Source: Anaerolineales bacterium (lineage in GTDB: Bacteria > Chloroflexota > Anaerolineae > Anaerolineales > UBA6663). Taken from it: a stretch of DNA of 64,000 nucleotides. This document shows, one piece after another, positions 1-64,000 of this stretch; the stretch's first letter is position 1; each line of letters starts with the position of its first letter. The position numbers and the translations under genes are program-made. The DNA lies in assembly GCA_034434015.1 (NCBI GenBank), contig DAOUAB010000229.1, positions 1-64,000 on the forward strand, written 5' to 3'. The notes under the pieces were generated by a model, which saw nothing but the letters and a program-made list of their open reading frames with translations, did no database searches and was not told the DNA's origin.

Positions 1-2
1 CC

Positions 3-383
3 GATCACCTGCCGGCACATCTGGCCGCGGCCCTGGCCACCACCCGCGAGAGCACCCAGGCCCAGGCCGAGCGCATCGGTCCGGCCACGGCCCAGGTGGT
101 GGCCGAACTTCTGGCCCACCGGCCGCTGGACCGACTGCGCAACGCGGTGCGGGTCCTGGCACTGGCCGAGCGCTACACGCCCGCCCGGCTGGAAGCCGCT
201 TGCCGCCGCGGGCTGGCCTTTGGAGACACCGGCCTGCCCGCCCTCAAACGCATCCTGGCGGAAGGCTTGGACCAAGTGGAACTCCTCACCCCGGCGGCCA
301 GCGTTCTACCTGAGCAGCCGCTCTTTGCCCGGACCCCGGCGGAACTGGCCGAAGCCATCTTGGGAGGGGCGGCATGGAACTGA
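3..383 (+). CDS. istA: IS21-family transposase IstA, C-terminal fragment (5' end outside window)
   Basis: Open frame from the window edge; the C-terminal residues run into an istB gene overlapping at 374, the classic IS21 istA-istB arrangement. Confidence 0.55.
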   Translation, partial: DHLPAHLAAALATTRESTQAQAERIGPATAQVVAELLAHRPLDRLRNAVRVLALAERYTPARLEAACRRGLAFGDTGLPALKRILAEGLDQVELLTPAASVLPEQPLFARTPAELAEAILGGAAWN

Positions 384-1150
384 AACAGCATCTGATCCCG
401 CAGCTCAAGGCTCTGCGGCTGTCCGGCATCCTGGACACGCTGGACACGCGCATCCACCAGGCCGTGGATGAACGCTGGACCTATGGCGACTTCCTGGCCC
501 GTCTCCTGGAAGACGAAGTGGAGCGCCGCCAGCAAAAGCAGTTGGCACTCCGCGTCCGCCGCGCCGATTTGCCCAACGACAAAACCCTGGAAAGCTACGA
601 TTTCACCGCGGTCCCCAGCCTGAACCGCCAACTGCTCTACGAGCTCGCCACCGGCAACTACATCCGCGAACACCGCAACGTCTTGCTCTGCGGCCCGACC
701 GGCGTGGGCAAAACCCATCTGGCCCAGGCCTTGGCGCATGAAGCCTGCCGGCGCGGCTTTGACGTGCTCTTCTCTAACGCCCACAAAATGCTGCGCCATC
801 TCCAGGCCGGCCGCGCCGACAACTCCTACGACAAACGGCTGGCGCAATACGTGCGCGCCGACTTGCTGGTGATCGACGACTTCGGCCTCAAGCCGCTCGC
901 CCCAGCCAACGCCGAAGACCTGTATGACGTGATCGACGAGCGTTACGCCGGCGCCGGGGCGATCCTGCTTACCAGCAATCGCGCGCCGGCGGAGTGGGCG
1001 GCCTGGTTCGCCAATCCGCTCCTGGCCTCGGCCGGCCTTGATCGCCTGGCCCACAACGCCCATGTGATCGTGGTGAACACTGCCAGCTACCGAGCCCGTG
1101 GCCACCGGCGGCTGGAGGAGGTGGGGATTACCCTGGACACCCCCAGGTAG
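374..1150 (+). CDS. istB: IS21-family helper ATPase IstB
   Basis: 258 aa with Walker A GPTGVGKTH and Walker B LLVIDDFG; DnaA/IstB-like AAA; overlaps the preceding istA-like frame. Confidence 0.9.
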   Translation: MELKQHLIPQLKALRLSGILDTLDTRIHQAVDERWTYGDFLARLLEDEVERRQQKQLALRVRRADLPNDKTLESYDFTAVPSLNRQLLYELATGNYIREHRNVLLCGPTGVGKTHLAQALAHEACRRGFDVLFSNAHKMLRHLQAGRADNSYDKRLAQYVRADLLVIDDFGLKPLAPANAEDLYDVIDERYAGAGAILLTSNRAPAEWAAWFANPLLASAGLDRLAHNAHVIVVNTASYRARGHRRLEEVGITLDTPR

Positions 1151-1608
1151 GTCCGCGCGACGCTCAGCCCCAGGGTCTTCCCACTGGCCGACCCGTTCAA
1201 GGGGATGAGCCCGTTTGGCATAAACCGGATGCTGGATGGGGTGCCCCCGAAAAACGGGGGACACCCCATCCAGAGCAACCTATTTATTCCGCACGGCGCA
1301 CCGCGCCCTTGAGCGCGCCGATCCAGCCGGAAAGGCACCGGGCACAGAGCGCGCGCTGGCCAAAATATGTGAGTTCACCACCGACAACCAACGGCCTTAC
1401 TCAACCCGAGCACACGCCAGGCCGGGGCTAAACGCTGGCCCAGTTTGGCCGAGGGTGCCCGGCCCTCTTTAGCCGAGGATTGACACAACAGCGAGTTGAG
1501 GTAGGCGAGTTCCTTTTCCCGGGCGACAAACACTTCCGGGCCCTCCGATTGATACGAAGCATCACTCAGATTATTATAATCTGCAAGGGCTATCATGGCA
1601 GCGCTCCA

Positions 1609-2601
1609 TTACAGCCGCCAATTGTCCGCCGGGCTGGCCCGCCGGTGGGCGTCCTGCACGTCGACCTGGGCGATGCGGGCGTAGTGCTGGACCATCTCCA
1701 GCGAGCGATGGCCCAGCAGCGCCTGCAGGGTAAACAGGTCGCCGCCCGAACGCAGATACGTGATCGCGAAGGTGTGTCGGAAACGATGGGGATGGCAGTG
1801 GCCAATCCCGGCCCGCTGGCCGGCGCGCTCAATCAGCTTGAGCAGCACGTCGCGCTTGAGTGTCCGGTTGAACTTGCCGATGAAGAGCGGCGCCTCCGGG
1901 TCCCGGCCATCTTCGCGCTCGGCCAGATAGCGCCAGACGGCCCGGCGCGCGGCCTTGCCCAGGTAGACGAAACGGCCTTTGCCGCCCTTGGCGCCGCCGG
2001 CCCGGCCATGTTTGACGTGCACCTTGCCGGTCGCCTGTTCGAGGTCCCCGACTTGCAGGCTGCACAACTCGCCGGCCCGCAGGCCGGTGTCCACCAGCAT
2101 CAGGATCAGAGCCCGGTCGCGGTTGGCCGTCGGCCGGCGCATCACGAACTTGCGGCGGGCGTCCGTCTTGGCCTCGCGCGAGTACTCGCACGCCTTCAAC
2201 AGGCGTTCAATCTCTTCTTTGGTAAAGGCTTCGACCGGAGGGTATTTGAACTTCGGCGCCGGCACGCCCTTCATCGGGTTCTCGAAGTGGAATTCCGTGC
2301 TGGCCCAGCGGAAGAAGGCCGACAGGCTGACCCAGATGTTGCGGAGCGTTTTCGAGGAGAGCGGCGCGGTGCTGCCGCCTAGCCGGCGGGGTTTGTAGTC
2401 TGAGCGCATCCAGGCCAGGTAGGCGCGCAGGTCGGCGGTGGGGATGTTCTGCACCTCCCGTTCCCCGATATGGTTGGCGAAGACTGTCAGGTGATCTTTG
2501 TGGGCATACAGGGTCGCGGCGCTGAGCGCCTCGGCCGTTTTGTATTGCAGGAAGCCTTCAATTGCTATTCCGAGTTTTAGCCTCTGCAGACTGCGGTTCA
2601 T
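1609..2601 (-). CDS. Tyrosine-type site-specific integrase (phage integrase family)
   Basis: 330 aa; C-terminal catalytic region with R...HxxR...Y (HRFRHTFAITYL, LGHRSLEMVQHY); N-terminal SAM-like core-binding domain. Sits immediately next to a tRNA-like fragment. Confidence 0.85.
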   Translation of the reverse strand: MNRSLQRLKLGIAIEGFLQYKTAEALSAATLYAHKDHLTVFANHIGEREVQNIPTADLRAYLAWMRSDYKPRRLGGSTAPLSSKTLRNIWVSLSAFFRWASTEFHFENPMKGVPAPKFKYPPVEAFTKEEIERLLKACEYSREAKTDARRKFVMRRPTANRDRALILMLVDTGLRAGELCSLQVGDLEQATGKVHVKHGRAGGAKGGKGRFVYLGKAARRAVWRYLAEREDGRDPEAPLFIGKFNRTLKRDVLLKLIERAGQRAGIGHCHPHRFRHTFAITYLRSGGDLFTLQALLGHRSLEMVQHYARIAQVDVQDAHRRASPADNWRL

Positions 2602-2694
2602 TTCGGGATCCTCCGTTATAGTGGGTCTCCCGAACTCGAGTCCGCTGGGCCAATGAAAACACCCTAGCCTTTTGGACTAGGGTGCCTCTCAGAG

Positions 2695-2768
2695 TAGCGG
2701 GGGTTGGATTCGAACCAACGACCTCCGGGTTATGAGTTCTCATCCTGAGAGACAGGCCTTAGTCCAAT
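2695..2768 (-). tRNA. tRNA 3'-half-like fragment (T-arm GTTGG-TTCGAAT-CCAAC plus acceptor 3' strand), probable integration att remnant; no complete cloverleaf could be folded
   Basis: Minus-strand reading gives a canonical T-arm/T-loop GGTTCGAATCC followed by CCCCGCT-A. The acceptor 5' partner AGCGGGG is absent upstream. Directly abuts the integrase. Confidence 0.4.
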
Positions 2769-3491
2769 CGAACATGACGCTGAGCCTGGCCCGACGCACT
2801 CAAGCCCGAATAGACCTTGAGTGTGCTGATTGCGAATCAGTATAGCGTATGTTGAATCGAATGCAAGAGTGAATTTGGATGCACGCGCCATTTTCCTGGA
2901 ACCAGAGTCCGTAAAGCCAAACGACCACCACTGGTCGAGCAAAGTATTTCAGGGCTTTGCTCCTTTATCTTCGTACCACAACCGCACGTTTTGACCCTGG
3001 CGACGACACCGCCTGACAGGGTGCTCTCGTCGTTTGCCGTTGCCCAGCAGCGAATTTCGGGCTACCCGTATTTGCCCACCGATTTTCGGGTAGCCCGAAT
3101 TTACGCTCCCCCGTCGGCGGCTCCCGGCGGCCGGCAGCCAAACAAAGCCCCATGCACCTGAATTTCGTGGAGAGTTCGGAGAAATCTCGGAGGCTTTTCG
3201 GATGTCGCGACACGATTCTGCGATAGGCTGCGTCTCGACTTCTCTCGGCATCGGGTGTGCTGTCAGGATGAGTGACCGGCACCTGGTGCCCCTGGCTGTG
3301 TGCAGACATGGCCGTACGAGTCGCGAGGCCGGCGTCCCCCTCGCCCGGATGACTCGGACCCAGGCCGCGGGCGCATTTACCAGGCGAAAGGCTGGTCTGC
3401 ATGGCAGTTGACCGGGTTTGCGTGAGTGGAGAAGAACGACCTAAACAGACGAAACGGGTTCGCCATTTGACAAAACCGTTCGTCGCTCAGA

Positions 3492-4451
3492 TTGGCCCAG
3501 GAGGCAGGCATGGCATCACTCAAAGGGCAGGTGACTTATTGTTTGAACTCGCTCCAGGCGTACGGGAGCAGCCGGAGGCAGGCGCTCCGACAGGGCACCG
3601 CCGAGCAGTCCATTTATTCGTTCCGCACGATGCAGACGTATTGCCAACTTAATGTGACTTTTGCCGAATGGTGCCAGGACGAACACGGCGCCCGGCGCCT
3701 GGGAGACATTACCCCGGCCATGGCGGAAGCGTTTGTGGCCAGCCTGCGGGAACGCGCTTTGTCCCCCGCCACCATCAACACGTACGTATGCGCCATCAAG
3801 AAGCTGGACACCGGGCTCCGCAAATTAGGCTGGCGCCGGCGCAACGCCGAGCCCTTCGTTTTAGAGTTTGCAGGCCGCAGCGCGGATGCAGTGCCTAATC
3901 CTTATTCTCCCGAAAATGCGGAGCAGTTGATTGCGGGCCTCCATAAGATTGACCCCCAGTATGGACAGGTGGCCCGCCTTCAGCGGGTGAGCGGGTTACG
4001 GGTCAGCGAAGCCGTCCATCTTCAGGCGGAACTGATCGCTCTGGACGGGAGTTGGGTCACGCTGCAAGGGTCTGGCATCCACACCAAGGGCGGGCGCCCT
4101 CGGCGGGTGCCCATTCTTCCCAGACATCAACCATTACTCGTCCAGCTGCGAGCGCAGGGGCTCGCTCACCTGGACCTGCACGTGTTCCAACAGCGGCAAT
4201 CGCTCACGGCCGCCGTCAAACGCGCAACCAGCCGCTTGGTCGCCCGACTGAACATCCAGATCGGCGATGGCACACACTCACTGCGCAAGCTGTATGCCAA
4301 TGAGTTGTACCAGTATCTCCGTCATGAGAAAGCCATGTCCGACGGGGAAGCCCGCCAGGTCGTCAGCCAGGCACTGGGCCACAACCGCTTGGACGTATTG
4401 AAGGCGTATCTGGCTGAAGTCACGATCTCGGATCCAGGCCACAGGGCTTGA
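3492..4451 (+). CDS. Tyrosine recombinase / integrase family protein
   Basis: 319 aa; C-terminal motifs GLRVSEA, HSLRKLYANELY and LGHNRLDVLKAY match the R...HxxR...Y catalytic pattern of tyrosine recombinases. Confidence 0.7.
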   Translation: MAQEAGMASLKGQVTYCLNSLQAYGSSRRQALRQGTAEQSIYSFRTMQTYCQLNVTFAEWCQDEHGARRLGDITPAMAEAFVASLRERALSPATINTYVCAIKKLDTGLRKLGWRRRNAEPFVLEFAGRSADAVPNPYSPENAEQLIAGLHKIDPQYGQVARLQRVSGLRVSEAVHLQAELIALDGSWVTLQGSGIHTKGGRPRRVPILPRHQPLLVQLRAQGLAHLDLHVFQQRQSLTAAVKRATSRLVARLNIQIGDGTHSLRKLYANELYQYLRHEKAMSDGEARQVVSQALGHNRLDVLKAYLAEVTISDPGHRA

Positions 4452-4517
4452 CTGTCTTCACCGGAACGCTCGGGCTGCCTCCGTACTTATGGCCCAGCTA
4501 TGTAAGCTGGGTCATTG

Positions 4518-4559
4518 CCATAGAAGCCCGGCGGCTGGTCAGCCGCCGGGCTTCTATGG
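4518..4559 (+). terminator. Perfect 19-bp stem / 4-nt loop hairpin downstream of recombinase gene
   Basis: ccatagaagcccggcggct-ggtc-agccgccgggcttctatgg; no U-tract, which is common in high-GC genomes. Confidence 0.45.
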
Positions 4560-4649
4560 GAGGAGGTCCAACCCACTTCGGGAAGTCACCCCGAAGCGCC
4601 CACCCAGATAATCGGCAGTGTGAAGGCGAGGCTGCTCCACAATACGGCC

Positions 4650-5250
4650 AGCCCTAAATGTGGGCAACCCGTGGCCGGATCAAGTGTCGCGCTCGTCCGG
4701 CACTTACCGCTAAAATCCCTGGCCGCTGTCCTGGAGGATGGGTTGACGTGTGAGCCCTGCGCCAGGAAGAGCGACCGGAACTTAAGGGTGTTGGCGGCCA
4801 GTTGCTCGTGGTTGCCATCTCGATCAGGCGGCCGTCCAGCATCACGATAATGTTCTCGGCCTTGCGGATTGTGTCGGAGCGGTGGGTGACGAAGACGGCC
4901 GCAGGTCGAAGATCGGTCGCTTGCCGAGCGGGTCCAGGCTGGCGGTTAGCCTGTCAAGGATGATGAGCGGTGAGTCGTGGTCGAGCAGCCCGCCAACGCC
5001 GGCCGCTGCCACAGGCCACCCGAGAGGTCCGTCACCCGCCGAACCCCAAGCCGACGATCGTGCTAGGCTGGCGTCGGCGAAATACAGAGCCTTGAGTGAG
5101 TCAATGTGTGTGGGGTAGCCTGCCAGGCGGCGATTTTATCCTGGAGTGTCTCTGAGATGGCGGACCCAACCTTCTCGTCCTCAGCGTCCACGCGTTCTCA
5201 TGCAGCTAAGGGCCTCGGACAGGAAAGGCGGGATCTTGTGGCAGGCCCGG
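4650..5250 (-). pseudogene. Degraded ABC-transporter ATPase remnant (multiple frames)
   Basis: Minus-strand fragments VFVTHRSDTIRKAENIIVMLDGRLIE and LLDHDSPLIILD resemble ABC ATPase C-terminal and D-loop regions but lie in different frames with no intact ORF. Confidence 0.4.
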
Positions 5251-5303
5251 GTGAGCATCACCTTCCACGGTCCGGGGGATTGACAAAAGGGCAGTTCTGA
5301 ATA

Positions 5304-5317
5304 AGATATGCATATCT
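5304..5317 (+). promoter_or_regulatory. Perfect 14-bp palindrome AGATATGCATATCT in an AT-rich stretch just upstream of the ArsR-family gene; candidate ArsR/SmtB operator
   Basis: Palindrome seen directly; lies 23 bp upstream of the arsR start in a locally AT-rich promoter-like region. ArsR/SmtB operators are imperfect 12-2-12 AT-rich repeats. Confidence 0.4.
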
Positions 5318-5339
5318 GAGTATACGTTCAGGTATTTCT

Positions 5340-5654
5340 ATGATGATCGCCACAGCCAAGACCCACCTCCTCGACGAACGGACCGCTGCGCAAGTCGCGG
5401 AACTGTTCCGCGCGTTCAGCGACTCCAGCCGAGTGCGCATCATCGCCGCCCTGGCCGATGGAGAAATGAACGTGAGCGCTCTGGCCCAGGCTGCCAACGT
5501 CAGCGAGTCGGCGGTTTCTCACCACATGCGCGGCCTGCGACAGATGCGCCTGGTCCGGGCCCGCAAGGAAGGGCGTCAGGTCTTTTACGCTCTGGACGAC
5601 GACCATGTGGCGGCGCTATTCCGGCAGGGGCTGGAGCACGTCCGGCATGGATAG
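5340..5654 (+). CDS. ArsR/SmtB-family metalloregulatory transcriptional repressor
   Basis: 104 aa winged-HTH; VSALAQAANVSESAVSHHMRGLRQMRLV is typical of ArsR; precedes a P1B ATPase. Confidence 0.85.
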   Translation: MMIATAKTHLLDERTAAQVAELFRAFSDSSRVRIIAALADGEMNVSALAQAANVSESAVSHHMRGLRQMRLVRARKEGRQVFYALDDDHVAALFRQGLEHVRHG

Positions 5655-5967
5655 TCCCCAGAGTAGACGCTGGGCGCTGGCCGTGATTATCGGCCTGGTC
5701 CTCGCCGGACTGATCGGCCACCTGCTCCTGGCGGCGGCCTGTCCGGCGCCGGAACGGGCCCGCCCCGCATGTCCGGATGTTTCCCAGGCAGCGGGCGAAC
5801 TCGACCCCGGGACGTGCGCCCTGCACGCCGGATTTCAAGCGCCGCTGGCAATCCCGCTAAGCCTTCCACTGGCCCTGGTGCTGTTGGCGTTGGTCTGGCC
5901 GCGCCCCCGCGATCCAGAGACGCCGCGTTTCGCCTTCTTCCGTCCCCCCGTCGCCCTCTCAGCCTAG
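5647..5967 (+). CDS. Small hypothetical membrane protein with Cys pairs (CPAPERARPACPD)
   Basis: ATG overlaps the arsR stop (ATGGATAG); one hydrophobic helix; lies between the regulator and the ATPase. Confidence 0.3.
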   Translation: MDSPQSRRWALAVIIGLVLAGLIGHLLLAAACPAPERARPACPDVSQAAGELDPGTCALHAGFQAPLAIPLSLPLALVLLALVWPRPRDPETPRFAFFRPPVALSA

Positions 5968-6056
5968 CGCCGCGCCTGCCGCCGGCGTCTGTATGTCTTG
6001 TGGCTCGCTTTCTGCCAGGGCGAGCCTGGAACTTGGTGTTGCTTTGGAGTGCCTGA

Positions 6057-8399
6057 ATGTCCGAGAAAACGATTGAACTGGAGATCCCCGTGCTCCTGCC
6101 CGGGGTCGAGACCGATGATGACAGTTGCCTGGACCGGCTGGAGGCGGCCCTGCGCCACCAGAGAGGCCTGCTGCGCGTTCACCTCGAGCGCGAGAAACGG
6201 CCGGTCACCCTGTGCCTGCACTATGACCCCAACCTGATGAGCGTCGCGGATGTGAAACGCGCCGCCCAGCGTGCCGGCGCCCAAATCGCCAACCGCTTTC
6301 ACCATGACCTGCTCGCCATCGAGGGCATGGACTGCTCCGATTGCATCAAGGTCATCGAGCACGGCGTGGGCCGAATGCCGGGCGTCCTGGCTGTGAGTGT
6401 GAATTACCCGTCGCAGAAGCTGCGGGTGGAGTACGACACGGAGGCCACCAGCCGCGCGGCGATTGAGAAGCGCGTGCGCGGGCTGGGCTACACCGTCGCC
6501 GCCGAGGGCTGGCGAAGCTGGTATCAGGAGAATCGCGAGATCCTGTTCAGCGTCACCGCCGGCGTCCTGGTCGCCATCGGCTGGGTGGGGGAGACGTTCC
6601 TCGGCCTGCCCGCCCTCGTGGCCACCGTGCTCTACCTGGCCGCCTATGTCTTTGGCGGCTGGGACGTGTCCCGCCACGCCTGGCATGCAGTGAAGGAGCG
6701 CCACTTCGATACCGATCTGCTCATGGTCATGGCCGCCCTCGGCGCCGCGTTCCTGGGTGAGTTCGCCGAGGGCGCCTTCCTGCTCTTCCTCTTCAGCCTG
6801 GGCCATGCGCTCGAAGAACGGGCGCTTGACCGCGCCCGTCAGGCGGTGCGGGCGCTGGCGGACCTGGCACCCAAGACTGCCCTGGTGAGACGCGGCGAGC
6901 GCGAACAGGAATTGCAGGTCGAGGAGCTGCGCCTGGACGACATCGTCGTGGTGAGGCCGGGCACCCGGATCCCGGTCGACGGGGACGTGCTCGCCGGGCA
7001 GTCGGCCGTCAACCAGGCGCCGGTCACGGGCGAGTCCGCGCCCGTGGACAAGGCGCCCGGCGACCGGGTCTTCGCCGGGACGGTGAACGGCGAGGGCGCG
7101 CTGGAGGTAAAAGTGACCCGGCTGGCCCAGGACAGCACCCTGGCGCGGGTCATGAAGATGGTCGAGGAGGCCCAGACCCAGAAGTCCCCAACGCAGCAGA
7201 CGGTGGAGCGCTTCGAGCGTGTGTTTGTGCCGGCGGTGCTCGTCATCACCCTGCTCGTGATCGCCGTGCCGCCCTTGTTTGGCGTGCCCTTCCAGGTGTC
7301 TTTCCTGCGGGCGATGACGCTTCTGGTCGCGGCCTCTCCGTGCGCCCTGGCGCTCGGCACGCCGGCCTCGATCCTGGCCGGGGTCGCGCAGGCCGCGCGC
7401 AACGGCGTTCTGGTCAAAGGCGGCGTCCATCTGGAGAATCTCGGCCGGCTCAAAGCCATCGCCTTCGACAAGACCGGCACCATCACCCACGGTCAGCCGG
7501 AAGTGACCGATGTCGTGGCGTTCGGCGCGCAACTGAAAGACACCCAGCTTCTGTCGATCGCGGGCGCTGTGGAAAACCGCTCCGGCCACCCGCTGGCGCA
7601 GGCCGTCGTGCGCGCGGCCCAAGGCAAAGGGCTGGCGCTTCCCGACCCGGGCGAGGTGGAGTCGCTGACCGGGCGCGGCCTGCGCTCAACCGTCAACGGC
7701 CAAGTGGTGCTGATCGGCAACCCTAAATTGATGGACGAGTCGAATGTGACCGTGTCAGCCGACGCGCAAGCCAGGCTGGAGTCGCTGCAAGGCGAAGGCA
7801 AGACCATCATGCTGGTGGCGGTTGACGGGACCCTGGCCGGCGTGATCGCGGTGGCCGACACGCTCCGCCTCGAGGCGGCGTCGGCGATGGCGGCCCTGAG
7901 GCACCTCGGCGTGCAGGAAACCGTGATGCTCACGGGCGACAACGCCCGGGTGGCGAAAGCGATTGCGGGGAAGGTCGGCCTGACCACCTTCCGCGCCGAC
8001 CTCCTGCCGGAAGACAAAGTGACCACGGTCCGCCAGTTGAATGAGAAGTTCGGTCAGACGGCGATGGTGGGCGACGGCGTAAACGATGCCCCCGCGCTGG
8101 CGAACGCGACCGTCGGCATCGCGATGGGCGGCGCCGGCACGGATGTGGCGCTGGAGACGGCCGACGTGGCCCTGATGGGCGACGATCTCTCGAAGCTGCC
8201 TTTCGCGGTTGGATTGGGCCGCGCCACGCGGGCCATTATTCAGCAGAACCTGTTCATCTCGCTCGGTGTGATCGCACTGCTGGTGATCGCCTCGCTTACC
8301 GGCTGGACCGGCATCGGGATCGCCATCCTGTTTCATGAGGGCAGCACGATTGTGGTAGTGCTGAACGCGCTCCGGCTTCTGGGCTATCGGGCCTCATGA
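6057..8399 (+). CDS. Heavy-metal translocating P1B-type ATPase (HMA N-domain GMDCSDC; TM6 motif SPC)
   Basis: 780 aa; N-terminal HMA CxxC, DKTGTIT phosphorylation site, GDGVNDAP hinge, SPC in TM6. Confidence 0.9.
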   Translation: MSEKTIELEIPVLLPGVETDDDSCLDRLEAALRHQRGLLRVHLEREKRPVTLCLHYDPNLMSVADVKRAAQRAGAQIANRFHHDLLAIEGMDCSDCIKVIEHGVGRMPGVLAVSVNYPSQKLRVEYDTEATSRAAIEKRVRGLGYTVAAEGWRSWYQENREILFSVTAGVLVAIGWVGETFLGLPALVATVLYLAAYVFGGWDVSRHAWHAVKERHFDTDLLMVMAALGAAFLGEFAEGAFLLFLFSLGHALEERALDRARQAVRALADLAPKTALVRRGEREQELQVEELRLDDIVVVRPGTRIPVDGDVLAGQSAVNQAPVTGESAPVDKAPGDRVFAGTVNGEGALEVKVTRLAQDSTLARVMKMVEEAQTQKSPTQQTVERFERVFVPAVLVITLLVIAVPPLFGVPFQVSFLRAMTLLVAASPCALALGTPASILAGVAQAARNGVLVKGGVHLENLGRLKAIAFDKTGTITHGQPEVTDVVAFGAQLKDTQLLSIAGAVENRSGHPLAQAVVRAAQGKGLALPDPGEVESLTGRGLRSTVNGQVVLIGNPKLMDESNVTVSADAQARLESLQGEGKTIMLVAVDGTLAGVIAVADTLRLEAASAMAALRHLGVQETVMLTGDNARVAKAIAGKVGLTTFRADLLPEDKVTTVRQLNEKFGQTAMVGDGVNDAPALANATVGIAMGGAGTDVALETADVALMGDDLSKLPFAVGLGRATRAIIQQNLFISLGVIALLVIASLTGWTGIGIAILFHEGSTIVVVLNALRLLGYRAS

Positions 8400-8509
8400 G
8401 GGACAGGCCGCGGCAGGACGGGCATGAACGGCTGGAATAACGCAGACTGACCGCGCGCAACAGGTGAAGGCGTGCCCGGTTCTGTAACTCTACCAAACAG
8501 GAGGCCTTT

Positions 8510-8797
8510 ATGGAGCCCTTACAGGCGCTGTCCTTGATACTCGATCTGGCCACGGTTGGCCTGACGGTGGCGATGTTCCTGGCGCGTCCACGCGTTGGCG
8601 GCGCCATGGGGCAGGGGATCCAGATCCTCACCATTGGCTTCGTGGTGTTAGGCGTCGCATTTGTCACCGAAACTGGATTGTTCATCCTATCCCGCCTCAG
8701 TTTCCAGGCCAACGAAGTGATTCATCGCATGCTCATTGGGCTGGGGTTTGTCTTGATTATCTGGGGTTTTGGCGTGATGCGGCGCGCTTTCCAGTAG
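8510..8797 (+). CDS. Hypothetical small membrane protein (3 TM)
   Basis: Strong RBS aggagg 6 nt upstream; hydrophobic helices. Confidence 0.5.
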   Translation: MEPLQALSLILDLATVGLTVAMFLARPRVGGAMGQGIQILTIGFVVLGVAFVTETGLFILSRLSFQANEVIHRMLIGLGFVLIIWGFGVMRRAFQ

Positions 8798-8806
8798 CCG
8801 GACGGA

Positions 8807-9430
8807 ATGGATATCTTTGAGAGTATCACGAACGGGATCGTCAGCGCCGGAGCAATTATCCTGCTGGGTGTGATCCTCGCGAGCTGGCTGGCGAGTTATC
8901 GCAGACCAAAGGCCAGGCCGGTTAGGTCGGGTGACTGGTTCTTCACGCTTCCCACGTGGGCGCAAATCGTCGGTGGAGTTGGTGCCTGCGTGCTCTTTGC
9001 CTATCTGGGCTATCTGTTGTGGCTTCCGCTCCCGCTGACTGTTTCGCCCCTCGTGTCATGGATATTGCAGGTTGCCGGGCTGGTGCTTTTTCTCGCGGGG
9101 TGGCTCCTGGTCTTGTGGGCGCGCTGGGCGCTCGGCGCGATGTATGGAGTCAGCACCAGTTTCGCCGCGCCGCTGCGAGCGCAACACCGGCTGATCCAGC
9201 ACGGGCCGTACGCGTTCGTCCGGCACCCGATGTACCTGGGCTACTGGCTTTTGCTGTTGGGCATCACCTTGGTGTACCGCGCGTGGACGCCGTTGTTGCT
9301 CCTGGTGATATGCCTGGCCTCGTTCTACAGGCGGGCACGGCGCGAGGAGCAAGTGCTAGCCGAGACATTCGGCGTAGAGTGGCAGGGCTACAAGGCAAGG
9401 ACAAAGTTTCTCATCCCCTGGGTGTATTGA
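8807..9430 (+). CDS. ICMT/PEMT-family membrane methyltransferase
   Basis: 207 aa multi-TM; HGPYAFVRHPMYLGYWL ... EEQVLAETFGVEWQGYKARTKFLIPW matches the isoprenylcysteine carboxyl methyltransferase family signature. Confidence 0.75.
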   Translation: MDIFESITNGIVSAGAIILLGVILASWLASYRRPKARPVRSGDWFFTLPTWAQIVGGVGACVLFAYLGYLLWLPLPLTVSPLVSWILQVAGLVLFLAGWLLVLWARWALGAMYGVSTSFAAPLRAQHRLIQHGPYAFVRHPMYLGYWLLLLGITLVYRAWTPLLLLVICLASFYRRARREEQVLAETFGVEWQGYKARTKFLIPWVY

Positions 9431-9465
9431 GGATGAGCAGTCAACCGGGAAAGGAGAGAGGATCG

Positions 9466-9912
9466 ATGAAACGACTCGCACTGTTCACCCTTCTCGTCGC
9501 GCTGTCCGCGATGTGGATCAGCGCCTGCGGCGCCGGCTCGTCCGGCCATGACCTGGAAATGGCACCAGCATCGGCCTTGCCGCAGAAGATGCAGGATGCT
9601 CCCACTCAGGTTCGCGAGGCCTATCAATTTGCGCTCGCCAACCAGGCGGTGCTGAAAAAGATCCCCTGCTATTGCGGTTGTGGTGTGGATGGGCACACCA
9701 GCGTCAAGGACTGTTTCGTTCAAGACGTTCGCGCCGACGGCACGGTGATCTGGGACGAAATGGGGCTGGGTTGAAGCATCTGCGTGGACATCGTGCGTGA
9801 CACGATGCGACTGATGCGGGAAGGCAAGTCGCTGGCCGAGATCCGCGCCTACGTTGACGGCTATTACAGCCAGTTCGGCCCGGCCACCGACACCGAACCG
9901 GTGACCCCATAG
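9466..9912 (+). CDS. PCYCGC-motif lipoprotein; in-frame TGA at 9772-9774 (candidate selenocysteine, U-x-x-C); ORF track stops at 9774
   Basis: RBS aggagag; lipoprotein signal MKRLALFTLLVALSAMWISAC; exact PCYCGCG motif. The frame continues after TGA for 45 more codons (SICVDIVRDTMRLM...), giving about 148 aa, the length of the PCYCGC domain. Hairpin catcgtg-CGTGA-cacgatg begins 14 nt after the TGA. Confidence 0.5.
9789..9807 (+). promoter_or_regulatory. Candidate bacterial SECIS-like hairpin (7-bp stem, apical loop CGUGA) 14 nt downstream of the in-frame UGA; outer gcatc/gatgc stem extends it
   Basis: Perfect inverted repeat read directly; GU in the apical loop. Confidence 0.4.
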
Positions 9913-9947
9913 AGAAGACTGACCCTCTAGCATAAAAAGGACGGCAA

Positions 9948-10430
9948 ATGTCTCGCTCAACTCGACCCCAAACCAGACCTGTCGGGCCGCTCGTCCTGAT
10001 CGGCGTTGGCCTGACGCTTCTGATCGGTGCAATCCTGATAAGCCTAGGGCTCTCCCCAACCCCGACGGTACCCACGGCTCCCCTTCAAGATTCTGCCGAG
10101 GACACGTTTCCAGAAATTCCCCGCGTCAGCCTCGCCGACGCCCGGACCGCCTTTGATGCCCAGTCCGCCGTGTTCGTGGACGTACGCGAGCCCGACCCTT
10201 ATACCGCCGGCCACATCCCGGGCGCGCGGTCTCTCCCGTTAGCGGAACTCGAGAGCCGCCTCGGCGAACTCAGCCGTTCGGATTGGATCATCACCTACTG
10301 CACCTGACCGGCCGAGGAGTCCAGCGCCCGTGCGGCGCGCATTCTCCTTGACAACGGCTTTACTAAGGTCACACCGATCCTCGGCGGCTTCCGCGCCTGG
10401 ACGGAAGCGGGTTATCCAGTGGAGCCGTAA
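9948..10430 (+). CDS. Membrane-anchored rhodanese-domain sulfurtransferase; in-frame TGA at 10305-10307 aligns with the catalytic Cys position (candidate Sec-rhodanese); ORF track stops at 10307
   Basis: Rhodanese fold residues HIPGARSLP ... IITYCT-[TGA]-PAEESSARAARILLDNGFTKVTPILGGFRAWTEAGYPVEP continue in frame to TAA at 10428-10430. Spacing U-x6-ARAA matches catalytic C-x6 in GlpE-type rhodaneses. Hairpin gcgcc-CGTGC-ggcgc lies 16 nt after the TGA. Confidence 0.55.
10324..10338 (+). promoter_or_regulatory. Candidate SECIS-like hairpin (loop CGUGC) downstream of the rhodanese in-frame UGA; outer gaggag/ctcctt pairing possible
   Basis: Same loop core CGUG and similar spacing as the hairpin after the first in-frame UGA. 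Confidence 0.35.
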
Positions 10431-10503
10431 ATTATCGCCCGACCGGCGCCGCCTCTCTATCAGCACCGGCATCGTTCATTCACAGTCGCCGGAGACGAGA
10501 TTG

Positions 10504-11094
10504 ATGAAACTGTTTCTGCTACTTTATTTCAGCGCCTTCTTCCTCACCGCTTTCGTGTGGCGCTCTTTCCTGGTCTGGAAACGTACAGGCGTGAACCCAT
10601 ACCAACTTGGGAACACCGACAGCGCCCATGACTTCGTCGGCCGGCTTTTCAGGCTGACCATGATTGTGATTGCCGTCATCGTCATCACCTATGCAGCTTC
10701 GGATAGCGCCTATGAGTTGTTGACCCCAATCCCATGGCTGGGCCATCCGTTGCTGACGTGGGTTGGGACGGTACTGCTCGTGCTGGCGCTGGTCTGGATG
10801 CTGATCGCGCAGGCACAGATGGGGAATGCCTGGCGCATCGGTATTGACGCTGACACAAGGACAGAACTCGTGCAGACCGGCCTGTTCGCTGTCTCGCGCA
10901 ACCCGATTTTCCTCTCGATGCTGGTGATGCTGCTTGGCCTGCTTCTCGTCCTGCCTAGCGCCGCGAGCCTGGCGGTCAGCGTATTGGGCGCGGCGCTGAT
11001 TCACATTCAAATCCGGCTCGAAGAGGAGCACCTGGCCCGATTACATGGGGAAGCCTATCGCGCCTATTGCCGCCGCGTGCGGCGCTGGCTGTAG
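10504..11094 (+). CDS. ICMT/PEMT-family membrane methyltransferase (second copy)
   Basis: 196 aa; TGLFAVSRNPIFLSMLVMLLG ... EEEHLARLHGEAYRAYCRRVRRWL. The track ORF's N-terminal extension (10330-10503) overlaps the rhodanese frame and is likely spurious. Confidence 0.7.
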   Translation: MKLFLLLYFSAFFLTAFVWRSFLVWKRTGVNPYQLGNTDSAHDFVGRLFRLTMIVIAVIVITYAASDSAYELLTPIPWLGHPLLTWVGTVLLVLALVWMLIAQAQMGNAWRIGIDADTRTELVQTGLFAVSRNPIFLSMLVMLLGLLLVLPSAASLAVSVLGAALIHIQIRLEEEHLARLHGEAYRAYCRRVRRWL

Positions 11095-11107
11095 GCGCCT
11101 GGCAGAT

Positions 11108-11533
11108 ATGGACCGGTGGCACGGTGCGATCGAGAACGGGAGGAGCGCCCGCGTAACGAATGACGCGCCCGCCAACCGCTACCATTCTCGGTGCGGGTTT
11201 CGACGAATCGTCATCCTGCTGGCCTTTTTGGCCGGCCTTATCGCGGTTGCCCCGCCGGGCCTGTGCCCGTGCTGGCTCATCGCGGACGTGCGAACCTATC
11301 ATCCACACCCGGACGGCCAGCCCGACCGCCCCCACACGCACGATTACTTATTCGAGTTGTTCCATGCGCAACCGGTGGCAGCTTTGCCTGGGCCACCGAT
11401 AACGATTGGCGATCTAATGCTGGCGCTGATCGGCGCCGGTGTGTGGCGGCACCTCAGCCACCGGGCCTGGCCCGCGCAAGGCTGGGCGACGCCCCCGCCC
11501 ACTCCGCCCCCACGCCTCGCGGCCTCCTGCTGA
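11108..11533 (+). CDS. Hypothetical single-TM protein with CPC and His-rich segment (HPHPDGQPDRPHTHDY)
   Basis: ORF only; possible metal-binding motifs; weak start context. Confidence 0.3.
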   Translation: MDRWHGAIENGRSARVTNDAPANRYHSRCGFRRIVILLAFLAGLIAVAPPGLCPCWLIADVRTYHPHPDGQPDRPHTHDYLFELFHAQPVAALPGPPITIGDLMLALIGAGVWRHLSHRAWPAQGWATPPPTPPPRLAASC

Positions 11534-11584
11534 AGTTCATCGTCTACCCTTTCATGTTTTCGCTAACTGCCAGGAGGCTTGACT

Positions 11585-12178
11585 ATGTTCCGCAAACTCA
11601 TCCCAGCTCTAAGCGCACTGCTGCTGCTTGGCGTCTTGCTTATCCCGCATCCGGCTTCGGCCCACGAAGAAGTCACCGTCGGCGACTACACGCTCGAAAT
11701 CGGCTGGGTGAATGAGCCGGTGTTGCTGGGGGAAACCAATGGCGTCTTCCTGAGTGTCAGGAACACCGAAACTAAAGAACCCGTCGAGAGTCTCACGACC
11801 CTGCAAGTCGCCGTCGCCACGGGCGGCCAAACCCGCGACCTGGAACTGCACCCGCTCGGCGAGGATGCGCCCGGCCAGTATGCCGCCGACTTCATCCCCA
11901 CCGTGCGCGGCACGTACACGGTGAAGCTCACCGGCAAGATCGAAGAGCAGGACGTGGACCTGGAGCAAGAAATCGAAGAAGTCGGGCTGGCCGAAGACTA
12001 TCAATTCCCAATCGTCTTGCCTTCTCTGCCTGAGATGAACCAACAACTCACCGCCCTGCAAGCCGAGAACCAGGCGCTGCGGGCCTCCGCCACGCTCAAC
12101 CAATGGCTAGCCATTGGAGGCATCATCGTCGGGCTGGCCGGGCTGGCGGTGGGCGTCGTCAGCCTGCGCCGGAAATAA
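11585..12178 (+). CDS. YcnI-like (DUF1775) secreted copper-binding protein with C-terminal TM anchor
   Basis: RBS aggagg 7 nt upstream of ATG; signal peptide ending ASAHEE with His predicted as first mature residue; C-terminal TM; immediately upstream of a CopC-CopD gene, as in B. subtilis ycnI-ycnJ. Confidence 0.55.
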   Translation: MFRKLIPALSALLLLGVLLIPHPASAHEEVTVGDYTLEIGWVNEPVLLGETNGVFLSVRNTETKEPVESLTTLQVAVATGGQTRDLELHPLGEDAPGQYAADFIPTVRGTYTVKLTGKIEEQDVDLEQEIEEVGLAEDYQFPIVLPSLPEMNQQLTALQAENQALRASATLNQWLAIGGIIVGLAGLAVGVVSLRRK

Positions 12179-12182
12179 GGCG

Positions 12183-14936
12183 ATGAAGGCGCGCCGGCAT
12201 TTTCTCATCGTGTGGGTGGCGGTCAGCGCATTGGCACTGCTCTGGGCGAGGGCGATTCCAGCCTTCGCCCATGCCGTGCTCCTCTCCGCTGACCCGGCCC
12301 CCAACACCCTCCTCGACACCGCGCCGGCTCAAGTTCGGCTTCTTCTGACCGAGCCGGTGGCGCCCGCCTTTAGCCGGATCGCCGTCTTCGACCAATCCGG
12401 CCGGCAAGTGGACAACGGCGATTTGAAATCGGACAGCGACGATGGCACGGCGCCCGTCGTGACTCTGCCCCCGCTTTCCAGTGGGACGTATCTCGTCAGT
12501 TGGGAAGTGCTCTCCACCGTGGACGGCCACACGACCAGCGGCAGTTTTCCGTTCGGGGTGGGAGTTGCCCAACTGACCTCCGCGCCCGGCTCGGTTTCAT
12601 CCACCGCGCAGCGGCCGACCCCGTTCAGCACCGGCGCGCGCTGGTTCAACCTGACCGGACTCGCGTTACTACTGGGCCTCCTCACCTTCCGCCTGTTGGT
12701 CTGGAACCCGGCCTTCAAGGGCGTTGAGCTGAATGAAGCCGATGAGCGACTTGACTTGGCATTTGGACGCGCGAGCCTGAAAGTGGGCATCGCCGGGTTA
12801 GCGTTGGTGGGATTGGGCTTGATTTTTACCCTGATCGCGCAGGCCGCCAGGATAAACCTGTTGAGCTTCGACAACCTGAGAACTTGGCTGGGTACGCAAT
12901 TCGGCTCACTGTGGTTGGTTCGCTTTTTAGTGACGACGACGGTGGGCTTTGCCATGGCAGATCTATACGTCGGGTTGGGAGAAGGCCGTCGAGGCTTACG
13001 CGGCTGGGAATGGTGGGCCGGACTGGCGGCGTTGATTGGCCTCGCGCTGACAACCGCCTTGGTGAGTCACAGCGCCGCCCTTACTCAGGATACCCAACAG
13101 GCCATCGCGGTGGATGTCGTGCATGTCCTGGCTGCCGGGGTCTGGGTGGGGGGCCTGCTTCAACTGGCGCTTGGGCTGTGGATGGGACGGTCATTCCCGG
13201 CGAACTCGCGGGCGTGGCTCAACTTGAGCCTCTCGCTCAACTTCTCGGCGCTGGCGGCGGGCGCGGTGGGCGCGCTGCTGGTCAGCGGAAGCTACCTGGC
13301 CTGGAAACACGTCGGGAGTTGGACCGCGCTCTTCGGCACAGCGTATGGCCTGACCTTGCTCGCCAAGCTAGCGCTGGCTGTGCCCGCCTTCAGCATCGCG
13401 GCGGTCAATCTCTTGATCATCAAGCCCAGGCTGGACGCGGCCCTCGACCATCCCGAAGCAGCTTCGGCGCTCACGCTGCAACAGCGCTTTGGGCGGCTGG
13501 TGCGCGCGGAAGGTGTATTCGCCTTGCTGGTCCTCGCCGCGGCCGGCCTACTCACCGACCTGCAACGCGGGCAAGATGCGCCCCTGCTGTCCAGCCAGGC
13601 CGAGAAGGTCACGCTGGCGCAACCCGCCGAAGACTTGAACATCTCGCTCAGCCTCGAACCGGCGCTCGTCGGGCAGAACACGTTTGATGTGTACGTGACG
13701 GATGCCAGCGGCCAGCCGGTCGCGGACGCCAAAGAAGTATCGCTGCGTTTCACGTTCTTGGGCCAATCCATCGGCACGGCCGAAGCCAACGCGCCATCAT
13801 CCGGCGATGGACATTACCGCGTGGATGGCGGCTATCTGAGTCTGGCAGGGCCGTGGCAGGTGGAAGTCGCGGTGCGCCGTTCCGAGGCGTTCGACGTTTT
13901 CGCCGCATACCGCGTGGAAGCCGGTCTGAGCGGGGCGATTCAGCCGGTAGGTGGGCAGGCCGGTCTGATTGAGCAACTAACCAAGTTCCTGACCCGCAGC
14001 GGCGGCGCGGCGACGGGCGTCTTTCTCGTGTTGTTCGCCGTCACCTGGTCACTCCTCGCCGGCCGCGCCGCGAAGGAGGACTGGCAGTTGGTGCTGCTAT
14101 TCCTGCCGAGCCTGCTTGCTTTTTGGATTGGGGGAGTCCAGCTGTTCACCTTCGTCCGCGAGTTCACGCCCGCGAAGTTTGTGACCAATCCCATCTTGCC
14201 CGACTCGGCCTCCATCACGCGCGGGCAGGAACTCTACCAGGCCAACTGTGTGACGTGTCACGGCCCGGAAGGGCGCGGCGATGGCCCAGGGGCCATTGGC
14301 CTCACCCCGCCGCCCGCCGACTTCACCGCCGGGCATACGGAGAGCCACCCGGATGGCGACCTGTATTATTGGATCAAAGAAGGGATCAAGGACACCGCCA
14401 TGCCAGCGTTCGGAGACCAGTTCGACGATGAAGACATTTGGCACTTAGTCAACTACGTCCGCCGGTTGAGCGCACAGGAATACCAACCACCCGGGCCCGG
14501 CACATCATCGCCAGGGGTCAGTGATTCGCAGGCTGTGCTGTTCTTGCAGCAAGTCGAGGGAGTGATGAATCAGTTCGCCTCCATGGAGGCAGTGGAAGTA
14601 CTTCGCGATGACAGTGGCGTCGTGACCGCTACCATAATCGCATATCCCCATTTCAATTTCAGCCGTGAGGCCATTGACGTGCAGTTTGGGCCGACGAGCG
14701 AGTTGAGTGGTCAAAGCCAAGCCCGGCAGACCGTCACATTTGCCGTCGGGACTGGCGACTTGCGCTATGACTACGTCTTGGAGGTGGACCCCGCCACGCT
14801 GCGGATTGTCCGCTGGACAATGGATGGACCGAATCACCACATGATGACCGAATACACGACCTATCATCTGCCCGCAACCGTCACCCCGCCATCGGAACTG
14901 TTTGCGCCTACGGCCACGCCCATCGGTACTCCTTAG
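12183..14936 (+). CDS. CopC-CopD fusion (YcnJ-like) with C-terminal mono-haem cytochrome c domain
   Basis: N-terminal CopC fold (signal peptide, AHAVLLSADPAPNTLL...); about 8 TM CopD region; C-terminal CVTCHGPEGRGDG CxxCH with downstream Met ligand region. Confidence 0.85.
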   Translation: MKARRHFLIVWVAVSALALLWARAIPAFAHAVLLSADPAPNTLLDTAPAQVRLLLTEPVAPAFSRIAVFDQSGRQVDNGDLKSDSDDGTAPVVTLPPLSSGTYLVSWEVLSTVDGHTTSGSFPFGVGVAQLTSAPGSVSSTAQRPTPFSTGARWFNLTGLALLLGLLTFRLLVWNPAFKGVELNEADERLDLAFGRASLKVGIAGLALVGLGLIFTLIAQAARINLLSFDNLRTWLGTQFGSLWLVRFLVTTTVGFAMADLYVGLGEGRRGLRGWEWWAGLAALIGLALTTALVSHSAALTQDTQQAIAVDVVHVLAAGVWVGGLLQLALGLWMGRSFPANSRAWLNLSLSLNFSALAAGAVGALLVSGSYLAWKHVGSWTALFGTAYGLTLLAKLALAVPAFSIAAVNLLIIKPRLDAALDHPEAASALTLQQRFGRLVRAEGVFALLVLAAAGLLTDLQRGQDAPLLSSQAEKVTLAQPAEDLNISLSLEPALVGQNTFDVYVTDASGQPVADAKEVSLRFTFLGQSIGTAEANAPSSGDGHYRVDGGYLSLAGPWQVEVAVRRSEAFDVFAAYRVEAGLSGAIQPVGGQAGLIEQLTKFLTRSGGAATGVFLVLFAVTWSLLAGRAAKEDWQLVLLFLPSLLAFWIGGVQLFTFVREFTPAKFVTNPILPDSASITRGQELYQANCVTCHGPEGRGDGPGAIGLTPPPADFTAGHTESHPDGDLYYWIKEGIKDTAMPAFGDQFDDEDIWHLVNYVRRLSAQEYQPPGPGTSSPGVSDSQAVLFLQQVEGVMNQFASMEAVEVLRDDSGVVTATIIAYPHFNFSREAIDVQFGPTSELSGQSQARQTVTFAVGTGDLRYDYVLEVDPATLRIVRWTMDGPNHHMMTEYTTYHLPATVTPPSELFAPTATPIGTP

Positions 14937-15054
14937 AGGCGATCATAATCACGGTTGAGCGCGCAGGAGCACCAACGCGTCCTGAGAAGAGGAACACCTG
15001 ACTCGCCTGTTGGCGCAACGTGCGGCGGTGGCTCTAAAACAAGGAGAAGAGTTG

Positions 15055-15660
15055 ATGGAACAGACGACAAAGAAAAAGAAGCCTGCCGGGGCGCGCCGCA
15101 AGGTCCGCCGACGCCGGACGATCACGGGAACGACTGTCGTTAGCGTCATCCTGCTGGCCGTGGTCGGTATCGTGGCGCTCGCCGTCTACCAAACCTTAGC
15201 GGCCCGGGCGGAAGCCTCAAAGCCGATTGAGGGCGTCGAACAATTCCCCGCGCTCGAGCGCGGTCACGTGCAGGGAGCCGTCGCTTACGCACAGACGCCC
15301 CCGGTCGGTGGTCCGCACGAGCCGGCGTGGCAGAACTGTGGCGCATACACTCAGCCCCTCCAGAACGAGAACGCCGTTCACTCGCTCGAACACGGCGCGG
15401 TATGGATCACCTACCGGCCTGATCTCCCCGCCGCTGAAATCCAGCAACTTCAGGATCTGGCTCGGCAGAGCGGCTATCGCCTGCTCAGCCCGTACCCAGA
15501 CTTGCCCAGTCCAATTGTGATCTCCGCGTGGGGCTATCAACTCAAATTGGAACGGGCCGACGATCCCCGGCTGATGCGCTTCATCCAGAAGTATGAACTG
15601 AGCCCGCTGGCGCCGGAGCCGGGCGCGCCCTGCACCGGTGGTGTTGGACAGCCGGGCTAG
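15055..15660 (+). CDS. DUF3105-family membrane-anchored protein
   Basis: RBS aaggagaag; N-terminal basic region plus TM; GGPHEPAWQNCGAYTQP ... AVHSLEHGAVWITY matches the DUF3105 pattern; commonly paired with DUF305. Confidence 0.65.
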   Translation: MEQTTKKKKPAGARRKVRRRRTITGTTVVSVILLAVVGIVALAVYQTLAARAEASKPIEGVEQFPALERGHVQGAVAYAQTPPVGGPHEPAWQNCGAYTQPLQNENAVHSLEHGAVWITYRPDLPAAEIQQLQDLARQSGYRLLSPYPDLPSPIVISAWGYQLKLERADDPRLMRFIQKYELSPLAPEPGAPCTGGVGQPG

Positions 15661-15665
15661 GAGAC

Positions 15666-16352
15666 ATGAGGATGACGACTGAACAAATGCCCGCCGAGTC
15701 GCCCTCGCCCCGCGCCGTGCTCGCATTTGACGCGAGCGTGCTCGCGTCATTTGGCGCGTTGCTGGTGATTGTGGCGGTGCTCGCCTTCTGGCTGGGCGCG
15801 CGGCAAAACCTCGCGCCCAGCGCGAGCTCCCCGGACGTGGGCTTCGCCCGCGATATGATGAGGCACCACGCGCAGGCGGTGGATATGGCGACGCTATTGC
15901 GCGACCGCACCGACGACCCTGAGATGCGCCAGCTCGCGCTCGACATCATGCTGACGCAGCAGGCGCAGATCGGCCAGATGCAGGGCTGGCTGACGGTGTG
16001 GAATTTACCCATCGCCAGTACCGACCCGGCCATGGCGTGGATGGGCATGCCGGCTGGCTACTCAATGCCCGGCATGGCGACGCGCGAACAGATCAACCAG
16101 CTGGCGGGCCTGAAAGGCGTGGCGGCGGACGGACTGTTCCTGCAGTTGATGATCCCGCATCATCGCGGCGGCGTGATCATGGGACAGGGCGCGCTGGAAC
16201 GCGCGCAACAGCCCCAGGTCCGCCGGCTGGCTCAGTCCATCGTGGACGCGCAGACGAGCGAGATCGCCTATATGCAAGACCTGTTACGGCGCAAAGGTTT
16301 CCCGCCCGTGCCCGATGAGCCGGTGATGAACCATCAAAACATGTCGCCATGA
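15666..16352 (+). CDS. DUF305-family protein (two MxxHH motifs), copper-resistance associated
   Basis: DMMRHHAQAVDMA and LMIPHHRGGVIM repeats; TM anchor. Confidence 0.8.
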   Translation: MRMTTEQMPAESPSPRAVLAFDASVLASFGALLVIVAVLAFWLGARQNLAPSASSPDVGFARDMMRHHAQAVDMATLLRDRTDDPEMRQLALDIMLTQQAQIGQMQGWLTVWNLPIASTDPAMAWMGMPAGYSMPGMATREQINQLAGLKGVAADGLFLQLMIPHHRGGVIMGQGALERAQQPQVRRLAQSIVDAQTSEIAYMQDLLRRKGFPPVPDEPVMNHQNMSP

Positions 16353-16374
16353 GGCCGCAAGGTGGAAGAACCCG

Positions 16375-16809
16375 ATGAAAGTCAAAACCATCATCTTCGT
16401 CCGCACGCTCTTAGGTATCCTGCTCGGATTGTCCGCATGTTCTTCCCCGGCGCTTAGCGTCAGCGACGGGTGGTCGCGCCCGGCTGCAGCGGGCAACAAC
16501 GGCGCCGCCTACTTCATCATTCGCAACGGCACAGTCCACGCCGATACACTCCTCGGCGTAACAACCGATAGCGCCGGGCAGGCCGAGATGCACATGACCA
16601 TGGTGGACGCCAATAACGTCATGTCCATGCACCCACAGGCGACCGTTGACATCCCCGCGGGCGGCACGGTGGAGTTCAAGCCCGGCGGTCTGCACGTCAT
16701 GCTCATCGAGCTGAAGCAAGATCTCAAGGCCGGCGATGTTTATTCGCTGACTCTGCGGTTCCGCAACGCCGGTGACGTCCCCGTTACTATCACGGTCCAG
16801 GACCAATGA
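16375..16809 (+). CDS. Copper chaperone PCu(A)C (DUF461) lipoprotein
   Basis: Lipobox LSAC; conserved HxnM..M pattern (AEMHMTMVDANNVMSMH) and GGLHVMLIEL typical of PCuAC. Confidence 0.8.
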   Translation: MKVKTIIFVRTLLGILLGLSACSSPALSVSDGWSRPAAAGNNGAAYFIIRNGTVHADTLLGVTTDSAGQAEMHMTMVDANNVMSMHPQATVDIPAGGTVEFKPGGLHVMLIELKQDLKAGDVYSLTLRFRNAGDVPVTITVQDQ

Positions 16810-16842
16810 TTCCACATCTCTTCACGACGATCTGGAGGCCAA

Positions 16843-17262
16843 GTGTCTGCACAACTATCAGCCCTCGACAAACGCTGGCAATACGCCGCCGCAGCGCTCT
16901 CGGCATTAGCCGGCTTCATCCACATTCTGGTTGCGCCCGATCACTTTGAGGAGTGGATTGGCTATGGGGTTTTCTTTGTGATTGCCTCGGCCTGCCAGTG
17001 GCTGTTCGCCCTGATTGTGCTGGCCTACACGCCCCCACAGCGCGAACTGCTATGGACAGGCATCCTCGGCAATGCCGCCATCATCGCGCTCTGGGCTGTC
17101 ACCCGGACTCTCGGCCTCCCGTTCTTCGGGCCTGAGGCGGGCGAGGTGGAACCGGTGGGCCTGGTGGATTCCATCTCAAAGCTCGTTGAATTAGCGCTGA
17201 TTGCGTGTCTGGCGATCATGCTGCGCAGCCAGAGTTCGGCGGGCGAGCATGAAGACCGCTAG
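16843..17262 (+). CDS. Hypothetical integral membrane protein
   Basis: 4 predicted TM helices; no recognisable motif. Confidence 0.5.
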   Translation: MSAQLSALDKRWQYAAAALSALAGFIHILVAPDHFEEWIGYGVFFVIASACQWLFALIVLAYTPPQRELLWTGILGNAAIIALWAVTRTLGLPFFGPEAGEVEPVGLVDSISKLVELALIACLAIMLRSQSSAGEHEDR

Positions 17263-17318
17263 ACTGTCCGGCCGCACTGTGCAGATAGACGAACGCAGTC
17301 AATGCAGCAGAGACATAG

Positions 17319-17696
17319 ATGGTCAAAGGAGTCTTCTCAGGCAAAGATGACAGAGTCATACGAGCCGCGAGCATGTACTGGTTGACGTTACTGGCGGGGC
17401 TTGGGCTTTTCCTTTCCCCCTTCGTTTTGGGGATCGCGAGTCACATGGCGGATGTCCGCTTGGGCATTCTTTTCGGCCTGGTCATTGTCTCGGCTTCTCT
17501 ATGGGAGTTTGGCGAGCCTGGGAGGACTCGCTGGCCGGCGGTGATTATCTGCCTGGGCGGATTGGCGGTAGTGGTCGCCTCTTTCATTTTGGGTGCATTG
17601 GGACATACGCACATGCTCGGGGCCGGCATGGCCCTGGGTACGACGGCGGCTGTGCTAGGCATGCGAGGCTTCGTGCGCCATCGGGCATCGGGATGA
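17319..17696 (+). CDS. Hypothetical integral membrane protein
   Basis: Multiple TM helices; ends adjacent to the response-regulator start. Confidence 0.45.
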   Translation: MVKGVFSGKDDRVIRAASMYWLTLLAGLGLFLSPFVLGIASHMADVRLGILFGLVIVSASLWEFGEPGRTRWPAVIICLGGLAVVVASFILGALGHTHMLGAGMALGTTAAVLGMRGFVRHRASG

Positions 17697-17697
17697 C

Positions 17698-18369
17698 ATG
17701 GAGGCCAATCTTCTCATTATTGAGGATGAGTTGGAGTTTGCCGACTACCTGCGGCGTGGGCTGACGTACGCGGGTTACCGCCTACGGGTCGCCACCAGCG
17801 CCGAGGCCGGGCTGGATCAACTGCGCCGCAGTCACCCCGATCTCATCCTCCTCGACGTGATGCTGCCGGGCATGGACGGCATGATGGCCTGCCGCCAGCT
17901 GCGCGAGTCCGGCTTCACCGGCCCGGTGCTCATGCTCACCGCGCGCGACGCTGTGCCCGACCGGGTGATGGGGCTGGACTCCGGGGCGGACGATTATCTG
18001 GTCAAGCCGTTTGCGTTTGACGAACTGCTGGCGCGTCTGCGCGCGTTGCTGCGCCGCACGGGTGGGATGAGCAATCTCATCACCTTTGCCGATCTGGAGT
18101 TGGACGGCAACCTCCGCGTGGCGCGCCGCAGGGGCAAGGTGATCCGTCTGACCCGCACCGAATACGACCTGCTGGCCCTCTTCCTGGAACATCCCCGGAA
18201 CGCGCTCTCACGCGAGACGCTCATCGCCTGCATCTGGGGCATGGATCACGAGCACGACCCCAATGTGCTGGACGTATACATCTCTCGACTGCGCCGCAAA
18301 CTCGGCGACCCGCCGTTGATTCACACCCTGCACGGCGTCGGCTATGTGCTTCAGGATGACGCGGCATGA
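17698..18369 (+). CDS. OmpR-family two-component response regulator
   Basis: Receiver domain (LLDVMLPGMDG, phospho-Asp context) plus winged-helix trans_reg_C (LTRTEYDLLALFLEHP). Confidence 0.9.
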   Translation: MEANLLIIEDELEFADYLRRGLTYAGYRLRVATSAEAGLDQLRRSHPDLILLDVMLPGMDGMMACRQLRESGFTGPVLMLTARDAVPDRVMGLDSGADDYLVKPFAFDELLARLRALLRRTGGMSNLITFADLELDGNLRVARRRGKVIRLTRTEYDLLALFLEHPRNALSRETLIACIWGMDHEHDPNVLDVYISRLRRKLGDPPLIHTLHGVGYVLQDDAA

Positions 18370-19751
18370 TCCCATTGCGCTGGCGACTCACCCTGTGGCA
18401 TCTGGGCCTGACAGCCCTGGGCCTGTTGGGCTTCATCCTGATTTCGTACCGGGTCCTGTCCGACTCGTTGCGCGCCGAAGTGAACAACACCCTGGCCGAA
18501 CGCGCCAACCACGTCGCCGACGCGGTCGCCGTGGTGCCCAATCGCCCAATCGAGGGCATCTCCCAGGAAGCCACCGACGAGTTCCGCTCGCCCGGTATCT
18601 ACGTTCAGTTGTTCAACACCGAAGGCGTGGTCGTCGCACACTCATTCAACCTGGGCGCGCAGCAATTGCCCGTGCCGGCCGCCGACCTCAACCGGGCGTT
18701 AGCGGGCGAAAGCTTCTACGCCGCGACGGAAATTTCGGGTCAACCCGTGCAGTTGTTTTACCGCCCCATCCAACGCGACGGCCGGATTGTGGGTGCGGCG
18801 CAGGTGGGGCAGTCGCTCGCCGGGTCGGAGACCACACTCAGTCGTCTGCGGCTCATCTATGCCATCGGCACGGCCCTGGTACTGCTTTTCGGATGGGCGG
18901 GCGGATGGGTGTTCGCCCGCCTGGGCTTGCGGCCTGTGGCGCGCGTCACGCAGACTGCACGCGACATTGTCCGGGCCGAAGACCTCTCGCGCCGCGTGGC
19001 GTATTCCGGCCCTGCCGATGAGGTCGGCACGCTGGCCACCACCTTCAACGAAATGCTGGACCGGCTGCACATCCTGTTCGACAGCCAGCGGCGCTTCCTG
19101 GCGGAGGCCGCCCACGAGCTCCGCACGCCGCTCGCCTCCATGCTGGGCAACGTGGACTTGCTGGCGGCCTTCGGCGACGACCCGGCGCGGCGGCAGGAAA
19201 CCCTCGCCGCGCTCCAGCGCACCGGCCGGCACGTGGCCCGCCTGCTGGACGATTTGCTGCTCCTCGCCCAGGCCGAAGCAGGCTGGCATTTGTCCCCACT
19301 TGAGCCGGTCGCCCTGGATGATGTGCTCATGGAAGCCTACGAGGCAGCGCAATCGACCACGGGAAGTGTTACGCTCAAAGTAGACCGGTGCGAACCGGCC
19401 TGCGTGCGCGGCGACCCTGACCGCTTGCGGCAGGCGTTCATCAACCTGATTGACAATGCGGTGAAACACTCACCGCCAGGAGGCGTTGTCACCCTCAACG
19501 TCTGGCGCGAAGAGGGCCAGGTGAAGGGGAGCGTGGAAGACTGCGGCCCCGGCATTCCCCCCGACGCCCTGCCGCATATCTTCGAGCCGTTCTTCCGCGT
19601 ACCCTCCGGCGAACGCCTTCCCGGCGTCGGCCTGGGCCTAGCCATCGTCCACTGGACGGTGCGTGAACACGGCGGAGAGGTGGCGGTCGAAAGCGCCGCC
19701 GGGCGTGGCACAATGGTGAGCATTACGCTCCCCGAATACGCCTCACAATAG
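18366..19751 (+). CDS. Sensor histidine kinase (2 TM, HAMP, HisKA, HATPase_c)
   Basis: H-box HELRTPLASMLGNVDLL; N/G boxes NLIDNAVKHS, GVGLGLAIV; ATGA overlap with the regulator. Confidence 0.9.
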   Translation: MIPLRWRLTLWHLGLTALGLLGFILISYRVLSDSLRAEVNNTLAERANHVADAVAVVPNRPIEGISQEATDEFRSPGIYVQLFNTEGVVVAHSFNLGAQQLPVPAADLNRALAGESFYAATEISGQPVQLFYRPIQRDGRIVGAAQVGQSLAGSETTLSRLRLIYAIGTALVLLFGWAGGWVFARLGLRPVARVTQTARDIVRAEDLSRRVAYSGPADEVGTLATTFNEMLDRLHILFDSQRRFLAEAAHELRTPLASMLGNVDLLAAFGDDPARRQETLAALQRTGRHVARLLDDLLLLAQAEAGWHLSPLEPVALDDVLMEAYEAAQSTTGSVTLKVDRCEPACVRGDPDRLRQAFINLIDNAVKHSPPGGVVTLNVWREEGQVKGSVEDCGPGIPPDALPHIFEPFFRVPSGERLPGVGLGLAIVHWTVREHGGEVAVESAAGRGTMVSITLPEYASQ

Positions 19752-19925
19752 TCTGCTCTCATCCAAATTTCAGAACTTGTACAGGACTTTCTGAACCGGC
19801 GCGGCTATAGTCTGCTGCGCCGAATGCTCGGGTGTCCGGCTTCATAGCGACTGGCCTTGGCCCAATCGGCGTGCGGGCTGAGGCCAGATATTTGTCGAGT
19901 CCCTTCAGGCGGAGAAATCCATGGC

Positions 19926-21497
19926 ATGAACCGCAAAGAACGCACGGTCCTCGTCACCATCGTCATCAACCTGCTGCTTATCGCCTTCAAATTCTGGCTC
20001 GCAGGCGCATCCGGCAGCCTGGCCTTGCGGGCCAGCGCCCTGCACTCCATCGCCGACGCCGCCATCGGCGGCTTCGTGCTCGTCGGCCTGCTCCTCAGCC
20101 GGTGGAACGAGGCGCGCGCCCAGCGCAAAGGCCAGGTGAGCGCCATCGAAAACTGGGTGGCGCTGGCGGTGGCCGCCGCCATCTTCTACGTCGGTTTCGA
20201 CATCGTGCTGGAGGTATTGAGCGGCGAGCCGCCCGAACTCGCGAACCTCGGCCCCATCACGCTGGCCTCGCTCGTCACAGTCGCGGCGGCCTACTTCATC
20301 GCGCGTTACAAACTCTACGTCGGGCGGCAGACTAACTCGCCCGCCCTCATCGCCGGGGGCTATCACTCGCAGATGGACATCTATGCTTCCATCGTGGTGG
20401 TGGCCGGGCTGGCAGGCGCGGCGCTCGGCCTGCCCAATCTGGACAAGGCCGCCGCCGCCGTGGTGGTGGTCTTCATCCTCTTCTCCGGCTACGAGATTGC
20501 GTCCTCGGCGGTCAACGCCTTGCGCCACCGGGAGACGCTAGACATCGAAGGCGAAACCGCCGGCCACGTGCACCGACATCCGCTTGTGGCGGCGGGCGTG
20601 TGGCGCGTGTTCGTCCCGGCGGCCGCCCTCGTACTGCTGGCGCTGTATCTGCTTTCCGGTTTCTACGCGGTTCAGCCGGGCGAGGCCGCCGTCGTGCGCC
20701 GCTTCGGAAGTGTGCTTGCCGGGAATGTCGGCCCTGGCCTGCATTACCGCCTGCCGTGGCCGGTGGACCGCGTGGACATCGTGGCCGTGAACAGCATCCG
20801 CCGCGCCGAGGCTCCGGCCAGCCTCATGCTCACCGGCGACGAGAACCTCATCAATGTGCGCCTGAGCATTCATTACACCGTGACCGATCCCGCCGCGTTC
20901 TTGCTCAACGTGGTAGACCCTGAAGGCACGGTGCTGCAAGCCGCCGACGCCGCGATGCGGCAGGTGGTGGCGAACGAGGGCGTGGATGCCCTGCTCACCG
21001 TGGACAAATCCGCTATCCAGCAACGCGCCGCCGCACTGACGCAAACGGCTCTCGACAGTTACGCCTCCGGCCTGCAAGTCGTCGGGGTGCAACTGCTGGA
21101 GAGCAGCCCCCCGCCGGAAGTGGCCGAGGCGTTCCGCGACGTGGCCAGCGCGCGCGAGGACAAGAATACCTTCATTAATGAAGCCCTGGCGTACCAGAAC
21201 GAGGTCCTGCCCGTGGCGCGCGGCGACGCCGCAAAAACCGTCCAGGCCGCCAGCGCTTACCGCGCCGAAAAGGTGGCGCTGGCGGCGGGCGACGCGGCGT
21301 TGTTCACCAGCCGCCAGGGCGCGTATGCCGATGCGCCCGAAATCACCCGCCTGCGCCTGTACCTCGAAGCCGTCGAGAAAGTCCTGCCCGGTTCACGCAA
21401 ATTCGTGTTGGACGCCGCCGTGCGCCTGCAGACCACCGACCTGTGGTTCCCCGGCGCCCCTTCGGGCAACGCGCAGACCTTTCCGCCCCAGCCGTGA
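19926..21497 (+). CDS. Fusion protein: cation-diffusion-facilitator (CDF) 6-TM domain plus extra TM plus HflK-like SPFH/band-7 domain
   Basis: N-terminal CDF signature (SGSLALRASALHSIADAA with HxxxD in TM2; HSQMD HxxxD in TM5). C-terminal 300 aa align with HflK (FYAVQPGEAAVVRRFG ... HYRLPWPVDRVD ... SAREDK). No canonical CDF C-terminal domain. Confidence 0.7.
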   Translation: MNRKERTVLVTIVINLLLIAFKFWLAGASGSLALRASALHSIADAAIGGFVLVGLLLSRWNEARAQRKGQVSAIENWVALAVAAAIFYVGFDIVLEVLSGEPPELANLGPITLASLVTVAAAYFIARYKLYVGRQTNSPALIAGGYHSQMDIYASIVVVAGLAGAALGLPNLDKAAAAVVVVFILFSGYEIASSAVNALRHRETLDIEGETAGHVHRHPLVAAGVWRVFVPAAALVLLALYLLSGFYAVQPGEAAVVRRFGSVLAGNVGPGLHYRLPWPVDRVDIVAVNSIRRAEAPASLMLTGDENLINVRLSIHYTVTDPAAFLLNVVDPEGTVLQAADAAMRQVVANEGVDALLTVDKSAIQQRAAALTQTALDSYASGLQVVGVQLLESSPPPEVAEAFRDVASAREDKNTFINEALAYQNEVLPVARGDAAKTVQAASAYRAEKVALAAGDAALFTSRQGAYADAPEITRLRLYLEAVEKVLPGSRKFVLDAAVRLQTTDLWFPGAPSGNAQTFPPQP

Positions 21498-21530
21498 AGA
21501 ACGCACACAGCCGGTTCTGAAGGCATCCCG

Positions 21531-21836
21531 ATGACCCAACAACGAGATTTCCAGGCCGTGGACGACGCATTGCGAACTTATCCCATCCCACCTGCGCCGG
21601 CTACGCTGCTGCCGGGAACGATGGCGCGCGTTCGCGCCACCGCCCCACTCCGTTTCCGCCTGAACTGGCTTGACTATGCACTTTGCTCGTTTGCCACTGT
21701 CATGGTGGGATTGTCCCTCCTTTTGTGGCAACCATCGCTGCATTCACTCACGCACGTGTACCTGGCACTGGTACGGCTCTGGCACGCCTTTCAGTGGCTG
21801 TTTATTGAGGCGTTCGCTTGGTTCGGAAACCACTGA
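21531..21836 (+). CDS. Hypothetical small membrane protein
   Basis: ORF between the CDF-HflK and hflC genes; one or two TM. Confidence 0.35.
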   Translation: MTQQRDFQAVDDALRTYPIPPAPATLLPGTMARVRATAPLRFRLNWLDYALCSFATVMVGLSLLLWQPSLHSLTHVYLALVRLWHAFQWLFIEAFAWFGNH

Positions 21837-21888
21837 GGGCCATCGCCTCATCGTTACTGACTCTCTACGAGGAGAAGGAATAACTTCT

Positions 21889-22833
21889 ATGAAACTCATC
21901 CGCAACCTCGCCCTCGGCTTCATAGCCCTCGCGTTTCTGGCCGCCTACCTGGTCTTCTTTCAAGTGGACGCCACCGAGTACGCCATCGTCACGCAGTTCG
22001 GCCAGCCGGTGAACGTCATCACCCAGCCGGGCCTCTACGCCAAACTGCCCGATCCCATACAAAGCGTGGTGCGCATCAACAACCAGCTGCGCGTCTACAA
22101 CCTGCCGCAGACTGAATTCCTGACGGCAGACAAAAAGAACATCGTCCTCGAAGCCTACGCCACCTGGGAAGTGACCGACGCGCTGACCTTCCTCCGAACC
22201 GTACGCGACCCGGTGGGCGCGGAGACGCGCCTGGCCGACATTGTGGCTTCTGAACTCGGAGTAGCGCTCGGCCAGGTGGAACTGAGTCAACTCGTCACCA
22301 CCGACGCAGCGCAGTTGAAACTGCCCGATACTCTGAACGCTGTGACGCAGGGCGCGGCAGGCCGCACGACGCAATATGGCTTTGCCGTCACTGACGTGCG
22401 CCTCAAGCAGCTCACATTCCCGCAGGCCAACCTCACCAGCGTCTTCCAGCGCATGAAGGCCGAGCGCGAAGCCATCGCCCGCCAGTTCCGCTCGGAGGGC
22501 ACTGAACAGGCGGCCAAGATTCGCGCCGACGCCGATGCGCAGAAAGCGCAAATCCTGGCCGACGCCAACCAGCAGGCGGCTGAGACGCGCGGCCAGGCCG
22601 ACGCGGAGGCCATCGCCATCTACGCCGCCGCCTTCGGCAAAGACCCGGAGTTCTATCGCTTCCTGCGCACCCTGCAATCTTATGAGACGTTCATTGACAG
22701 CAATACGACCCTCATCCTGCCATCTGACTCGGAGCTGCTGCAATACCTCAACCCGGGAAATTCCAGCGCGAGCGTCAACAGCAACTCCGAGGTGACCGCC
22801 ACCCCGACACCGACGGCGACGGTCACGCCGTAG
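21889..22833 (+). CDS. hflC: HflC-like SPFH-domain protein
   Basis: RBS gaggagaagg; N-terminal TM then band-7 domain (YAIVTQFGQPV ... LTADKKNIVLEAYATWEV); Thr/Pro-rich C-terminus. Confidence 0.8.
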   Translation: MKLIRNLALGFIALAFLAAYLVFFQVDATEYAIVTQFGQPVNVITQPGLYAKLPDPIQSVVRINNQLRVYNLPQTEFLTADKKNIVLEAYATWEVTDALTFLRTVRDPVGAETRLADIVASELGVALGQVELSQLVTTDAAQLKLPDTLNAVTQGAAGRTTQYGFAVTDVRLKQLTFPQANLTSVFQRMKAEREAIARQFRSEGTEQAAKIRADADAQKAQILADANQQAAETRGQADAEAIAIYAAAFGKDPEFYRFLRTLQSYETFIDSNTTLILPSDSELLQYLNPGNSSASVNSNSEVTATPTPTATVTP

Positions 22834-22842
22834 GAGGCCCGG

Positions 22843-23958
22843 ATGACGACCGACACACCCACTCCACCTCCTCCACCACAGCGCCCGCGCTTTGATTGGC
22901 CTGGCTTGTTGCGCCAGATCGGACAGGCTGTCGCCCGATTCATTCGTAGCCTGGTCGGCGATGGCGAATCGCCGCTGGCTGACCTGCGCGCCGCCTTCGG
23001 CCATCTCAAATGGAATCGGGTCCTGTGGGGACTCATCGGTCTTGCCATCGCGGGCTATCTCGCCACCGGCGTGTACATCGTTGCGCCGGGCGAGGCTGCG
23101 GTCGTGCGGCGCTTCGGGGCTATCGTCGAGCCGCGCGCAGAGCCGGGCGCGCACTATCGCCTGCCCTGGCCCATTGACCGCGTGGACCTTGTCAACGTGG
23201 GCGACGTGCGCCGCGAAGTCGTCGGCGTGGCCGAACCCGAAGAGGGCCACGAGCATCCCGAGCCTCCTTCTAAACTTCAGGTGCTCTCCGGCGATACCAA
23301 CGTGATTGACGTGGAAATCGTGGTGCAGTATCAGGTGCGCGACCCCGCTGCCTATCTCGTCAACGTGCAATACGCGCCCTACCGCCTGGTGCGCGACGCG
23401 GTGCGGCAGGCCGTCACGGGCCTCGTTAATCAACTACCGGTGGACGACATCCTCACCACCGAACGGCAGGCATTGCAAGACGCCATCCGTGTTGAGACGC
23501 AGAAGCGGCTGGACGACTACAACAGCGGCCTGGTCGTCGTCGGGCTCAATCTGCAGAAAGCCTTCCCGCCCGACGAGGTGGCGGCCGCCTTCACCGACGT
23601 CAACAGCGCCCGAGAAGACAAGGCCCGCGCCATCAACGAAGCTACCGGCTACGCCAACAGCCTCCTCCCCGAAGCGCGCGGCCAGGCCGAGGGTATCCTG
23701 GCGCAGGCGCAGGCTTATCGCTCCGACGCGCTGGCGCAGGCCAATGGCGCGGCGCAGGCTTTCGAGGCCGTGCTGGCCGAGTATCAAACCAACTCGGAAA
23801 TTTACGGCGAAGACGTGACGCGCTACCGGCTGTACCTGGAAACACTGGAGAAGATTCTGCCGCGCGTGCAGGTGTACACGGTGGACACGCGCAACGGCGG
23901 CGAGGTGAATTTGCGGCTGTTGGGCAACCCTGCTCCCGCACCGACACCTGCCCCGTGA
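22843..23958 (+). CDS. hflK: HflK-like SPFH-domain protein
   Basis: Pro-rich N-terminus, TM, GEAAVVRRFGAIVEPRAEPGAHYRLPWPIDRVD, DVNSAREDK; paralogous to the C-terminal half of the upstream fusion. Confidence 0.85.
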   Translation: MTTDTPTPPPPPQRPRFDWPGLLRQIGQAVARFIRSLVGDGESPLADLRAAFGHLKWNRVLWGLIGLAIAGYLATGVYIVAPGEAAVVRRFGAIVEPRAEPGAHYRLPWPIDRVDLVNVGDVRREVVGVAEPEEGHEHPEPPSKLQVLSGDTNVIDVEIVVQYQVRDPAAYLVNVQYAPYRLVRDAVRQAVTGLVNQLPVDDILTTERQALQDAIRVETQKRLDDYNSGLVVVGLNLQKAFPPDEVAAAFTDVNSAREDKARAINEATGYANSLLPEARGQAEGILAQAQAYRSDALAQANGAAQAFEAVLAEYQTNSEIYGEDVTRYRLYLETLEKILPRVQVYTVDTRNGGEVNLRLLGNPAPAPTPAP

Positions 23959-23970
23959 AGGTGACGTTCG

Positions 23971-26298
23971 ATGGCTGAAGGCTGGAAGCAAGTCTGGGAC
24001 GACATCGTCAACGCCCTGCGCGGTGGCGAACCGAGGCCCGAACCACAGACGCCGCCGGTCGAGAAACCGGCCCTGCCCCCTGAGGTCGCGCCGCCCGAAG
24101 TCGAAGCTTTGCCGCCGACGATAAGCGCCGAATCGTCGGTCGAGGCTTCAGCGGTTCCCCTGGCTGCAGAACCCGCCGCGGCAGTGGTCGAGACTCCCCC
24201 ATCGGAAGTCGCGCCCTCAGTCGAACCCACTGGCGAGGCTGCGCCACTGGTTTGGGAGACCGGCGCCGGACCCGGCCTGCCGGTTGAAGGGGAGGGGGTA
24301 GCCAGCCAACAGGCAGCGCCTGAACCCGCGCCGACGGCGCGACAAATCTGGCTGGGGCGCCTGCGCACGGGCGCGCTGTACGCCGGGCTGGCCGCGGTGT
24401 TCGTCATCGGTCTGTGGTTTGCAGGCGGCTATCGCTGGTGGCCACAAGCCTATCTCTGGTGGCTGAGCCTGACTGCGCCTAAGCCGCCTGCCTCCGACGT
24501 GATCGCCACATTCGATGGCGGCCAGATCACCATCGCCGATGTGGAAGCCCACTTGAAACTGCTCGTGCCGGAAGAGTATCAGGTCGTTGCCCGCACGCCG
24601 GATACGCTGCTGGCCGTGGTCGAGGACATGGTGATGGATGAACTGGTGCGGCGCTGGGCGGCCACGCGCCAGCCAGACCGCGACGAAGACTTCAGCCACA
24701 CCATGCAGCACATCACCGAGAGCCTCAACCTGGAGTCGCTCGACCTCCAGCGACACGAGGGCGAAATCCAGGTGACGGAGAGCGAAATCCAGGATTACTA
24801 CAACGCCAACAAAGCGCAGTTCGGGGACCAAACCCTTGACCAAGTGCGCGATCAAATCCGGCAGACGCTCGTGTCGCAACGCGAGCAGGGATATATCGAA
24901 GGGTATATCAAGCGCCTGAAGGACAACGCCTCGATCACCCGCAATTTCGAACTGCTGGACGTACCGGCCCCGGCCGAGGACGACTTGCGCCGCTATTACG
25001 ACGCCAACCTCGACCTGTTCAAACTCTCGCGCCGCGCCGTGGTGGATGAACTGCAATTCCCCGCGGGCGCCGATGAGGCTGCCGCTCGCCAGAACGCCGA
25101 CGATGCGCTGCTCAAACTGCGCTCAGGTGCAACGTTTGGCGAGGTCGCTGGCGCGATCACCGGCACACTGGCCTTCACCGGCACGACTTTTAGCGAGGGC
25201 ACCCGCGACCCGGCCTGGGATGCTGCGGTGTTCGCGCTGACGGCGAACGAATTGAGCGATGTCTTTCGCGCGGGCGACTTTTTCTACATCGTCCGGCTCA
25301 ACGAACTTCAGCCCGCACGCACGCAGACGCTGGATGAAGTGCGACCCGTGGTGATGGCGGCCGTTCAGCAACAGAAAACTGAGGAATGGTTCAACGCTAA
25401 CGCCGGCAAAACGCTCTTCACGCTCAAGGGACGGCAGTATACGTTGAGGCAGTTTTACACGGAGTACAAAGAGCTGGATATTTCCACCCAGGCGCAGTAC
25501 GGCGGTCCGGAAGGCATGCAGCAACTGGCGGAATTGTTGATCGAGCGTCTCCTGCTCGTGGAAGACACCTACGACCAACTGCTGGACGTGCAGAACAAGC
25601 CGCTGGTGGACGAGGCGCGCCTGCAGGTGCTCAAGCAAATGCTGCACCAGGAAGAGATTGACGACAAGATCCAGGTGACCGACGAGGAGCTGCGAAAGTT
25701 CTACGATGAGAACATTGACCTGATGGCCCTGCCGCCCAGGTCGCGCATCCGCTATATCCGCATCGGGCTGGGTTCCACCGAAGACGAACAGAACGCCGCG
25801 CGCGCCCGCGCCGACGAAGCCTACAAAAAACTCGTGCCGGGCCTCTTCCAGCAGGGCGCAGACTTTGCCGCCGTCGCACAGGAATACTCCGAAGACCCGG
25901 AGACTGCCGCTAACGGCGGCGAACTCGACGGCTGGATCGGGGAGAGTGAAGATATCCTGGCCGAGGCGCAACTGCATCCATTCCACGAGGCGATTCTGCC
26001 GTTACAGCCAGACGAGATCAGCCGGCCTTTTCAATTTGGAGACAGCCTGTACATCGTACAGGTTATTGAGCGCACTGAGCCGGAACGATTGGCCTTCGAG
26101 CAGGCCAGGCCCTATATCGAGGAAATTCTCACTCAGCAGAAGCACGAGGAGAGGTTGGCGCAGCTCACCGACGATCTGTTCAAACAAGCGAACGTAGTGG
26201 TTTACGAAACTGTGCTGCTAGACTACTTCAAGACACTGCCAACACCCGTGGCACCCCTGGGAGCTCCAGAAGATGGCGCGCCTTATCCCTCGCCGTGA
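23971..26298 (+). CDS. Membrane-anchored SurA/PrsA-like peptidyl-prolyl cis-trans isomerase with two PpiC (parvulin) domains
   Basis: Pro/Ala/Glu-rich N-terminus, single TM, SurA-like chaperone region, two parvulin-type rotamase segments. Confidence 0.7.
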   Translation: MAEGWKQVWDDIVNALRGGEPRPEPQTPPVEKPALPPEVAPPEVEALPPTISAESSVEASAVPLAAEPAAAVVETPPSEVAPSVEPTGEAAPLVWETGAGPGLPVEGEGVASQQAAPEPAPTARQIWLGRLRTGALYAGLAAVFVIGLWFAGGYRWWPQAYLWWLSLTAPKPPASDVIATFDGGQITIADVEAHLKLLVPEEYQVVARTPDTLLAVVEDMVMDELVRRWAATRQPDRDEDFSHTMQHITESLNLESLDLQRHEGEIQVTESEIQDYYNANKAQFGDQTLDQVRDQIRQTLVSQREQGYIEGYIKRLKDNASITRNFELLDVPAPAEDDLRRYYDANLDLFKLSRRAVVDELQFPAGADEAAARQNADDALLKLRSGATFGEVAGAITGTLAFTGTTFSEGTRDPAWDAAVFALTANELSDVFRAGDFFYIVRLNELQPARTQTLDEVRPVVMAAVQQQKTEEWFNANAGKTLFTLKGRQYTLRQFYTEYKELDISTQAQYGGPEGMQQLAELLIERLLLVEDTYDQLLDVQNKPLVDEARLQVLKQMLHQEEIDDKIQVTDEELRKFYDENIDLMALPPRSRIRYIRIGLGSTEDEQNAARARADEAYKKLVPGLFQQGADFAAVAQEYSEDPETAANGGELDGWIGESEDILAEAQLHPFHEAILPLQPDEISRPFQFGDSLYIVQVIERTEPERLAFEQARPYIEEILTQQKHEERLAQLTDDLFKQANVVVYETVLLDYFKTLPTPVAPLGAPEDGAPYPSP

Positions 26299-27271
26299 TT
26301 TTCTCAAAGTTACAGCCATGGCTGCACTGGGCCTCGTATTGGACTTGCCACAGCGGGCGCAGCCCGCCGAGGCGCCTATCGCCCTGGGCCGCGTCACGAA
26401 CTCCTCGCTGCGGGCCTACGACCGGCCGGCGTTCACGGGCAAGGCGCAATCGAAGGTGTATTGGGCCGACACCCTTGTCAACATCTATGAAGAGAAGAAG
26501 GGTGGCGACCCCGGCCAATCGCAGAACCCGGTCTGGTGGCGCACGGACGAGGGCTGGGTACATTCGTCGCTGATCCAGCCGGTACGCAATGACCTGAACC
26601 AGCCAATTGTGGACGTACCCAAAGAAGGGTTTCTGGCTGAAGTGACAGTGCCCTTCACCGAGGCCTGGCGCAATGACGATGGCAACCCGAAGAAGGTCTA
26701 TCGCTTTTACTACGCCAGCACGCACTGGGTAGACCAATCGGTCACGGATAAGAAGGGCCGCGTGTGGTATCGCGTGCTGGATGACCGGTACAAGGTCTAC
26801 TACTTTGTGTTGGCTGAGAGCCTGCGCCGTGTGGATGACGACGAGCTGACGCCGATCTCATCAAACGTGACCGACAAGCGCATCGAAGTGGATTTGAAAC
26901 AGCAGAGCCTGACCGCGTATGAGAATGGCGCGATCGCCTTGACTGCTCGCGTCTCGACCGGGCGCCGGGGAGCGGCAACGCCCAGCGGAGAATTCAAAGT
27001 AGAGCAGAAGCGGCCGTCGCGCCACATGGCGGCAAGCGATGGCAACGGCTTTGATTTGCCGGGTGTGCCGTGGGTGTCCTATATCTACTGGACGGGCGTG
27101 GCGCTGCACGGCACGTACTGGCACAACGATTACGGCACGCCGCGCAGCCGCGGTTGCATCAACCTGACGCCGGCAGACGCCAAGTGGCTGTATCGCTGGA
27201 CGCTGCCCGTCGTCCCACCTGGAGAGGATTACGTGCGGGCTCCTGAAGGCACACGCGTTGTCGTGTTTTGA
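26273..27271 (+). CDS. L,D-transpeptidase (YkuD domain) with Tat signal
   Basis: RRDFLK twin-arginine motif; catalytic HGTYWHNDYGTPRSRGCINL (His...Cys). Confidence 0.8.
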   Translation: MARLIPRRDFLKVTAMAALGLVLDLPQRAQPAEAPIALGRVTNSSLRAYDRPAFTGKAQSKVYWADTLVNIYEEKKGGDPGQSQNPVWWRTDEGWVHSSLIQPVRNDLNQPIVDVPKEGFLAEVTVPFTEAWRNDDGNPKKVYRFYYASTHWVDQSVTDKKGRVWYRVLDDRYKVYYFVLAESLRRVDDDELTPISSNVTDKRIEVDLKQQSLTAYENGAIALTARVSTGRRGAATPSGEFKVEQKRPSRHMAASDGNGFDLPGVPWVSYIYWTGVALHGTYWHNDYGTPRSRGCINLTPADAKWLYRWTLPVVPPGEDYVRAPEGTRVVVF

Positions 27272-27682
27272 CAGCACTTCAGGATGGAGCCCCAAAGAGC
27301 GGAAGCTAATCCCGGTCTTCACCCGAACTGGGAATTCCAGCGTGAAACCTGCAAACGCAATCCCTGCGCTCTTCGAGGCGGTCAGCCAGGCTGCCTATCT
27401 ACGTGACTAACCTTGGCCCGACCGTCTCGCGCCAGCAGTGGGTGAGCGCCTTCGACGCGCACTTCGCTGGGACGAGCCCGGCCAGGAGAGTGACGGACCT
27501 GCCCACCAGCAGCACGCCCGGAAATCCTCGTCCGGGCCGCCGGCATGGTGTGTTGGCGCCACGCCGTGCCAATAAAGACGATAGTGGCCAGCGAGCTGCT
27601 CATGCGGGCGGGATAGCAGGCATATTATGTGACATTCTACACATTCTTCTCATCCGAGGTTCTTGTAATTTAGAGGGGATGA

Positions 27683-28011
27683 TTGGCCTATCCCGGTTCG
27701 GTGAGTATTGGCCCGGCGCCTCCCGTCTGCGCGGGTCCCTGGCCATCCTGTTGACGCTCAGCCTGGCCCTTATCACGACTACGGACGCAGATTGTCTGCG
27801 CTCGCAGCCGGAGGCCCGCGGCTGTGCGCCGGCGGTGACTAGCCCCCAGACCGGCGATCAGGCCGGCACATGCACCTATTGCGCCGACCGGCTGCCCGTC
27901 TGCCTGGCGTTTGTCCTGCCCGTGGCACCGAAGATCACGGTGGTCTTTCCGCCTCCGACCGCGCGCGCTTTCCACGCGTCTCACCTCGATCGTCCGCCCA
28001 TCTCCGCATAA
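27683..28011 (+). CDS. Hypothetical small secreted Cys-rich protein
   Basis: Preceded by a locally AT-rich, promoter-like segment (27610-27680); signal-peptide-like N-terminus; 6 Cys. Confidence 0.3.
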
Positions 28012-28177
28012 CCCCGCGAACCTGATCGGGCTCACCCTCTGGGAATGGCCGGGGCGTACACCACGGTCCTGCGTGTGGTCGCACCCAGCGGGTGAGTTTG
28101 AGAATTGCAGCCTGATACCGCCGGAGTGAACGGGTCTCCCGAAATCCACCGCTGTGACTCACGTCTCCGGGAGGTGC

Positions 28178-28594
28178 ATGGTCCGAGGTCAACTGATGAA
28201 CCACTTCCGACAATCCCTGCTCGTCGCCTTTTGGCTTGCCGCTGCCACGCTGTGGGCGGGTTGCGGCGCGGCGCCGCCGCGCATCGTCATCGAGCCCGCC
28301 AGACAGGAGCTGGGCGAGGTGCCTCAACAACTCATCGAGCTCACGTTTACGGTCCGCAACGAGGGCGGCAGCCCGCTCACCATCCAGAAGATCAGCACCT
28401 CCTGCGACTGCACCAAGGCGGAGATCAGCCTGGACGAGATCCCGGCCGGCGGAACGGCGGAGCTCAGGGTCTCGCTCGATCCGCTGGAAGATCACCTGTA
28501 TGGCAGCATCACGCGCGTGGTGTACATCCGCAGCAACGATCCCGAGCAGCCCGAGGCGCAGGCCAAGTTTCACGCCCTGATCCAGGGGCCGTAG
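28178..28594 (+). CDS. DUF1573-domain lipoprotein
   Basis: Lipobox WAGCGA; TFTVRNEGGSPLTIQKISTSCDCT matches the DUF1573 pattern. Confidence 0.6.
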   Translation: MVRGQLMNHFRQSLLVAFWLAAATLWAGCGAAPPRIVIEPARQELGEVPQQLIELTFTVRNEGGSPLTIQKISTSCDCTKAEISLDEIPAGGTAELRVSLDPLEDHLYGSITRVVYIRSNDPEQPEAQAKFHALIQGP

Positions 28595-28600
28595 GTCGCC

Positions 28601-29302
28601 ATGTTCAAAAGTTTCCTGGAGAGATTGTCCGGCGGAAACACGCTCTACTATCCCGGTTGCGTCACGCAGTATGCGCTGCCTGAGGTGGCCGAGCGCTACG
28701 AACGCTTGCTGCGTCAGGCGCGGATCGATTTCGTCGTCCTGCCGGGCGAGGTGCTGTGCTGCGGCAGTCCCGCCAAGCGCGCGGGCTATCTGAAGGATTT
28801 TGAGGACCTCAGGCGCAAGAATCTGGAGACGCTGGCGCGGTATGGCATCCGCAAGATCATCACCAACTGCCCGGGCTGCTACCACACTCTCAAGGTGGAT
28901 TACGGGCTGGAGGCCTGGCACGTCACGCAAGTCCTCCGCCCGGCCCGGACCCACCGAGCGGAGGCCGCCCCGCTTACTTACCACGACCCCTGCCATCTGG
29001 GGCGCTGGTCAGGCATCTACGAGGAACCGCGGCGTCTGCTGGCGGCAGCGGGATGGCAGGTGGGCGAACTTCCGGATAACCGCGAACACAGCCTGTGCTG
29101 CGGAGGCGGCGGCGGGGTGAAGTCCAACTTTCCCGAACTGGCTGACGCGATTGCGCGCCGACGCCTGGCGCAGGTGGCGAACAAGCGCGTATGCACGGCC
29201 TGCCCCTTGTGCTATGCCCACTTCAAGCAAAACGCCGGTGACGTCCAGGTGCTGGAGTTGAGCGAGGCCTTGATAGGTCGGGAAGCTGACGGTCGCTCAT
29301 GA
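28601..29302 (+). CDS. Cysteine-rich CCG-domain (Fe-S) protein, GlcF/LutA/HdrB-like
   Basis: Two CCG motifs (VLCCGSPAKRAGY; SLCCGGGGGVK) plus CxxC pairs. Confidence 0.8.
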   Translation: MFKSFLERLSGGNTLYYPGCVTQYALPEVAERYERLLRQARIDFVVLPGEVLCCGSPAKRAGYLKDFEDLRRKNLETLARYGIRKIITNCPGCYHTLKVDYGLEAWHVTQVLRPARTHRAEAAPLTYHDPCHLGRWSGIYEEPRRLLAAAGWQVGELPDNREHSLCCGGGGGVKSNFPELADAIARRRLAQVANKRVCTACPLCYAHFKQNAGDVQVLELSEALIGREADGRS

Positions 29303-30471
29303 ACTTGAAGCCGCTTCAGAATATCGTTGGACCCGAAAGACTATCGACGGAGGCCGCGGAACGCTGTGTGTATCGGCAGGACGCCTCGCGTCTGCAGGGC
29401 GATTGCCTGGCCGTCGTCTGGCCCGAAACGGCGGGGCAGATATCGGCCCTGGTGCAGTGGGCCGTCGCCGAAGGGGTGGATTTGACGCCGCGCGGGGCCG
29501 GCACCGGCCTGTGTGGCGGCGCGGTGCCCCAGGCCTCCGTTGTCGTGGACGTCTCGCGCCTGACTGCCATCGACTTCCCTGATCCGGCACAGGCGCGCGT
29601 GCGTGTCGGGGCCGGCGTCGCCGTGGGCGTGCTGAACCGATTTCTGCGACCTCACCGGTTGTTCCTGCCCGTCGTGCCCGGCAGCCACCGAACGGCCACC
29701 CTGGGCGGAATGCTGGCGACCAACGCCGCCGGGCTGCACGCCGTGCGCTACGGCGTGATGAGCAACTGGGTAGACGTGGCCTGGCTGGTGGACGGCCAGG
29801 GAGTGGTCCAGGTGTTACCCCATGACCAATTGGTCGCCGTTGCTGGCCGAGAGGGGACGACCGGTATTCTCGTCGAACTCACGCTGCGTCTGGCGCCCCT
29901 GCCCGAGCAGCGCTCGATCACGCTGCAACCCTTTGAGACCACGGCTGCCCTGCTGGACCAGCGCGCCGCGTGGCTGGCGGACCCGTGCCTGACGGCGCTC
30001 GAGTACCTGAACCGGCATGCGGCTGCCGCCATCGGCTGGGCCGCGTACCCGCACTTGTTCGCCGAATTCGAGGGCGGAGGCGGCGAGCTGCAGGGGGATC
30101 GGGCGGCTGCGCTGTGGCGCGCCCGTGACGGTCTCTATCCGCTGCTGGCGCGGCGTGGCTATCCCGTCATTGAGGACCCGCGCCTGGGGGAGACGGGCCT
30201 GCCCGAACTGCTGGACTGGCTGGATGGTGAGGGGATTCCGGTGTTCGGCCATCTGGGGCTGGGCCTCCTCCATCCCTGCTTCGCCCCAGGTGATACCCGC
30301 TTGGTCGAGCTCTATCGCCGGGTCGCGGCCTGGGGCGGGCAGGTGAGTGGCGAGCACGGCATCGGCCTCAAGAAGAAAGCCTGGGTGGGGGAGGCCCTGC
30401 GCTGCGAACTCGGTCCACTGAAACAGGGCTACGACCCGCACGGCGTGTTCAACCGGGGGAAGTTATGCTGA
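29299..30471 (+). CDS. FAD-linked oxidase (GlcD/GlcE-like, FAD_binding_4)
   Basis: PCMH FAD-binding motifs RGAGTGLCGGAVP; start overlaps upstream stop (ATGA). Confidence 0.85.
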   Translation: MNLKPLQNIVGPERLSTEAAERCVYRQDASRLQGDCLAVVWPETAGQISALVQWAVAEGVDLTPRGAGTGLCGGAVPQASVVVDVSRLTAIDFPDPAQARVRVGAGVAVGVLNRFLRPHRLFLPVVPGSHRTATLGGMLATNAAGLHAVRYGVMSNWVDVAWLVDGQGVVQVLPHDQLVAVAGREGTTGILVELTLRLAPLPEQRSITLQPFETTAALLDQRAAWLADPCLTALEYLNRHAAAAIGWAAYPHLFAEFEGGGGELQGDRAAALWRARDGLYPLLARRGYPVIEDPRLGETGLPELLDWLDGEGIPVFGHLGLGLLHPCFAPGDTRLVELYRRVAAWGGQVSGEHGIGLKKKAWVGEALRCELGPLKQGYDPHGVFNRGKLC

Positions 30472-30818
30472 CCGAATTGCTCGACAATCCCGACTGCATT
30501 GCCTGCGGGCTGTGCCGCGAAGCCTGCCCAGTCTTTGAGGTCCTCCGCCAGGAGCAGATCAGCCCGAGGGGGCGCGCGATCCTGGCCGCGAACGAAATCG
30601 CTTCGGTGCTTGTTTTCCAGTGCACTTTGTGCCGGGCCTGCCGGATTGTGTGCCCGGTGGGGCATGATCCCGACGGCGAGCGCATCCGCGCCCGGCAGGT
30701 GTCTCAGGGCGTCGAGACCGAGGCCAACCGGGCGATGATCGCCAACATCCGCCAGTATGGCAATCCCTTTGGACCGCTCAAGGCTGGGGATATTCCCAAG
30801 ACGCTGACGTGCTGCTGA
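30465..30818 (+). CDS. 4Fe-4S dicluster ferredoxin-domain protein (GlcF N-terminal-like)
   Basis: CIACGLCREACP and CTLCRACRIVCP motifs. Confidence 0.75.
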   Translation: MLTELLDNPDCIACGLCREACPVFEVLRQEQISPRGRAILAANEIASVLVFQCTLCRACRIVCPVGHDPDGERIRARQVSQGVETEANRAMIANIRQYGNPFGPLKAGDIPKTLTCC

Positions 30819-30831
30819 GGAGATGGGTTCT

Positions 30832-32040
30832 ATGCGTTACTCTGTGCTCTTGTCCATTGTGATCGTCTCGCTCTGGAGCGAAGCCGCGACGCCCGCGGCC
30901 GGCGTGGTCAACCGCCAGGCAGTGATCTACTACAACGAAGCCTGTGACGAGTGCCTGCGGTACGTCGACGGGGAGTTGGTGGCGCTCCTGACGGAATTCG
31001 AGGTCCAGGTCACTCAAAAGGACTATATCAACCAGCCCGAGCACCGGGTCGAGCTGAACGACCTGAACGAGCGCCTAGGCGTGCCCCTGGAACTTCAAAG
31101 TCACCTGGCGACGTATATCGACGGCGGCCGGATCATCTTGATGGGTGAGCCGCCCGAGGCCGTGGTGCGGGCGCTGTTGGCCCATGAGGCCGAGTCCCCG
31201 GAACGCCTCCTCATTTACAGCGAGGAAGGCGGTGACGGAGGGTATCGGGCCTGGGCGTTTGCCGGCCCGGTCCAGACCTATCCTCCAGGCACCGCTGTGG
31301 GAACTTACCTGAGTTGGTTCGAGGCCAACCGCACCACATTTACGGCGGCCAGCAGCCCGAGCGCCGATCATACCCTGCTGCTCTCGGCGGTGCTGCTCAC
31401 CGGCCTGGTCGACGGGATCAACCCGTGCGCCATGGCGATCCTGCTGTTCTTCATCACATTCCTGTTTTCCATCCGGAAGAATACAGGCTCGATCGTGAAG
31501 ATGGGGGCCGTCTACATCGGCGCCGTTTACGCGGTCTATTTCCTGGTGGGCCTGGGTCTGCTGCAGGCCTCCAACCTGGTGCAGGGCCACTGGCTGGGCC
31601 AGATGGGGGCGGCCCTGCTCATGCTTTTTGGCCTGGTGAACGTCCTGAATGGCCTGTTCCCGAAGTTTCCTCTGCGACTGGAATTACCGGAAATAGGCAA
31701 GGAGGGTCTGAAGAAGTGGATCTACCGCGCCACGTTGCCCGCGACGCTGGTCCTGGGCAGCCTGATGGGGCTGGAGAGCTTTCCTTGCTCGGGCGGCCCG
31801 TATGTCGCCATTCTGGGCTTGCTGGGCAGCCAGGCTGATTTCTGGCAAGGGGCAGTGTACCTGGCCCTCTACAACCTGATGTTCGTCGCGCCCCTGATTC
31901 TGATCTTGGCCTTATCGCTCAACCCGCTGGTGGCCAAGAAGATGCAGGTTTGGGAGCGCAGTTCGTCACGGATGGTGCGAACCGTGACAGGCGGGCTGAT
32001 GGCGGCGCTCGGGCTCGGGCTGCTGATCTGGGTGCTCTGA
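30832..32040 (+). CDS. CcdA/DsbD-family thiol:disulfide transmembrane protein with N-terminal periplasmic CxxC (CDEC) domain
   Basis: Signal peptide, YYNEACDEC, then 6-8 TM with INPCAM and FPCSGGPY conserved cysteines. Confidence 0.65.
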   Translation: MRYSVLLSIVIVSLWSEAATPAAGVVNRQAVIYYNEACDECLRYVDGELVALLTEFEVQVTQKDYINQPEHRVELNDLNERLGVPLELQSHLATYIDGGRIILMGEPPEAVVRALLAHEAESPERLLIYSEEGGDGGYRAWAFAGPVQTYPPGTAVGTYLSWFEANRTTFTAASSPSADHTLLLSAVLLTGLVDGINPCAMAILLFFITFLFSIRKNTGSIVKMGAVYIGAVYAVYFLVGLGLLQASNLVQGHWLGQMGAALLMLFGLVNVLNGLFPKFPLRLELPEIGKEGLKKWIYRATLPATLVLGSLMGLESFPCSGGPYVAILGLLGSQADFWQGAVYLALYNLMFVAPLILILALSLNPLVAKKMQVWERSSSRMVRTVTGGLMAALGLGLLIWVL

Positions 32041-32059
32041 TCAATACGGAGGCGGCTTC

Positions 32060-32764
32060 GTGTCATCCAAAGCAAAGCAAGTATCACTTTCGAAGTCCAT
32101 CACGCAGCGAGAACGGCGGCAGCGCGAGCAGCGGCGCCGGTCGCTGACGAGGGCATTGTGGGCGCTGCTGGCCCTGGCCGTCGTCGGCGGTCTGGCGTTC
32201 ACCCTGCTGCCCAGGCTTCTGCCGGCGCCGCCGCCGGCGGCCACCAGCCAGGACAAGAGCCTAGGCGCGGCGGAGGCCGCGGTAACCCTGGTCGAGTATG
32301 GCGACTTCCAATGTCCGGCCTGCCGGCAGTTTGCCATGACCACGGCGCGCACGTTGAAGCAAGAGTTTGTCAGCACGGGCAAGGTGCGTTTCGTCTACCG
32401 CCATTTTGCTTTTCTGGGGCCCGAGTCGCAGTGGGCGGCGGAAGCCTCCGAGTGCGCCAACGAGCAGGGACGTTTTTGGGAGTATTTCGACGCGCTGATT
32501 GCGAACTGGGCTGGAGAGAACGCTGGCGCCTTTAGCCGGGAGAACCTCAAGCGCTTTGCCACCGAGCTGGGGTTGGAGGCCGGCCCATTCAACGAGTGCC
32601 TGGACTCCGGCCGGTATACTGAGAAGGTGCAGCAAGAGACGCGGCAGGGCCAGCAGGCCGACGTGCGCGGGACCCCCTCCCTGTTCCTGAACGATCAACT
32701 GATCGCGGGCGGGTCCAACTATGAGATTCTGAAACGCGCTATCGTCGCGGCCCTCGAACGCTAA
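32060..32764 (+). CDS. DsbA/BdbD-family thioredoxin-fold oxidoreductase, membrane anchored
   Basis: GTG start with RBS ggaggcgg; active site CPAC; second pair CANEQG..C. Confidence 0.8.
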   Translation: MSSKAKQVSLSKSITQRERRQREQRRRSLTRALWALLALAVVGGLAFTLLPRLLPAPPPAATSQDKSLGAAEAAVTLVEYGDFQCPACRQFAMTTARTLKQEFVSTGKVRFVYRHFAFLGPESQWAAEASECANEQGRFWEYFDALIANWAGENAGAFSRENLKRFATELGLEAGPFNECLDSGRYTEKVQQETRQGQQADVRGTPSLFLNDQLIAGGSNYEILKRAIVAALER

Positions 32765-32822
32765 TCTGACGTGCGGCCCAGGGTGTGGATCGGCCCTGGC
32801 AGTCAGCCCTGCCTGTCAACCT

Positions 32823-33581
32823 TCAGCCCTTGCTGTTGCCTTCCACGCCGGGCCTGTTGCCCGATGCGCCGAGAGGCACAGGCTGCATCAGTTGCGCCGT
32901 CTTGGGCCGGTCGTGCCCATTCGATTCGGCGCGCACGACCCGCCCATGTTCGAGCGTGATCAGCCGATCCGCCAGGCGACCCACGCGGGCGTCGTGGGTG
33001 ACGATGACCAGCGTATGCCCCTGCGCATGCAAGCGGCGAAAAATGTCCAAGACGATCTCCTCGTTAGCCGCGTCGAGATTGCCGGTCGGCTCATCGGCCA
33101 GGATAATCTTGGGCTGGTTGATGAGCGCACGGGCAATGCACACGCGCTGCTGCTCCCCACCGGAAAGTTGCGCGGGCAAATGATGCAGACGCTGGCCCAG
33201 CCCCACCGCCTCGAGCGCGGCGCGCGCCTCGGCCTCGTCGGCCAGGCTATGAAAGTATTGTGCCAGCATCACGTTCTCCAGCGCCGTGAGGTACGGGATC
33301 AGGTAGAACTGCTGGAAAACTAACCCGATCATCTCGCGCCGGAAGTGGGTGAGCGCCTTGGACAGCAGCGTCGTGACCTCTACCCCGTCCACGCGCAACT
33401 GCCCGGCAGTCGGCCGGTCGAGGCCGCCCAGGATGTTCAACAGGGTCGTCTTGCCCGAACCGGATGGCCCCATCACGCTGACCCACTCGCCGCGGGCCAC
33501 TTCCAGGTCCACCCCATCCAGGGCCTTCACCTCGCCGTAGACCCGCGCAAGTTTGATTGCCTGCACAACGCTATCAGTCAT
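32823..33581 (-). CDS. ABC transporter ATP-binding protein (LolD/MacB-type)
   Basis: Walker A GPSGSGKTT, signature LSGGEQQRV, Walker B ILADEPTGNLD. Confidence 0.9.
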   Translation of the reverse strand: MTDSVVQAIKLARVYGEVKALDGVDLEVARGEWVSVMGPSGSGKTTLLNILGGLDRPTAGQLRVDGVEVTTLLSKALTHFRREMIGLVFQQFYLIPYLTALENVMLAQYFHSLADEAEARAALEAVGLGQRLHHLPAQLSGGEQQRVCIARALINQPKIILADEPTGNLDAANEEIVLDIFRRLHAQGHTLVIVTHDARVGRLADRLITLEHGRVVRAESNGHDRPKTAQLMQPVPLGASGNRPGVEGNSKG

Positions 33582-34738
33582 TATTCGCCTCGCAATGTCC
33601 TGACGGGATCAATCTGCAATGCGCGCTTCACCGGGAGAAGCCCGGCCACCAGCGTGACGATCAGCCCCACGAGCAGCGTGCCCGGAAATGCCCAGGCCGT
33701 GGGCATGATGATCGCCTCGAAGACCTGTTGCCCGATGAGGAGGGCCAGACCCACGCCGGCCAGATATCCCACGGCTCCTCCGATCGCGCCGACGCACAAC
33801 GCTTCAGCCAGGAACAAGCCGGCCACCCGCCGGTCGGCGGCGCCCAGCGCCTTCATCAAGCCAATCTCCGTTCGCCGTTCGATCACCAGCGTGTTGAGCG
33901 TCCCGGCCACGGTCAGCGCGCCGGCGATCAGCACCAACGCCGCTACCAGACCGATGAGCAGGCGCACCTTATCCAGCACCGTCGCCTCGGCCTGGGCGAA
34001 CTGCGCCAGGGTCCGCACTTCCGCGTCGGGCAGGAGGGTCTGGATTTCCTGTGCCACGGCCTCCAGCGGCCGGCCGGAGGTCAGTGCGCTGACCATGACC
34101 AGCCCAACCTGTCCAGACTGATCGGTGAGCGATTGGACCATGGGAAGATCGGCGACGAATTGATCGTCCTCCGCGCCGCCCGTTTCGAGCAGACCCACGA
34201 GGCGCATCGTTCGCGCTTCACGTCCATAGCCGACCGTGATCACTCCGCCCGGCTCGAGACCCATCGCGGCCGCGGCTCGCCCGCCGATGAGAACCTCATC
34301 CTTTACTTCAGGCCACCGCCCCTGCACCTGCCACCACGCGTTGAGCGCGCGAGCGGCCATCAGGTCAACACCCGCAAGGACGGCCGGACGCCCCTCGACC
34401 TCCACCACCGCGTGCAGGTATGGAACCAGGCCGACCACGCCTTCGACTCGTTTGACCGATTCGAGATCCGATTCGCGGATCGTCGCCGGGGCTGAAACCG
34501 CCCCAAAGTCCAGCTCACCGCTGCCGACGCGCAACGACGGCCCGCGTGGGCGAATGACGAGATTCGCTCCGTAGGCGCGCAGCTCGCGCCCGACCTGCCC
34601 GCCGATGTCGCCGGACAGGTTCAGCAGCCCTGAGACGAGCGCACTGCCCAGCGCCATCGCCAGCGCCGCGATGCTCAGGCGCGCGCGTTGATGCCGAAGC
34701 GAGCCGGAAAGAATTCGCCATGCAAAGTGCATACTCAT
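33581..34738 (-). CDS. ABC transporter permease, FtsX/MacB family
   Basis: Start MSMHFAWRIL; one N-terminal TM, large periplasmic domain, three C-terminal TM (MKALGAADRRVAGLFLAEAL). Track ORF has a spurious 169-aa N-terminal extension. Confidence 0.8.
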   Translation of the reverse strand: MSMHFAWRILSGSLRHQRARLSIAALAMALGSALVSGLLNLSGDIGGQVGRELRAYGANLVIRPRGPSLRVGSGELDFGAVSAPATIRESDLESVKRVEGVVGLVPYLHAVVEVEGRPAVLAGVDLMAARALNAWWQVQGRWPEVKDEVLIGGRAAAAMGLEPGGVITVGYGREARTMRLVGLLETGGAEDDQFVADLPMVQSLTDQSGQVGLVMVSALTSGRPLEAVAQEIQTLLPDAEVRTLAQFAQAEATVLDKVRLLIGLVAALVLIAGALTVAGTLNTLVIERRTEIGLMKALGAADRRVAGLFLAEALCVGAIGGAVGYLAGVGLALLIGQQVFEAIIMPTAWAFPGTLLVGLIVTLVAGLLPVKRALQIDPVRTLRGE

Positions 34739-36069
34739 TTCCCTCGCAACAACAACACCGGATCGAAGCGCACGGCTTGGCGCACCGGCAGAGCGCTGCC
34801 CAATAAGGCCACGGCCAGCGCCAGGAGCAGCGTGATCGGCAGGACGACGGGCGCGCTTTGCGCGTCCCCGCCGACCGAAAACACCGTGCGGACCAGCCCC
34901 TGCGCCAGCCCCAGGCCGAGCAGGTAGCCCGCCGCGCCGCCGGCCAACCCGATCAGCGCCGCTTCGCTGAGGAAGATGAGGGCGATGTGGCCGTCGTCCG
35001 CGCCGAGGGCTTTCATCAGCCCGATCTCGGCCCGGCGCTCCATCACCGAAGCCGTCATCACCGTCATCACCGCCAGCGCCGAGCCGCTCAGCGCCGCGAT
35101 CGCGAGCAGCGTCATCAGCAGGCCGATCTTGCCGAGGAAATCTACCTCGGCCTGGCTGATCTGGCGGATCGGGCGCACATCGGCGTCTGGCAGAACTTCC
35201 TTGATTTGTGTGAGCACCGCGCCCATGATCGGCGAGCAGTACCACGTCGCGTACTGTTCGGGCGTCATCTCGGCGGGATCGAGGCCGCGCAGGTCAGGGC
35301 GCAGATTTGCGTCCGGCTCGACCAGCGCGCTGATCTGCACGCGATCCGCGCCCTGCGAGAGGTTCAGGAGCGCCTGCGCCGCCGGGAGGGCGACGAAGAC
35401 CTGATCTTCCTCGTAGCCACCGGTGCTGACGAGGCCGATGATCCGGAAGCGGGCGGCCCGGTCCTCGACCGTGAGCGCGATCTGGTCTCCGACCTGCCAG
35501 CCCATCCGCCGGGCCAGCCCCGCCCCAACCATCGCCGATCCCTGATCGTCGTCCTGCAACCAATCGCCCTGCACCTGCCACCACGGCGCGATGGTCTTGA
35601 CGCCCGTGCGGAAGGTGGCCTCGTCAGACGCGCCCTCTGTCTTGGCAAAGCCAGTGCGGATGGCGGCGCCTTTGGGCAGAGTGAGGGGCTTGTCGAACCA
35701 CGTCCCGGTGACGGCCACGGTCTGACCGTTCACCTGGGCGAGGGCAGTGAGGTACGGCGCAAAGCCCACGATGTTGTGCCGCCAGAAGATGGTCTTCAAC
35801 TTCACCAATTCGTTTTCGTCCAGCAGCACTCGCTCGCCCGACACCCGCAGCGGCACCCCACCGATCTCTAGTCTCAGATCGCCATTGGCGGGCGAGGCGA
35901 GGATGTTCGCCCCGTACGCGCGCAGTTCGCGGCCCATCTGGCCGGTGATGTCGAGCGAGATGCCCAGCAGCGCAGCGGCCAGCGAGGCGCCGGTGGTCAC
36001 GGCCAGCATGGCGACAAGCAGGCGGCGGGTTCGGCGGCGCAGTGTGTCTTTGAGAAGGCGCAGCAGCAT
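34735..36069 (-). CDS. ABC transporter permease, FtsX/MacB family (second)
   Basis: Start MLLRLLKDTL; same topology; MKALGADDGHIALIFLSEAAL; stop overlaps downstream start (ATGA). Confidence 0.8.
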   Translation of the reverse strand: MLLRLLKDTLRRRTRRLLVAMLAVTTGASLAAALLGISLDITGQMGRELRAYGANILASPANGDLRLEIGGVPLRVSGERVLLDENELVKLKTIFWRHNIVGFAPYLTALAQVNGQTVAVTGTWFDKPLTLPKGAAIRTGFAKTEGASDEATFRTGVKTIAPWWQVQGDWLQDDDQGSAMVGAGLARRMGWQVGDQIALTVEDRAARFRIIGLVSTGGYEEDQVFVALPAAQALLNLSQGADRVQISALVEPDANLRPDLRGLDPAEMTPEQYATWYCSPIMGAVLTQIKEVLPDADVRPIRQISQAEVDFLGKIGLLMTLLAIAALSGSALAVMTVMTASVMERRAEIGLMKALGADDGHIALIFLSEAALIGLAGGAAGYLLGLGLAQGLVRTVFSVGGDAQSAPVVLPITLLLALAVALLGSALPVRQAVRFDPVLLLRGK

Positions 36070-36076
36070 AGGACGC

Positions 36077-37366
36077 TCACCTCGCCGCGAAGACGGTCTG
36101 CGCGCCCTCGAGGTCGGCGGCGGCAATCAGCACCTCGCCCCCGGCCAGAGAAGCCGTCAGTGGGACCGGGTTGCACCCACCCGGCATGCCCACAGTTTCC
36201 ATATTGATCGGGGCATTGCAGTTGTCGCAGATCAGCGTCCCACCCTCCTGATGGTAACCGCGCGGGGGGCAGATGCCGCAGGCGTTGAGCGCCACCGCGA
36301 TGTCGTCCTCGTCGCGCTTGATGACCATGAAGGTCACATCCACCTCGGTGCCTTGATAGAAATACAGGTTGAGCTGGCCGGGGATGAGGGCCTCCACGGG
36401 GATATGCACCATCCCGTCATCGCGTACCGCTACGGCCTGAGGATCGGGCCGGTAGGCGGCCCGGCCCATCGCATAGGCGGCCGTGCCCAGCGGCAGCACC
36501 GTCGCCAGCGTCACGCTCACGAGCGCCGCCTGCCAGTTCCGCGAGCGATAGAGCGTGGCCAGGCGCTTGCGCCGCTCCGGTCCAGTTTCATCCGGGAGCG
36601 CGGCCAGCGCCGCCGGGCGCAGGCGCATCTCGGGCAGCATGGTGAGCACGGGCAAGGCCACCAATGCGATGAGGATCAGCGTGGAGGTGCTGTCTTTGAC
36701 GATGAAGCCGATCACGGCCAGGAGCGCGGGCGTGCTCGGCAGCAGCCCGACCTCGAAGAATTCGTGCAGGCTTCCGGCGGCCAGCCGCACGACGAGCACC
36801 ATCAGCACAAAACCGGTAACGGCGAAGAAGCGGCGCAGGTTGATCCGCAGGCTGCCCTTCACGAACATGACGCCAAACAACCCGGCCAGCCCCAACCCGG
36901 TCAGCCCGCCGATCAGGCCCACCAGGTCAGGCGTCTCTGCCAGCGAGAGCGCGGCCAGAAAGAGGATCATCTCCACGCCCTCGCGGAAGACCATGAAGAA
37001 GACAAAGGCCAGCAGGCCCCAGCCTTGCCGTCTGGTCTGGCCGGTTGGCGCCGTGAGCGAGTCCAGCCGCCCCTCGATGTGCTGTTTGAGTCCCCGCGCA
37101 GCGCGCCACATCCACACGACCAGGCTGAACACGAGCACGGCGGCGACGGCCAGCAACGTGCCTTCCAGGACTTCGTTCTCCGGGTCAAACCCGGCCAGGT
37201 TGAAACCGGCCGCGCCCAGGAGGCTGGCGGCGGCCGCCAGGCCCAGCCCGGCATACACCCAGCGGCGCAACCCGGTCCGCCCGGTACGGCTGAGGTAAGT
37301 GAGGATGAGGCCGACCACGAGGGCGGCCTCCATTCCCTCGCGCAAGGTGATGACAAAGGCTTCCAT
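36077..37366 (-). CDS. FTR1-family high-affinity iron permease fused to C-terminal DUF2318-like Cys-rich domain
   Basis: Two REGxE motifs (LREGMEAALV, FREGVEMILF) in TM1/TM4; C-terminal CGICPPRGYH...CDNCNAP zinc-ribbon-like segment. Confidence 0.8.
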   Translation of the reverse strand: MEAFVITLREGMEAALVVGLILTYLSRTGRTGLRRWVYAGLGLAAAASLLGAAGFNLAGFDPENEVLEGTLLAVAAVLVFSLVVWMWRAARGLKQHIEGRLDSLTAPTGQTRRQGWGLLAFVFFMVFREGVEMILFLAALSLAETPDLVGLIGGLTGLGLAGLFGVMFVKGSLRINLRRFFAVTGFVLMVLVVRLAAGSLHEFFEVGLLPSTPALLAVIGFIVKDSTSTLILIALVALPVLTMLPEMRLRPAALAALPDETGPERRKRLATLYRSRNWQAALVSVTLATVLPLGTAAYAMGRAAYRPDPQAVAVRDDGMVHIPVEALIPGQLNLYFYQGTEVDVTFMVIKRDEDDIAVALNACGICPPRGYHQEGGTLICDNCNAPINMETVGMPGGCNPVPLTASLAGGEVLIAAADLEGAQTVFAAR

Positions 37367-37375
37367 CAGGATCCC

Positions 37376-37825
37376 CTATTCCTTTGCGGCTTGACGTTTC
37401 GCCGCGCAGGTCTGACAGTATCCTTCCAGGCAGATACAGGCGTGTGAGACTTCTAACCCCAATTCCTGCTGCAATTCAGCGCGCATCTGTTTCACGCGCG
37501 GGCTTTGGAATTCAACGACCTTGCGGCAGCCCAGGCAGGTGAAGTGATAGTGTTCGGGCGCGCCCACGGGTTCGTAGTGCTCGCGGGCATGATCTCGGGC
37601 CAGATAACGCTGCTCGATCAAGCCCATGTCTTTGAGGACCGTGAGGGTGCGATAGACCGTAGCCAGGCTGATGCTGGGGTCGTTCTGCCGCGCCCGCTGA
37701 TAGATGGCCTCGGCGTCCAGGTGCTCGCCGCTGGTTTCGACCACCTCCAGCACGATCTGGCGCTGGGGCGTGATGCGGTGACCGGTGGCGCGTAGGGTGG
37801 CAAGCGTTTCGGCGTGAGTGGTCAT
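37376..37825 (-). CDS. fur: Fur-family ferric uptake regulator
   Basis: HRITPQRQIVLEVV DNA-binding helix; HxH and CxxC ... CxxC metal sites (HYHFTCLGC ... CICLEGYCQTC); start MTTHAE chosen by homology. Confidence 0.85.
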   Translation of the reverse strand: MTTHAETLATLRATGHRITPQRQIVLEVVETSGEHLDAEAIYQRARQNDPSISLATVYRTLTVLKDMGLIEQRYLARDHAREHYEPVGAPEHYHFTCLGCRKVVEFQSPRVKQMRAELQQELGLEVSHACICLEGYCQTCAAKRQAAKE

Positions 37826-37858
37826 GGGAGACCGTCCGTTGGGTTGTTGCTGTTGCAA

Positions 37859-37941
37859 GTCATTCTCATTAGCGATGATAGGCAGAGGCACCCTGCTCAT
37901 CATGTGGATAATGTCACCCTGAAAACAGAATAAGTGTCACC
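37859..37941 (-). promoter_or_regulatory. Candidate Fur boxes in the fur-ftr operon promoter
   Basis: AT-rich islands in a GC-rich context. rc of 37859-37882 gives ...TAATGAGAATGAC, 10/12 to the GATAATGATAATCATTATC consensus half; a second site TGGATAATGTCACC...GAATAAGTGTCACC at 37905-37941. Confidence 0.4.
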
Positions 37942-38115
37942 GGCTAGAGCGGACAAGGCCGACCAAGATACTCATATTAGTGGATGGAATGATGGTTGGT
38001 GCTTGAGTGGTGTCAAGGGTCCGGTATACGCCAATCTCAAATCAGTCTCACAGCTTCTACACAATCTCCCGCTAGACTGCCGCCAGAAACTCGAGAACAG
38101 CCCTGGAGGTAGATC

Positions 38116-38754
38116 ATGCGCAAAATACTTTCCGTTGGTCTTGTGGCAGCGTTGGCCCTCGTGCTGACTGGCGCGTTCTTTTTTGCCGGGGTGGCCCTGG
38201 CCCAATCGCGTGGATCGGTCGCAGTCCCAACCCCCATGTCACCCGGCGCGTATATCAACCCCAATCCCGGCAACACAGGGGGTGATCCGTGGGGTTGGGG
38301 GTCGAGATCAGGGATGCGCTGGGGCGGGCCGGGGATGATGAACGGCTGTTGTGGCAATGGCAGCTGGCGTGAAGATTGGGGCGGTTGGGGGATGGGCTCG
38401 ATGCGAATGGGCATGATGCCGATGCATGGGTACTGGGGCCGTTCGACCGCCATCACGTCAACAGTTCCCGCACCGACTACCACATCGGTTTCATTCCAGA
38501 AAGACATTCAACCGATCTTCGAGGCGCGGTGTGTGGCCTGTCACGGCGGCGCGCGCGGCCTGTACCTGACCGACTACGACAGCGTGCTGCGTGGCAGTAC
38601 GAATGGGCCGGTCATCCTTCCGGGTGACCCGGTTGGCAGTCGCCTGATTCAGTATGTCGCCAGCGGCTATATGCCCTATGGCGGCCCGTCGCTGACCCAG
38701 GCGCAGATTCAGACACTCGTGAACTGGGTGGCAGCCGGCGCGCCCAACAACTGA
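38116..38754 (+). CDS. Secreted Met/Gly-rich protein with C-terminal cytochrome c (PSCyt1-like CxxCH) domain
   Basis: Signal peptide; GMRWGGPGMMNGCCGNGSW...GMGSMRMGMMPMHGYWG; CVACHGG haem motif. Confidence 0.7.
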   Translation: MRKILSVGLVAALALVLTGAFFFAGVALAQSRGSVAVPTPMSPGAYINPNPGNTGGDPWGWGSRSGMRWGGPGMMNGCCGNGSWREDWGGWGMGSMRMGMMPMHGYWGRSTAITSTVPAPTTTSVSFQKDIQPIFEARCVACHGGARGLYLTDYDSVLRGSTNGPVILPGDPVGSRLIQYVASGYMPYGGPSLTQAQIQTLVNWVAAGAPNN

Positions 38755-38769
38755 AACGGAATAAGCGCG

Positions 38770-39732
38770 ATGAACCGCACCACTATCTTCAGAGTGTTGG
38801 GCTTTGTCGTTGGCGGCGTCGTGCTGGCGTCTGCCGGGTTAGCGTCGGGGATGGCGTTAGCTCCAGCGAGGCGGGCGGCTATTGTGGTCGAGCCGTTGTC
38901 CACAGCCTCACCGTTGACCAGCGCCGATTTGCCATCTCAAACCACCACACTGTTGCCGCTGGCTGCGGACAATGGCCCGATTGCCCCCAGCTCTGCGACG
39001 CCGCCGCAACCTGACGGATGGCCGGGTGGCTACGGCGGCTGGACCGGCAGCATGGGAAACAGGGGTTGGGACGACTGGGAGATGAGGCCTGGCATGTCCC
39101 CACAGTACAACGCTGCGCCCGGTTATAGTATGCCCGGTGCGATGAATGGGAACTGGGGGATGCGGGGCGGCATGATGAACGATGGTTGGGGGATGGGCGG
39201 ATATAGAGGGAACAATAGCTATCGTGACCACTCTCAGACGCTTCCCAGCACGGCTCAGCCCATCGCTTCTCTGGACGCCGCCGCGCAAGCCGTGCGGGCT
39301 TATCTGGTCGCGTTCAACAACCCCGATCTGTCGCTGGCCGAAGTGATCCGGTTTGGCGATGGATACTATGCACGCGTTCGCGAGCAGAGCACCGGCCGCC
39401 ACGCATTTGCCCTGATGGTTGACCCGGCCACCGGACAGGTCTGGCCCGAGCCGGGCCCCAACGTCAGTTGGAACTCTCGTTATGGTCAGGGAGCAGCCAG
39501 GGAGATGACCGTTACGGCTGAGCAGGCGAGACAAATCGCCCAGGCTTCGCTCGACCTCAATGTGCCCGGCGCGACGGCTGGCGACCCGCTGACCTTCTAC
39601 GGCTACTACACTTTCGATGTCTGGCAGGCCGATCAGATCATCGGGATGGTCAGCGTCAGCGGCCTAACGGGCGAGGTCTGGTATCACAAACAATACGGCC
39701 CCTACATAGATCAGCTAATTCTTATACCGTAG
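38770..39732 (+). CDS. Secreted Gly/Met/Trp-rich protein with C-terminal PepSY-like domain
   Basis: Signal peptide; GWPGGYGGWTGSMGNRGWDDWEMRPGM...NWGMRGGMMNDGWGMGGY; C-terminal YGYYTFDV...GEVWYH. Confidence 0.55.
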   Translation: MNRTTIFRVLGFVVGGVVLASAGLASGMALAPARRAAIVVEPLSTASPLTSADLPSQTTTLLPLAADNGPIAPSSATPPQPDGWPGGYGGWTGSMGNRGWDDWEMRPGMSPQYNAAPGYSMPGAMNGNWGMRGGMMNDGWGMGGYRGNNSYRDHSQTLPSTAQPIASLDAAAQAVRAYLVAFNNPDLSLAEVIRFGDGYYARVREQSTGRHAFALMVDPATGQVWPEPGPNVSWNSRYGQGAAREMTVTAEQARQIAQASLDLNVPGATAGDPLTFYGYYTFDVWQADQIIGMVSVSGLTGEVWYHKQYGPYIDQLILIP

Positions 39733-39764
39733 GTCGAACGAAAACTTACCTCGGAGAATAGATC

Positions 39765-40187
39765 ATGAAAAACATGAACTGGACGCGTGGGCTGGTGATT
39801 GGTGGGATAACCCTGCTGGCGCTCGCGCTCGGGGCGAATCTGCTGGTCCCCCTGCTCTGGGGACGAGCAGGCGGCTGGGGCTATAATGGCTGCGGCTGGA
39901 ATGGCCTGGGGATGACCCTGGTGCCCGGAGCAGGTCTGGGCGGCTGGGGCGGCCCTGGCATGATGGGCATCAACCCCGTTGGCTGGATCGGCATGATCCT
40001 CATGGGGCTGTTCCCACTGGGCCTGCTCGTGGTGCTCGTCGCCGGCGGCGTGTGGCGGGTGCAGGCTCTGACGCGCAACACTGTCCCGCTCACCGCCGCC
40101 GGACCGTCACGCGCCTGTCCCAATTGCGGCCAGCCAGCCCAGACGGATTGGCGCAACTGTCCGCACTGCGGCGCGCAGCTTGCCTGA
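39765..40187 (+). CDS. Hypothetical membrane protein, Gly-rich segment plus C-terminal zinc ribbon (CPNCG...CPHCG)
   Basis: Two TM; C-terminal paired CxxC. Confidence 0.5.
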   Translation: MKNMNWTRGLVIGGITLLALALGANLLVPLLWGRAGGWGYNGCGWNGLGMTLVPGAGLGGWGGPGMMGINPVGWIGMILMGLFPLGLLVVLVAGGVWRVQALTRNTVPLTAAGPSRACPNCGQPAQTDWRNCPHCGAQLA

Positions 40188-40251
40188 TCCGATCATTCAG
40201 ACGTGGGGCGTTCGCACAGCGTGCGACGCCCCTGCGTTGCGTTATACGGCC

Positions 40252-40938
40252 GTGGCGAAGAAGATTCTGATCATCGAAGATGAAGCGAAGATCATGCGTA
40301 CCGTGCGGCTCTATCTGGAGCAGGCCGGATATAGCGTCGTGTGGGCCACCGATGGCGCACAAGGGCTGGCCGCCTTCCGCCATGAGAAGCCGGCGCTGGT
40401 ATTGCTCGACCTGAACCTGCCGGGTGAGCAGGATGGTCTGGATGTGTGCCGGACACTTCGGCGCGACTCCAACGTGCCCATCATCATGCTCACCGCCCGG
40501 AGCGAAGAAGTGGACCGGCTCATTGGACTCGAACTGGGCGCCGACGACTACATCCCCAAGCCGTTCTCGCCGCGCGAAGTCGTGGCCCGGGTGCGCGCCG
40601 TTCTGCGCCGCGCCGAACAACCCGGGGCGCCCCCAGAGTTCATCGAAGCCTCTGATATCCGCCTAGACCTTCAACGGCACACCGTCACCGTTTCCGGCAA
40701 ACCGGTCGAGTTGACCCCCAACGAGTTCGATCTGCTGGTGGCCTTCGTGCGCTATCCGGGACGAGTCTATACGCGTGCCCAACTGCTCGAACAAGCGCAG
40801 GGGCCAACGTATGAAGGCTATGAGCGCACCATTGACCAGCACGTGAAGAATCTGCGGCAGAAGATCGAACCCGATCCACGCGAGCCGCGCTACCTTCTTA
40901 CCGTGTATGGCGTCGGCTACAAGTTTGCGGAGGCGTGA
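40252..40938 (+). CDS. OmpR-family response regulator
   Basis: GTG start chosen; receiver (LLDLNLPGEQDG) plus winged-helix output domain. Confidence 0.85.
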   Translation: MAKKILIIEDEAKIMRTVRLYLEQAGYSVVWATDGAQGLAAFRHEKPALVLLDLNLPGEQDGLDVCRTLRRDSNVPIIMLTARSEEVDRLIGLELGADDYIPKPFSPREVVARVRAVLRRAEQPGAPPEFIEASDIRLDLQRHTVTVSGKPVELTPNEFDLLVAFVRYPGRVYTRAQLLEQAQGPTYEGYERTIDQHVKNLRQKIEPDPREPRYLLTVYGVGYKFAEA

Positions 40939-42419
40939 GGATGACGCGCAGTTTGTGGATCAAGCTGATGGGGGCGTTTGCGCTGGTCATCGTCGTCGGT
41001 ACCGGCATGGTCGTCTTCCTGGTCAGCCGGGCGACGACCGGGCAGTTTGAGTTGTACGTGACCCAGAGCGGACGTCAGTGGGCGGCCTGGCTGGCCCCGG
41101 CGCTGGCCGGCTACTACGCGCGTTCCGGTTCGTGGAGTGGCGTTGAAACGGTTTTGCAGAATCCGTGGGCGGCTGGCGGCACAGGCGGAGAGGGCTGGAT
41201 GGGGGACATGATGGGGGACGGCATGGACATGATGGAAGGCATGGGGGGATGGTGGAATGAGCCCGGCATGATGAGCGATAACATGTGGGCCGCCTCCGGC
41301 AACCGGTTGATTCTTACCGACGCCGAGGCGTTGGTGGTGGCGGACACGGCCGGGGCGCTGGTCGGAACCCGTTTGCCGGCCGACGACGTTGCGCGGGGGA
41401 TGCCGATCACGGTCGAGCAACGGCGCGTCGGCACGTTGATCGTCACGCCGTTCGACGCGCCCGCCACACCGGCCGGTGATTTTCTTGGCGCAGTCAATCG
41501 CTCCGTATTGTGGGCCGGCCTGGCGGCGGGCGGTGTCGCGCTGGTAATGGGATCTATTCTCTTCTTTCAGATCATCCGACCTTTGCGCAGTCTGTCCGCC
41601 GCCGCGCGTGGCATTACCCAGGGTGATCTGAGTCGGCGCGCGTGGGTCGGCGACAAAGACGAGGTCGGGCAGGTCGCCCTCACCTTCAACCAGATGGCCG
41701 AGACCCTGCAAGGCTACGCCGTCGAGCGCCGCAACATGATCGCCGACATTGCCCACGAACTGCGCACCCCGCTGTCGGTGATGCAGAGCAACCTGGAGGC
41801 GATGCTCGACGGCGTGCTGCCGGCCAGTTCAGAAGAGTTGGCCTCCCTCCACCAGGAAGCCTTGCTCCTCAACCGGCTGATCGGCGACCTGCGCACGCTG
41901 TCCCTGGCGGAGGCCAGGCAGCTGCGCTTGGAAAAGCGCCCGGTGGATGTGGGCGCGCTGGTTCAGCAGGTGACAGATCGATTGCGTCTGCGCGCCGGCG
42001 AGAAGGGCATCACGCTGGCGACCGAGGTAGCGCCGGGACTACCCGAAATCCAGGCCGATCCTGAGCGGCTGGCACAGGCCCTGGGCAACCTGGTGGACAA
42101 CGCGCTGCGCTACACGCGGGCGGGCACCTGCGTCGCTGTCGAGGCCCGGCCTGCGCCCGGCGGCGTCGAGCTGGCCGTCCGTGACGAAGGACCAGGCCTT
42201 CTGGCGGAGGATCTCCCCCACGTCTTCAACCGATTCTGGCGGGCTGAGAAGTCGCGAAACCGGGCGACGGGCGGCTCCGGCCTGGGTCTCGCCATTGTCC
42301 GGCAGCTTGCCGAGGCGCACGGGGGCCAGGCAATGGTGGAGAGCCCAACGGCCCACCCGACCGGCCCAGCCCGCGGCGCACGCTTCTCACTGCGCCTGCC
42401 GGCTGGGCGGAGCGCCTGA
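40935..42419 (+). CDS. Sensor histidine kinase with Met/Gly-rich periplasmic loop
   Basis: Periplasmic GEGWMGDMMGDGMDMMEGMGGWWNEPGMMSDNMW; HAMP; H-box HELRTPLSVMQSNLE; HATPase_c. Confidence 0.9.
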   Translation: MRMTRSLWIKLMGAFALVIVVGTGMVVFLVSRATTGQFELYVTQSGRQWAAWLAPALAGYYARSGSWSGVETVLQNPWAAGGTGGEGWMGDMMGDGMDMMEGMGGWWNEPGMMSDNMWAASGNRLILTDAEALVVADTAGALVGTRLPADDVARGMPITVEQRRVGTLIVTPFDAPATPAGDFLGAVNRSVLWAGLAAGGVALVMGSILFFQIIRPLRSLSAAARGITQGDLSRRAWVGDKDEVGQVALTFNQMAETLQGYAVERRNMIADIAHELRTPLSVMQSNLEAMLDGVLPASSEELASLHQEALLLNRLIGDLRTLSLAEARQLRLEKRPVDVGALVQQVTDRLRLRAGEKGITLATEVAPGLPEIQADPERLAQALGNLVDNALRYTRAGTCVAVEARPAPGGVELAVRDEGPGLLAEDLPHVFNRFWRAEKSRNRATGGSGLGLAIVRQLAEAHGGQAMVESPTAHPTGPARGARFSLRLPAGRSA

Positions 42420-42484
42420 AGCCGCCTGGCCGTATCAAAACCGGCGTTTCCCCCGTTAATCACGGCGGTAGAAAGGTCAACCAC

Positions 42485-43039
42485 TTGGATTCCTGCGAAT
42501 CCGATCTCATTCAGCGCGCCCGGCACGGTGATCCGGACGCACTGGTCGCGCTTTACGAACGCCATCAACCATCGGTGTTCACCTATGTCTATTACCGCGT
42601 GGGCGATCAGGTCGCAGCGGAGGACCTGACCGCTGAAGTATTCGCACGCATGGTCAAGAAGGTGGGGGACTATACCGACTGTGGCCGTCCGATCCTGGCC
42701 TGGCTGTATACCATCGCCCGCAATCTGATCGCGGACCACTACCGCGTCCGGAACGCGGTTGCGCCCGTGCCGCTAGAAGAAGCCCTGGTCGCCGGCGAGA
42801 CCGGACATCCCGCCATTGTGGCCGAGTATCACCTGGCGCAGGAGTGCCTGGCGAAGGCGCTGCGCTGGCTGACTGAGGAGCAGCGTCAATTGATCATGCT
42901 CCGCTTCGTCGAGGACCGTGAGGTCGAGGAAGTCGCCGCCATTATGGGGAAGAATGAGCGCGCCATTCGCTCCCTTCAACATCGGGCACTGGCCGCCCTC
43001 CACCGCGCCGTCGTGAAGGAAGGTTGCTATGAGCCCTGA
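42485..43039 (+). CDS. ECF (sigma-70 family) RNA polymerase sigma factor
   Basis: Region 2 (LVALYERHQPSVFTYVYYRV) and region 4 HTH (EVAAIMGKNERAIRSLQHRA). Confidence 0.85.
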   Translation: MDSCESDLIQRARHGDPDALVALYERHQPSVFTYVYYRVGDQVAAEDLTAEVFARMVKKVGDYTDCGRPILAWLYTIARNLIADHYRVRNAVAPVPLEEALVAGETGHPAIVAEYHLAQECLAKALRWLTEEQRQLIMLRFVEDREVEEVAAIMGKNERAIRSLQHRALAALHRAVVKEGCYEP

Positions 43040-44201
43040 CTTCGATCTGGTTCTGGACGAGTGCCTGGGCCGGCTGCGCGCCGGGGAAAGCGGCGAGGCC
43101 TGCCTGGCCCATCACCCCGCCGAGGCGGGACGACTGCGCCCGCTCCTTTCCACGGCTACCTGGGTGCGGCGCTTGCCCGCCCCTCGCTCCAGCCCGGAGG
43201 CGCTCATCGCCGGGCGGGAACGCCTGCTGGCGGCTGCGCGCGTTTACCAGCCCCCTGAAGCAGGGGTGGTTCGTCCCGTATCATCCGAGCTCCTTTCCCG
43301 TTATTCAGTGCGGATTGTCACCGCACTGCGCGATCTGTTGATCGGAAAGGAGACCAGAGGAATGAAACTCGTATTGCGCGTGGCGCTTAACTTGATGGTA
43401 GTCATCGTCGTCACAAGCGTTCTGACCATCACCGCCTCAGCCAATAGCCTGCCGGGCGACGCCCTGTATGGCGTCAAGCGTACCTGGGAGGAGGTGCGCC
43501 TGGGTCTGACACTTGATCCACAGGCTCGCAGCGCTATCGAGCGCCAGTACGCGGCGGAACGGCAGGAAGAGATTCGCACGCTTGTGGGCCTCGGCCGTGA
43601 AGTGGCCCTTGAGTTGGAGGGACGCCTGGAAGCGCTGGAGCCAGGGCGGTGGATCGTGAGCGGACTGGCCCTGCAGGTGAACGACCAGACGGTGGTCGAA
43701 GGCACACCGACTGTGGGGCTGATTGTCCAAGCGCATGTCCGCGTGCAGGGCAATGGCGGGCTGCTGGCCCTGCGGTTGAAGGTGATGACCCATACGGGCG
43801 CGCCGATTGTCCCAGTGCCGGAGCGCTCTTCCACGCCGCGCGGCGCGTCCAGCCCGGCCAATCATGGGAACGCGCCGACTGACGACACACCGTGGCCGAC
43901 ACCCGAGATGAGCCATACGCCGCAGCACAGGGCGCAACCGACAGCCGAGCACACGCAAATGCCGGGCCATACGCCGGAGCATACACCCTGGGCAACACCC
44001 ATCTCGACCCATACACCGGAGTACATGCCGCCAGCCCACACCCCCGAGCACACACCCTGGGCAACGCAAATGCCAGAGCACACCCCGGACCACGATCCCG
44101 AGCATAAGCTTTTGCCTTCAGCCACGCAGATGTCTGTCCACTCCCCAGAGCATCCCCCGGAGCACATGCCCGGCGCGACCGAGCCGCACGACGGGCCGTG
44201 A
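43029..44201 (+). CDS. Putative anti-sigma factor with extracytoplasmic domain and C-terminal His-Pro-Glu tandem repeats
   Basis: Overlaps the sigma stop; N-terminal zinc-anti-sigma-like region (CLAHHP); single TM; C-terminal repeats HTPEHTPWAT x several. Confidence 0.6.
   Translation: MSPDFDLVLDECLGRLRAGESGEACLAHHPAEAGRLRPLLSTATWVRRLPAPRSSPEALIAGRERLLAAARVYQPPEAGVVRPVSSELLSRYSVRIVTALRDLLIGKETRGMKLVLRVALNLMVVIVVTSVLTITASANSLPGDALYGVKRTWEEVRLGLTLDPQARSAIERQYAAERQEEIRTLVGLGREVALELEGRLEALEPGRWIVSGLALQVNDQTVVEGTPTVGLIVQAHVRVQGNGGLLALRLKVMTHTGAPIVPVPERSSTPRGASSPANHGNAPTDDTPWPTPEMSHTPQHRAQPTAEHTQMPGHTPEHTPWATPISTHTPEYMPPAHTPEHTPWATQMPEHTPDHDPEHKLLPSATQMSVHSPEHPPEHMPGATEPHDGP
43900..44180 (+). repeat. 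Imperfect in-frame tandem repeats encoding (H-T/M-P-E-H) units
   Basis: Repeated cacacc-ggag-cac / ccctgggcaac units visible in DNA. Confidence 0.45.
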
Positions 44202-44349
44202 CTCTTGATCGGCATCTGGTCATCTTTATCGGCGCCACATGGCGCCGATAGTGTTTAACGGCTGATTGGCGTGGGTGGCCTCTGTACAATACTCGTCAGC
44301 CATGCTAATATATCATCAATCTCTGATGCAATGATATAAGGAGCGCCAG

Positions 44350-44772
44350 ATGTTGTTGACGGCAGATAAGACGGGTCTGGAAGTCAAGGCCAAACTCTTT
44401 CGGGGGTTCGGAGATCCCTCGCGCCTGGGCATCCTGGATGCCCTGCGCAGCGGGCCGCTGACCGTGAGCGAGATCGTCGAGGCCACCGGCCTCTCCCAAT
44501 CCAATGTCTCTAATCACCTGGGCTGTCTGCGCGACTGTGGGCTGGTGATAGCTGAACAAGAGGGCCGCTACGTCACTTACCATCTGAGCGATGACCGCGT
44601 GGGTGAACTATTGGCTCTGACCGAGTCGCTCCTGGCGGATGTGGCGCGCGGTGTCTACGAATGCACCCGCTACAACATCCGGGCTGCGGAATCTCAGCCG
44701 ACCCAGGCATCCAGAGTTCATACGGGTCGGCGGATCCCGCGCCGGGCACTTCGCGGACGGGCACGCGCCTGA
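44350..44772 (+). CDS. ArsR/SmtB-family metal sensor, CmtR-like (CLRDCGLV alpha4 Cys pair plus C-terminal Cys)
   Basis: [33 protein letters not shown]; C-terminal YECTRY. Confidence 0.85.
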   Translation: MLLTADKTGLEVKAKLFRGFGDPSRLGILDALRSGPLTVSEIVEATGLSQSNVSNHLGCLRDCGLVIAEQEGRYVTYHLSDDRVGELLALTESLLADVARGVYECTRYNIRAAESQPTQASRVHTGRRIPRRALRGRARA

Positions 44773-44794
44773 CGCGCGCACGGTTACGAACTGC

Positions 44795-45550
44795 ATGAGC
44801 ACTCCGCTTGAGATGTCACCGTCCCGCCGCAACGCCATTGTCGCCAACCGGCTGGTGTTAGGGCTCAGCCGCAATTGGGTGGCAACCTTTATCACGTTCT
44901 TCGGGATATTTATCACCCTCCCGTGGCTGGCGCCGGTATTCATGAAGGTGGGCGCAACCGGCCTGGCGCGCGCGATCTACTTCATTTATTCCTTCGAGTG
45001 TCACCAACTGCCTGAGCGAGCCTACTACTTATTCGGCATGAAATCCATGTACTCGCTGGCCGAGATTCAGGCAGCCTGGCAGCCAACCAATAATCCCCTC
45101 CTCCTGCGCCAGTTCATCGGCAATCAGCAGTTAGGTTACAAGGTGGCGTGGTGTGACCGGACGACTGCGATGTATGGCGCGATTTGGCTCCTGATACTCG
45201 TCTGGCGGCCTTTGAGCAAACGGCTGCGCCCGCTGCCGCTGTGGGCTTTTGCCCTGCTCACCTTCCCCATTGCCATAGACGGCGGCACCCACTTTATTAG
45301 TGACCTGATGGGACTTGGAGTTGGGTTCCGCGAAACGAACGTCTGGCTGGCGGCGCTGACGGCGAATGCCTTTCCGCTTTGGTTTTATGCTACCGACGTC
45401 ATCGGCTCGTTCAATTGGTGGATGCGGTTGCTGACCGGCTTCCTGTTCGGCCTTGGCCTGGTCTGGCTGGCCTACCCTCAAGCCGAAATCTTCTTTGCTG
45501 AAGCGGCGGCCCGGATCGACATGAAGTTGCGGATGGCAGGCGTGCGTTGA
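44795..45550 (+). CDS. DUF2085-family membrane protein
   Basis: FECHQLPERAYYLFG motif; multiple TM; immediately downstream of the CmtR-like gene. Confidence 0.6.
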   Translation: MSTPLEMSPSRRNAIVANRLVLGLSRNWVATFITFFGIFITLPWLAPVFMKVGATGLARAIYFIYSFECHQLPERAYYLFGMKSMYSLAEIQAAWQPTNNPLLLRQFIGNQQLGYKVAWCDRTTAMYGAIWLLILVWRPLSKRLRPLPLWAFALLTFPIAIDGGTHFISDLMGLGVGFRETNVWLAALTANAFPLWFYATDVIGSFNWWMRLLTGFLFGLGLVWLAYPQAEIFFAEAAARIDMKLRMAGVR

Positions 45551-45613
45551 GGATCGTGCGTAGGCCTTTTTATTTTGGTGCGTTATATCATCATTTGATA
45601 ATGTGATAACTCG

Positions 45614-46126
45614 ATGTTGGCAGGCATGGTAATGGATAGAAAACTCAAAGCCGTTTCAGGAGTGTTACTGGGACTGCTGCTGGCGTTGGTCGCGGACAGC
45701 GTGTCCAAACTCTGGGCGGAGCAAACGCTTCGCCTTCATCGGCCTGTGCCGATATTGGGTGACATGTTCCGTCTCACGCTTAGCTATAACACCGGCGTGG
45801 CATTCGGGCTGTTTGCCAACGGCGGCATCTGGCCGCTCGTCATCACCGGCCTCATCATCATTGGCCTGGCGGTCTGGCTGGTGAACACCCTCCGCAGCGG
45901 CGAACAGACTCGTGCGGCGGCCTGGCCCATCGGGCTGATTCTCGGCGGGGCGATTGCCAACTTCGCCGACCGCCTGCCGGATGGCCGCGTCACCGATTTC
46001 CTCGACCTGGGCCTCGGCACGGCCCGCTGGCCGACTTTCAACCTGGCGGACAGTTTCATCGTGCTGGGTCTGATCCTTCTGCTCATAGCTGGACGCATTC
46101 CGAAAGCTTCGCCAGACAGCGAATAA
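45614..46126 (+). CDS. lspA: Lipoprotein signal peptidase II
   Basis: NTGVAFG and FNLADSFIV catalytic-Asp motifs; 4 TM. Confidence 0.85.
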   Translation: MLAGMVMDRKLKAVSGVLLGLLLALVADSVSKLWAEQTLRLHRPVPILGDMFRLTLSYNTGVAFGLFANGGIWPLVITGLIIIGLAVWLVNTLRSGEQTRAAAWPIGLILGGAIANFADRLPDGRVTDFLDLGLGTARWPTFNLADSFIVLGLILLLIAGRIPKASPDSE

Positions 46127-46581
46127 TGCCTGCAATGAATTGGCGACCGCACCGGTTCACCGTGATCTCGTTTGCTCTATTGCTGCTAGATCAGGCTTTT
46201 GACCTGGTCGTGGAATTTGCCCTGCCGGAAGGCGCGTCCCGCCTGTTCATTCTCGGACGGATGGGGATCACACGGCCCGTCAGCCCTGGCAGTGCGATGC
46301 TTGATACCGCCTCCTTTTTTGTTGTGTTGACGATTATCGGTGTGCCCTTCTTGTGGTGGTACAAGCGCCACATTGTCCCCGACGCCCTCTATCGTACCGC
46401 AGTGGCAGTTTTTCTCGGGGGACTGCTGGGCAACCTGGCCGATGGCTGGCGAGTCGGCCATCCGGTCGATTACCTGCGTGCCGGTGTCCCCTTTAATCTG
46501 GCCGACGTGGCCCTGGTGATGGGAGCAGTCTTGCTGTTCTATCGGATGTTGAGGCCACTCCGAGGGTTACAGGGGGGGTGA
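46126..46581 (+). CDS. Signal peptidase II paralog
   Basis: GNLADG and FNLADVALV motifs; start overlaps the upstream stop. Confidence 0.65.
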   Translation: MPAMNWRPHRFTVISFALLLLDQAFDLVVEFALPEGASRLFILGRMGITRPVSPGSAMLDTASFFVVLTIIGVPFLWWYKRHIVPDALYRTAVAVFLGGLLGNLADGWRVGHPVDYLRAGVPFNLADVALVMGAVLLFYRMLRPLRGLQGG

Positions 46582-46588
46582 AGAGACC

Positions 46589-47215
46589 ATGTTCCTGAGA
46601 AGCATGGTTCTGCTCCTGCTTGCACTGGTGGCCGTCAATCTGTGGTGGCGCTGGGCGAGCCGTCGCCGCTCGCTCCCCTGCCCCACATGGCTGGCTGGGT
46701 TTGTGGATGGCCCTGTGATGGATAGAGTCCTGGGCACGCAGACTACCCTGGATCGCATTGGGCTGCGACCTGGCTATCGGGTGCTCGAAATAGGGCCGGG
46801 GCCCGGTCGGCTGCTCATCCCGGCCGCCCGGCGTGTGCTACCCGGCGGCGAAGTCGTCGGCCTGGATATCCAGCCGGGGATGATTGAACGGCTCAAAGCG
46901 CGGGCGGCGCAGGCCGGTGCGTCGAACCTGACGACGAGTGTGGGCGATGCGACGCAACCGCATTTTCCACCAGATAGTTTTGACGTGATTTATTTCTGCA
47001 CGGTACTGGGCGAAATCCCGAACCGTGAAGCGGCGTTGCGGCAGTGTTATGCGGCGCTCAAATCTGGCGGCCAGCTTTCGATCACGGAAATCTTTCCCGA
47101 CCCACACTACCAATCCCGCGCGACAGTGAAACGATTGGCAGAGGCGACGGGCTTTCGACTACAAGCCATGCCCGGGCCGTGGTACTTTTTCTCGGCGAAC
47201 TTTGTGAAAGCATAG
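46589..47215 (+). CDS. Class I SAM-dependent methyltransferase (N-terminal TM)
   Basis: Motif I VLEIGPGPG; motif II/III DVIYFCTVLGEIPN. Confidence 0.8.
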   Translation: MFLRSMVLLLLALVAVNLWWRWASRRRSLPCPTWLAGFVDGPVMDRVLGTQTTLDRIGLRPGYRVLEIGPGPGRLLIPAARRVLPGGEVVGLDIQPGMIERLKARAAQAGASNLTTSVGDATQPHFPPDSFDVIYFCTVLGEIPNREAALRQCYAALKSGGQLSITEIFPDPHYQSRATVKRLAEATGFRLQAMPGPWYFFSANFVKA

Positions 47216-47241
47216 CCGGTTCGTTGGCACAGAGTCTTAGA

Positions 47242-47835
47242 ATGAGCCAAACGTTTTTCCACAGCGTCTTTGTCGTCTTCTTCACGCTGTTTGCCGCGAT
47301 CCGTGTGTATTTCCAGTGGCGCGCCCGGCTAGTGCAGGGGCAGGTTGAATACAAAGAAGGTAAGCTGAATATCGCCTTGCGCGCCCTCATTGGCGCAATA
47401 TTTTTCCTCGATGTCTTACTCTACATCGTTCGCCCGCAGGTCCTGGCGTGGGCGGAACTGCCGCTGCCGCAATGATTGCAGTGGCTGGGCGTTGTGCTGG
47501 GCATAGTCAGTCTTCCCCTCCTCGCGTGGACGCAGCAGGCCCTGGGGAGCAATTTTTCGCCGACGCTCCATGTGCGCCGGGAGCATAGGCTGGTGACCAG
47601 CGGGCCTTATCGCTACATGCGCCACCCGATGTATACGGCATTGTTTCTGTCCATGGCGGCGATTCTACTGCTGACGCGGAGCTGGCTCGTCGGCGGTGTT
47701 CCGCTCGTCGGCCTGTGTGTGATCGTGCTCCTGCGCGTCGAGCGTGAAGAGCGCGTGATGATCGGGAAATTCGGCGACGCGTATCGCGACTATATGAAAC
47801 GCACCGGACGATTTTTGCCTCGGGTGATACGTTGA
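47242..47835 (+). pseudogene. ICMT/PEMT-family methyltransferase interrupted by in-frame TGA at 47473-47475
   Basis: N-terminal TM half (MSQTFFHSVFVVFF...) and C-terminal catalytic half (GPYRYMRHPMYTALFL...EERVMIGKFGDAYRDYMKRTGRF) are in the same frame separated by a single TGA. The aligned position in paralogs is a hydrophobic residue, not Cys. No downstream hairpin seen. Confidence 0.5.
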
Positions 47836-48164
47836 AAGGCGGCGATGCCCAACCGCTAACTATGTCTACAGTTATTACTCGAAGTGGAAATAAGTCAGAA
47901 GGTACGACATTAAGCCAGAATACTCGGTGGCGGCTACCGGGGATCGAGCAATTCCAGGCCGTGCAGACCAAGCCGACGAACCTGCGTGTGTGCCTGCGTT
48001 TCGCGCACGGCTCTGACCCGGGCCGCGTCTGGAAGGCAGTGCATACCGAACTCACGCGCCTGCTCGCCAGGTACAAGCTCGACCACGTCACGGTCGAGTA
48101 CGCTGAGGAATTACCGGAGCAGTCCCTTGGCGGCAAGTACCGCGAGATCATCCCGATGGAATAA
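47832..48164 (+). CDS. Hypothetical protein; weak resemblance to the cation-efflux (CDF) C-terminal cytoplasmic domain
   Basis: TTG start; ...RVCLRFAHGSDPGRVWKAVHTELTRLL...DHVTVE; low confidence, possible gene remnant. Confidence 0.25.
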   Translation: MKGGDAQPLTMSTVITRSGNKSEGTTLSQNTRWRLPGIEQFQAVQTKPTNLRVCLRFAHGSDPGRVWKAVHTELTRLLARYKLDHVTVEYAEELPEQSLGGKYREIIPME

Positions 48165-48169
48165 GAAAG

Positions 48170-50296
48170 ATGAACACCAAACAACTCGAACTTCGTGTTG
48201 CCAACCTCGATTGCGAACATGATGCAGCCAACATTGAGCGTGGCCTGCAAAGCTTCGCGGGGCTGACTGGGCTAAAGGTCTATCCGAAATCCGCCAAAGT
48301 CACATTGACCTACGATCCGGCGCTGACCCGGCCCGAAGCCTTGAAAGAAAAGCTGGAAGCGCTCGGCTTTCCACCGCAAAAGGGCATGGAGATGGCCGAG
48401 CAGCCTAAACCCTGGCGCAACCCCAAGGTGCTCACGTCGGCTGCGTCGGGTGTGCTGTTGCTCGCCGGCTGGCTCATCGGGCTGGCTGGCGCACCAGAGA
48501 TTGTCTCAACCGTCATTTATGTTGCCGCCATCCTCATCGGCGGATATTTCTTTGGCCGGGAAGCCATCGAAGAGTTGATCTTCGAGCGCGAGATCGGCAT
48601 TGAGCTGCTTATGAGCGTGGCTGCTGTCGTGGCGATGATCATGGGCCAGGCCGCCGAAGGCGCCATGCTGGTCTTCCTGTATTCCATCAGCGAAGCGGCT
48701 GAAGGTTACACGGAAGAGAAAACCCGTGCGGCGATCAAGGCGCTGATGAACCTGGCGCCGAAGGTCGCGCTGGTCCGGCGCGATGGGGTCGAGCGTGAGA
48801 TCCCGGTCGAAGAACTGGAAGTGGGCGACGTGTTCATCGTCAAGCCGGGACAGTCCGTCGCCACGGACGGCGTGGTGCTCGTCGGCGCTTCCAGCATGAA
48901 CCAGGCCCCGGTCACGGGCGAGAGCGTGCCGGTGGAGAAGCAGCCCGGCGACACAGTGTTCGCGGGCAGCATCAACGGCGAGGGTGCGCTGGAAGTCCGG
49001 GCGACCAAGACCTTCGCCGAGAACACCATCGCGCGCATCATCCACATGGTCGAAGAGGCCCAGGAGAAGAAAGGCAGGAGCCAGCGCTTCATCGAACGCT
49101 TCGGCGCGCGCTACAGCCCGGCGGTGCTGCTTATCGGAATTCTCATCGCCGCGATTCCGCCGCTGTTCTTCAGCGCCGATTGGACGACCTGGATCACCCG
49201 CGCCACGGTCTTCATCGTGGCCGCCGCCCCGTGTGCCCTGGTCATCTCGATCCCCATCACCCTGGTGGCTTCACTCGGCACGGGCGCGCGCCAGGGCGTG
49301 CTCATCAAGGGCGGCGTCTACGTCGAAGAACTGGCGAAAGTAAAGGTGGTGGCGCTGGATAAGACCGGCACGCTGACGAGAGGCGAACCGGAAGTAACCG
49401 ATGTGGTGCTCTGCCGCACCGACCCGGATCAACCTACGACTTCTGCCCAAGAAGTGCTGGCGGTAGCGGCTGGCATCGAGCGGCGCAGCGGTCATCCCCT
49501 GGCGCGGGCTATCGTCCGCCATGCTGAGCAGCAGACAGTTGCTCCAGCGGAACTGGACAGCTTCCGGTCGCTGACCGGGGCGGGGGCGTCGGCGCGCCTG
49601 GACGGGCATACCGTATACGTCGGCAGCCCGGACCTGTTTCACGCCCGCCTGGGCGTCTCTTTGCATGGCGCGTGGGACGACATTCAACAGCTTCAGGGCG
49701 AAGGCAAGACCGTGGTGGTCGTCGGCGACGAGCAGGCGCCGTGGGGCCTGATCGCCATCCGCGACAACATCCGCCCGAATGCGCGCAAAGCGATTGACGC
49801 GCTGCACGCGGCGGGCGTTCAGAAGGTTGTGATGCTCACCGGCGACAACGAACGCACCGCACAGGCCATCGCCCGAGAGTTGGGCATTGACGAGGTATAT
49901 GCCGACTTGAAGCCGGAAGACAAACTGGTGAAAGTGCGCGAGCTGTCTCAGCGACATGGCCACGTCGCGATGGTGGGCGACGGGGTGAACGATGCTCCGG
50001 CGCTGGCCGAAGCGACCGTGGGCGTGGCGATGGGCGCGGCGGGCACGGACGTGGCGCTGGAAACCGCCGACGTGGCCCTGATGGCAGACGATCTGGAGAA
50101 GCTGGCTTACGCGCTCCGGTTGGCGAAGCGCAACCAGTCGGTCGTGAACCAGAACCTGGGGCTGTCGGCCCTGGTGATCGGCGCGTTAGTCGTTGGCGCG
50201 GTCGCCGGCGTCTTCTCCCTGCCTATCGCCGTACTGGGCCACGAGATCAGCGAGTTCGTCGTCATCGGTAGTGGCTTGCGGATGCTGCGGGCCTGA
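48170..50296 (+). CDS. Heavy-metal P1B-type ATPase (degenerate HMA N-domain; TM6 motif APC)
   Basis: [28 protein letters not shown]. Confidence 0.9.
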   Translation: MNTKQLELRVANLDCEHDAANIERGLQSFAGLTGLKVYPKSAKVTLTYDPALTRPEALKEKLEALGFPPQKGMEMAEQPKPWRNPKVLTSAASGVLLLAGWLIGLAGAPEIVSTVIYVAAILIGGYFFGREAIEELIFEREIGIELLMSVAAVVAMIMGQAAEGAMLVFLYSISEAAEGYTEEKTRAAIKALMNLAPKVALVRRDGVEREIPVEELEVGDVFIVKPGQSVATDGVVLVGASSMNQAPVTGESVPVEKQPGDTVFAGSINGEGALEVRATKTFAENTIARIIHMVEEAQEKKGRSQRFIERFGARYSPAVLLIGILIAAIPPLFFSADWTTWITRATVFIVAAAPCALVISIPITLVASLGTGARQGVLIKGGVYVEELAKVKVVALDKTGTLTRGEPEVTDVVLCRTDPDQPTTSAQEVLAVAAGIERRSGHPLARAIVRHAEQQTVAPAELDSFRSLTGAGASARLDGHTVYVGSPDLFHARLGVSLHGAWDDIQQLQGEGKTVVVVGDEQAPWGLIAIRDNIRPNARKAIDALHAAGVQKVVMLTGDNERTAQAIARELGIDEVYADLKPEDKLVKVRELSQRHGHVAMVGDGVNDAPALAEATVGVAMGAAGTDVALETADVALMADDLEKLAYALRLAKRNQSVVNQNLGLSALVIGALVVGAVAGVFSLPIAVLGHEISEFVVIGSGLRMLRA

Positions 50297-50330
50297 GGAG
50301 GAAGAGTATATCAACGGGATTGAGGAGCGT

Positions 50331-50684
50331 ATGCGACTTATCGCCAGCAGAGAAGTCATAGACCTGCGCACCAAACTGTTACGGGGCTTCGCCGACCCGC
50401 CCCGGCTCTTAATCCTGGAGCCCCTCCGAGCCGGACCATTGACGGTGAGCGAAATCGCAGAGGCAACCGGCCTTGCACAATCGGATGTCTCTGCTCATAT
50501 CGCCTGTTTGCGCGACTGCGGCCTCGTGATCGAGATACCGCAGGGACGCTCCGGTTACTATGAGTTGAGTGACAGGCGCATCGGGCAATTCCTGCGTCTC
50601 ATCGATGAATTATTGGTAGACGTGGCAAAGGGCGTGTCCGAATGCGCGCGCTACAATTCCCCACAGGAGCCCACGCATGGATAA
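50331..50684 (+). CDS. ArsR/SmtB-family CmtR-like metal sensor (paralog of 44350-44772)
   Basis: RBS gaggag; [12 protein letters not shown]; C-terminal SECARYN; overlaps the downstream ATPase start. Confidence 0.85.
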
Positions 50685-52791
50685 ACTTCAAACCCTCACG
50701 ATTCCAATCGCTGGTATGGACTGCGCCGAATGCACTCAGCATGTCCAGCACGCTATTGCCGCTGTGCCGGGCGTTGAGTCCGTCAACGTCTTTTTGTCTT
50801 CCGAGAAAGCCGTTATTCGGCTCGACCCGGCGCGGGTGAGTTTGCCCGCCCTCCGCAAGGCCGTCGCCAGCGCCGGAAACTATTCGGTGCCGGAGTCAGT
50901 CGCAACGCCGGCTGCCCCGCCTGGGTTGAACGATTTCACTCGCCGGGTGGTCACACTCTTAGCCGTCGTGTTCGGTGCAGTGTTGTTCGTCATCGTCGTC
51001 GGCGAGTGGCTGGGCCTGTTCGAGCGCATCACCGAACTGGTGCCTTTCCCCATCGGGGTGCTGTTGGTCATCCTCGGCGGATGGCCCATCTTCCGCAACG
51101 TCCTGCGCGCCGCCCTCAAGCGGCAGGTCACCTCACACACGCTGATGACACTCGGCGTGCTGGCCGCGCTGGCCATCGGGCAGTGGGCGACGGCCGCTGT
51201 TGTCGTCTTCTTTATGCGCGTCGGCGATTACGCCGAAAGCTTCACCACCGAACGCGCCCGCCGCGCGGTGAAAGACCTGACGGCGATGGCCCCGCAAACG
51301 GCCCGCGTCGAGCGGGATGGTGTAGAAATCGAAGTTCCGATTACCGAAGTGAGCGTCGGCGATACCGTCATCGTCCGGCCTGGTGAGAAAATCCCGGTGG
51401 ATGGCGAAGTCACGTCGGGACAGGCCACCGTGGATCAGGCAACCATCACGGGCGAGTCCATGCCAGTCGAGGCCGGCCCCGGTGCGAGAGTGTTTGCCGC
51501 GACCATTGCCAGGCTGGGCAGTTTGCGAGTCCGGGCCACCCATGTTGGGGCCGATACCACTTTTGGTCGCGTTATCAAGATGGTAGAAGAGGCCGAAGCG
51601 CACCGGGCCGATGTGCAGCGCTTCGCCGACAAGTTCACGGCCTATTATCTGCCGATGGTCGCGGGCCTGGCCGCAATCACTTTCCTCATCAGCCGCAACC
51701 CGTTGTCCACCGCCGCCGTGCTGGTCGTGGCGTGTTCCTGCTCCATCGCACTGGCCACGCCGATTGCGATGCTGGCCTCGATCGGGGCCGGCGCGAAGCG
51801 CGGCCTGCTCATCAAGGGCGGCAAATACATCGAGACGTTGGCGCACGCCGACGTACTCCTGATTGACAAGACCGGCACGCTCACCCTCGGCCAGCCGCAA
51901 ATCACCGACGTGATTCCATTGAACGGACTATCCACCTCGGAGGTGCTCGCGCTGGCCGGGTCTGCCGAACGCTACTCGGAGCATCCGCTGGCCGAAGCGG
52001 TGCGCGTGGCGGCTCGTGCCCGGAATCTACCGTTGGCCGAACCCCAAGATTTTGAAGCCATCCCCGGCATGGGTCTGCGCGCGAAGGTGGATGGAAGCAT
52101 CGTGACGGTGGGCAACCGCCGTCTCATCCCCATGGCTGAGTCGCTATCTATAGCCCACGCTTTCGAAGCGCAGGGCAAGACACTCTTGTTTGTGGCGCGC
52201 AATGATGAACTCGCGGGGGTGTTAGCTGCCGCCGATACTCTGCGCCCCGAGGTGCCTGCGGCACTGAACGCTGTGCGCGCTTTAGGTGTGCCGCAAGTTG
52301 AGCTGCTCACCGGTGACAACGAGCGCACAGCTGCCGCGCTCGCTGACAAGCTCAGCGTAAGGTATCGCGCCAATCTTCTCCCCGAAGACAAGATTGCGGT
52401 GGTGAAAGCGTATCAGGCGCAAGGCCGCACTGTGGTGATGGTGGGCGACGGAGTGAACGATGCACCGGCATTGGCGCAGGCAGATGTGGGCATCGCAATG
52501 GGCGCGGCGGGAACCGACATCGCCATCGAGGCCGCCCACATCGCGCTGATGCGCGACGACTGGGCGCTTGTTCCAGAGGTCTTTCGCATCGCGCGGCGGA
52601 CGATGCAGGTGGTCAAAATGAACCTGGTCTTCACCGCCATTTACAATGTGGCGGGGCTGACGCTGGCCGCCTTTGGCTTCCTGCCGCCCATCTTTGCCGC
52701 CGCCGCGCAATCTCTGCCGGATTTGGGCATCCTGGCGAATTCGTCGCGGCTGCTGCGGGTGCATTCGCAGATTTTGGCCGGTCGGGAGTAG
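50677..52791 (+). CDS. Heavy-metal P1B-type ATPase with HMA domain (GMDCAEC) and atypical TM6 motif CSC
   Basis: [13 protein letters not shown] in place of CPC; DKTGTLT; GDGVNDAP. Confidence 0.9.
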
Positions 52792-52822
52792 ACTGCGGCC
52801 TTCACGCCGAAGGAGGCCGCCG

Positions 52823-53170
52823 ATGGGAGAGGGCAAAGCCGAATTGGAAGCCCGGTTGCGGGCGGCGGTAGAAGCCGCCCTGGCCCAGGCGCTGGCCGAG
52901 CGAAAGGCCCCCGGGGAAGCCAGCCTGGCTGATATTGAACGGGTGGCCCGGGGCGCGGGGCAGGCGATTGAGCAGGCGATTGCCAGCGCGTTGGCCCAAG
53001 AGAGCGCCGCCGAGTTGCCGGTCTGGCCGAGTTGCCCGGCGTGTGGCCGGAAGATGAAGTCCAAGGGCAAACGCCGGCGGCGGATCGTGACCGAGGCGGG
53101 TGAGATCGAAGTCGAACGGGCGTATTACCACTGTGCGGCATGCGGGCGGGGGCTTTTTCCCCCTGGATGA
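52823..53170 (+). pseudogene. IS transposase N-terminal fragment (coiled-coil plus zinc ribbon CPACG...YYHCAACG; family uncertain, ISKra4-like), frameshifted into the downstream ORF
   Basis: Strong RBS aggagg; motif continues in the +1 frame (FPLDERWELTTSVYSPERAKQMVWL) across a G5-T5-C5 homopolymer tract at 53148-53163; no DDE domain follows. Confidence 0.45.
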
Positions 53171-54365
53171 GCGCTGGGAGTTGACCACGAGCGTCTATAG
53201 CCCCGAGCGGGCCAAGCAGATGGTCTGGCTGGCGGCCGCCCGCCGTTCGCCGAAGTCCGAAGGCGAGGCACCGCCGCTCCTGACCCTGGATGACCTCGCC
53301 TGGATCGAGCCGGAGGAAGCGACCGAGGACCGGCCGCCGACGCCTAAACCTGAGGTCTGCCTGACAGTGCTGGGCGGCCGCACGCCGCAGGCGGCCGTGG
53401 AGGCGCTGGGCGAAAACCGCTGGCAGGTCTGCCTTCGCCCGGGCACCGACTCTTTCTTCTTGGGCCAGCCTGTGACCTCGGCCGACCGGCTCGAGCCGGG
53501 AGACCTGATCCGGAAGGCCCGCCGCCTCCCCCTGCCGGAGAGTTACCGGCCTGGCTCGCTCGGCGTGCGCTATCTCCCCCGGATCATCCCGCGCCCGCAG
53601 CGCGTGCTAATGGTCCCGGTGGTAGTGGGCGGTATTCAGGCCGGGCCTCACGAGCGGGAGCTGATCAACGGCGGGCTGGTGGCGGCAGAACTGGCGGAGC
53701 GCAACTGGCCGTGGTGCACGGTCGGGCGCGTCATCGCGCGGGTCCCAGGCCAGCTGGACCAGATTGGGAGCGCGGTTTTGGTCGGGCCCAACCTGATCCT
53801 GACCGCCAGCCACGCCGTGCCCTGGGGGGCCACACAGTGGTCGATGGAATTCATCCCCGGCTTCCGGAACGGCGATCCTAACCCCCGGCCCTTTGGCAGC
53901 GCATTTGTACAGCACGCGCGCGGCATCCGGACCGAAAAGGACGACGTGCACGGCCGCGACTATGTGATTGCCAGCCTGTACCAGCCGATCGGGCGCCAGG
54001 CGGGCTGGATGGGCACTTGGTATTACTTTGATGACGACAGCTACCGGCGCTCGGGCTGGCAGTCGATCGGTTACCCGGGCAGCAATAATAACCGGCCGAT
54101 GCTTGCGCCCGACCTGCGGATCGAGGACGTCGACTCAGATGGGGATGGGCGGGAACTCGAGACGGCCGAGTTCCTGCCGGGCGGCTGGTCCGGCGGGCCG
54201 CTCTTCGGCTGGTTTGGACGGGACCCGCGCGTCGTTGGCATCGCCAGTGGGAACGAGGAAGAGTTCTCACTGGGGTGGTTCCATGTGACCGAAGACCACT
54301 CGGTTTTTGCCGGCGGCCAGCATATGGTGGACCTAGTGAAGTACGGCTACGCCAACTGGGCCTGA
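53100..54365 (+). CDS. Trypsin-like serine protease (S1 family), N-terminal region fused to or disrupted by an IS fragment
   Basis: Catalytic triad context LILTASHAV (His), DYVIASL (Asp), GWSGGPLFGW (Ser); PWCTVG motif shared with the paralog on the opposite strand. Confidence 0.6.
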   Translation: MRSKSNGRITTVRHAGGGFFPLDERWELTTSVYSPERAKQMVWLAAARRSPKSEGEAPPLLTLDDLAWIEPEEATEDRPPTPKPEVCLTVLGGRTPQAAVEALGENRWQVCLRPGTDSFFLGQPVTSADRLEPGDLIRKARRLPLPESYRPGSLGVRYLPRIIPRPQRVLMVPVVVGGIQAGPHERELINGGLVAAELAERNWPWCTVGRVIARVPGQLDQIGSAVLVGPNLILTASHAVPWGATQWSMEFIPGFRNGDPNPRPFGSAFVQHARGIRTEKDDVHGRDYVIASLYQPIGRQAGWMGTWYYFDDDSYRRSGWQSIGYPGSNNNRPMLAPDLRIEDVDSDGDGRELETAEFLPGGWSGGPLFGWFGRDPRVVGIASGNEEEFSLGWFHVTEDHSVFAGGQHMVDLVKYGYANWA

Positions 54366-54574
54366 GCTCCAGGCGCCGGATGACTTTAACGAGTCAGGCG
54401 GCGGATATAGCTGGCGACCAGCGGCCAGGGGATCGCCAGGATCCGGTCCCTGAGGCGGCGGAGGGCCTGGCGTGCCGAATGGCAGCACAAGCTGCTGTGG
54501 GTACGACAGGATGGACCCCAAAAGCTTACCGAACCCTTACGTACGGGAGTTCAAGACTATCGCGATTAGTTTGC

Positions 54575-54613
54575 GTCAAGATCAGGCCGCCGTCCGGGCG
54601 GCCTGATCTTGAC
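54575..54613. terminator. Perfect about 17-bp stem hairpin between convergent protease genes (bidirectional terminator candidate)
   Basis: gtcaagatcaggccgcc-gtccg-ggcggcctgatcttgac. Confidence 0.5.
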
Positions 54614-54847
54614 CTTGGAGCAACGGCCAAACCGAAGGCCAGGTCAACAAACTCAAGCTTCTAAAGCGCTAAATGTGCCGCGCGGGCAGGGCCAAGCTGG
54701 ATCTACTCCGCTCGGTTACTGCATGTGGCTCGAACACGAAAATGTGGAAGACCTCTACTCAAGCCCTCAACCTGTCCCATCCCGGCTGACACGAAACAGG
54801 CACCAAAGAAGTTTTGAAATTGCTACACCTCCTAACGAGAGAAGCCT

Positions 54848-55960
54848 TCAAGGATCGTCGCGGCGTGCCTGGCGGATCATGTTCACCATTGGCTCCCCGC
54901 CACCGCACCAGTTACCAACTGGACTGCCCGCGCTGGTGACACCCACGACATACGGTCCATCGGGCCAGAACTCGAAAAATGGGCCACCCGAATCGCCATA
55001 GGTGACATCGCCTGTCCGAGTCCGCATGTCCAAGCCATCGCCGGTCCCCAAGAAGCCCGGACCGTCGGCATCGTCGAAAGTAGCTTGATCCTGATAGGAC
55101 GGTCGCAGCCCGCCATTGCCGATGTCAATCGAGTATCCAATGTGTGACCAATAGGGTTGGTCGTTCCAATCATCGTCGTACACCCGAGAACCCATCCAGC
55201 CCAGCAGATCGCCCATCGGGGTATCCAGCACACACACCACATAATCCTCAGCCACATCGTCGGAGTTCTGCGGGCCGCCGGCGAGCCGGCGATAGTAGTA
55301 GATGGCTGTTGCATACGCAGTGCCAAACCGCGCCTGTGCGTCGAACGAGGCCGGCACGAATCGTACCTGTCCGAAACTGCCATCGGGCTGCCAGTCGATG
55401 GCATGGCTGGCGGTCAGCATATGGCGCGGTCCGACCAAGACGCCACTGGCCAGACTCACTGAGTACACCGCCCCAACGGTACACCAAGGATACGACGTGT
55501 CATCGAACACGTAGCGGCGATCAGGTGGATAGATGATATAGGGTTCCAGTTCCACCCCTTTCCGGGTCCGGACCTGCCGGGGCATGGGAGCGGCCGCGGC
55601 AGCCGGTACGTAACGCAGATCGCGGAAGCGGGGTCGGTAAGGCTCGGACGACCAGCCGGGTACAGAAACTCGGGTCGGGTCGAAGCGACGGCCGGGTATC
55701 TTCAGGGCGCGCGGGTGCGAGTGGAAGTTGCCGCCGGTGAGAACGGTGTCAACCCGGTACACGCCTGTCTCGGAGTGAATCGGCGTGATGCGGTGTGAGA
55801 TGTGTGGCTCACCGTGAGCACCGGAGACCATGACGCTGGCCACTGTAATTTCGGACGTTGCAGGCGGTGGTTCGGTGGCAAGAAGTGGCGGTAGCGACGC
55901 CAACTCTTCCGACCGGTAAGGGGGGTCGAACGCGGGCCTCGGCGCAGGTTCGTGATGCAT
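54848..55960 (-). CDS. Trypsin-like serine protease (S1 family) paralog
   Basis: MLTASHAI (His), DYVVCVL (Asp), GDSGGPFFEF (Ser); PWCTVG. Confidence 0.7.
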   Translation of the reverse strand: MHHEPAPRPAFDPPYRSEELASLPPLLATEPPPATSEITVASVMVSGAHGEPHISHRITPIHSETGVYRVDTVLTGGNFHSHPRALKIPGRRFDPTRVSVPGWSSEPYRPRFRDLRYVPAAAAAPMPRQVRTRKGVELEPYIIYPPDRRYVFDDTSYPWCTVGAVYSVSLASGVLVGPRHMLTASHAIDWQPDGSFGQVRFVPASFDAQARFGTAYATAIYYYRRLAGGPQNSDDVAEDYVVCVLDTPMGDLLGWMGSRVYDDDWNDQPYWSHIGYSIDIGNGGLRPSYQDQATFDDADGPGFLGTGDGLDMRTRTGDVTYGDSGGPFFEFWPDGPYVVGVTSAGSPVGNWCGGGEPMVNMIRQARRDDP

Positions 55961-57561
55961 GGGAACACCTCCAGTGTTCAGGACCGATAGGAGAGATTTG
56001 ATCGGCGGTGCTACTGAATTTCAATCGATGATTTGACACCTGGTATGCGCAAAACGCCCTAGTCTGGGCCTTTTTTTGCGGCCGGGGTGTCAAGTTATTT
56101 TCTCAAAACTCAGTAGCTTGCTTCCCGAGACGACGGTGGCGGGATGTTTAGGCGCGTTCCCGTAGCGGAGAGTGTAGGCTCGCAAAAAGCACCCGTCAAG
56201 TGAAAGTCATGGGCCAACTGGTTAGCTTGTGTTCGCAGGACTCGCCTCGTTCTTATGATAACGCAAGGAAACACAATCTTATTGTGTTTACTGAGGTGGA
56301 GAAAGGGCCGAAGTGACGGTTCTTGTATTGGCCCGACCAATTTGCTAGGCAGAAACATCTTGGGAAGGGTCATCCATAAGCCGCTTGACACCGTCCCATC
56401 TGGATTACATCAGGTAAACGTCGAGTTTATCCTCGCGGTCACGCAAGAAGCCAATGGTCGTCCCATCGGGCGGCCGAGCGGGGCGCCCCAGACGCGACAT
56501 TCGCAACCACTGAGCCGCCGGCGCCCGCCCACGATCCCTAGTCGCACGACGAAGGCGAAAAGAATAGCAAACCACCTTGGATAGTTGGATCGTTAGGGCG
56601 TTGAGCACTAGGAGGTATATCGGCGGATAGAGACGCAGGCCCCAGGGGGTGCCTGATCCCTTAACGGCCGCGGCCCGTGATAAAAATGTCAGCACTGCCA
56701 GAAGCCAGATCACCAAGAATCAATGGCGTAATGTTGAAATGATAGAGGCGGCTGCTCAGGATGGTCATCTGACCGCTCCAACAGATAGCCATTTGGGTAT
56801 TCATCCATTTCATGCTGCCCAAAGAGTTTGACAATCGCTGATGGAGAACATTATGCAGCCAATGTCCCTCGAACAAACCCGCGCTGACTCCACCCTCTGG
56901 CTGCGCTTCCTGTCGCGCCGGTCACTGGAACCGCGCTGACGGCACTTGCGCTCCCAATGGTGATTTTCGGCAGCATCGGCCAGCAGGCATCGGACAATGC
57001 TCTGGGAGCAGACTGTGTAGAACTCTTGCCGGCCGTCCGCAACCCCACTCTGTATCGCGTGGCGATGACCCTCGACGCAGTGGCCTGGCTGATGATAGGC
57101 GGCAGTCTGCTGACACTGGCAGGTGTCCTGCGCCGCCACACGCCGATCCGGGCCATCTTCATGGCTGCCTGTGGGATCGCCCAACTGACGGGTTCGCTGG
57201 GGGGCTTCATGCGCCTTAATGGCGTTGGCGACCTCGCCGCCCTTTATGCCACTACCGCGCCCGGTCAGCAAGCCGTTCTGCTCCAGACCACCAGGACGTG
57301 CTAAGCACACGCTGTCCAAGTTAATCCCAGACGGGTGCTGGATACTGCAGGAGTCTGCTCAAGCAAGCCGGTTGTCAAGCGCTTCTTCCACCCGGCGAGA
57401 GTCACGATCAACTGGCGCGACGCTTTCGAGTTGCCTGGACGGCTTTCGCGGCTTCAGGTAACCGTGTGGCCATCAAGCTCTTGATGATTCGCGAGCTGCG
57501 CCCCGCTCATTCAACCACGAGGCCGCCGGTCTGGACGGCGTGTCGCTCGCGCCGACGCCGC

Positions 57562-58557
57562 TCACGCCGGCGGCCTGGCCGTTGTGCGCGCCCGCTTCCG
57601 CCGCCACAGCCAAACTCCCAGCATCTGTCCGGCGAAGACCGCGCCGGCGAAGAGGCCCAGCAGGATCGTCGTGGGGGTGGTGACCCGCGACAGTGCACCG
57701 TAATAAATCGCATGCAGAATGACGAGCAGGAACAAGGCGTAGTTCAGGCGCTGCAGCCACTTCCACGGTCCCGCTTTGAGCTTCGCGAGGGCGAAGTTGC
57801 TGGAAATCGCGAGCAATCCCACCGCGATCAGGGTGGCGGCCAGCCCGGACCAGTTCCCCAGGCCAAAGCTGTTGGTCAAGAGCCTGCCGTCGGGCGTCGA
57901 GAAATAGAAGCGCACCCGTTCGCCGAAGGGCGCTGCGGGCCCGTGCACAAAGAACCCGGCAATGACGTGGATCAGGCTGACGATGGCCGTCCATGCGCCT
58001 ATGTCGCGACGCAGATAGCTTGAGACAGGGTTCCGCCTGTCCAGCAGGAGGTTGGCCGGTCCGATGAGGAGCGTGAGCGCCAGCCATCCCAGCGCGACGT
58101 AGCCGCTGGCGGTGGTGAACCGCGCGATGAAGACGCGGTCGTCCACAATGGCCGGTTGCGTCGCAGGATGGGTCGTTGCGGGGTTCTCGCCGCCTGCCTG
58201 CCCTGGACCTTGGTGGCCGGCGGTCTGGGAGCCTGTCCGCGGCGATCGGTGATCACCGGCGTGATCCGCTCCCGACGAGGCCGGGTGAGCGCCGGTGTGG
58301 CTGGCTGACTCTGGCGGGGACTGGTGGCCGGCTGCCTGGAAGAGGGGAACACTCAGCCAGAGGAGAATGACCCCGGCACTCGCAAGCGCCAGGGGCAGAT
58401 GGAACCGAAGCAGGCGATAACGCCAGTCACCGCGGGCGCCTCCAAGGGGTGGGAGCGAAGTTCTCGTCTCGGGGTGCATGCCCAATGGTACCCCGAAATC
58501 TCGCTGGGCCAGTCGTTCCAGTTGCGCCTGGCCCACCCGCTGGATGCCCGGGGACAC
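57562..58557 (-). CDS. Ferric-reductase-like transmembrane haem-binding domain protein (MsrQ/YedZ-like); true start probably internal (M27)
   Basis: 6 TM with conserved His pairs in helices (LIHVIAGFFVHG; LHAIYYGAL); His/Gly-rich periplasmic loop. Confidence 0.45.
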   Translation of the reverse strand: MSPGIQRVGQAQLERLAQRDFGVPLGMHPETRTSLPPLGGARGDWRYRLLRFHLPLALASAGVILLWLSVPLFQAAGHQSPPESASHTGAHPASSGADHAGDHRSPRTGSQTAGHQGPGQAGGENPATTHPATQPAIVDDRVFIARFTTASGYVALGWLALTLLIGPANLLLDRRNPVSSYLRRDIGAWTAIVSLIHVIAGFFVHGPAAPFGERVRFYFSTPDGRLLTNSFGLGNWSGLAATLIAVGLLAISSNFALAKLKAGPWKWLQRLNYALFLLVILHAIYYGALSRVTTPTTILLGLFAGAVFAGQMLGVWLWRRKRARTTARPPA

Positions 58558-58600
58558 ACCCTACTCGTCGCAGCGTCGCCGCCTTCGGCAACAGCTCACC

Positions 58601-59721
58601 TTAGGGCGGTGTCTGCACGGCGGAAAGAAGGTATCGCTCGATTAACTCAAAGATTTCTTCGTGACCGTCCATTTCCGCAGTGGTCACGATGACCAAGTGG
58701 TCGCCTGGGACCACGAAGATCATCTGTCCCCCCGCCCGAGAGCCGCATAAGCCCCAAGAGCAGGGTAGGTCCACCACTGATACCCGTAGCCTAAGTCGTC
58801 CTCCGTGGGTGTATGCGTCTGGATGGCGGCCTCTACCCATTGGGCCGACACGATGCGTTGTCCAGCCCATTCGCCCCGCTGGAGATACAGGTAACCGAGT
58901 TTGGCCATGTCGCGCGGCGTGAGCTGCAGGCCCCAGCCGCCGATGGGTATTCCGGCTGAGTCGGTGGCCCACCGCGCCGACCGTATGCCGAGTGGCCCGA
59001 AGAGCGTTTCCTCCGCGAAGGCTCGTGGATTCATGCCTGTGGCGGACTCCAGCAGAGCCGACAACAGATGAGAGCATCCCGAGCAGTAGTTGAACACCTT
59101 CCCACGTGGGCCAGCCATCGGCCGCTCAAGCATAAATTCCACCCAATCCGGGCTCTGATACAGGGCCCGGTAGGCGGCGTCCCCTTCTTCCCATTCCAGG
59201 CCGGCCCGCATCGTCAACAGGTCCTCCAACGTGATGGCCTGCTTCTGGGGATCCCGGCGGGCGGCCTGCTCAGGGAAGAAGTCGAGGATCGGCCGGTCGA
59301 GCTGGTCGATGGCGCCGCGGTCTGATGCGATGCCGATAAGCGTGGCGATGAAGCTCTTGGTGACTGAATAGGATTCGTGTGGTGTATCCGCTTGATAGGG
59401 CCCGAAGTACGTTTCGCTGACCAGAGTGCCGTTTCGAATGACCAGCAGGCTGTGTAGATTCAGGCGCCGGGCCTGGATCGTGGCCAGCATCTCGGCCAAC
59501 GTTTGCGGATCCAGGCCCTGGTCCTCGGGGCGCGAAGTGGGCCAGCCGTCCGTGGGCCAGCCGGGCGCAGGTGATGGACGCTGGGTTGTAACCGCCGACG
59601 CGCTCGAAATTGCCGAAGGCGCCGCAGCCGGCGTTGACACGCCATTAGGGGGCAAATTGGCACAACTGCCCAGCAGCGTACCCAGCAACGCGATCAGCGC
59701 GAAGCCAGACGGCCTGTTCAC
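58601..59721 (-). CDS. Beta-lactamase-family serine hydrolase lipoprotein, with -1 frameshift in a G6 run (about 58728-58733)
   Basis: SVTKS (SxxK) active site; lipobox LLGSCA. The C-terminal conserved GGQMIFVVPGDHLVIVTT is in the adjacent frame (track ORF 58601-59077); adding one G restores continuity. Confidence 0.65.
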
Positions 59722-59802
59722 GGGAATGGTCCTCTATTGAAGCCGGGGAGCGGATTGAGTGTCTTCCACGTCAATGACGTCCTAAAGAATCTCCAGGCGC
59801 CG

Positions 59803-60471
59803 TCACCCGGGTCGCGCCACGACGAACTTGAACATGCCGGCCATCGCCAGGTCATCGACCGACTCAATTTCGAGCCCAGCCGCACGGATATTGTCCAGGG
59901 TGCGCCGGTTCATGTTAGCACCCGTCAAGCGCACAAACAGCGGGGAGATCACATCGGTCATCGCCCCCATGATAGCGCTCTCGGGCCGCATGTGCTCCAG
60001 CAGCAGGATCTGGCCGCCCGGCCGCACGACGCGACCCAGCTCCCGCAGGCCCAGGACCGGGTCCGGCACTGAGCAGAACACGCAGGTGGCCACCGCCGTG
60101 TCGAAGGCGCTGTCCGCGAACTCTAGCGCCTGGACATCGGCGAGACGCAGGTCGGCGGCCAGTCCCAACTTCGCGGCGCGGTGGCGGGCGCGCTCCAGCA
60201 TCCGTGGCGCAAAGTCGGTCGCCACAATCTGCAGGTGGCCCGGCCAGAAGGGCATGTTCAGGCCCGTGCCGACGCCGACTTCCAGTACGCGTGGGCCGGT
60301 CGCCAGGCGCCACAGCCGCTGGCGCCATGGGCGCTGGAAGGCCTCCAGCAGGCCCTGGCGGCGGTCGTAAACGGGGGCCTGCCGGTCGTAGCGGTCCCGG
60401 GCCAGCGCCGTGGCCTGCTTGTCCACCTCGTTCGTCGAGGTGTGGATCGGGGTTGCCAGTGTCGTCGACAT
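59803..60471 (-). CDS. Class I SAM-dependent methyltransferase (UbiE/Methyltransf_11-like)
   Basis: RBS ggagg; VLEVGVGTG motif I; track ORF N-terminal extension is spurious. Confidence 0.8.
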   Translation of the reverse strand: MSTTLATPIHTSTNEVDKQATALARDRYDRQAPVYDRRQGLLEAFQRPWRQRLWRLATGPRVLEVGVGTGLNMPFWPGHLQIVATDFAPRMLERARHRAAKLGLAADLRLADVQALEFADSAFDTAVATCVFCSVPDPVLGLRELGRVVRPGGQILLLEHMRPESAIMGAMTDVISPLFVRLTGANMNRRTLDNIRAAGLEIESVDDLAMAGMFKFVVARPG

Positions 60472-61461
60472 GTCGTCCTCCAATTTGCGTTGGGCGCAAC
60501 TTCGCGCCTCTACCTGATCCGCGCCCACCTGTTCATGCCAGGTGCCCTCAAGACGACCTAAGCCGTGAGGGCGCGTCCACCCAGGTTCGTCAGGACCGCC
60601 GCAGCGCGGCCAGGCCGAGCCAGGACAGCACGGCCGGCAGCAGGTCGATGGCGGCCGATGCACAGCGGGCGGCTCTCGCCAGCGCAGAGCTTCCGAAGTG
60701 GGTGGCGCCGGTCACGCGCTGCGGACCAAAGGAGACCTGTGGACCGCCCGGCGGCGCGCCCGAGCCAAAGCGCGGCACCGGAATGTAAGCCGGCCCGGTT
60801 AGGAGCAGAACATCCAGCAGTGCGTGTTCGGCACGCGGACATCGGTTTTGCCAGGGACTCTTCCTTCGTAAAGGGTAACAATATAACGCCTTGCGCGAGA
60901 GCGCCATTGCGCCCGCTTTGGTATAGGCCAAATGGCCCGTGACCCGCAGGATCGAACCGGCGGGCAGCGCCCCGCGCCTGAGAAGATCAAGCACTGTGTC
61001 TCGGTCGGAGAATGACGATCATGAGAAAATGAGGCCGGCACGAGTACAATCGCGGACGCCCCGTGCGGAACTCTCTCCATGAGGAAAGAACGGACTCGTG
61101 GCCCACCTTAGAGGATTCTGGCTACACAGGGCTCAGGCCCGGTTGAAAGTGTGACACCATGAGCTGGTCAAAGATCTCGCTGTTCCTGTCGGGACTCTTT
61201 TTTGGCGGCGCGCTCGACCACGTCTTTCTTGCCGTGAAGGGCTCCCCTTTCACGCCCTATGGCGTGCGGTCAGGCGTGCGCGGAAATTGGGCCTTGGCAG
61301 CGCTGGATGGCGCGCTGGCCTTGATGCTCTACGGATGGCCGCGCCGTCGGGAGACGCAGGAATGAGAAACAACTCGCCACCCCGCAGCCAGCCTGGCAAG
61401 CTGCTGAATTCGACCGGGATTTGATCCTGATTTGGACGAGTCGCCTGAGCGGCGGTCCGCG

Positions 61462-61755
61462 CTACAACCCCGGTGGGAGAAGACCCCTCGGCCGGAGGGC
61501 CTGGTCCCCGAGCCCGCACCGGCGAACGAGCATGTAGCGGGGTTGGCTGCCGGTGACCAGGTTGCAATCAGCGTGCAGCGGGCATTGGCCGCAGGGTTGG
61601 TCGCGCGGGTCCAGCTTGACCAGCCGTCTCTTAGAGACGAGCAGTTCCAGCATGCCTTCCAGTGCGCCCGGTTGAACGTCCAGGCGGCGGCTCATCTCCT
61701 GGAGGTTGAGCCCGCCGCGGTGTTCAGCCAACAGCGTCAGGACCTGGGTCAACAT
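61462..61755 (-). CDS. feoC: FeoC-like winged-helix protein
   Basis: Small wHTH followed by Cys cluster CGQCPLHADC; immediately downstream of feoB. Confidence 0.55.
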   Translation of the reverse strand: MLTQVLTLLAEHRGGLNLQEMSRRLDVQPGALEGMLELLVSKRRLVKLDPRDQPCGQCPLHADCNLVTGSQPRYMLVRRCGLGDQALRPRGLLPPGL

Positions 61756-61816
61756 CGTCCGCTCTCGAGCTGGCTGCTGCCCCTGGCCGGGCCGGGTTTG
61801 ATTGACCCGGCCGCCC

Positions 61817-63511
61817 TTACCCCAGCCCCAGCAGCCGGCCCCCCTGGTAGACCAGGAAGGCCGCCAGCCAGGCCACCAGGGTCTGGTACACGGCCGAAAA
61901 TACGGCCCAGCGCCGGCCGAACTCGTGGGTGAGGGCGCCGAGCGTGGCGGCGCACGGCACATACAACAGGACAAACACCAGCAACGCAAAGGCGGTCAGC
62001 GGCGTGAAGCGAGCGCGCAGCGCCTGGCTGAGGGCCGTATCCTCGGCTTGGGCGTCGGCCGTCACCAGGTTGACGCCCGGGAGCACGCTAACCAGCGTCT
62101 TGCCCGACTCGAACGTGGCCGTCGCGAAGCCGGTGACAATGCCGAGCAAGTCTTCGCCCAAGGTCGGGGGCACGGCGCTGTCCAGGTCGCCTTGACTGCC
62201 GACGTACATCTGGCTCAGGGTGCTGACCACCACCTCCTTGGCCACGAAGCCGCTGACCAGGGCGCCGGCCGTGTCCCAGCGGCCGAAGCCGAGCGGCTCA
62301 AAGGCCGGCGCAATCGCGGCGCTGACACGCCCGAAATACGAGTCGCGAGGCGCGGTCACGCCCCAGGGTAGATTGAGCAGCAGCCACATCAAGATCGAGA
62401 CCGCCAGGATGGTGGTGCCGGCCTTGTGGAGCATCCCGCTGGTCCGGTCCCAGGTATGGATCAGGACGCCTTTGAGGGACGGCCAGCGATACGGCGGCAG
62501 TTCCAGGACAAAAGCCGAGGTCAGGTCTGGCTTGAGCAGGGTGCGCGTGAATACCAGCCCGGCCAGGATAGCGGTCAGGATGCCCAGCGCGTACAACGTC
62601 CAAACAACCACGTCGGCGCGGTCCCCGAAGAAGGCCAGGCCGAAGACGACGTAGACGGGCAGGCGCGCCGAGCACGACATCAAGGGCACCAGCAGGGCGG
62701 TCACGAGACGGTCCCGGCGGCCGGCGATGGTCCGGGTGGCGTAAATCGCGGGCACGGCGCAGCCCAGGCCCAGGATCATGGGGATGAAGGATTTGCCGTG
62801 CAGGCCGACCACGCGCATGAAGCGGTCCATGACGAAGGCAGCACGCGCCAGGTATCCGGAGTCCTCCAGCAGCGCCAAGAAGAAATACAGGATCAGCAAG
62901 CCTGGCACGAAGACCAGCACGCTGCCCACGCCCGCCACCACGCCGTCAACGACTAGCGAGCGCAGCCACTCTGGGGCTCGCAACACTCCCAGGATCGCGG
63001 CCAGCCAACGGGCGATCGGACCGTTGATCACGCCGTCCACCCAATTCAGGTAGGGTGCGGAGACGTTCATGACCAGGTAGAAGACCAGGTACATGACGGC
63101 GAAGAAGATAGGCAGGCCCAGCCAGCGGTGGGTAACGACGTTGTCGATGCGCCGCGTCAGTGCCAGGCGATCCCCCAGCGGGCGGCGGACCACCTGCCGG
63201 ACCAGGCCGTTGATAAAGCTGTACCGCCGATCGGCCAGGATCAGGTCCGGATCGTCATGGTGCCGCTCGCGCAGGCCGGTGGACAGTTCATGGGCCAGGG
63301 TCAGGATCGGACGGCTGTCCGGGAGTTGCTGCACCCGGGCCACGATATCGGTCTCGCCCTCCAGGAGTTTGAGAGCCAGCCAGCGAGGCGGATAACGGCC
63401 GCCCCCCAGGTCCGCTTCCGCCAGGGCAGCCGTGAGGCATTGGATCGCTTCTTCAACGTCGTGGCCGTAGTCCACGCGAAAAGCGGCCAGGGCCGCGGTC
63501 GGGGCGCTCAT
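61817..63511 (-). CDS. feoB: Ferrous iron transporter FeoB, GDI-like plus membrane (gate/nucleoside-recognition) domains
   Basis: Long polytopic membrane region with FeoB gate motifs; start ATG overlaps the stop of the upstream G-domain ORF (ATGA). Confidence 0.85.
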
Positions 63512-64000
63512 GTCCCGTGCCTCTGGGCGGATGTTCTCGCGACGCGGACGGCCTGCGCCAGCAACTCGTCAATGCCCTCGCCCCGGCTGGCGGCCGTCGG
63601 AACCACCGGGATGCCGCCGAGCGCAATTGAAAGGGCGCACAGATCGATGGCGCCTTTCTGCCGGCGGAGCTCGTCGGCCATATTGAGTGCCAGCACCAGC
63701 GGGACCCCCAGCTCCAGAAGCTGGACCGTCAGGTACAGGTTGCGCTCCAGGTTGGTCGCATCCACGACGTCGATGATGACGTCCGGCCAGGCCTCAAGGA
63801 CGAAGTCGCGGGCGATGACCTCCTCCGGCGAATACGCGGTCAGGCTGTACGTGCCGGGCAGATCCACCACTCCCAAGGTCAGTCGCTCAAATCGGCAGGA
63901 GCCTTCTTTCTTTTCGATCGTCTTGCCGGGCCAGTTGCCTACGTGTTGGCGCAGCCCGGTCAGGGTGTTGAAGAGGGTGGTCTTTCCGGCGTTGGGGTTG
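63508..64000 (-). CDS. feoB: FeoB N-terminal GTPase domain (separate ORF or frameshifted part of feoB); 5' end beyond window
   Basis: rc of 63880-64000 encodes [13 protein letters not shown] (G1) ... DLPGTYSL (G3) ... NMAD (G4). Confidence 0.8.

Follow-up and report, generated by a model that had tools for sequence, protein, structure and literature searches.

We ask whether three P1B-type ATPases, encoded in a stretch of Anaerolineales DNA (the window, 64,000 nucleotides in all), are unusual pumps gathered in one place, and which metals they may export. The three open reading frames are complete and lie on the forward strand, as does every gene described below: A1 (6057-8399, 780 aa), A2 (48170-50296, 708 aa) and A3 (50677-52791, 704 aa). 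Each contains the DKTGT motif and the E1-E2_ATPase, Hydrolase and HMA domains. The sequence-only reading of this DNA had placed three P1B ATPases here and given them the tripeptides SPC, APC and CSC; both observations hold, the genes being real and intact and the tripeptides falling in M4 in the correct register (SPC at nt 7335-7343 in A1, APC at nt 49226-49234 in A2, CSC at nt 51733-51741 in A3). A misaligned motif had been raised as a possible flaw, and we find that the APC of A2 shares its HMMER alignment column with the SPC of sCoaT and the CPC of ZntA. Other parts of that reading need revision. The genes had been described as one island, which is not clear, as 40 kb and housekeeping-like genes separate A1 from A2 and A3, and the motifs had been called non-canonical, whereas SPC, APC and CSC are each the normal motif of their own lineage. 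A1 belongs to a well-characterised clade, A2 largely so, and A3 does not. The three pumps are thus members of subfamilies already named (P1B-4, CtpG-like and P1B-7), each with a matching predicted metal-sensing repressor, and they probably carry different metals, as had been supposed; the metals that we assign to A1, A2 and A3 below are all argued by analogy. We incline to the reading that the genes described here form a metal-efflux set found repeatedly in Anaerolineae, with two sensor and pump units.

The first unit consists of ArsR1 and A1. ArsR1 (5340-5654) is an ArsR/SmtB repressor without Cys (Pfam HTH_5, NCBIfam HTH_metalloreg), and the structures that it matches best in the PDB are those of SmtB, with 84 bits, and of CzrA, with 69-71 bits. 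The α5 site follows the pattern D87-x-H89-x10-H100-x2-H103, and these residues align with D84/H86/H97/H100 of CzrA and with D104/H106/H117/E120 of SmtB, all four ligand columns being kept. All three pumps had been described as ArsR/CmtR-regulated; this regulator is a Cys-free α5 protein of the CzrA/SmtB type and not of the CmtR type, and from its residues it is predicted to regulate A1 in response to Zn(II)/Co(II). A perfect 14-nt palindrome read from the sequence, AGATATGCATATCT (5304-5317), lies 3' of a TTGACA (5280-5285), overlaps the -10 region and is the candidate operator of ArsR1. Between ArsR1 and A1 there is an open reading frame (5647-5967) for a 106-aa protein with two predicted TM helices and Cys/His between them; four samples have a gene call for it, and it has no Pfam match and no counterpart near the SPC pumps at other loci.

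A1 carries GMDCSDC in its HMA (aa 90-96), SPC in M4 (aa 427-429), HEGST in M6 (aa 760-764) and the M2 Glu. The SPC and HEGST fit the P1B-4 signature, which is SPC and HEGxT with an M2 Glu (PMC8880997). The M4 segment LVAASPCALALGTP is in the same register as LVAASPCALAIATP of sCoaT, which is also the best PDB match (7QBZ, 600 bits, versus 483 for ZntA and 395 for CopA) and forms a clade with A1 at 100% bootstrap in the neighbor-joining (NJ) tree. The two proteins share SPC, the M2 Glu and an eight-helix core, aligned over residues 42-675 with 54% identity; A1 differs from sCoaT in an N-terminal extension of about 150 aa with the one classical HMA and a second HMA-like segment. By motifs, PDB match and tree A1 is a standard P1B-4 pump, as the sequence-only reading had taken SPC to mean, and by analogy it is predicted to export Zn/Cd/Co. 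Known counterparts of the pair are sCoaT of Sulfitobacter, CzcP and CtpD/CtpJ on the side of the pump and CzrA and SmtB on the side of the sensor, and the pairing of an α5 sensor with a P1B-4 pump is known from NmtR-CtpJ of M. tuberculosis; the unit described here departs from the known P1B-4 pairings in the small membrane ORF between regulator and pump. In such a unit ArsR1 would sit on the palindrome overlapping its own promoter and would be released upon binding Zn(II)/Co(II), and this release would de-repress A1 (SPC/HEGST) and allow the export of Zn/Cd/Co.

The second unit (44310-52791) is one co-directional gene string with gaps of at most 81 nt, a putative operon in the order CmtR-like A, DUF2085, two LspA, SAM methyltransferase, broken ICMT, gene remnant, A2, CmtR-like B and A3. 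The genes between the first regulator and A2 encode a DUF2085 membrane protein (44813-45550, Pfam DUF2085), two tandem signal peptidases II (LspA, 45632-46126 and 46126-46581, Pfam Peptidase_A8) and a class I SAM-dependent methyltransferase (46589-47215, Pfam Methyltransf_25/31/11). An ICMT/PEMT-family methyltransferase gene follows (47242-47835), with an in-frame TGA at 47473-47475; it is split into the same calls in other samples and is a probable pseudogene. The remnant (47961-48164) has no Pfam match of its own, and it matches the C-terminus of a 453-aa protein from locus L145 (...IPGIEQFQ...GGKYRE(V/I)IP) that is intact in related operons. The module of CmtR-like regulator, LspA, methyltransferase and APC pump, to which DUF2085 and the CSC pump may be added, recurs in other Anaerolineae. 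Loci L143 and L144 contain a CmtR-like gene, LspA, two methyltransferases, the 453-aa gene, an APC pump, DUF2085 (there between the two pumps) and a CSC pump. At L145 and L146 an α5 ArsR and an SPC pump adjoin a CmtR-like gene, LspA, methyltransferase, the 453-aa gene, a CmtR-like gene and an APC pump. LspA stands downstream of the CmtR-like genes at all four of these loci, and the SAM methyltransferase gene is conserved in them. The co-transcription of a P1B pump for thiophilic metals with signal peptidase II gene(s) is known from the pbr operon (PMC3431237), the lead-resistance operon of Cupriavidus metallidurans with the pump PbrA and the prelipoprotein signal peptidase PbrC, and our string resembles it in this combination. 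It differs in having a repressor of the ArsR/CmtR type instead of the MerR-type PbrR and an APC pump instead of a CPC pump, and in being without the PbrB phosphatase, PbrT and PbrD.

An ArsR-family regulator had been said to adjoin each ATPase, which is inexact for A2: immediately 5' of this pump gene there is none. CmtR-like A (44350-44772) heads the 8.4-kb co-directional cluster and lies 3.4 kb upstream of A2. The sole ArsR-family neighbor of A2 is CmtR-like B (50331-50684), which follows the pump gene after 35 nt and shares 8 nt with the beginning of A3. The two repressors, which share CLRDCGLV, are indeed close paralogs (56% identity), and their CmtR-type arrangement of Cys is confirmed: Cys59 and Cys63, a C-x3-C pair in the recognition helix, align with Cys57 and Cys61 of M. 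tuberculosis CmtR (PDB 2JSC), and a C-terminal Cys105 is found in both, 42 residues past the pair as compared with 41 in CmtR. The site of CmtR itself is made of two α4 Cys and one C-terminal Cys (PMC11672702). All three Cys are kept in the six aligned regulators that adjoin CSC pumps, the same motifs are seen by inspection in four more regulators at APC-pump operons, and orthologues of CmtR-like A with these Cys stand upstream of APC and CSC pumps at L139 to L145. The inverted repeat ATATCAT-N14-ATGATAT (44310-44337) ends 13 nt upstream of the start of CmtR-like A (44350) and occurs once in the window, with 0 occurrences expected by chance. Related ATATCA...TGATAT elements are equally placed upstream of the CmtR-like genes at L143 and L145, with variants at L139 to L141, and this operator-like repeat may serve the CmtR-like repressors; a search upstream of CmtR-like B found no such repeat.

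Which metal, then, would A2 export? A2 has an HMA-like metal-binding domain (MBD) with NLDCEHD (aa 12-18), APC in M4 (aa 353-355) and HEISE in M6 (aa 691-695), in which the HE aligns with H657/E658 of sCoaT, and it keeps the M2 Glu. The P1B-2 signature (CPC in M4, with the Lys of M5 and the Asp of M6 that are K693 and D714 in ZntA) is absent, as A2 has Ile in the K693 column and His at D714. The MBD had been called degenerate and lacking CxxC. CxxC is indeed missing, with NLDCEHD in place of GMxCxxC in an HMA match of E 1.2e-8, but the motif is invariant in 120 homologues and is therefore an alternative site. APC, likewise, is present in all of the best 120 relatives of A2. These pumps form a mobile and highly conserved clade: across many Anaerolineae its conservation amounts to at least 82%, and plasmids of Manganitrophus, Defluviicoccus, Legionella and Rubrobacter also carry it, the Rubrobacter homologue adjoining a Cys-rich (CVC) ArsR. 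Compared with M. tuberculosis CtpG (P0243), A2 has 44% identity and 438 bits, as against 394 bits for A1, 384 for sCoaT and 310 for ZntA; AAAPCAL in M4 is common to both proteins, and the M6 motif is HEISE in A2 and HEFTE in CtpG. The two clades group as sisters with 84% NJ bootstrap, and the support is 46% in the tree without CtpG itself. CtpG is regulated by CmtR, has an MBD without CxxC and confers tolerance to Cd (PMC13460109), so that the combination of APC, a CxxC-less MBD and CmtR is already known. A2 is like cmtR-pacL2-ctpG in having APC, HE-x-(S/T)-E, a ferredoxin-like MBD without CxxC and a three-Cys ArsR of the CmtR type in its operon, and unlike it in forming a distinct clade with the invariant NLDCEHD, in the LspA, DUF2085 and methyltransferase genes of the operon, and in having no PacL/DUF1490 partner upstream, where the ORF 47832-48164 has no Pfam match and is an unrelated remnant of the 453-aa gene.

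By this analogy A2 most likely exports Cd(II), perhaps Zn or Pb. It is doubtful, in our judgment, that A2 is instead a broad Zn/Co/Cd pump of the P1B-4 type and no Cd-specific analogue of CtpG, the change from Ser to Ala in M4 being neutral. The His-Glu of M6 and the M2 Glu are those of P1B-4 pumps, the best PDB match is sCoaT (432 bits), A2 and A1 are 48% identical, and CtpG orthologues vary between SPC (108 of 120) and APC (12 of 120), an interchange by which the first residue of the M4 motif would not be decisive. However, A2 stands in a clade of its own (92-100% support) that groups with CtpG and not with sCoaT and A1, and its HE-x-S-E has an extra carboxylate, as does the HEFTE of CtpG, when compared with HEGxT. 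Its operon, moreover, is headed by a thiolate sensor of the CmtR type, and the window already has a separate unit of α5 sensor and P1B-4 pump.

The P1B-7 group, to which A3 belongs, was reportedly defined by Smith, Smith and Rosenzweig in 2014 by its CSC motif, with its substrate then unassigned. A3 has GMDCAEC in its HMA (aa 13-19), CSC in M4 (aa 353-355), YN in M5 (aa 656-657) and QSLPD in M6 (aa 678-682). All 120 of the closest relatives have CSC, as do four homologues on plasmids, and YN and QSxPD occur family-wide among these relatives. Since CSC marks P1B-7 (PMC13460109), the sequence-only reading was correct in taking it as the marker of this uncharacterised subgroup. Together with CSC pumps of Chloroflexota, Actinomycetota and Pseudomonadota, at 60-83% identity, A3 makes up a tight clade, and it has no feature that distinguishes it from other P1B-7 members. 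The CSC pumps nest in a wider clade with (Q/H/E)xxPD in M6 and CPC, CAC or CSC in M4. Neither classical signature is complete in A3: of P1B-1 (CPC, YN, MxxSS) the YN is present, with CSC in M4 and QSLPD in M6, and the position of D714 in the ZntA (P1B-2) site is taken by Gln (in ungapped register from the ANxxRLL anchor).

The gene context of the CSC pumps gives a clue to their substrate. A CmtR-like gene lies directly upstream of the CSC pump in 4/4 contigs examined. An ArsR-family gene is found within 700 nt upstream at about 40 of 85 metagenome loci, the other half or so having no recognisable regulator directly upstream, and at least 26 of 42 such upstream genes encode C-x3-C with a C-terminal Cys. 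On plasmids of Shinella, Streptomyces and M. abscessus, CSC pumps adjoin three-Cys regulators of the MerR type; none of these reaches an NCBIfam equivalog cut-off, and one scores best against CueR. Three-Cys sensors are thus neighbors of CSC pumps in three phyla, a pattern suggesting that the substrate is a soft divalent metal (Cd/Pb/Hg/Zn). By analogy, A3 would export such a metal (Cd, Pb, Hg or Zn) by way of a site of two Cys and Asp, with Tyr/Asn/Gln as possible further ligands. For the family we put forward, tentatively, that P1B-7 pumps export Cd/Pb/Hg via Cys2 and Asp (CSC of M4 and PD of M6) under the control of three-thiolate sensors, which would be of the CmtR type in Chloroflexota and of the MerR type in Actinomycetota and Alphaproteobacteria, and that the P1B-7 pumps of Anaerolineae act jointly with a CtpG-like APC pump encoded in the same conserved operon (CmtR-like, LspA, methyltransferase, APC pump, DUF2085, CSC pump).

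The alternative that A3 and the CSC pumps are Cu(I)/Ag(I) pumps derived from CopA-type enzymes, with a CmtR-like neighbor that senses Cu(I)/Ag(I) or responds broadly, seems to us unlikely, even though several comparisons lead toward it. The best PDB matches of A3 are to CopA (420 bits, versus 349 for ZntA and 338 for sCoaT), and A3 passes the cut-off of the Cu-ATPase family TIGR01511 (442 against 397); it passes that of the Cd family TIGR01512 as well, with a higher score (468). The M5 YN of Cu pumps and the classical GMDCAEC HMA are present, and in the unrooted tree a 100% bipartition at the central split joins the wider C-x-C/PD clade to the CopA-like sequences, but the Cu(I) signature of M6, MxxSS, is replaced in CSC pumps by the carboxylate-bearing QSxPD. 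The neighborhoods point both ways. Relatives of A3 in Diaphorobacter and Shinella have a CopZ-like HMA protein upstream and are flanked by genes for PCu(A)C, SCO, DsbB and thioredoxin. At L139 the CSC pump lies within a copper gene neighborhood, where, however, a canonical CPC/MAFSS CopA adjoins it, so that the CSC pump is not the sole Cu exporter there; in the window, A3 shares its gene string with a CtpG-like pump and not with CopCD genes. Finally, a three-thiolate site, or a Cys at the position equivalent to C79 of ZntR, marks sensors of +2 ions, and the regulators of CSC pumps are either CmtR-like with three thiolates or of the MerR type with a Cys at that position.

That the CmtR-like proteins sense Zn, Hg or thiol oxidation/persulfide instead of Cd/Pb, with a convergent arrangement of Cys, is quite unlikely. 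In favor of this reading, their scores against the NCBIfam CmtR equivalog NF047906 (73.7 bits for A, 62.2 for B) are far under its cut-off of 150 bits, and within the aligned core their identity to M. tuberculosis CmtR comes, as judged by eye, to about one third. In the PDB, CmtR-like B matches NmtR slightly better than CmtR. The C-terminal Cys is embedded in the conserved, structured-looking GVYECTRY and not in an evidently flexible tail, and thiol-based persulfide sensors do exist in the ArsR family (BigR/SqrR). Against this reading, the C-x3-C pair falls exactly in the CmtR columns, the three Cys are conserved among orthologues that always have metal pumps as neighbors, and the BigR model gives even lower scores (29-35 bits). 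With Cd/Pb sensing as the preferred reading, the CmtR-like repressors would sit on the ATATCA...TGATAT operator until a thiophilic metal of the Cd/Pb type bridges the three thiolates and causes dissociation.

Much of what the window contains is ordinary, and the new clue is the gene context of the CSC pump as it bears on the substrate of P1B-7. To what is known of this subfamily it adds a recurrent CmtR-like partner and a tandem placement with APC pumps, along with the nesting of CSC pumps in the wider (Q/H/E)xxPD clade. If the P1B-7 pumps do export soft divalent cations, the window would be a ready-made system in which to assign the function of P1B-7.

All three open reading frames encode intact P1B ATPases, and the window contains only three DKTGT sites. 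What the sequence-only reading observed of the pumps and their SPC, APC and CSC motifs is largely right. The first pump, A1 (6057-8399), has SPC in M4 (aa 427-429), HEGST in M6 (aa 760-764) and GMDCSDC in its metal-binding domain (MBD, aa 90-96); the corresponding motifs are APC (aa 353-355), HEISE (aa 691-695) and NLDCEHD (aa 12-18) in A2 (48170-50296), and CSC (aa 353-355), QSLPD (aa 678-682) and GMDCAEC (aa 13-19) in A3 (50677-52791). The APC of A2 does not come from a mis-aligned TM6 motif, because in the HMMER alignment to the solved structures its AAAPCAL lies over AASPCAL of sCoaT (the solved P1B-4 pump, PDB 7QBZ) and GCPCAL of ZntA (the P1B-2 reference), which puts APC in the SPC/CPC column. 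Hydropathy and alignment coverage agree, for all three pumps, with the usual arrangement of 4 + 2 + 2 helices. When M6 is compared in an ungapped register from the ANxxRLL anchor, position -9 is Met in CopA (the P1B-1 Cu(I) reference), Asp714 in ZntA, His in sCoaT and A1, His in A2 and Gln in A3, while position -5 is Ser, Thr, Thr, Glu and Asp, respectively. What does not hold is the description of these motifs as non-canonical, since each pump is typical of a named or characterised lineage.

Against the solved structures, A1 scores 600 bits with sCoaT, 483 with ZntA and 395 with CopA. It has SPC, HEGST and the M2 Glu in common with sCoaT, and the two are joined at 100% bootstrap in the neighbor-joining (NJ) trees, for which we use our own NJ code with bootstrap; the expected association of an SPC pump with P1B-4 is thereby borne out. 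The P1B-4 pumps are defined by SPC (M4), HEGxT (M6) and eight helices, and an extended N-terminus, where there is one, may harbour HMBDs (PMC8880997, the eLife structure paper); A1 is a P1B-4 member of the extended-N-terminus kind. The adjacent ArsR/SmtB repressor gene, ArsR1 (5340-5654), encodes no Cys, has SmtB and CzrA as its best matches and keeps all four alpha5 ligands (D87, H89, H100 and H103). At 5304-5317, a perfect palindrome of 14 nt overlaps the -10 region in a promoter-like site with TTGACA and a 17-nt spacing. The pair of an alpha5 ArsR and an SPC/HEGST pump is found also in the comparison loci L145 and L146, and SPC pumps adjoin CSC pumps in L140 and L141. We infer that ArsR1 and A1 are an ordinary Zn/Co-type sensor plus a P1B-4 pump. 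Before A1, and overlapping the end of ArsR1, lies a 106-aa ORF (5647-5967); its product has two predicted TM helices with Cys/His between them and no Pfam match, and no counterpart was found near the SPC pumps of the other loci.

A2 has a slight preference for sCoaT (432 bits) over ZntA (393 bits). The P1B-2 hallmarks are absent from it in the HMMER alignment, with Ile in the column of ZntA K693 and His in that of D714, and it keeps the P1B-4 His-Glu pair, yet its M6 reads HEISE. Its 120 closest relatives (82-100% identity) all contain AAAPCAL, HE(I/L)SEF and the N-terminal NLDCEHD. The MBD had been described as degenerate and lacking CxxC: CxxC is indeed absent, but the invariance of NLDCEHD (nt 48203-48223) across the 120 homologues suggests a conserved Cys/His/Asp metal site and not a degenerate domain. 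The CtpG of M. tuberculosis has APC instead of CPC and an MBD without CxxC, is repressed by CmtR and confers Cd tolerance specifically (PMC13460109, a 2026 review). A degenerate DNA pattern run over genome contigs gave 120 actinobacterial cmtR loci, each as a chunk of a fixed 8 kb, with the partner pump present in only 4 of them, and CtpG itself was recovered indirectly, using a partial Mycobacterium pump as the query. This CtpG (P0243, 771 aa; also P0298, named CtpG) has AAAPCAL and HEFTE, and the first M4 residue varies among 120 CtpG orthologues (SPC in 108, APC in 12). CtpG is closer to A2 (44% identity, 438 bits) than to A1, sCoaT or ZntA, and the A2 and CtpG clades are joined at 84% bootstrap (NJ). 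By this identity and this join, A2 would belong to a sister lineage of CtpG, with which it shares the diagnostic [A/S]PC and HE-x-[ST]-E signature; unlike the M. tuberculosis CtpG, A2 has no PacL partner. Plasmid relatives of A2 occur in Manganitrophus (76% identity), Defluviicoccus (68%), a Planctomycetes isolate (63%), Legionella (57%) and Rubrobacter (55%), and APC is found in all three that were translated (Manganitrophus, Rubrobacter and Legionella).

The best solved-structure matches of A3 are CopA proteins, and A3 scores above the TIGRFAM cut-offs of the Cd type and of the Cu type alike. CSC is the marker of P1B-7, for which reviews as late as 2026 still give no known substrate (PMC13460109), in agreement with the sequence-only reading of CSC as the mark of an uncharacterised subgroup. 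All 120 closest relatives of A3 contain VACSCS as well as YN in M5, and a 14-residue segment is common to most of them; the family is coherent. Plasmid homologues in Shinella, Diaphorobacter, Streptomyces and M. abscessus, at 60-68% identity, keep the A3 motifs. When 1.84 billion cluster representatives were searched, the CSC pumps proved to be nested in a wider group (P0367-P0384) with (Q/H/E)xxPD in M6, FN or YN in M5 and, in M4, CPC, CAC or CSC; this group has 95% bootstrap support (NJ), falls on the same side of the tree's central split as CopA and is apparently an unnamed clade. Next after the CSC pump on the plasmids of M. abscessus (L011 5826-6230) and Streptomyces (L014 5870-6598) comes a gene for a conserved hypothetical protein, recognisable by ...WQPEY(A/T)HLPARLA.L.LPPNGDESYHIHAH..., which has no counterpart in the window.

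The two regulators near A2 and A3, CmtR-like A (44350-44772) and CmtR-like B (50331-50684), are 56% identical. Their C59-x3-C63 aligns with C57/C61 of the M. tuberculosis CmtR (2JSC) and the spacing of C105 is equivalent to that of C102, and the CmtR site is described with such an arrangement of a Cys pair plus a C-terminal Cys (PMC11672702). They have this Cys arrangement of CmtR but score well below the NCBIfam CmtR equivalog cut-off. Three-Cys orthologues of the two lie directly upstream of the CSC pumps in L139-L142 and head the APC operons in L143-L146. A CSC-specific DNA pattern gave 120 metagenome loci, of which 85 extend far enough upstream to be scored: an ArsR-family gene lies on the same strand within 700 nt upstream in about 40 of the 85, a further 5 of the surveyed loci have a divergent CLSDCD-type copy, and the remaining loci have varied neighbours. 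The C-x3-C and the C-terminal Cys are kept in at least 26 of the 42 regulators of this survey. The partners of the CSC pump are different in Actinomycetota and Shinella, where they are divergent MerR-type regulators with three Cys; these reach no NCBIfam equivalog cut-off, and their scores do not single out a metal because the CueR, CadR/PbrR, MerR and ZntR models score them alike.

In the gene string that ends in A3 (unit 2), every gene from 44350 to 52791 is co-directional, with gaps of at most 81 nt or overlaps, and CmtR-like B is 35 nt from A2 and overlaps A3 by 8 nt. An ATATCAT-N14-ATGATAT repeat, single in the window, lies just upstream of CmtR-like A, with related elements upstream of the orthologues; no second CmtR operator was found before CmtR-like B and A2. 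The string would be carried on one long transcript across 44350-52791, although an internal promoter may be present inside it; a promoter/terminator scan of 44-53 kb gave nothing above the shuffled expectation. The stretch from the end of the anti-sigma gene (DUF5667/DUF5666) to the promoter of CmtR-like A contains a perfect 11-2-11 palindrome (44227-44250, TATCGGCGCCA-CA-TGGCGCCGATA), which may serve as a binding site or form a terminator hairpin. Two accessory genes of the string, an ICMT gene and a 453-aa gene, are decayed. The former, an ICMT/PEMT-family gene (47242-47835), is interrupted in frame by a TGA at 47473-47475 (...AELPLPQ*LQWLG...), and because other samples give identical split calls, this codon does not come from a read error but is either a true nonsense codon or a recoding site. 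Of the other gene, the ORF at 47832-48164 just upstream of A2 preserves only the C-terminal end; in L143-L146 (e.g., L145 5043-6404) the gene is complete, encodes 453-470 aa and stands between those of the methyltransferase and the APC pump; a CDF C-terminal domain proposed for this ORF was dropped once the intact 453-aa homologue was seen. The full protein has no match in a Pfam search and looks, by eye, like an adenylate-forming enzyme. The LspA genes of unit 2 recall PbrC of the Cupriavidus pbr operon (PMC3431237).

The GC content of the window is high (0.59-0.68), and exact copies of its proteins, in unchanged gene order, are found in several samples, on metagenome contigs that reach 246 kb; among named relatives, Anaerolineae/Chloroflexota MAGs are the closest. 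Mobile-element-like genes lie at the left end (374-4451, IstB and two tyrosine-integrase genes) and directly after A3 (52823-54365, a zinc-ribbon ORF and a 410-aa ORF with weak transposase-like matches to UPF0236/DUF6431). The three pumps do not clearly form one island, because A1 is ~40 kb away from A2 and A3, with copper-handling genes, two two-component systems, Band_7, rotamase, ABC transporter, FTR1 and other genes in between. A 917-aa fusion protein of CopC, CopD, YtkA and cytochrome c domains is encoded at 12183-14936 and followed by DUF3105, DUF305, LpqE-like and SPW-domain genes and a two-component system; from their domains, these genes look like a copper-handling cluster. Downstream of A1, the genes of a PCYCGC-motif protein (9466-9774) and a rhodanese (9948-10307) lie between two ICMT-family genes. 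Membrane methyltransferase genes of the ICMT/PEMT family adjoin metal pumps repeatedly, in the window (8807-9430, 10504-11094 and 47242-47835) and beside the CSC pump of the Diaphorobacter plasmid (L012 3241-3729). In other respects, the metal-resistance gene set of the window is typical for an environmental member of the Chloroflexi.

What remains useful comes from the comparison of loci: time and again a CSC pump is coupled to a three-thiolate sensor, and in Anaerolineae to a CtpG-like pump as well, and because of this coupling a soft divalent metal is favoured as the P1B-7 substrate, while several features still allow Cu(I); here as throughout, the substrate and regulatory assignments are ones that we infer. 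Since the APC clade combines extreme conservation with a presence on plasmids of several phyla, Legionella plasmids included, it may be an under-recognised mobile Cd-resistance determinant. The recurrent pairing of CSC pumps with three-Cys sensors, and with a CtpG-like Cd pump, provides a concrete and cheaply testable hypothesis for the substrate of P1B-7.

What the first reader, a model, noticed from the sequence alone, without database searches (positions are those of the whole stretch)
8807..11094. Selenoprotein candidates are bracketed by two ICMT/PEMT-family membrane methyltransferases inside a metal-resistance island
Gene order is ICMT-MTase, Sec-PCYCGC lipoprotein, Sec-rhodanese, ICMT-MTase, directly downstream of an ArsR-regulated P1B ATPase. 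A third, TGA-interrupted ICMT gene and two soluble SAM-MTases occur elsewhere in the island.

A thiol/selenol-transfer enzyme pair flanked by membrane methyltransferases suggests a chalcogen (S/Se/Te) or metal(loid) methylation or detoxification module. This is inference from gene context, not an established pathway.
Basis: inference. Interest (0 to 1): 0.55.

Follow-up and report, generated by a model that had tools for sequence, protein, structure and literature searches.

The report
Selenoproteins and methyltransferases in metal-efflux operon
Downstream of a metal-export pump, a Chloroflexota-type bacterium carries two genuine selenocysteine proteins flanked by two membrane methyltransferases; the same gene set recurs in related bacteria, so the grouping is real, but nothing yet shows that it methylates selenium, tellurium or a metalloid.

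Summary
Window 8807-11094 encodes ICMT/PEMT-family protein, PCYCGC lipoprotein with in-frame TGA, membrane-anchored rhodanese with in-frame TGA, and a second ICMT/PEMT-family protein. All lie on one strand behind ArsR and a P1B ATPase.

Both TGAs are very probably selenocysteine codons:
- They align with Cys in homologs.
- They are kept in 26 of 80 species (PCYCGC) and in 63 metagenome loci (rhodanese).
- Each is followed at the same distance by a hairpin with a CGUG(A/C) loop that shows compensatory base changes.

Both belong broadly to selenoprotein kinds already catalogued: PF13798 UxxC and rhodanese CxU.

The link to methyltransferases is conserved but modular. ICMT1-type genes sit beside the Sec-rhodanese in five diverged contigs. 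ICMT2-type genes head ArsR-ATPase-...-Sec-rhodanese operons in seven or more. A membrane-anchored class-I methyltransferase follows Sec-PCYCGC in five species.

The regulator is Cys-free with a Zn/Co-type alpha5 site. The pump has SPC/HEGST motifs, which point to divalent metals. No chalcogen or metalloid gene is present.

Best reading: a metal-efflux operon with outward-facing selenol redox or metal-handling proteins plus CzcN-like methyltransferases of unknown substrate. Chalcogen methylation remains an untested minority hypothesis.

The parts
5280..5307 (+). Promoter-like site (TTGACA-16-TAAGAT) upstream of arsR. Probable operon promoter.
   Evidence: 10 of 12 matches. This is a consensus match only.
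5340..5654 (+). ArsR/SmtB-family repressor. It has no cysteine and a C-terminal DDDH-x10-H-x2-H (alpha5-type) site.
   Evidence: HTH_5; NF033788 at 92.6 bits, above its cut-off of 55. Sequence. The same motif is present in the L119 ortholog.
5647..5967 (+). 106-aa hydrophobic ORF between arsR and the ATPase. Function unknown.
   Evidence: Called in all near-identical contigs. No Pfam hit on record.
6057..8399 (+). P1B-type heavy-metal ATPase with an HMA domain (CSDC), an SPC motif in the transmembrane region and a HEGST motif near the C-terminus.
   Evidence: TIGR01525 627.5 bits; TIGR01512 541.6 bits, above cut-off. Motifs. The same type occurs in all related operons.
8510..8797 (+). 95-aa small membrane protein ('TM95') between the pump and ICMT1.
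   Evidence: No family hit. Homologs sit at the same place in L183 and L102.
8807..9430 (+). ICMT1: ICMT/PEMT-family membrane SAM methyltransferase with RHPMY and EE...FG motifs.
9466..9912 (+). PCYCGC (PF13798) lipoprotein read through TGA. The Sec forms a UxxC motif (GLG-U-SIC).
9772..9774 (+). In-frame TGA, the predicted Sec codon of the PCYCGC protein.
   Evidence: It aligns with an invariant Cys. TGA is kept in 26 of 80 species loci; the other 54 have TGC or TGT.
9789..9807 (+). SECIS-like hairpin: 7-bp stem (9789-9795 with 9801-9807) and loop CGUGA (9796-9800).
   Evidence: two pairs with compensatory changes, in 13 and 11 sequences. (7 of 7 pairs in 25 of 26 Sec forms against 4 of 54 Cys forms).
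9948..10430 (+). Membrane-anchored rhodanese read through TGA. The active-site loop is YC-T-U-P (CxU).
10305..10307 (+). In-frame TGA, the predicted Sec codon of the rhodanese.
   Evidence: TGA at this position in 64 genes of 63 other loci. Cys in distant homologs. The 'W' in database proteins is a translation artefact.
10324..10338 (+). SECIS-like hairpin: 5-bp stem (10324-10328 with 10334-10338) and loop CGUGC (10329-10333).
   Evidence: The stem is intact in 49 of 50 distinct sequences. There are C-G to U-A compensations, and the synonymous third positions inside the hairpin are nearly invariant.
10504..11094 (+). ICMT2: second ICMT/PEMT-family membrane methyltransferase, with an SRNPIF variant of the motif.
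   Evidence: Orthologs (58-86% identity) are the first gene of ArsR-ATPase operons that end in the Sec-rhodanese.
46589..47215 (+). Class-I SAM methyltransferase with an N-terminal hydrophobic segment. Part of the same recurring gene set, but located elsewhere in the island.
   Evidence: Methyltransf_25 at 73.6 bits. (44% identical over its full length to the methyltransferase that follows Sec-PCYCGC in L036)..
47242..47835 (+). ICMT3: third ICMT-family gene, interrupted by TGA at 47473-47475. Probable pseudogene.
   Evidence: The TGA aligns with Trp. There is no hairpin. NF040696 scores 154.1 bits when the codon is repaired to Trp.

Best explanation
Window 5280-11094 is one ArsR-controlled metal-efflux operon of an Anaerolineae-like Chloroflexota bacterium, carried on a mobile island. 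It has three layers.

1. A Cys-free alpha5-site ArsR/SmtB repressor and an SPC/HEGST-type P1B ATPase sense and export a divalent transition metal. The motifs point to the Zn/Co/Cd class. This is inferred from motifs.

2. Two true selenoproteins sit on the outer face of the membrane. One is a lipoprotein with a UxxC motif at the start of a helix in a weakly CcmH-like helical domain, plus a PCYCGC-H-C cluster. The other is a single-pass-anchored rhodanese with a Cys-x-Sec active-site loop. I infer that they act as selenol-based thiol-disulfide or metal-handling partners. They would keep exposed cysteine chemistry working, or bind and pass on the thiophilic metal that the pump delivers.

3. Two ICMT-fold membrane methyltransferases, plus a third dead copy and a class-I methyltransferase elsewhere in the island, are CzcN/NccN-like accessory components of the same toolkit. 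They have intact SAM-binding motifs, so they are probably active enzymes. They most likely act on a membrane-embedded or lipophilic substrate that is not yet known.

Shown: the genes, the Sec recoding signals, the conserved modular co-occurrence, and the ICMT fold.
Inferred: the metal, the outward topology, the redox or metal-handling role, and any coupling between the methyltransferases and the selenoproteins.
For: - Families and order.
- Operon structure.
- Sec in PCYCGC: Cys in homologs; TGA and downstream frame conserved at 74-78% identity; 26 of 80 species have TGA; hairpin covariation; the hairpin is specific to Sec forms, 25 of 26 against 4 of 54.
- Sec in the rhodanese: TGA in 64 genes at 63 loci; hairpin with compensations and frozen synonymous sites; Cys in distant homologs.
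- TGA is an ordinary stop elsewhere in the window.
- Toolkit recurrence:
  - L012 has all four genes.
  - L182 has ArsR-ICMT2-P1B-ICMT1-SecRhod.
  - L183 has CDF-ICMT2-TM95-ICMT1-SecRhod.
  - L185 has SecRhod-ICMT1.
  - Seven contigs have ICMT2-ArsR-P1B-(SCO1)-PCuAC-sm97-SecRhod.
  - Sec-PCYCGC is followed by a class-I methyltransferase in L021, L025, L026, L036 and L039.
  - L022 has SecRhod-SecPCYCGC in the opposite order.
- Pump and regulator type.
- General PF13798 context is extracytoplasmic redox and copper proteins: a COX2-like cupredoxin in 67 of 80 loci, Fer4_5 polyferredoxin, DUF1573, CcdA-like and thioredoxin-like proteins.
- ICMT fold of ICMT1.
- Precedent: CzcN/NccN, an ICMT-family membrane protein in the czc and ncc metal determinants, function unknown (PMC7563307, PMC9045368, PMC12193353).
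Against: - No experiment and no expression data are available.
- The metal is uncertain. SPC/HEGST and the alpha5 site suggest Zn/Co, yet the neighbours are copper-type (CopC/CopD, PCuAC, SCO1, DUF305).
- Both selenoproteins score below the curated NCBIfam cut-offs of the catalogued families: 60.7 against 90, and 68.8 against 115.
- The tight adjacency of ICMT1-type genes to the Sec-rhodanese in five diverged contigs suggests a more direct coupling than 'accessory to the pump'. This explanation leaves that coupling unspecified.
- The Sec machinery (selA, selB, selC, selD) could not be checked. None lies in the window or in the fetched loci.
Confidence: 0.5

Rival explanations
1. Chalcogen or chalcogenide methylation module. 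The rhodanese and the UxxC lipoprotein mobilise sulfane sulfur or selenium as persulfide or perselenide. The ICMT-fold enzymes, acting like MddA, then methylate the resulting sulfide, selenide or thiol to volatile or less reactive methyl species. This could dispose of the chalcogenide produced when exported metal is precipitated or bound.
For: - ICMT-family enzymes can S-methylate small thiols. All three window ICMTs hit the MddA model, which belongs to this family.
- Three structurally unrelated kinds of methyltransferase gene (ICMT1-type, ICMT2-type, class I) recur beside the two selenoproteins.
- ICMT1-type genes are immediately adjacent to the Sec-rhodanese in five diverged contigs.
- Rhodaneses are sulfur and selenium carriers (established knowledge of the family).
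Against: - MddA scores are 24-36 bits against a cut-off of 270.
- ICMT1-type proteins have no conserved Cys.
- No selenite, tellurite, arsenic or sulfide-sensing gene is in the window or the related loci.
- The regulator is a Cys-free Zn/Co-type sensor, unlike the thiol-based sulfide or arsenite sensors.
- The selenoproteins face outward while the SAM site of ICMT-fold enzymes faces the cytoplasm.
- Most Sec-rhodanese and most PCYCGC loci have no methyltransferase nearby.
Confidence: 0.17
2. Membrane or lipid remodelling. The ICMT/PEMT-family proteins methylate a membrane lipid or lipid-linked group, in the manner of PEMT on phosphatidylethanolamine, LmtA on lipid A phosphate or BpsB on phenolic lipids. 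This would lower metal binding or permeability of the envelope. The selenoproteins would work independently as envelope redox proteins.
For: - PEMT is the best Pfam hit for ICMT1 and ICMT2.
- LmtA is a weak NCBIfam hit.
- The ICMT fold has a membrane-embedded substrate tunnel (and established structural knowledge).
- ICMT2-type genes track ArsR and the pump rather than the selenoproteins.
- CzcN shows the same association in Proteobacteria without selenoproteins.
Against: - It does not explain the tight ICMT1 to Sec-rhodanese adjacency.
- No lipid-synthesis genes are nearby.
- No data exist on the lipids of these organisms.
Confidence: 0.18
3. Mosaic island without functional coupling. The four genes are neighbours only because mobile metal-resistance islands accumulate and shuffle cassettes.
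For: - IS21 and integrase genes lie at 1-4.4 kb.
- Gene order differs between contigs, and PCYCGC is present or absent between ICMT1 and the rhodanese.
- One ICMT copy is already dead.
Against: - The same families reassemble in at least five different orders, always on one strand and with short gaps.
- There is clade-specific enrichment (p = 0.0027).
- Proteins are 54-86% identical, which indicates long-term retention.
Confidence: 0.1
4. The in-frame TGAs are real stops (truncated genes or pseudogenes), or are read as Trp or Gly under an alternative genetic code.
For: - Gene callers truncate both genes.
- Some database entries show W at the rhodanese position.
Against: - The reading frame and protein sequence after the TGA are conserved across diverged orthologs.
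- Cys occupies the position in homologs.
- The hairpins are specific to the TGA forms and show covariation.
- The database 'W' comes from DNA that reads TGA.
- TGA ends ordinary genes in the window, for example ICMT1.
Confidence: 0.02

Closest known systems
CYCXC / OS_HP4 selenoprotein family (Pfam PF13798 PCYCGC; NCBIfam NF041379), listed with a UxxC Sec motif in the 2026 review PMC13188914
   Same: - PF13798 domain at 106.8 bits, above cut-off.
- Sec at the first position of a UxxC motif that is CxxC in Cys homologs.
- Lipoprotein.
- Function unknown in the literature.
   Different: - Scores only 60.7 bits on NF041379, whose cut-off is 90.
- Belongs to a Chloroflexota sub-clade (WDEMGLG-U-SIC) that sits in P1B-ATPase islands, next to methyltransferases.
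- The usual PF13798 context is cupredoxin, polyferredoxin and DUF1573.
Rhodanese-like selenoprotein 'form 3', CxU motif (NCBIfam NF041203, rhodanese_LYCAU), PMC13188914
   Same: - Single rhodanese domain.
- Sec two residues after the canonical active-site Cys (YC-T-U here, YC-A-U in the model name).
- NF041203 is the best NCBIfam hit.
   Different: - 68.8 bits against a cut-off of 115.
- Has an N-terminal membrane anchor and a Pro/Thr-rich linker, so the domain is predicted to face outward.
- The conserved loop is WIITYCT-U-P(A/S)EESSARAA.
CzcN / NccN of Cupriavidus metallidurans, and the czcN homolog between cusF and copF in Pseudomonas putida
   Same: - ICMT-family membrane protein encoded inside heavy-metal efflux determinants.
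- Function still unknown (PMC7563307, PMC3056050, PMC9045368, PMC12193353).
   Different: - Different phylum and a different pump class (RND czcCBA against a P1B ATPase).
- No selenoproteins next to czcN.
- Direct sequence relationship to ICMT1 or ICMT2 was not tested, because no CzcN sequence was available to the tools. The plasmid search gave only distant rhizobial ICMT hits.
MddA, methanethiol S-methyltransferase (ICMT family; NCBIfam NF045656)
   Same: - Same fold family.
   Different: - The window proteins score 36.4, 24.4 and 28.5 bits against a cut-off of 270.
- They score higher on the generic ICMT model.
CcmH / NrfF periplasmic thiol-disulfide oxidoreductase domain (PDB 2HL7, 2KW0)
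   Same: - Small helical extracytoplasmic domain with a CxxC (here UxxC) at the start of a helix.
   Different: - 16% identity.
- Foldseek and profile matches are not significant.
- The PCYCGC protein has an extra Cys-rich PCYCGC-H-C element that CcmH lacks.
Multi-selenoprotein operons tied to metals: the SAO and Tso systems (Haft & Gwadz 2023; Haft & Tolstoy 2025, as summarised in PMC13188914)
   Same: - Several selenoprotein genes in one operon with an ArsR-type regulator and metal or organometal themes.
- A rhodanese selenoprotein (TsoB) and methyltransferase selenoproteins exist there.
   Different: - Different families and a different lineage.
- Here the methyltransferases are not themselves selenoproteins.
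- Hits to TsoB (27.4 bits against 805) and TsoR (54.4 bits against 115) are far below cut-off.
- The 2025 paper itself could not be read.

Membership tests
Bacterial selenoprotein gene (Sec-encoding UGA) | In-frame TGA with a conserved coding frame on both sides | tested here: met
   Downstream peptide sequence is conserved up to a normal stop in orthologs of 44-86% identity.
Bacterial selenoprotein gene (Sec-encoding UGA) | Cys at the aligned position in homologs | tested here: met
   PCYCGC: 54 of 80 species have TGC or TGT. Rhodanese: Cys appears only in distant homologs of 31-33% identity, and one ortholog has Arg.
Bacterial selenoprotein gene (Sec-encoding UGA) | SECIS stem-loop shortly downstream of the UGA, supported by covariation | tested here: met
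   The loop CGUG(A/C) lies at +25 to +29 in both genes. There are compensatory pairs, and the hairpin is absent from most Cys forms. No Rfam model matched.
Bacterial selenoprotein gene (Sec-encoding UGA) | Genome encodes SelA, SelB, SelD and tRNA-Sec | not testable with these tools
   None is in the 64-kb window or in any fetched locus. Whole genomes could not be scanned.
CYCXC / OS_HP4 (NF041379) | Score at or above the curated cut-off of 90 bits | tested here: not met
   60.7 bits. The broader Pfam PF13798 criterion is met at 106.8 bits against 25.
Rhodanese selenoprotein form 3 (NF041203) | Score at or above the curated cut-off of 115 bits | tested here: not met
   68.8 bits. The CxU motif itself is present.
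ICMT/PEMT-family membrane methyltransferase | Pfam PF04140 or PF04191 above the gathering score | tested here: met
   ICMT1: 43.7 and 57.2 bits. ICMT2: 30.2 and 47.1 bits. Cut-offs are 24 and 25.
ICMT/PEMT-family membrane methyltransferase | ICMT fold with the C-terminal SAM-binding motifs (R-H/N-P-x-Y/F ... EE..L...FG..Y) | tested here: met
Protein-S-isoprenylcysteine O-methyltransferase proper (NF040696) | Score at or above the curated cut-off of 160 bits | tested here: not met
   73.1 bits (ICMT1), 44.5 bits (ICMT2) and 154.1 bits (ICMT3 repaired to Trp).
MddA methanethiol S-methyltransferase (NF045656) | Score at or above the curated cut-off of 270 bits | tested here: not met
   36.4, 24.4 and 28.5 bits.
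CzcN/NccN-like metal-determinant ICMT proteins | ICMT-family gene embedded in a heavy-metal efflux operon | tested here: met
   for the context. Literature.
CzcN/NccN-like metal-determinant ICMT proteins | Sequence orthology to CzcN | not tested
   No CzcN sequence was available. The plasmid tblastn search returned only distant rhizobial hits.
P1B-4-like (SPC/HEGxT) heavy-metal ATPase | SPC in the metal-binding helix and HEG(G/S)T in the last helix (subgroup signatures recalled from the literature) | tested here: met
   The N-terminal HMA domain is atypical for this subgroup. Metal specificity was not tested.
Alpha5-site (CzrA/SmtB-type) ArsR metal sensor | DxH-x10-H-x2-(H/E) at the C-terminal helix, with no thiolate sites | tested here: met
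   The sequence reads DDDHVAALFRQGLEHVRH and has no Cys. The L119 ortholog has the same motif. Metal binding was not tested.

The most novel reading that the evidence does not exclude
ICMT-fold membrane methyltransferases and an outward-facing Cys-x-Sec rhodanese, with or without the UxxC PCYCGC lipoprotein, form a dedicated pathway coupled to a P1B metal pump. The selenoproteins would carry or release a chalcogenide or a metal-chalcogenide species at the membrane surface, and the ICMT enzymes would methylate it (or the metal-bound thiolate or selenolate) inside the membrane. If so, this would give the first biochemical role for the CzcN/NccN class of metal-determinant proteins, and it would be a new route of metal-linked S or Se methylation.
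Probability: 0.15. Interest if true: 0.8.

Novelty: new variant of a known kind. Interest (0 to 1): 0.45.

Why it matters
Each piece belongs to a kind already on record: PF13798 and rhodanese selenoproteins, ICMT-family genes in metal determinants, and ArsR-controlled P1B ATPase operons.

What appears new is that they form one recurring, reshuffled toolkit in Chloroflexota. The literature I could search does not describe it.

Two questions become testable:
- What CzcN-type methyltransferases do in metal resistance. This has been open since the czc and ncc operons were described.
- Why bacteria place selenocysteine, rather than cysteine, on the outer face of the membrane next to a metal pump.

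The work also shows that gene callers systematically truncate or mistranslate these two proteins. As a result, the toolkit is largely invisible in current annotation.

Tried and rejected
- **Rfam.** The scan of the window found nothing at gathering thresholds. No curated model covers these bacterial SECIS elements.
- **tRNA-Sec.** ARAGORN found none in the window or in any fetched locus. This says nothing about the genome as a whole.
- **Plasmid search.** tblastn of ICMT1 against plasmids, meant to reach pMOL30 czcN, gave only distant rhizobial ICMT hits. It led nowhere.
- **ICMT3 as a third selenoprotein.** Rejected: Trp sits at the aligned position and there is no hairpin (z = +1.95).
- **Trp at the rhodanese position.** Rejected as a database artefact. 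The DNA reads TGA.
- **ICMT as a general PF13798 neighbour.** Rejected: only 6 of 80 species loci.
- **ArsR operator.** No inverted repeat was found upstream of arsR.
- **Haft & Tolstoy 2025.** The paper (PMC12013261) is not held, so I cannot exclude that this neighbourhood is described there.
- **Substrate-specifying residues in ICMT1.** No conserved Cys exists in ICMT1-type proteins.

Full report
**What is in the sequence**

On the + strand the window carries a tightly packed gene row:

- arsR, 5340-5654
- a 106-aa hydrophobic ORF, 5647-5967
- a P1B ATPase, 6057-8399
- a 95-aa membrane protein, 8510-8797
- ICMT1, 8807-9430
- a PCYCGC lipoprotein, 9466-9912
- a rhodanese, 9948-10430
- ICMT2, 10504-11094

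Pfam confirms every family call above its gathering score: PEMT and ICMT for both flanking genes, PF13798 at 106.8 bits, and Rhodanese at 56.8 bits.

The PCYCGC ORF is interrupted by TGA at 9772-9774 and the rhodanese ORF by TGA at 10305-10307. A promoter-like site lies just before arsR, and no terminator-like site occurs on this strand until after 12300. The row is therefore probably one transcript.

Downstream follow CopC/CopD-cytochrome c, DUF3105, DUF305, a PCuAC-like gene and a two-component system. Upstream lie IS21 and integrase genes.

**Are the two TGAs selenocysteine codons?**

*PCYCGC protein*

- Full-length homologs have an invariant Cys at the aligned position. It is the first Cys of a GCSICVDI (CxxC) motif.
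- Orthologs only 74-78% identical keep the TGA and a conserved reading frame up to a normal stop.
- Among 80 species-representative genomes, almost all Chloroflexota and mostly Anaerolineae by record title, 26 have TGA there and 54 have TGC or TGT.
- A 7-bp hairpin with loop CGUGA or CGGGA lies at +18 to +36 from the UGA.
- Two of its pairs show compensatory double changes: A-U to G-C in 13 sequences and C-G to U-A in 11. At the protein level these appear as V...T, T...V and A...A swaps.
- All seven pairs form in 25 of 26 Sec forms but in only 4 of 54 Cys forms.

*Rhodanese*

- 64 further genes at 63 loci carry TGA in the loop WIITYCT-U-P(A/S)EESSARAA.
- Distant homologs have Cys (YCTCP), and one ortholog has Arg.
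- Several database proteins show Trp at this position. That is an artefact: the DNA reads TGA, and the record does not translate to the stored protein under the bacterial code.
- A 5-bp stem with loop CGUGC sits at the same distance as in the PCYCGC gene.
- The stem is intact in 49 of 50 distinct sequences, with C-G to U-A compensations.
- Synonymous third positions inside the hairpin are almost invariant, while neighbouring third positions vary freely.

TGA also ends ordinary genes in the window, for example ICMT1, so an alternative genetic code is excluded. The one missing element is the Sec machinery, which is not in the window or the fetched loci and could not be searched for genome-wide. 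I regard both genes as selenoprotein genes with high confidence.

By contrast, the TGA in ICMT3 aligns with a conserved Trp and lacks any hairpin. It is a nonsense codon.

**Are these selenoproteins new?**

No, at the level of kind. A 2026 review lists a 'CYCXC family protein (OS_HP4)', PF13798, with a UxxC Sec motif. It also lists a rhodanese 'form 3' with a CxU motif, NF041203.

The window proteins hit exactly those NCBIfam models best, but below the curated cut-offs: 60.7 against 90 bits and 68.8 against 115 bits. They are therefore diverged relatives, not members by the curators' criterion.

**Is the link to ICMT genes conserved?**

It is, but not as a fixed 'bracket'.

Starting from PCYCGC:

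- The usual neighbours of PF13798 genes are a COX2-like cupredoxin (67 of 80 loci), a Fer4_5 polyferredoxin membrane protein and DUF1573 (37 of 80). CcdA-like and thioredoxin-like genes occur in some loci.
- ICMT genes occur only in the sub-clade closest to the window: 4 of 11 species against 2 of 69 (p = 0.0027).
- In that sub-clade a class-I SAM methyltransferase directly follows Sec-PCYCGC in five species.
- One of those methyltransferases is 44% identical over its full length to the window gene at 46589-47215.

Starting from the rhodanese:

- The usual neighbours are a second Cys-type rhodanese, a PCuAC-like gene, SCO1, a small Cys-rich protein, and an ArsR-P1B ATPase pair.
- In seven contigs the operon begins with an ICMT2-type gene: ICMT2-ArsR-P1B-(SCO1)-PCuAC-sm97-SecRhod-Rhod2.

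Starting from ICMT1, orthologs of 54-71% identity lie as follows:

- L182: ArsR-ICMT2-P1B-ICMT1-SecRhod-CDF
- L183: CDF-ICMT2-TM95-ICMT1-SecRhod
- L185: SecRhod-ICMT1-DUF1573-CCG-FAD oxidase
- L184: 1.4 kb from the Sec-rhodanese

Two further arrangements:

- L012 keeps all four genes in the window's order.
- L022 has SecRhod-SecPCYCGC in the opposite order.

The conserved unit is therefore a toolkit that is reshuffled on one strand. It comprises an SPC/HEGST P1B ATPase, an alpha5-type ArsR, ICMT1-type, ICMT2-type and class-I methyltransferases, the Sec-rhodanese, and optionally Sec-PCYCGC. Retention through this much rearrangement argues for functional linkage.

**What the parts say about mechanism**

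*Regulator and pump*

- The ArsR has no cysteine and ends in DDDH-x10-H-x2-H, the alpha5 site known from Zn/Co sensors such as CzrA and SmtB (sequence; the assignment is from established knowledge).
- Every ATPase attached to the toolkit has SPC and HEGST motifs and a CSDC HMA domain. These are the signatures of the Co/Zn-type subgroup rather than the Cu(I) subgroup.
- The copper-type neighbours (CopCD, PCuAC, SCO1) leave the metal uncertain.

*Selenoproteins*

- The PCYCGC protein has a lipobox (ISAC).
- The rhodanese has a positively charged N-terminus, one hydrophobic helix and a Pro/Thr-rich linker.
- Both are therefore predicted to face outward (sequence features; inference).
- A confident model of a Cys homolog (pLDDT 88.8) places the CxxC at the start of a helix.

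*Methyltransferases*

- It is not an ortholog of true ICMT or of MddA by curated cut-offs.
- It has no conserved Cys.

**Best explanation and rivals**

I favour a metal-efflux operon whose accessory layer has two parts:

- Outward-facing selenol proteins that handle thiol-disulfide chemistry or the metal itself at the membrane surface.
- CzcN-like ICMT-fold methyltransferases that act on an unidentified membrane or lipophilic substrate.

My confidence is 0.5. The precedent is CzcN/NccN, an ICMT-family membrane protein in the czc and ncc determinants whose function is still listed as unknown.

- In its favour, methyltransferases of three kinds recur beside the selenoproteins, and ICMT1 is glued to the rhodanese.
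- Against it, the evidence is guilt by association only. The regulator, the pump type, the lack of any chalcogen or metalloid gene and the topology all point away.

The other rivals are lipid remodelling (0.18), a mosaic island without functional coupling (0.10), and TGA read as a stop or under another code (0.02).

**Novelty and score**

- The selenoprotein kinds are known.
- ICMT genes in metal determinants are known.
- The recurring Chloroflexota toolkit that joins them to one ATPase type was not found in the literature I could search. One directly relevant 2025 paper could not be read.

I rate it a new variant of a known kind, with interest 0.45. The anatomy is solid and gives a handle on the old CzcN question, but there is no mechanistic surprise yet.

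Noticed in passing
window 47242-47835 (TGA at 47473-47475): The third ICMT-family gene is split by a TGA that aligns with a conserved Trp, and no hairpin follows it. The same split is called in another sample's contig (L018). It is probably a fixed pseudogene and not a selenoprotein.
   Followed up: yes
Proteins P0124, P0126, P0130, P0133, P0137, P0141 and P0143; loci L099 and L100: Public protein databases hold 'full-length' versions of the Sec-rhodanese with Trp at the Sec position. The underlying DNA reads TGA, so some pipelines translated short contigs with a TGA=Trp code. Most other entries are truncated at the TGA (102 aa for PCYCGC, 114-121 aa for the rhodanese).
   Followed up: yes
L019-L098 (80 species loci). 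For example, L027 at 10451-14053: The usual partner of PF13798 genes is a cupredoxin with a CuA-like C-x3-C-G-x2-H-x2-M motif (COX2 and Cupredoxin_1 hits). It is followed by a Fer4_5 polyferredoxin membrane protein, a cupredoxin-cytochrome c and DUF1573. The cupredoxin is found in 67 of 80 loci. This hints that PCYCGC proteins are maturation or redox partners of that cupredoxin system.
   Followed up: partly
window 45614-46581: Two adjacent lipoprotein signal peptidase (Peptidase_A8, LspA) paralogs lie directly upstream of the class-I methyltransferase, ICMT3 and two P1B ATPases. Extra LspA copies inside a metal island that also encodes a selenocysteine lipoprotein are unusual.
   Followed up: no
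window 48170-50296; also L021 at 8746-10866, L025 at 1603-3753 and L139 at 9289-11415: A second type of P1B ATPase has APC instead of CPC or SPC, HE(I/V)SE near the C-terminus, and no N-terminal CxxC. It recurs next to Sec-PCYCGC and the class-I methyltransferase in other genomes. Its metal specificity is not obvious.
   Followed up: partly
window 28154-32764; L105-L112; L185 at 8635-14132: A block of DUF1573 lipoprotein, CCG-domain protein, FAD-linked oxidase, 4Fe-4S protein, a 400-aa protein and DsbA is elsewhere in the window. In other contigs it sits directly after the Sec-rhodanese or after an ICMT1-type gene. It seems to belong to the same recurring toolkit.
   Followed up: partly
window 9787-9810 and the aligned positions in L019-L098: Sec forms of PCYCGC read DI(V/T/A)RD(T/V/A)M, whereas Cys forms read DITQDVM. 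The Arg codon and the paired V/T/A residues are dictated by the SECIS hairpin, so the RNA structure shapes the protein sequence.
   Followed up: yes
L101 at 5837-6310: One ortholog of the Sec-rhodanese has CGA (Arg) in place of TGA, in a non-metal context (proline dehydrogenase, UbiA, MoeA). This is a single-base change from the Sec codon that would abolish the CxU chemistry.
   Followed up: no
window 1-4451: IS21-type IstB and three tyrosine-recombinase (integrase) genes precede the operon. Contigs from at least ten different samples encode an identical ICMT1 protein, and most of them carry the same flanking operon genes, which suggests a mobile or clonally widespread island.
   Followed up: no
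L014 at 6587-7873 (also in L015 and L016): A 428-aa protein with an ICMT/PEMT domain, twice the usual length, directly follows Sec-PCYCGC and a CDF transporter. Its extra half was not examined.
   Followed up: no
L115, L119, L142, L158 and L172, about 400 nt upstream of the Sec-rhodanese: A conserved ~97-aa secreted protein with a C-N-C...C-L-V-C pattern ('sm97') sits between the PCuAC-like gene and the Sec-rhodanese in 20 loci. It has no Pfam hit.
   Followed up: no
L019 (contig CAZGUM010000003.1): The closest species-level relative of the window's PCYCGC gene (78% identity) is filed under an 'uncultured Methylomonas sp.' bin. All other close relatives are Chloroflexota, so this contig is probably mis-binned.
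   Followed up: no

Follow-up and report, generated by a model that had tools for sequence, protein, structure and literature searches.

Two catalogued selenoprotein families are the closest described relatives of the genes analyzed here: the CYCXC family protein (OS_HP4), with domain PF13798 and a UxxC motif (PMC13188914, crediting Zhang & Gladyshev 2007), and rhodanese form 3 (NF041203), with a CxU motif (PMC13188914). Each has a counterpart in one of two neighboring genes, A and B, of the window, the whole 64,000-nt stretch of DNA under study. The original prediction regarded rhodaneses as a known selenoprotein family, in agreement with the listed CxU form NF041203, and held a PCYCGC protein with selenocysteine (Sec) to be new, which has to be withdrawn as NF041379 'CYCXC family (seleno)protein' (OS_HP4) already exists. 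Since both families are listed, genes A and B are to be seen as mis-annotated additional members and not as a new kind of selenoprotein.

We estimate at about 90% the probability that genes A and B truly encode selenoproteins, with UGAs decoded as Sec via SECIS hairpins and products that serve an extracytoplasmic metal or redox role. Within this reading, both UGAs almost certainly encode Sec rather than a stop. The features concerned are collected in Table 1.

Table 1. Coordinates of genes A and B, their recoding elements and the surrounding gene run in the window
Feature	Position	Strand	Details
Putative operon (same-strand gene run)	5340..14936	+	Pfam calls on identical contigs, NCBIfam
ArsR/SmtB regulator	5340-5654	+	
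P1B ATPase	6057-8399	+	
95-aa membrane protein	8510-8797	+	
ICMT-like methyltransferases (two)	8807-9430 and 10504-11094	+	
Gene A, PCYCGC-family (PF13798) lipoprotein	9466..9912	+	148 aa, predicted Sec at residue 103 in U-S-I-C
Gene A lipobox I-S-A-C, signal peptide end	9517..9528	+	Residues 18-21, from translation
Gene A in-frame UGA, putatively read as Sec	9772..9774	+	62 TGA vs 28 TGC/TGT at column
Gene A candidate SECIS hairpin	9789..9807	+	7-bp stem 9789-9795 / 9801-9807, loop CGUGA 9796-9800
Gene B, predicted membrane-anchored single-domain rhodanese	9948..10430	+	160 aa, predicted Sec at residue 120 in C-T-U
Gene B predicted N-terminal transmembrane anchor	9984..10052	+	About residues 13-35, Arg-rich residues before, from translation
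Gene B in-frame UGA, putatively read as Sec	10305..10307	+	TGA in 12/12 distinct clade sequences
Gene B candidate SECIS hairpin	10314..10349	+	Upper stem 10324-10328 / 10334-10338 (5 bp), loop CGUGC 10329-10333
CopC-CopD-YtkA-cytochrome c fusion	12183-14936	+	

Reading Frames and Protein Domains

Gene A opens with an ATG at 9466 and runs on past its TGA (9772-9774) for 45 sense codons to a TAG at 9910-9912. Coordinates and translation thus bear out the predicted product of about 148 aa with the local sequence GLG-U-SIC, in which U-S-I-C corresponds to residues 103-106. PF13798 matches residues 32-144 (model positions 37-151 of 153) with 101 bits against a gathering cut-off of 25, and the match therefore spans the TGA at residue 103. 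The P-C-Y-C-G-C cluster is found at residues 67-72 of the translation, and both elements of the motif described for this family, the CYCXC cluster and Sec in UxxC, are present (PMC13188914). Cys21 is conserved to at least 90% in the family alignment.

Gene B starts with an ATG at 9948, reads through the TGA at 10305-10307 and continues for 40 codons to a TAA at 10428-10430. PF00581 covers residues 63-153, across the TGA at residue 120, with 57.5 bits against a cut-off of 22.2. As anticipated for this TGA, alignment with solved rhodaneses puts the U at their catalytic Cys (CGSGFRS in 6mxv, CAGRTRS in 1yt8). The U is the last residue of T-Y-C-T-U (residues 116-120), which is invariant in the clade and contains the C-x-U arrangement. 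At the position of the anchor all homologues have a hydrophobic stretch; the membrane topology given for gene B is a prediction from the translated sequence.

Every public gene call that we saw ends gene A at 102 aa and gene B at 119 aa, in line with the truncation noted originally. Because these calls cut both genes short, the catalytic halves of the proteins are absent from databases for many Chloroflexota and other uncultured lineages.

Conservation of the TGA Codons and Pairing of Cys and Sec

Among 90 PCYCGC loci (the window and related loci), the gene A TGA is kept in 62 and replaced by TGC or TGT in the remaining 28. The genome scan was by far the more productive source of loci, the metagenome scan giving eight, mostly Cys forms. 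Every full-length homologue has a Cys in the column of the U (LGCSICVDIT), and in the clade of gene A (73-99% identical) the database proteins end exactly at the TGA site. The sequence following the TGA is conserved in Chloroflexota, Binatia, Desulfobacteraceae, Syntrophobacteraceae, Verrucomicrobiia and Pyrinomonadaceae.

For gene B, the clade count refers to the 12 distinct sequences for which the DNA was read. Neither the TGA nor the hairpin GCGCC-CGUGC-GGCGC is lost in any of them, even where protein identity falls to about 44%. The homologue L104 has CGA at the UGA position, and three distant homologues (P0220, P0226, P0231) have Cys there (YCTCP.EESSG). The Cys-containing homologues of both genes thus place their Cys where genes A and B have U.

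Predicted SECIS Hairpins

The hairpins that had been proposed 14-16 nt past each TGA, with the apical loop CGUG(A/C), are reproduced by our folds. The upper stems begin 14 nt (gene A) and 16 nt (gene B) past the TGA, and in both genes the loop begins 21 nt past the UGA, i.e., at nt 25 counted from its U. Gene B has in addition a lower stem (10314-10319 / 10344-10349). The minimum free energy (MFE) is -8.9 kcal/mol for gene A and -9.3 kcal/mol for gene B, or -17.5 kcal/mol with the lower stem. The bSECIS model (PMC13188914) prescribes a loop of 3-9 nt with a G in position 1-2 and then a U, a stem of 4-16 bp, a spacing of 16-37 nt and an MFE of at most -7.5 kcal/mol. Both hairpins lie within every one of these limits, and together with the synonymous-site conservation and compensatory changes described below this upholds the view that the loop GU stands at SECIS spacing.

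In gene A, 98.4% of cells are paired over 52 distinct Sec-form sequences, and none of 500 shuffles reaches the observed values. Two pairs vary in a compensatory manner (A-U/G-C in 11 sequences, C-G/U-A in 10). Third-codon positions within the hairpin are 92-100% conserved in the Sec forms and 39-61% in the Cys forms, while outside the stem-loop the third-codon positions 15, 39 and 48 show 31-52% conservation. The Cys forms, serving as control, show 69% pairing, and the full stem with a CGUGA loop occurs in one of 28. The protein motif itself covaries with the SECIS (DIVRDTM / DITRDVM / DIARDAM). That the PCYCGC SECIS is nearly invariant across phyla suggests either an RNA constraint on the protein sequence or horizontal transfer of the gene. 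With 52 distinct sequences and Cys-form controls at hand, the gene A hairpin forms a clean natural data set from which recognition by a SelB other than that of E. coli could be studied.

The complementarity of the gene A stem is in part built into the motif D-I-T-x-D-V-M, which is also present in some Cys forms.

The upper stem of gene B is 100% paired in 12 sequences. A compensatory change from C:G to U:A, via two synonymous substitutions, occurs in the homologue L101. As this covariation comes from one sequence, and 49 of 500 shuffles reach it, the hairpin of gene B is supported mainly by its conservation. Single-sequence fold z-scores are modest (-1.3 to -2.9), the gene B hairpin with its lower stem having z -2.9. 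On both strands of the window, TGAs followed at a spacing of 16-37 nt by a hairpin with a CGUGN loop number five, compared to a shuffle mean of 1.6; the only two CGUGN hairpins at the exact offset are those of the in-frame TGAs of genes A and B. Rfam returned no SECIS or tRNA-Sec match for the whole window at the gathering threshold or for 9700-10450 at E <=10, and the sole match in these scans was a chance snoRNA.

Genetic Code, Sec Machinery and Alternative Readings of the TGAs

Of the 59 other genes called in the window, 36 end with TGA. The codon is therefore otherwise a normal stop, as originally stated, so that any recoding is local. No selA, selB, selD or tRNA-Sec is found within the 64-kb window; ARAGORN detects no tRNA at all in the window, nor any tRNA-Sec among 97 related loci. 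The tblastn probes for the machinery were approximate sequences of E. coli SelD and SelA, and the SelA probe found no selA in the window and related loci. The contig of one Anaerolineae relative (L019) carries, at a distance of about 9.5 kb from its Sec-form PCYCGC gene, a selD fragment that NCBIfam confirms (TIGR00476, 115 bits).

The lack of Sec machinery in the 64-kb window would also suit a read-through that inserts another residue, whether by a suppressor or near-cognate tRNA for Trp or Cys, by a reassigned code or by a Cys-tRNA(Sec) delivered by SelB. Indeed, W stands at the U position in several gene B homologues from databases. This W is nevertheless an artefact of gene calling, the DNA of one such entry (L103) having TGA, and a code in which TGA ends most other genes of the window is not reassigned. 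Moreover, the residue that homologues carry at the two positions is Cys rather than Trp or Gly, and a position-specific hairpin of the SECIS type is needed by SelB-dependent decoding, not by general read-through. We consider decoding as another residue improbable.

Still less credible is that the TGAs are true stops of truncated or decaying pseudogenes, with the downstream frames as relics. Public gene callers do stop at the TGA in both cases, no other stop codon is as frequent in the window, and the window without Sec machinery fits this explanation as well. Nevertheless, dozens of species from different phyla retain the TGA together with an intact downstream frame. Over the 40 codons after the TGA, gene B differs from L101 by 20 synonymous and 4 non-synonymous substitutions, as opposed to 3 and 23, respectively, in the +1 control frame; judged by this pattern, the codons downstream of the TGA are under purifying selection. 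Termination would deprive the products of half of each Pfam domain and of the catalytic residue, and relics would not give synonymous-site conservation that is confined to a hairpin. Sequencing or assembly errors for TGC or TGT, conceivable as the window apparently stems from a metagenome assembly and one base change would give Cys, can practically be dismissed, since five assemblies made independently from different samples (ENA, two from JGI and two from Logan) have the very same TGAs, as do diverged orthologues. The samples in which the contig occurs are from hot springs or sediment, and a 246-kb contig encodes the identical proteins.

A screen of the window for further recoded TGAs, based on GC3 and extension length, gave out-of-frame shadows only. 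TGA 28127, upstream of a DUF1573 gene, comes without a Cys/Sec motif, and TGA 38567, which bears a hairpin, lies out of frame. An 80-aa ICMT ORF at 47593 is a C-terminal fragment and no recoded gene, and a split ATPase beside the Sec-rhodanese in a related locus (L102) results from a frameshift, not from TGA read-through.

Gene Neighborhood and Proposed Roles

Genes A and B belong to a run of same-strand genes that forms a putative operon for heavy-metal resistance (Table 1), preceded by a weakly supported promoter-like site at 5280-5307. This context recurs. In four of five unrelated loci the Sec-rhodanese gene comes after an ArsR-P1B ATPase pair, two of the four having an ICMT-like gene in between, and the neighbors of Sec-PCYCGC genes are enriched in CDF efflux pumps, P1B efflux pumps and methyltransferases. 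The two genes occur together in five loci and are adjacent in few genomes; most loci carry one alone, hence A and B are not an obligate pair.

For the reading of both UGAs as Sec, we propose the following model. The hairpin past each UGA would act as a bacterial SECIS that recruits SelB-GTP-Sec-tRNA(Sec), so that UGA 9772 and UGA 10305 are translated as Sec. Product A would be a 148-aa PCYCGC/CYCXC lipoprotein with its U-x-x-C at the N-terminus of a helix, beside the Cys-rich PCYCGC...H...C cluster, and may provide an extracytoplasmic redox center of selenol and thiol or a center that binds soft metals. Product B would be a single-domain rhodanese held at the outer membrane face by its N-terminal anchor, in which Sec, as part of C-x-U, takes the place of the catalytic Cys and would carry a persulfide-type intermediate (Se-S or Se-Se). 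Encoded in a run controlled by ArsR/SmtB, both products likely take part in the handling of thiophilic metals, or in linked sulfur/selenium chemistry, outside the cytoplasm. We infer the actual insertion of Sec, the localization and the biochemical role of both products from these features.

A more far-reaching interpretation, which we regard as speculative and rather unlikely, is that genes A and B, with the ICMT-like methyltransferases and the P1B ATPase, constitute an extracytoplasmic selenol module within the heavy-metal efflux operons of Chloroflexota. The Sec-rhodanese would then generate, on the outer side of the membrane, a reactive species of the Se-S or persulfide type, and the lipoprotein rich in Sec and Cys would bind or reduce the exported thiophilic metal or, alternatively, keep its own thiols reduced in a CcmH-like manner. 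If true, Sec would be used in metal resistance, a use not yet studied experimentally.

What is known of recoding is left unchanged by genes A and B. On the biological side, they would add to the selenoproteins tied to metal or metalloid handling and place two of these outside the cytoplasm in one operon.

Comparison With Known Systems

The hairpins of genes A and B resemble the bacterial SECIS consensus (bSECISearch model; E. coli fdhF) in their location within the coding sequence just past the UGA, in a small apical loop with an early G followed by U, and in spacing and MFE. In fdhF of E. coli, the loop G-U lies about 3 nt nearer to the UGA than here. Different from the consensus, two unrelated genes share the CGUG(A/C) loop and the 21-nt spacing, and the loop and spacing of gene A are almost invariant across phyla.

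The best NCBIfam matches, NF041379 for gene A and NF041203 for gene B, are both '(seleno)protein' models, yet these curated selenoprotein models fail to reach the two genes. Gene A scores 60.7 bits with NF041379, below the equivalog cut-off of 90, and seven further proteins, five of the Sec form and two of the Cys form, also stay under it with 52-77 bits. The likeness to NF041379/OS_HP4 comprises PF13798, the CYCGC cluster, Sec in U-x-x-C, a SECIS directly downstream of the UGA and the existence of Cys-containing homologues, whereas the model has only 90 positions and the branch of gene A consists of lipoproteins of about 148 aa. Given these scores and the greater length, this branch, whose members come from Chloroflexota, Binatia and other phyla and lie in metal-efflux contexts, is related to the curated equivalog but falls outside it, and is probably not called by the NCBI rule. 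A Foldseek search of the PDB with a model of the closest Cys homologue (P0002) gave nothing significant; the periplasmic domain of CcmH (PDB 2hl7), a CXXC thiol-disulfide oxidoreductase of cytochrome c maturation, is a mere lead at E 1.7 and 16% identity and has no counterpart of the PCYCGC cluster.

Gene B scores 27.4 bits with the TsoB rhodanese/DsbD fusion-like selenoprotein (NF045694; cut-off 805) and, in contrast to this fusion architecture, is a single domain of 160 aa. With NF041203 (LYCAU, CxU), the score is 68.8 bits at an equivalog cut-off of 115. Both have a single rhodanese domain, with Sec at the position of the catalytic Cys and a Cys two residues upstream. Unlike NF041203, gene B has a predicted N-terminal membrane anchor, and its type recurs in Chloroflexota beside genes for ArsR and a P1B ATPase, with an ICMT-like gene frequently present as well.

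Reading of the two genes

Gene A, which encodes a lipoprotein of the PCYCGC family (PF13798), and the neighboring gene B, which encodes a single-domain rhodanese (PF00581), are very probably (about 90%) selenoprotein genes, in line with the original prediction. Once the TGA is translated as selenocysteine (Sec, U), their products comprise 148 and 160 amino acids, respectively. Both frames had been thought to run past the TGA into conserved domain sequence, and the profile matches indeed cross this codon: PF13798 at residues 32-144 of gene A (101 bits, cut-off 25) and PF00581 at residues 63-153 of gene B. The gene A product starts with a signal peptide ending at the lipobox I-S-A-C and the gene B product with an Arg-rich stretch plus a single hydrophobic helix, hence both are predicted to lie at the outer side of the membrane. 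Since TGA is the stop codon of 36 of the window's 59 other called genes, the genetic code is standard and any read-through is local, as had been assumed.

Features of the window and of related loci
Feature	Position	Strand	Details
Gene A	ATG 9466 to TAG 9910-9912	+	single in-frame TGA 9772-9774 (translation)
Gene B	ATG 9948 to TAA 10428-10430	+	single in-frame TGA 10305-10307 (translation)
Gene A hairpin			upper stem CAUCGUG / CACGAUG (7 bp); loop CGUGA; lower stem not conserved; MFE -8.9 kcal/mol
Gene B hairpin			upper stem GCGCC / GGCGC (5 bp); loop CGUGC; lower stem 6 bp
Same-strand run, first half			ArsR/SmtB regulator; 106-aa protein; P1B ATPase; 95-aa membrane protein; ICMT-like methyltransferase
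Same-strand run, second half			gene A; gene B; second ICMT-like methyltransferase; 197-aa protein; CopC-CopD-YtkA-cytochrome c fusion
Window 5' end	1-5000		IS21-type IstB; two tyrosine integrases
P1B ATPases (three)	6057-8399; 48170-50296; 50677-52791
Methyltransferase	46589-47215		beside ICMT fragment and P1B ATPase
L010 (JRYK01089018.1)	1377-1930		PCYCGC frame joined to rhodanese
L019	9802-13825		genes 3' of Sec-form PCYCGC
L046	2289-2336		Cys-form PCYCGC (TGT)
L102	3516-5866		split P1B ATPase
L103	698-1162		rhodanese, Trp entry
L104	5837-6310		rhodanese, CGA codon

The codon at the TGA column

More than 1,200 relatives of gene A came up in a protein search. All full-length members (~147 aa, 50-57% identity) carry Cys where gene A has the TGA (LGCSICVDIT); the ten nearest entries (73-99% identity) are all 102-103 aa long and end exactly at the TGA. 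A genome scan using one genome per species gave 80 loci; over the window and all fetched loci, the codon reads TGA in 62, TGC in 19 and TGT in 9 cases. Sec forms, with TGA, occur in Anaerolineae and other Chloroflexota, Candidatus Binatia, Desulfobacteraceae, Syntrophobacteraceae, Verrucomicrobiia, Pyrinomonadaceae and others, and Cys forms in Bacillales/Paenibacillus and some Chloroflexota. A genuine end of the gene at this codon is contradicted by the conserved ...IC(V/I)(D/G)IT/VRD..., which is reached in frame after the TGA in every Sec form. An assembly error is countered by identical loci in five independent assemblies; an orthologous locus (~75% identity) also contains both genes with both TGAs kept.

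Most of the 143 gene B relatives retrieved from the protein database measure 114-123 aa, i.e., they end at the TGA, so that the calls of both genes are cut there, as noted originally. TGA is found in 12/12 distinct readable DNA sequences of the clade, down to ~44% protein identity, and true Cys homologues (YCTCP.EESSG) appear at ~34% identity; the Cys expected in homologues is thus present for both genes. In solved rhodaneses, the catalytic Cys of the active-site loops CGSGFRS (6mxv) and CAGRTRS (1yt8) falls at the U column, in agreement with the proposed position. Entries that look full-length and have Trp here (P0124-P0133, P0137, P0141 and P0143 in public protein collections) are an artefact of TGA=Trp gene calling on short contigs, since in one case, L103, the DNA reads TGA. 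In locus L104, the TGA of a rhodanese from the same clade is replaced by CGA (Arg), and its hairpin has lost the outermost pair. This looks like a Sec codon lost through a single T-to-C change, and the enzyme is probably inactive.

Over the 40 codons past the TGA, gene B differs from its relative at L101 by 20 synonymous and 4 non-synonymous changes, versus 3 and 23 in the +1 control frame, and the result for gene A points in the same direction. These substitutions show that the stretch after the TGA is translated.

Probable SECIS hairpins

In both genes, unrelated as they are, the 5-nt loop lies at nt 25-29 from the U of UGA, 21 nt past the codon. The published bacterial SECIS model has a loop of 3-9 nt, a stem of 4-16 bp, an MFE of at most -7.5 kcal/mol, a G at loop position 1-2 with G or U as the next base, and a spacing of 16-37 nt (PMC13188914). 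Both hairpins agree with it on every point, gene B with an MFE of -9.3 kcal/mol for the upper stem and -17.5 kcal/mol including the lower one. The loop GU that had been described is present in both; the lower stem has 6 bp in gene B and is not conserved in gene A. The single-sequence folds are unremarkable (z -1.3 to -2.9). Over the allowed range of spacings, a TGA followed by a CGUGN hairpin occurs only five times on both window strands (shuffle mean 1.6), and only those of genes A and B have the exact spacing. A third TGA at 38567 (+), with a 7-bp hairpin, loop CGUGG and nearly the same spacing, is out of frame in 38116-38754 and was dismissed as chance.

The comparative evidence for gene A forms an unusually clean SECIS data set that is worth keeping. 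Across 52 distinct Sec-form sequences, 98.4% of the cells of the 7-bp stem are paired, two pairs show changes in both partners (A-U to G-C in 11 sequences, C-G to U-A in 10) and the loop is always CG(U/G)GA (52/52). None of 500 shuffles attains the observed percentage paired, count of doubly changed cells or covariation score, and pairing is far lower when the structure is slid by 1-3 columns. Third-codon positions within the hairpin are 92-100% conserved in Sec forms; third-codon positions 15, 39 and 48, which lie beyond the stem-loop, reach 31-52%, and Cys forms 39-61%. The compensatory changes show at the protein level as well (DIVRDTM, DITRDVM or DIARDAM), with the stem kept each time; in the A3 alignment (nt 18-36 after the TGA), residues four apart covary while the RNA stem is preserved. 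The 19-nt hairpin is almost identical across Chloroflexota, Binatia and Desulfobacteraceae. Among Cys forms (n=28), 69% of cells are paired and one only, L046, has the full stem and loop; because its 7-bp stem and CGUGA loop are still complete, a recent Sec-to-Cys change is suggested. The gene B upper stem is paired in 12/12 sequences, with one C:G to U:A change via two synonymous substitutions at L101, and this hairpin is backed mainly by conservation rather than covariation.

Selenocysteine machinery

No tRNA and no Rfam match turned up in the window, and no selA, selB or selD is found among the Pfam-annotated gene calls covering it to about 60 kb. At the Anaerolineae locus L019, the C-terminal part of selD lies at the contig end, ~9.5 kb from a Sec-form PCYCGC gene (115 bits on TIGR00476, full-length cut-off 125). 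A metallo-beta-lactamase/rhodanese fusion and a flavoprotein accompany it; the latter best matches 'type III sulfide:quinone reductase, selenoprotein subtype' (235 bits, under the cut-off of 525). Together, these genes look like a sulfur/selenium cluster.

Genomic context and proposed role

Genes A and B belong to a same-strand run whose P1B ATPase scores higher with Zn/Cd/Pb-type than with Cu-type models (541 vs 425 bits) and which is followed by DUF3105, DUF305 and PCuAC-like genes. Given the integrase and IS21 genes at the window start and two further P1B ATPases, the region is a metal-resistance island, and it looks like a mobile one (1-5000 and 44000-53000). The window also carries several ArsR-type regulators, two lipoprotein signal peptidase genes and CopC/CopD genes. 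In the genome scan, the nearest relative of gene A (77%) comes from a Methylomonas bin, pointing to horizontal transfer or mis-binning.

In four of five unrelated loci, ArsR and a P1B ATPase precede the Sec-rhodanese; in two of these, an ICMT-like gene lies in between. The families seen most often in the 147 ORFs that flank about 40 Sec-PCYCGC genes are SAM methyltransferases (17), CDF cation efflux (13), P1B ATPases (7), ICMT (5) and cytochrome c (5). Within the two nearest genes on either side at loci L018-L065, a SAM-dependent methyltransferase (UbiE/Methyltransf_11/25 type) is present in ~40%, mostly in Binatia and deltaproteobacterial MAGs, and a CDF cation-efflux gene in about a third; the window has a methyltransferase of similar type. 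The recurrent placement of both selenoprotein gene types in metal-efflux operons is worth keeping. As they lie close together only in the lineage of the window, L006, L021, L023 and L026 (adjacent; within ~3 kb in L026), A and B are separate modules with a common context rather than an obligate pair. On the metagenome contig L010, the PCYCGC C-terminal frame (...GKSLAEI) runs directly into the rhodanese gene (DERLAELSPTDWIITYCT*...). Here ~500 nt separating two similar 'LAE(I/L)' stretches are absent, owing either to a deletion that fuses the two genes or to an assembly chimera. The split P1B ATPase beside the Sec-rhodanese at L102 was rejected as a TGA case: its two ORFs result from a frameshift, either an assembly error or a pseudogene.

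Based on the metal-efflux context, the reading we favor is that the gene A product would act outside the cytoplasm, in selenol/thiol redox chemistry or in the binding of soft metals, and that the gene B product would perform Sec-based transfer of sulfur (or selenium).

Relation to known selenoprotein families

A Sec-containing PCYCGC protein had been considered new, yet such proteins are already catalogued as NF041379, 'CYCXC family (seleno)protein' (OS_HP4), the best NCBIfam match of gene A (60.7 bits, cut-off 90). The OS_HP4 CYCXC family is credited to Zhang & Gladyshev 2007 (PMC13188914); the name OS_HP4 is absent from the main text of that paper. Since gene A and all seven related proteins tested score below the NF041379 cut-off, this lipoprotein branch lies outside the curated equivalog, which explains the truncated public annotation. 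The rhodanese type was rightly regarded as a known selenoprotein family: gene B best matches NF041203, 'rhodanese-related (seleno)protein' (LYCAU), with 68.8 bits (cut-off 115). Both genes are thus new, mis-annotated members of selenoprotein families that have already been catalogued.
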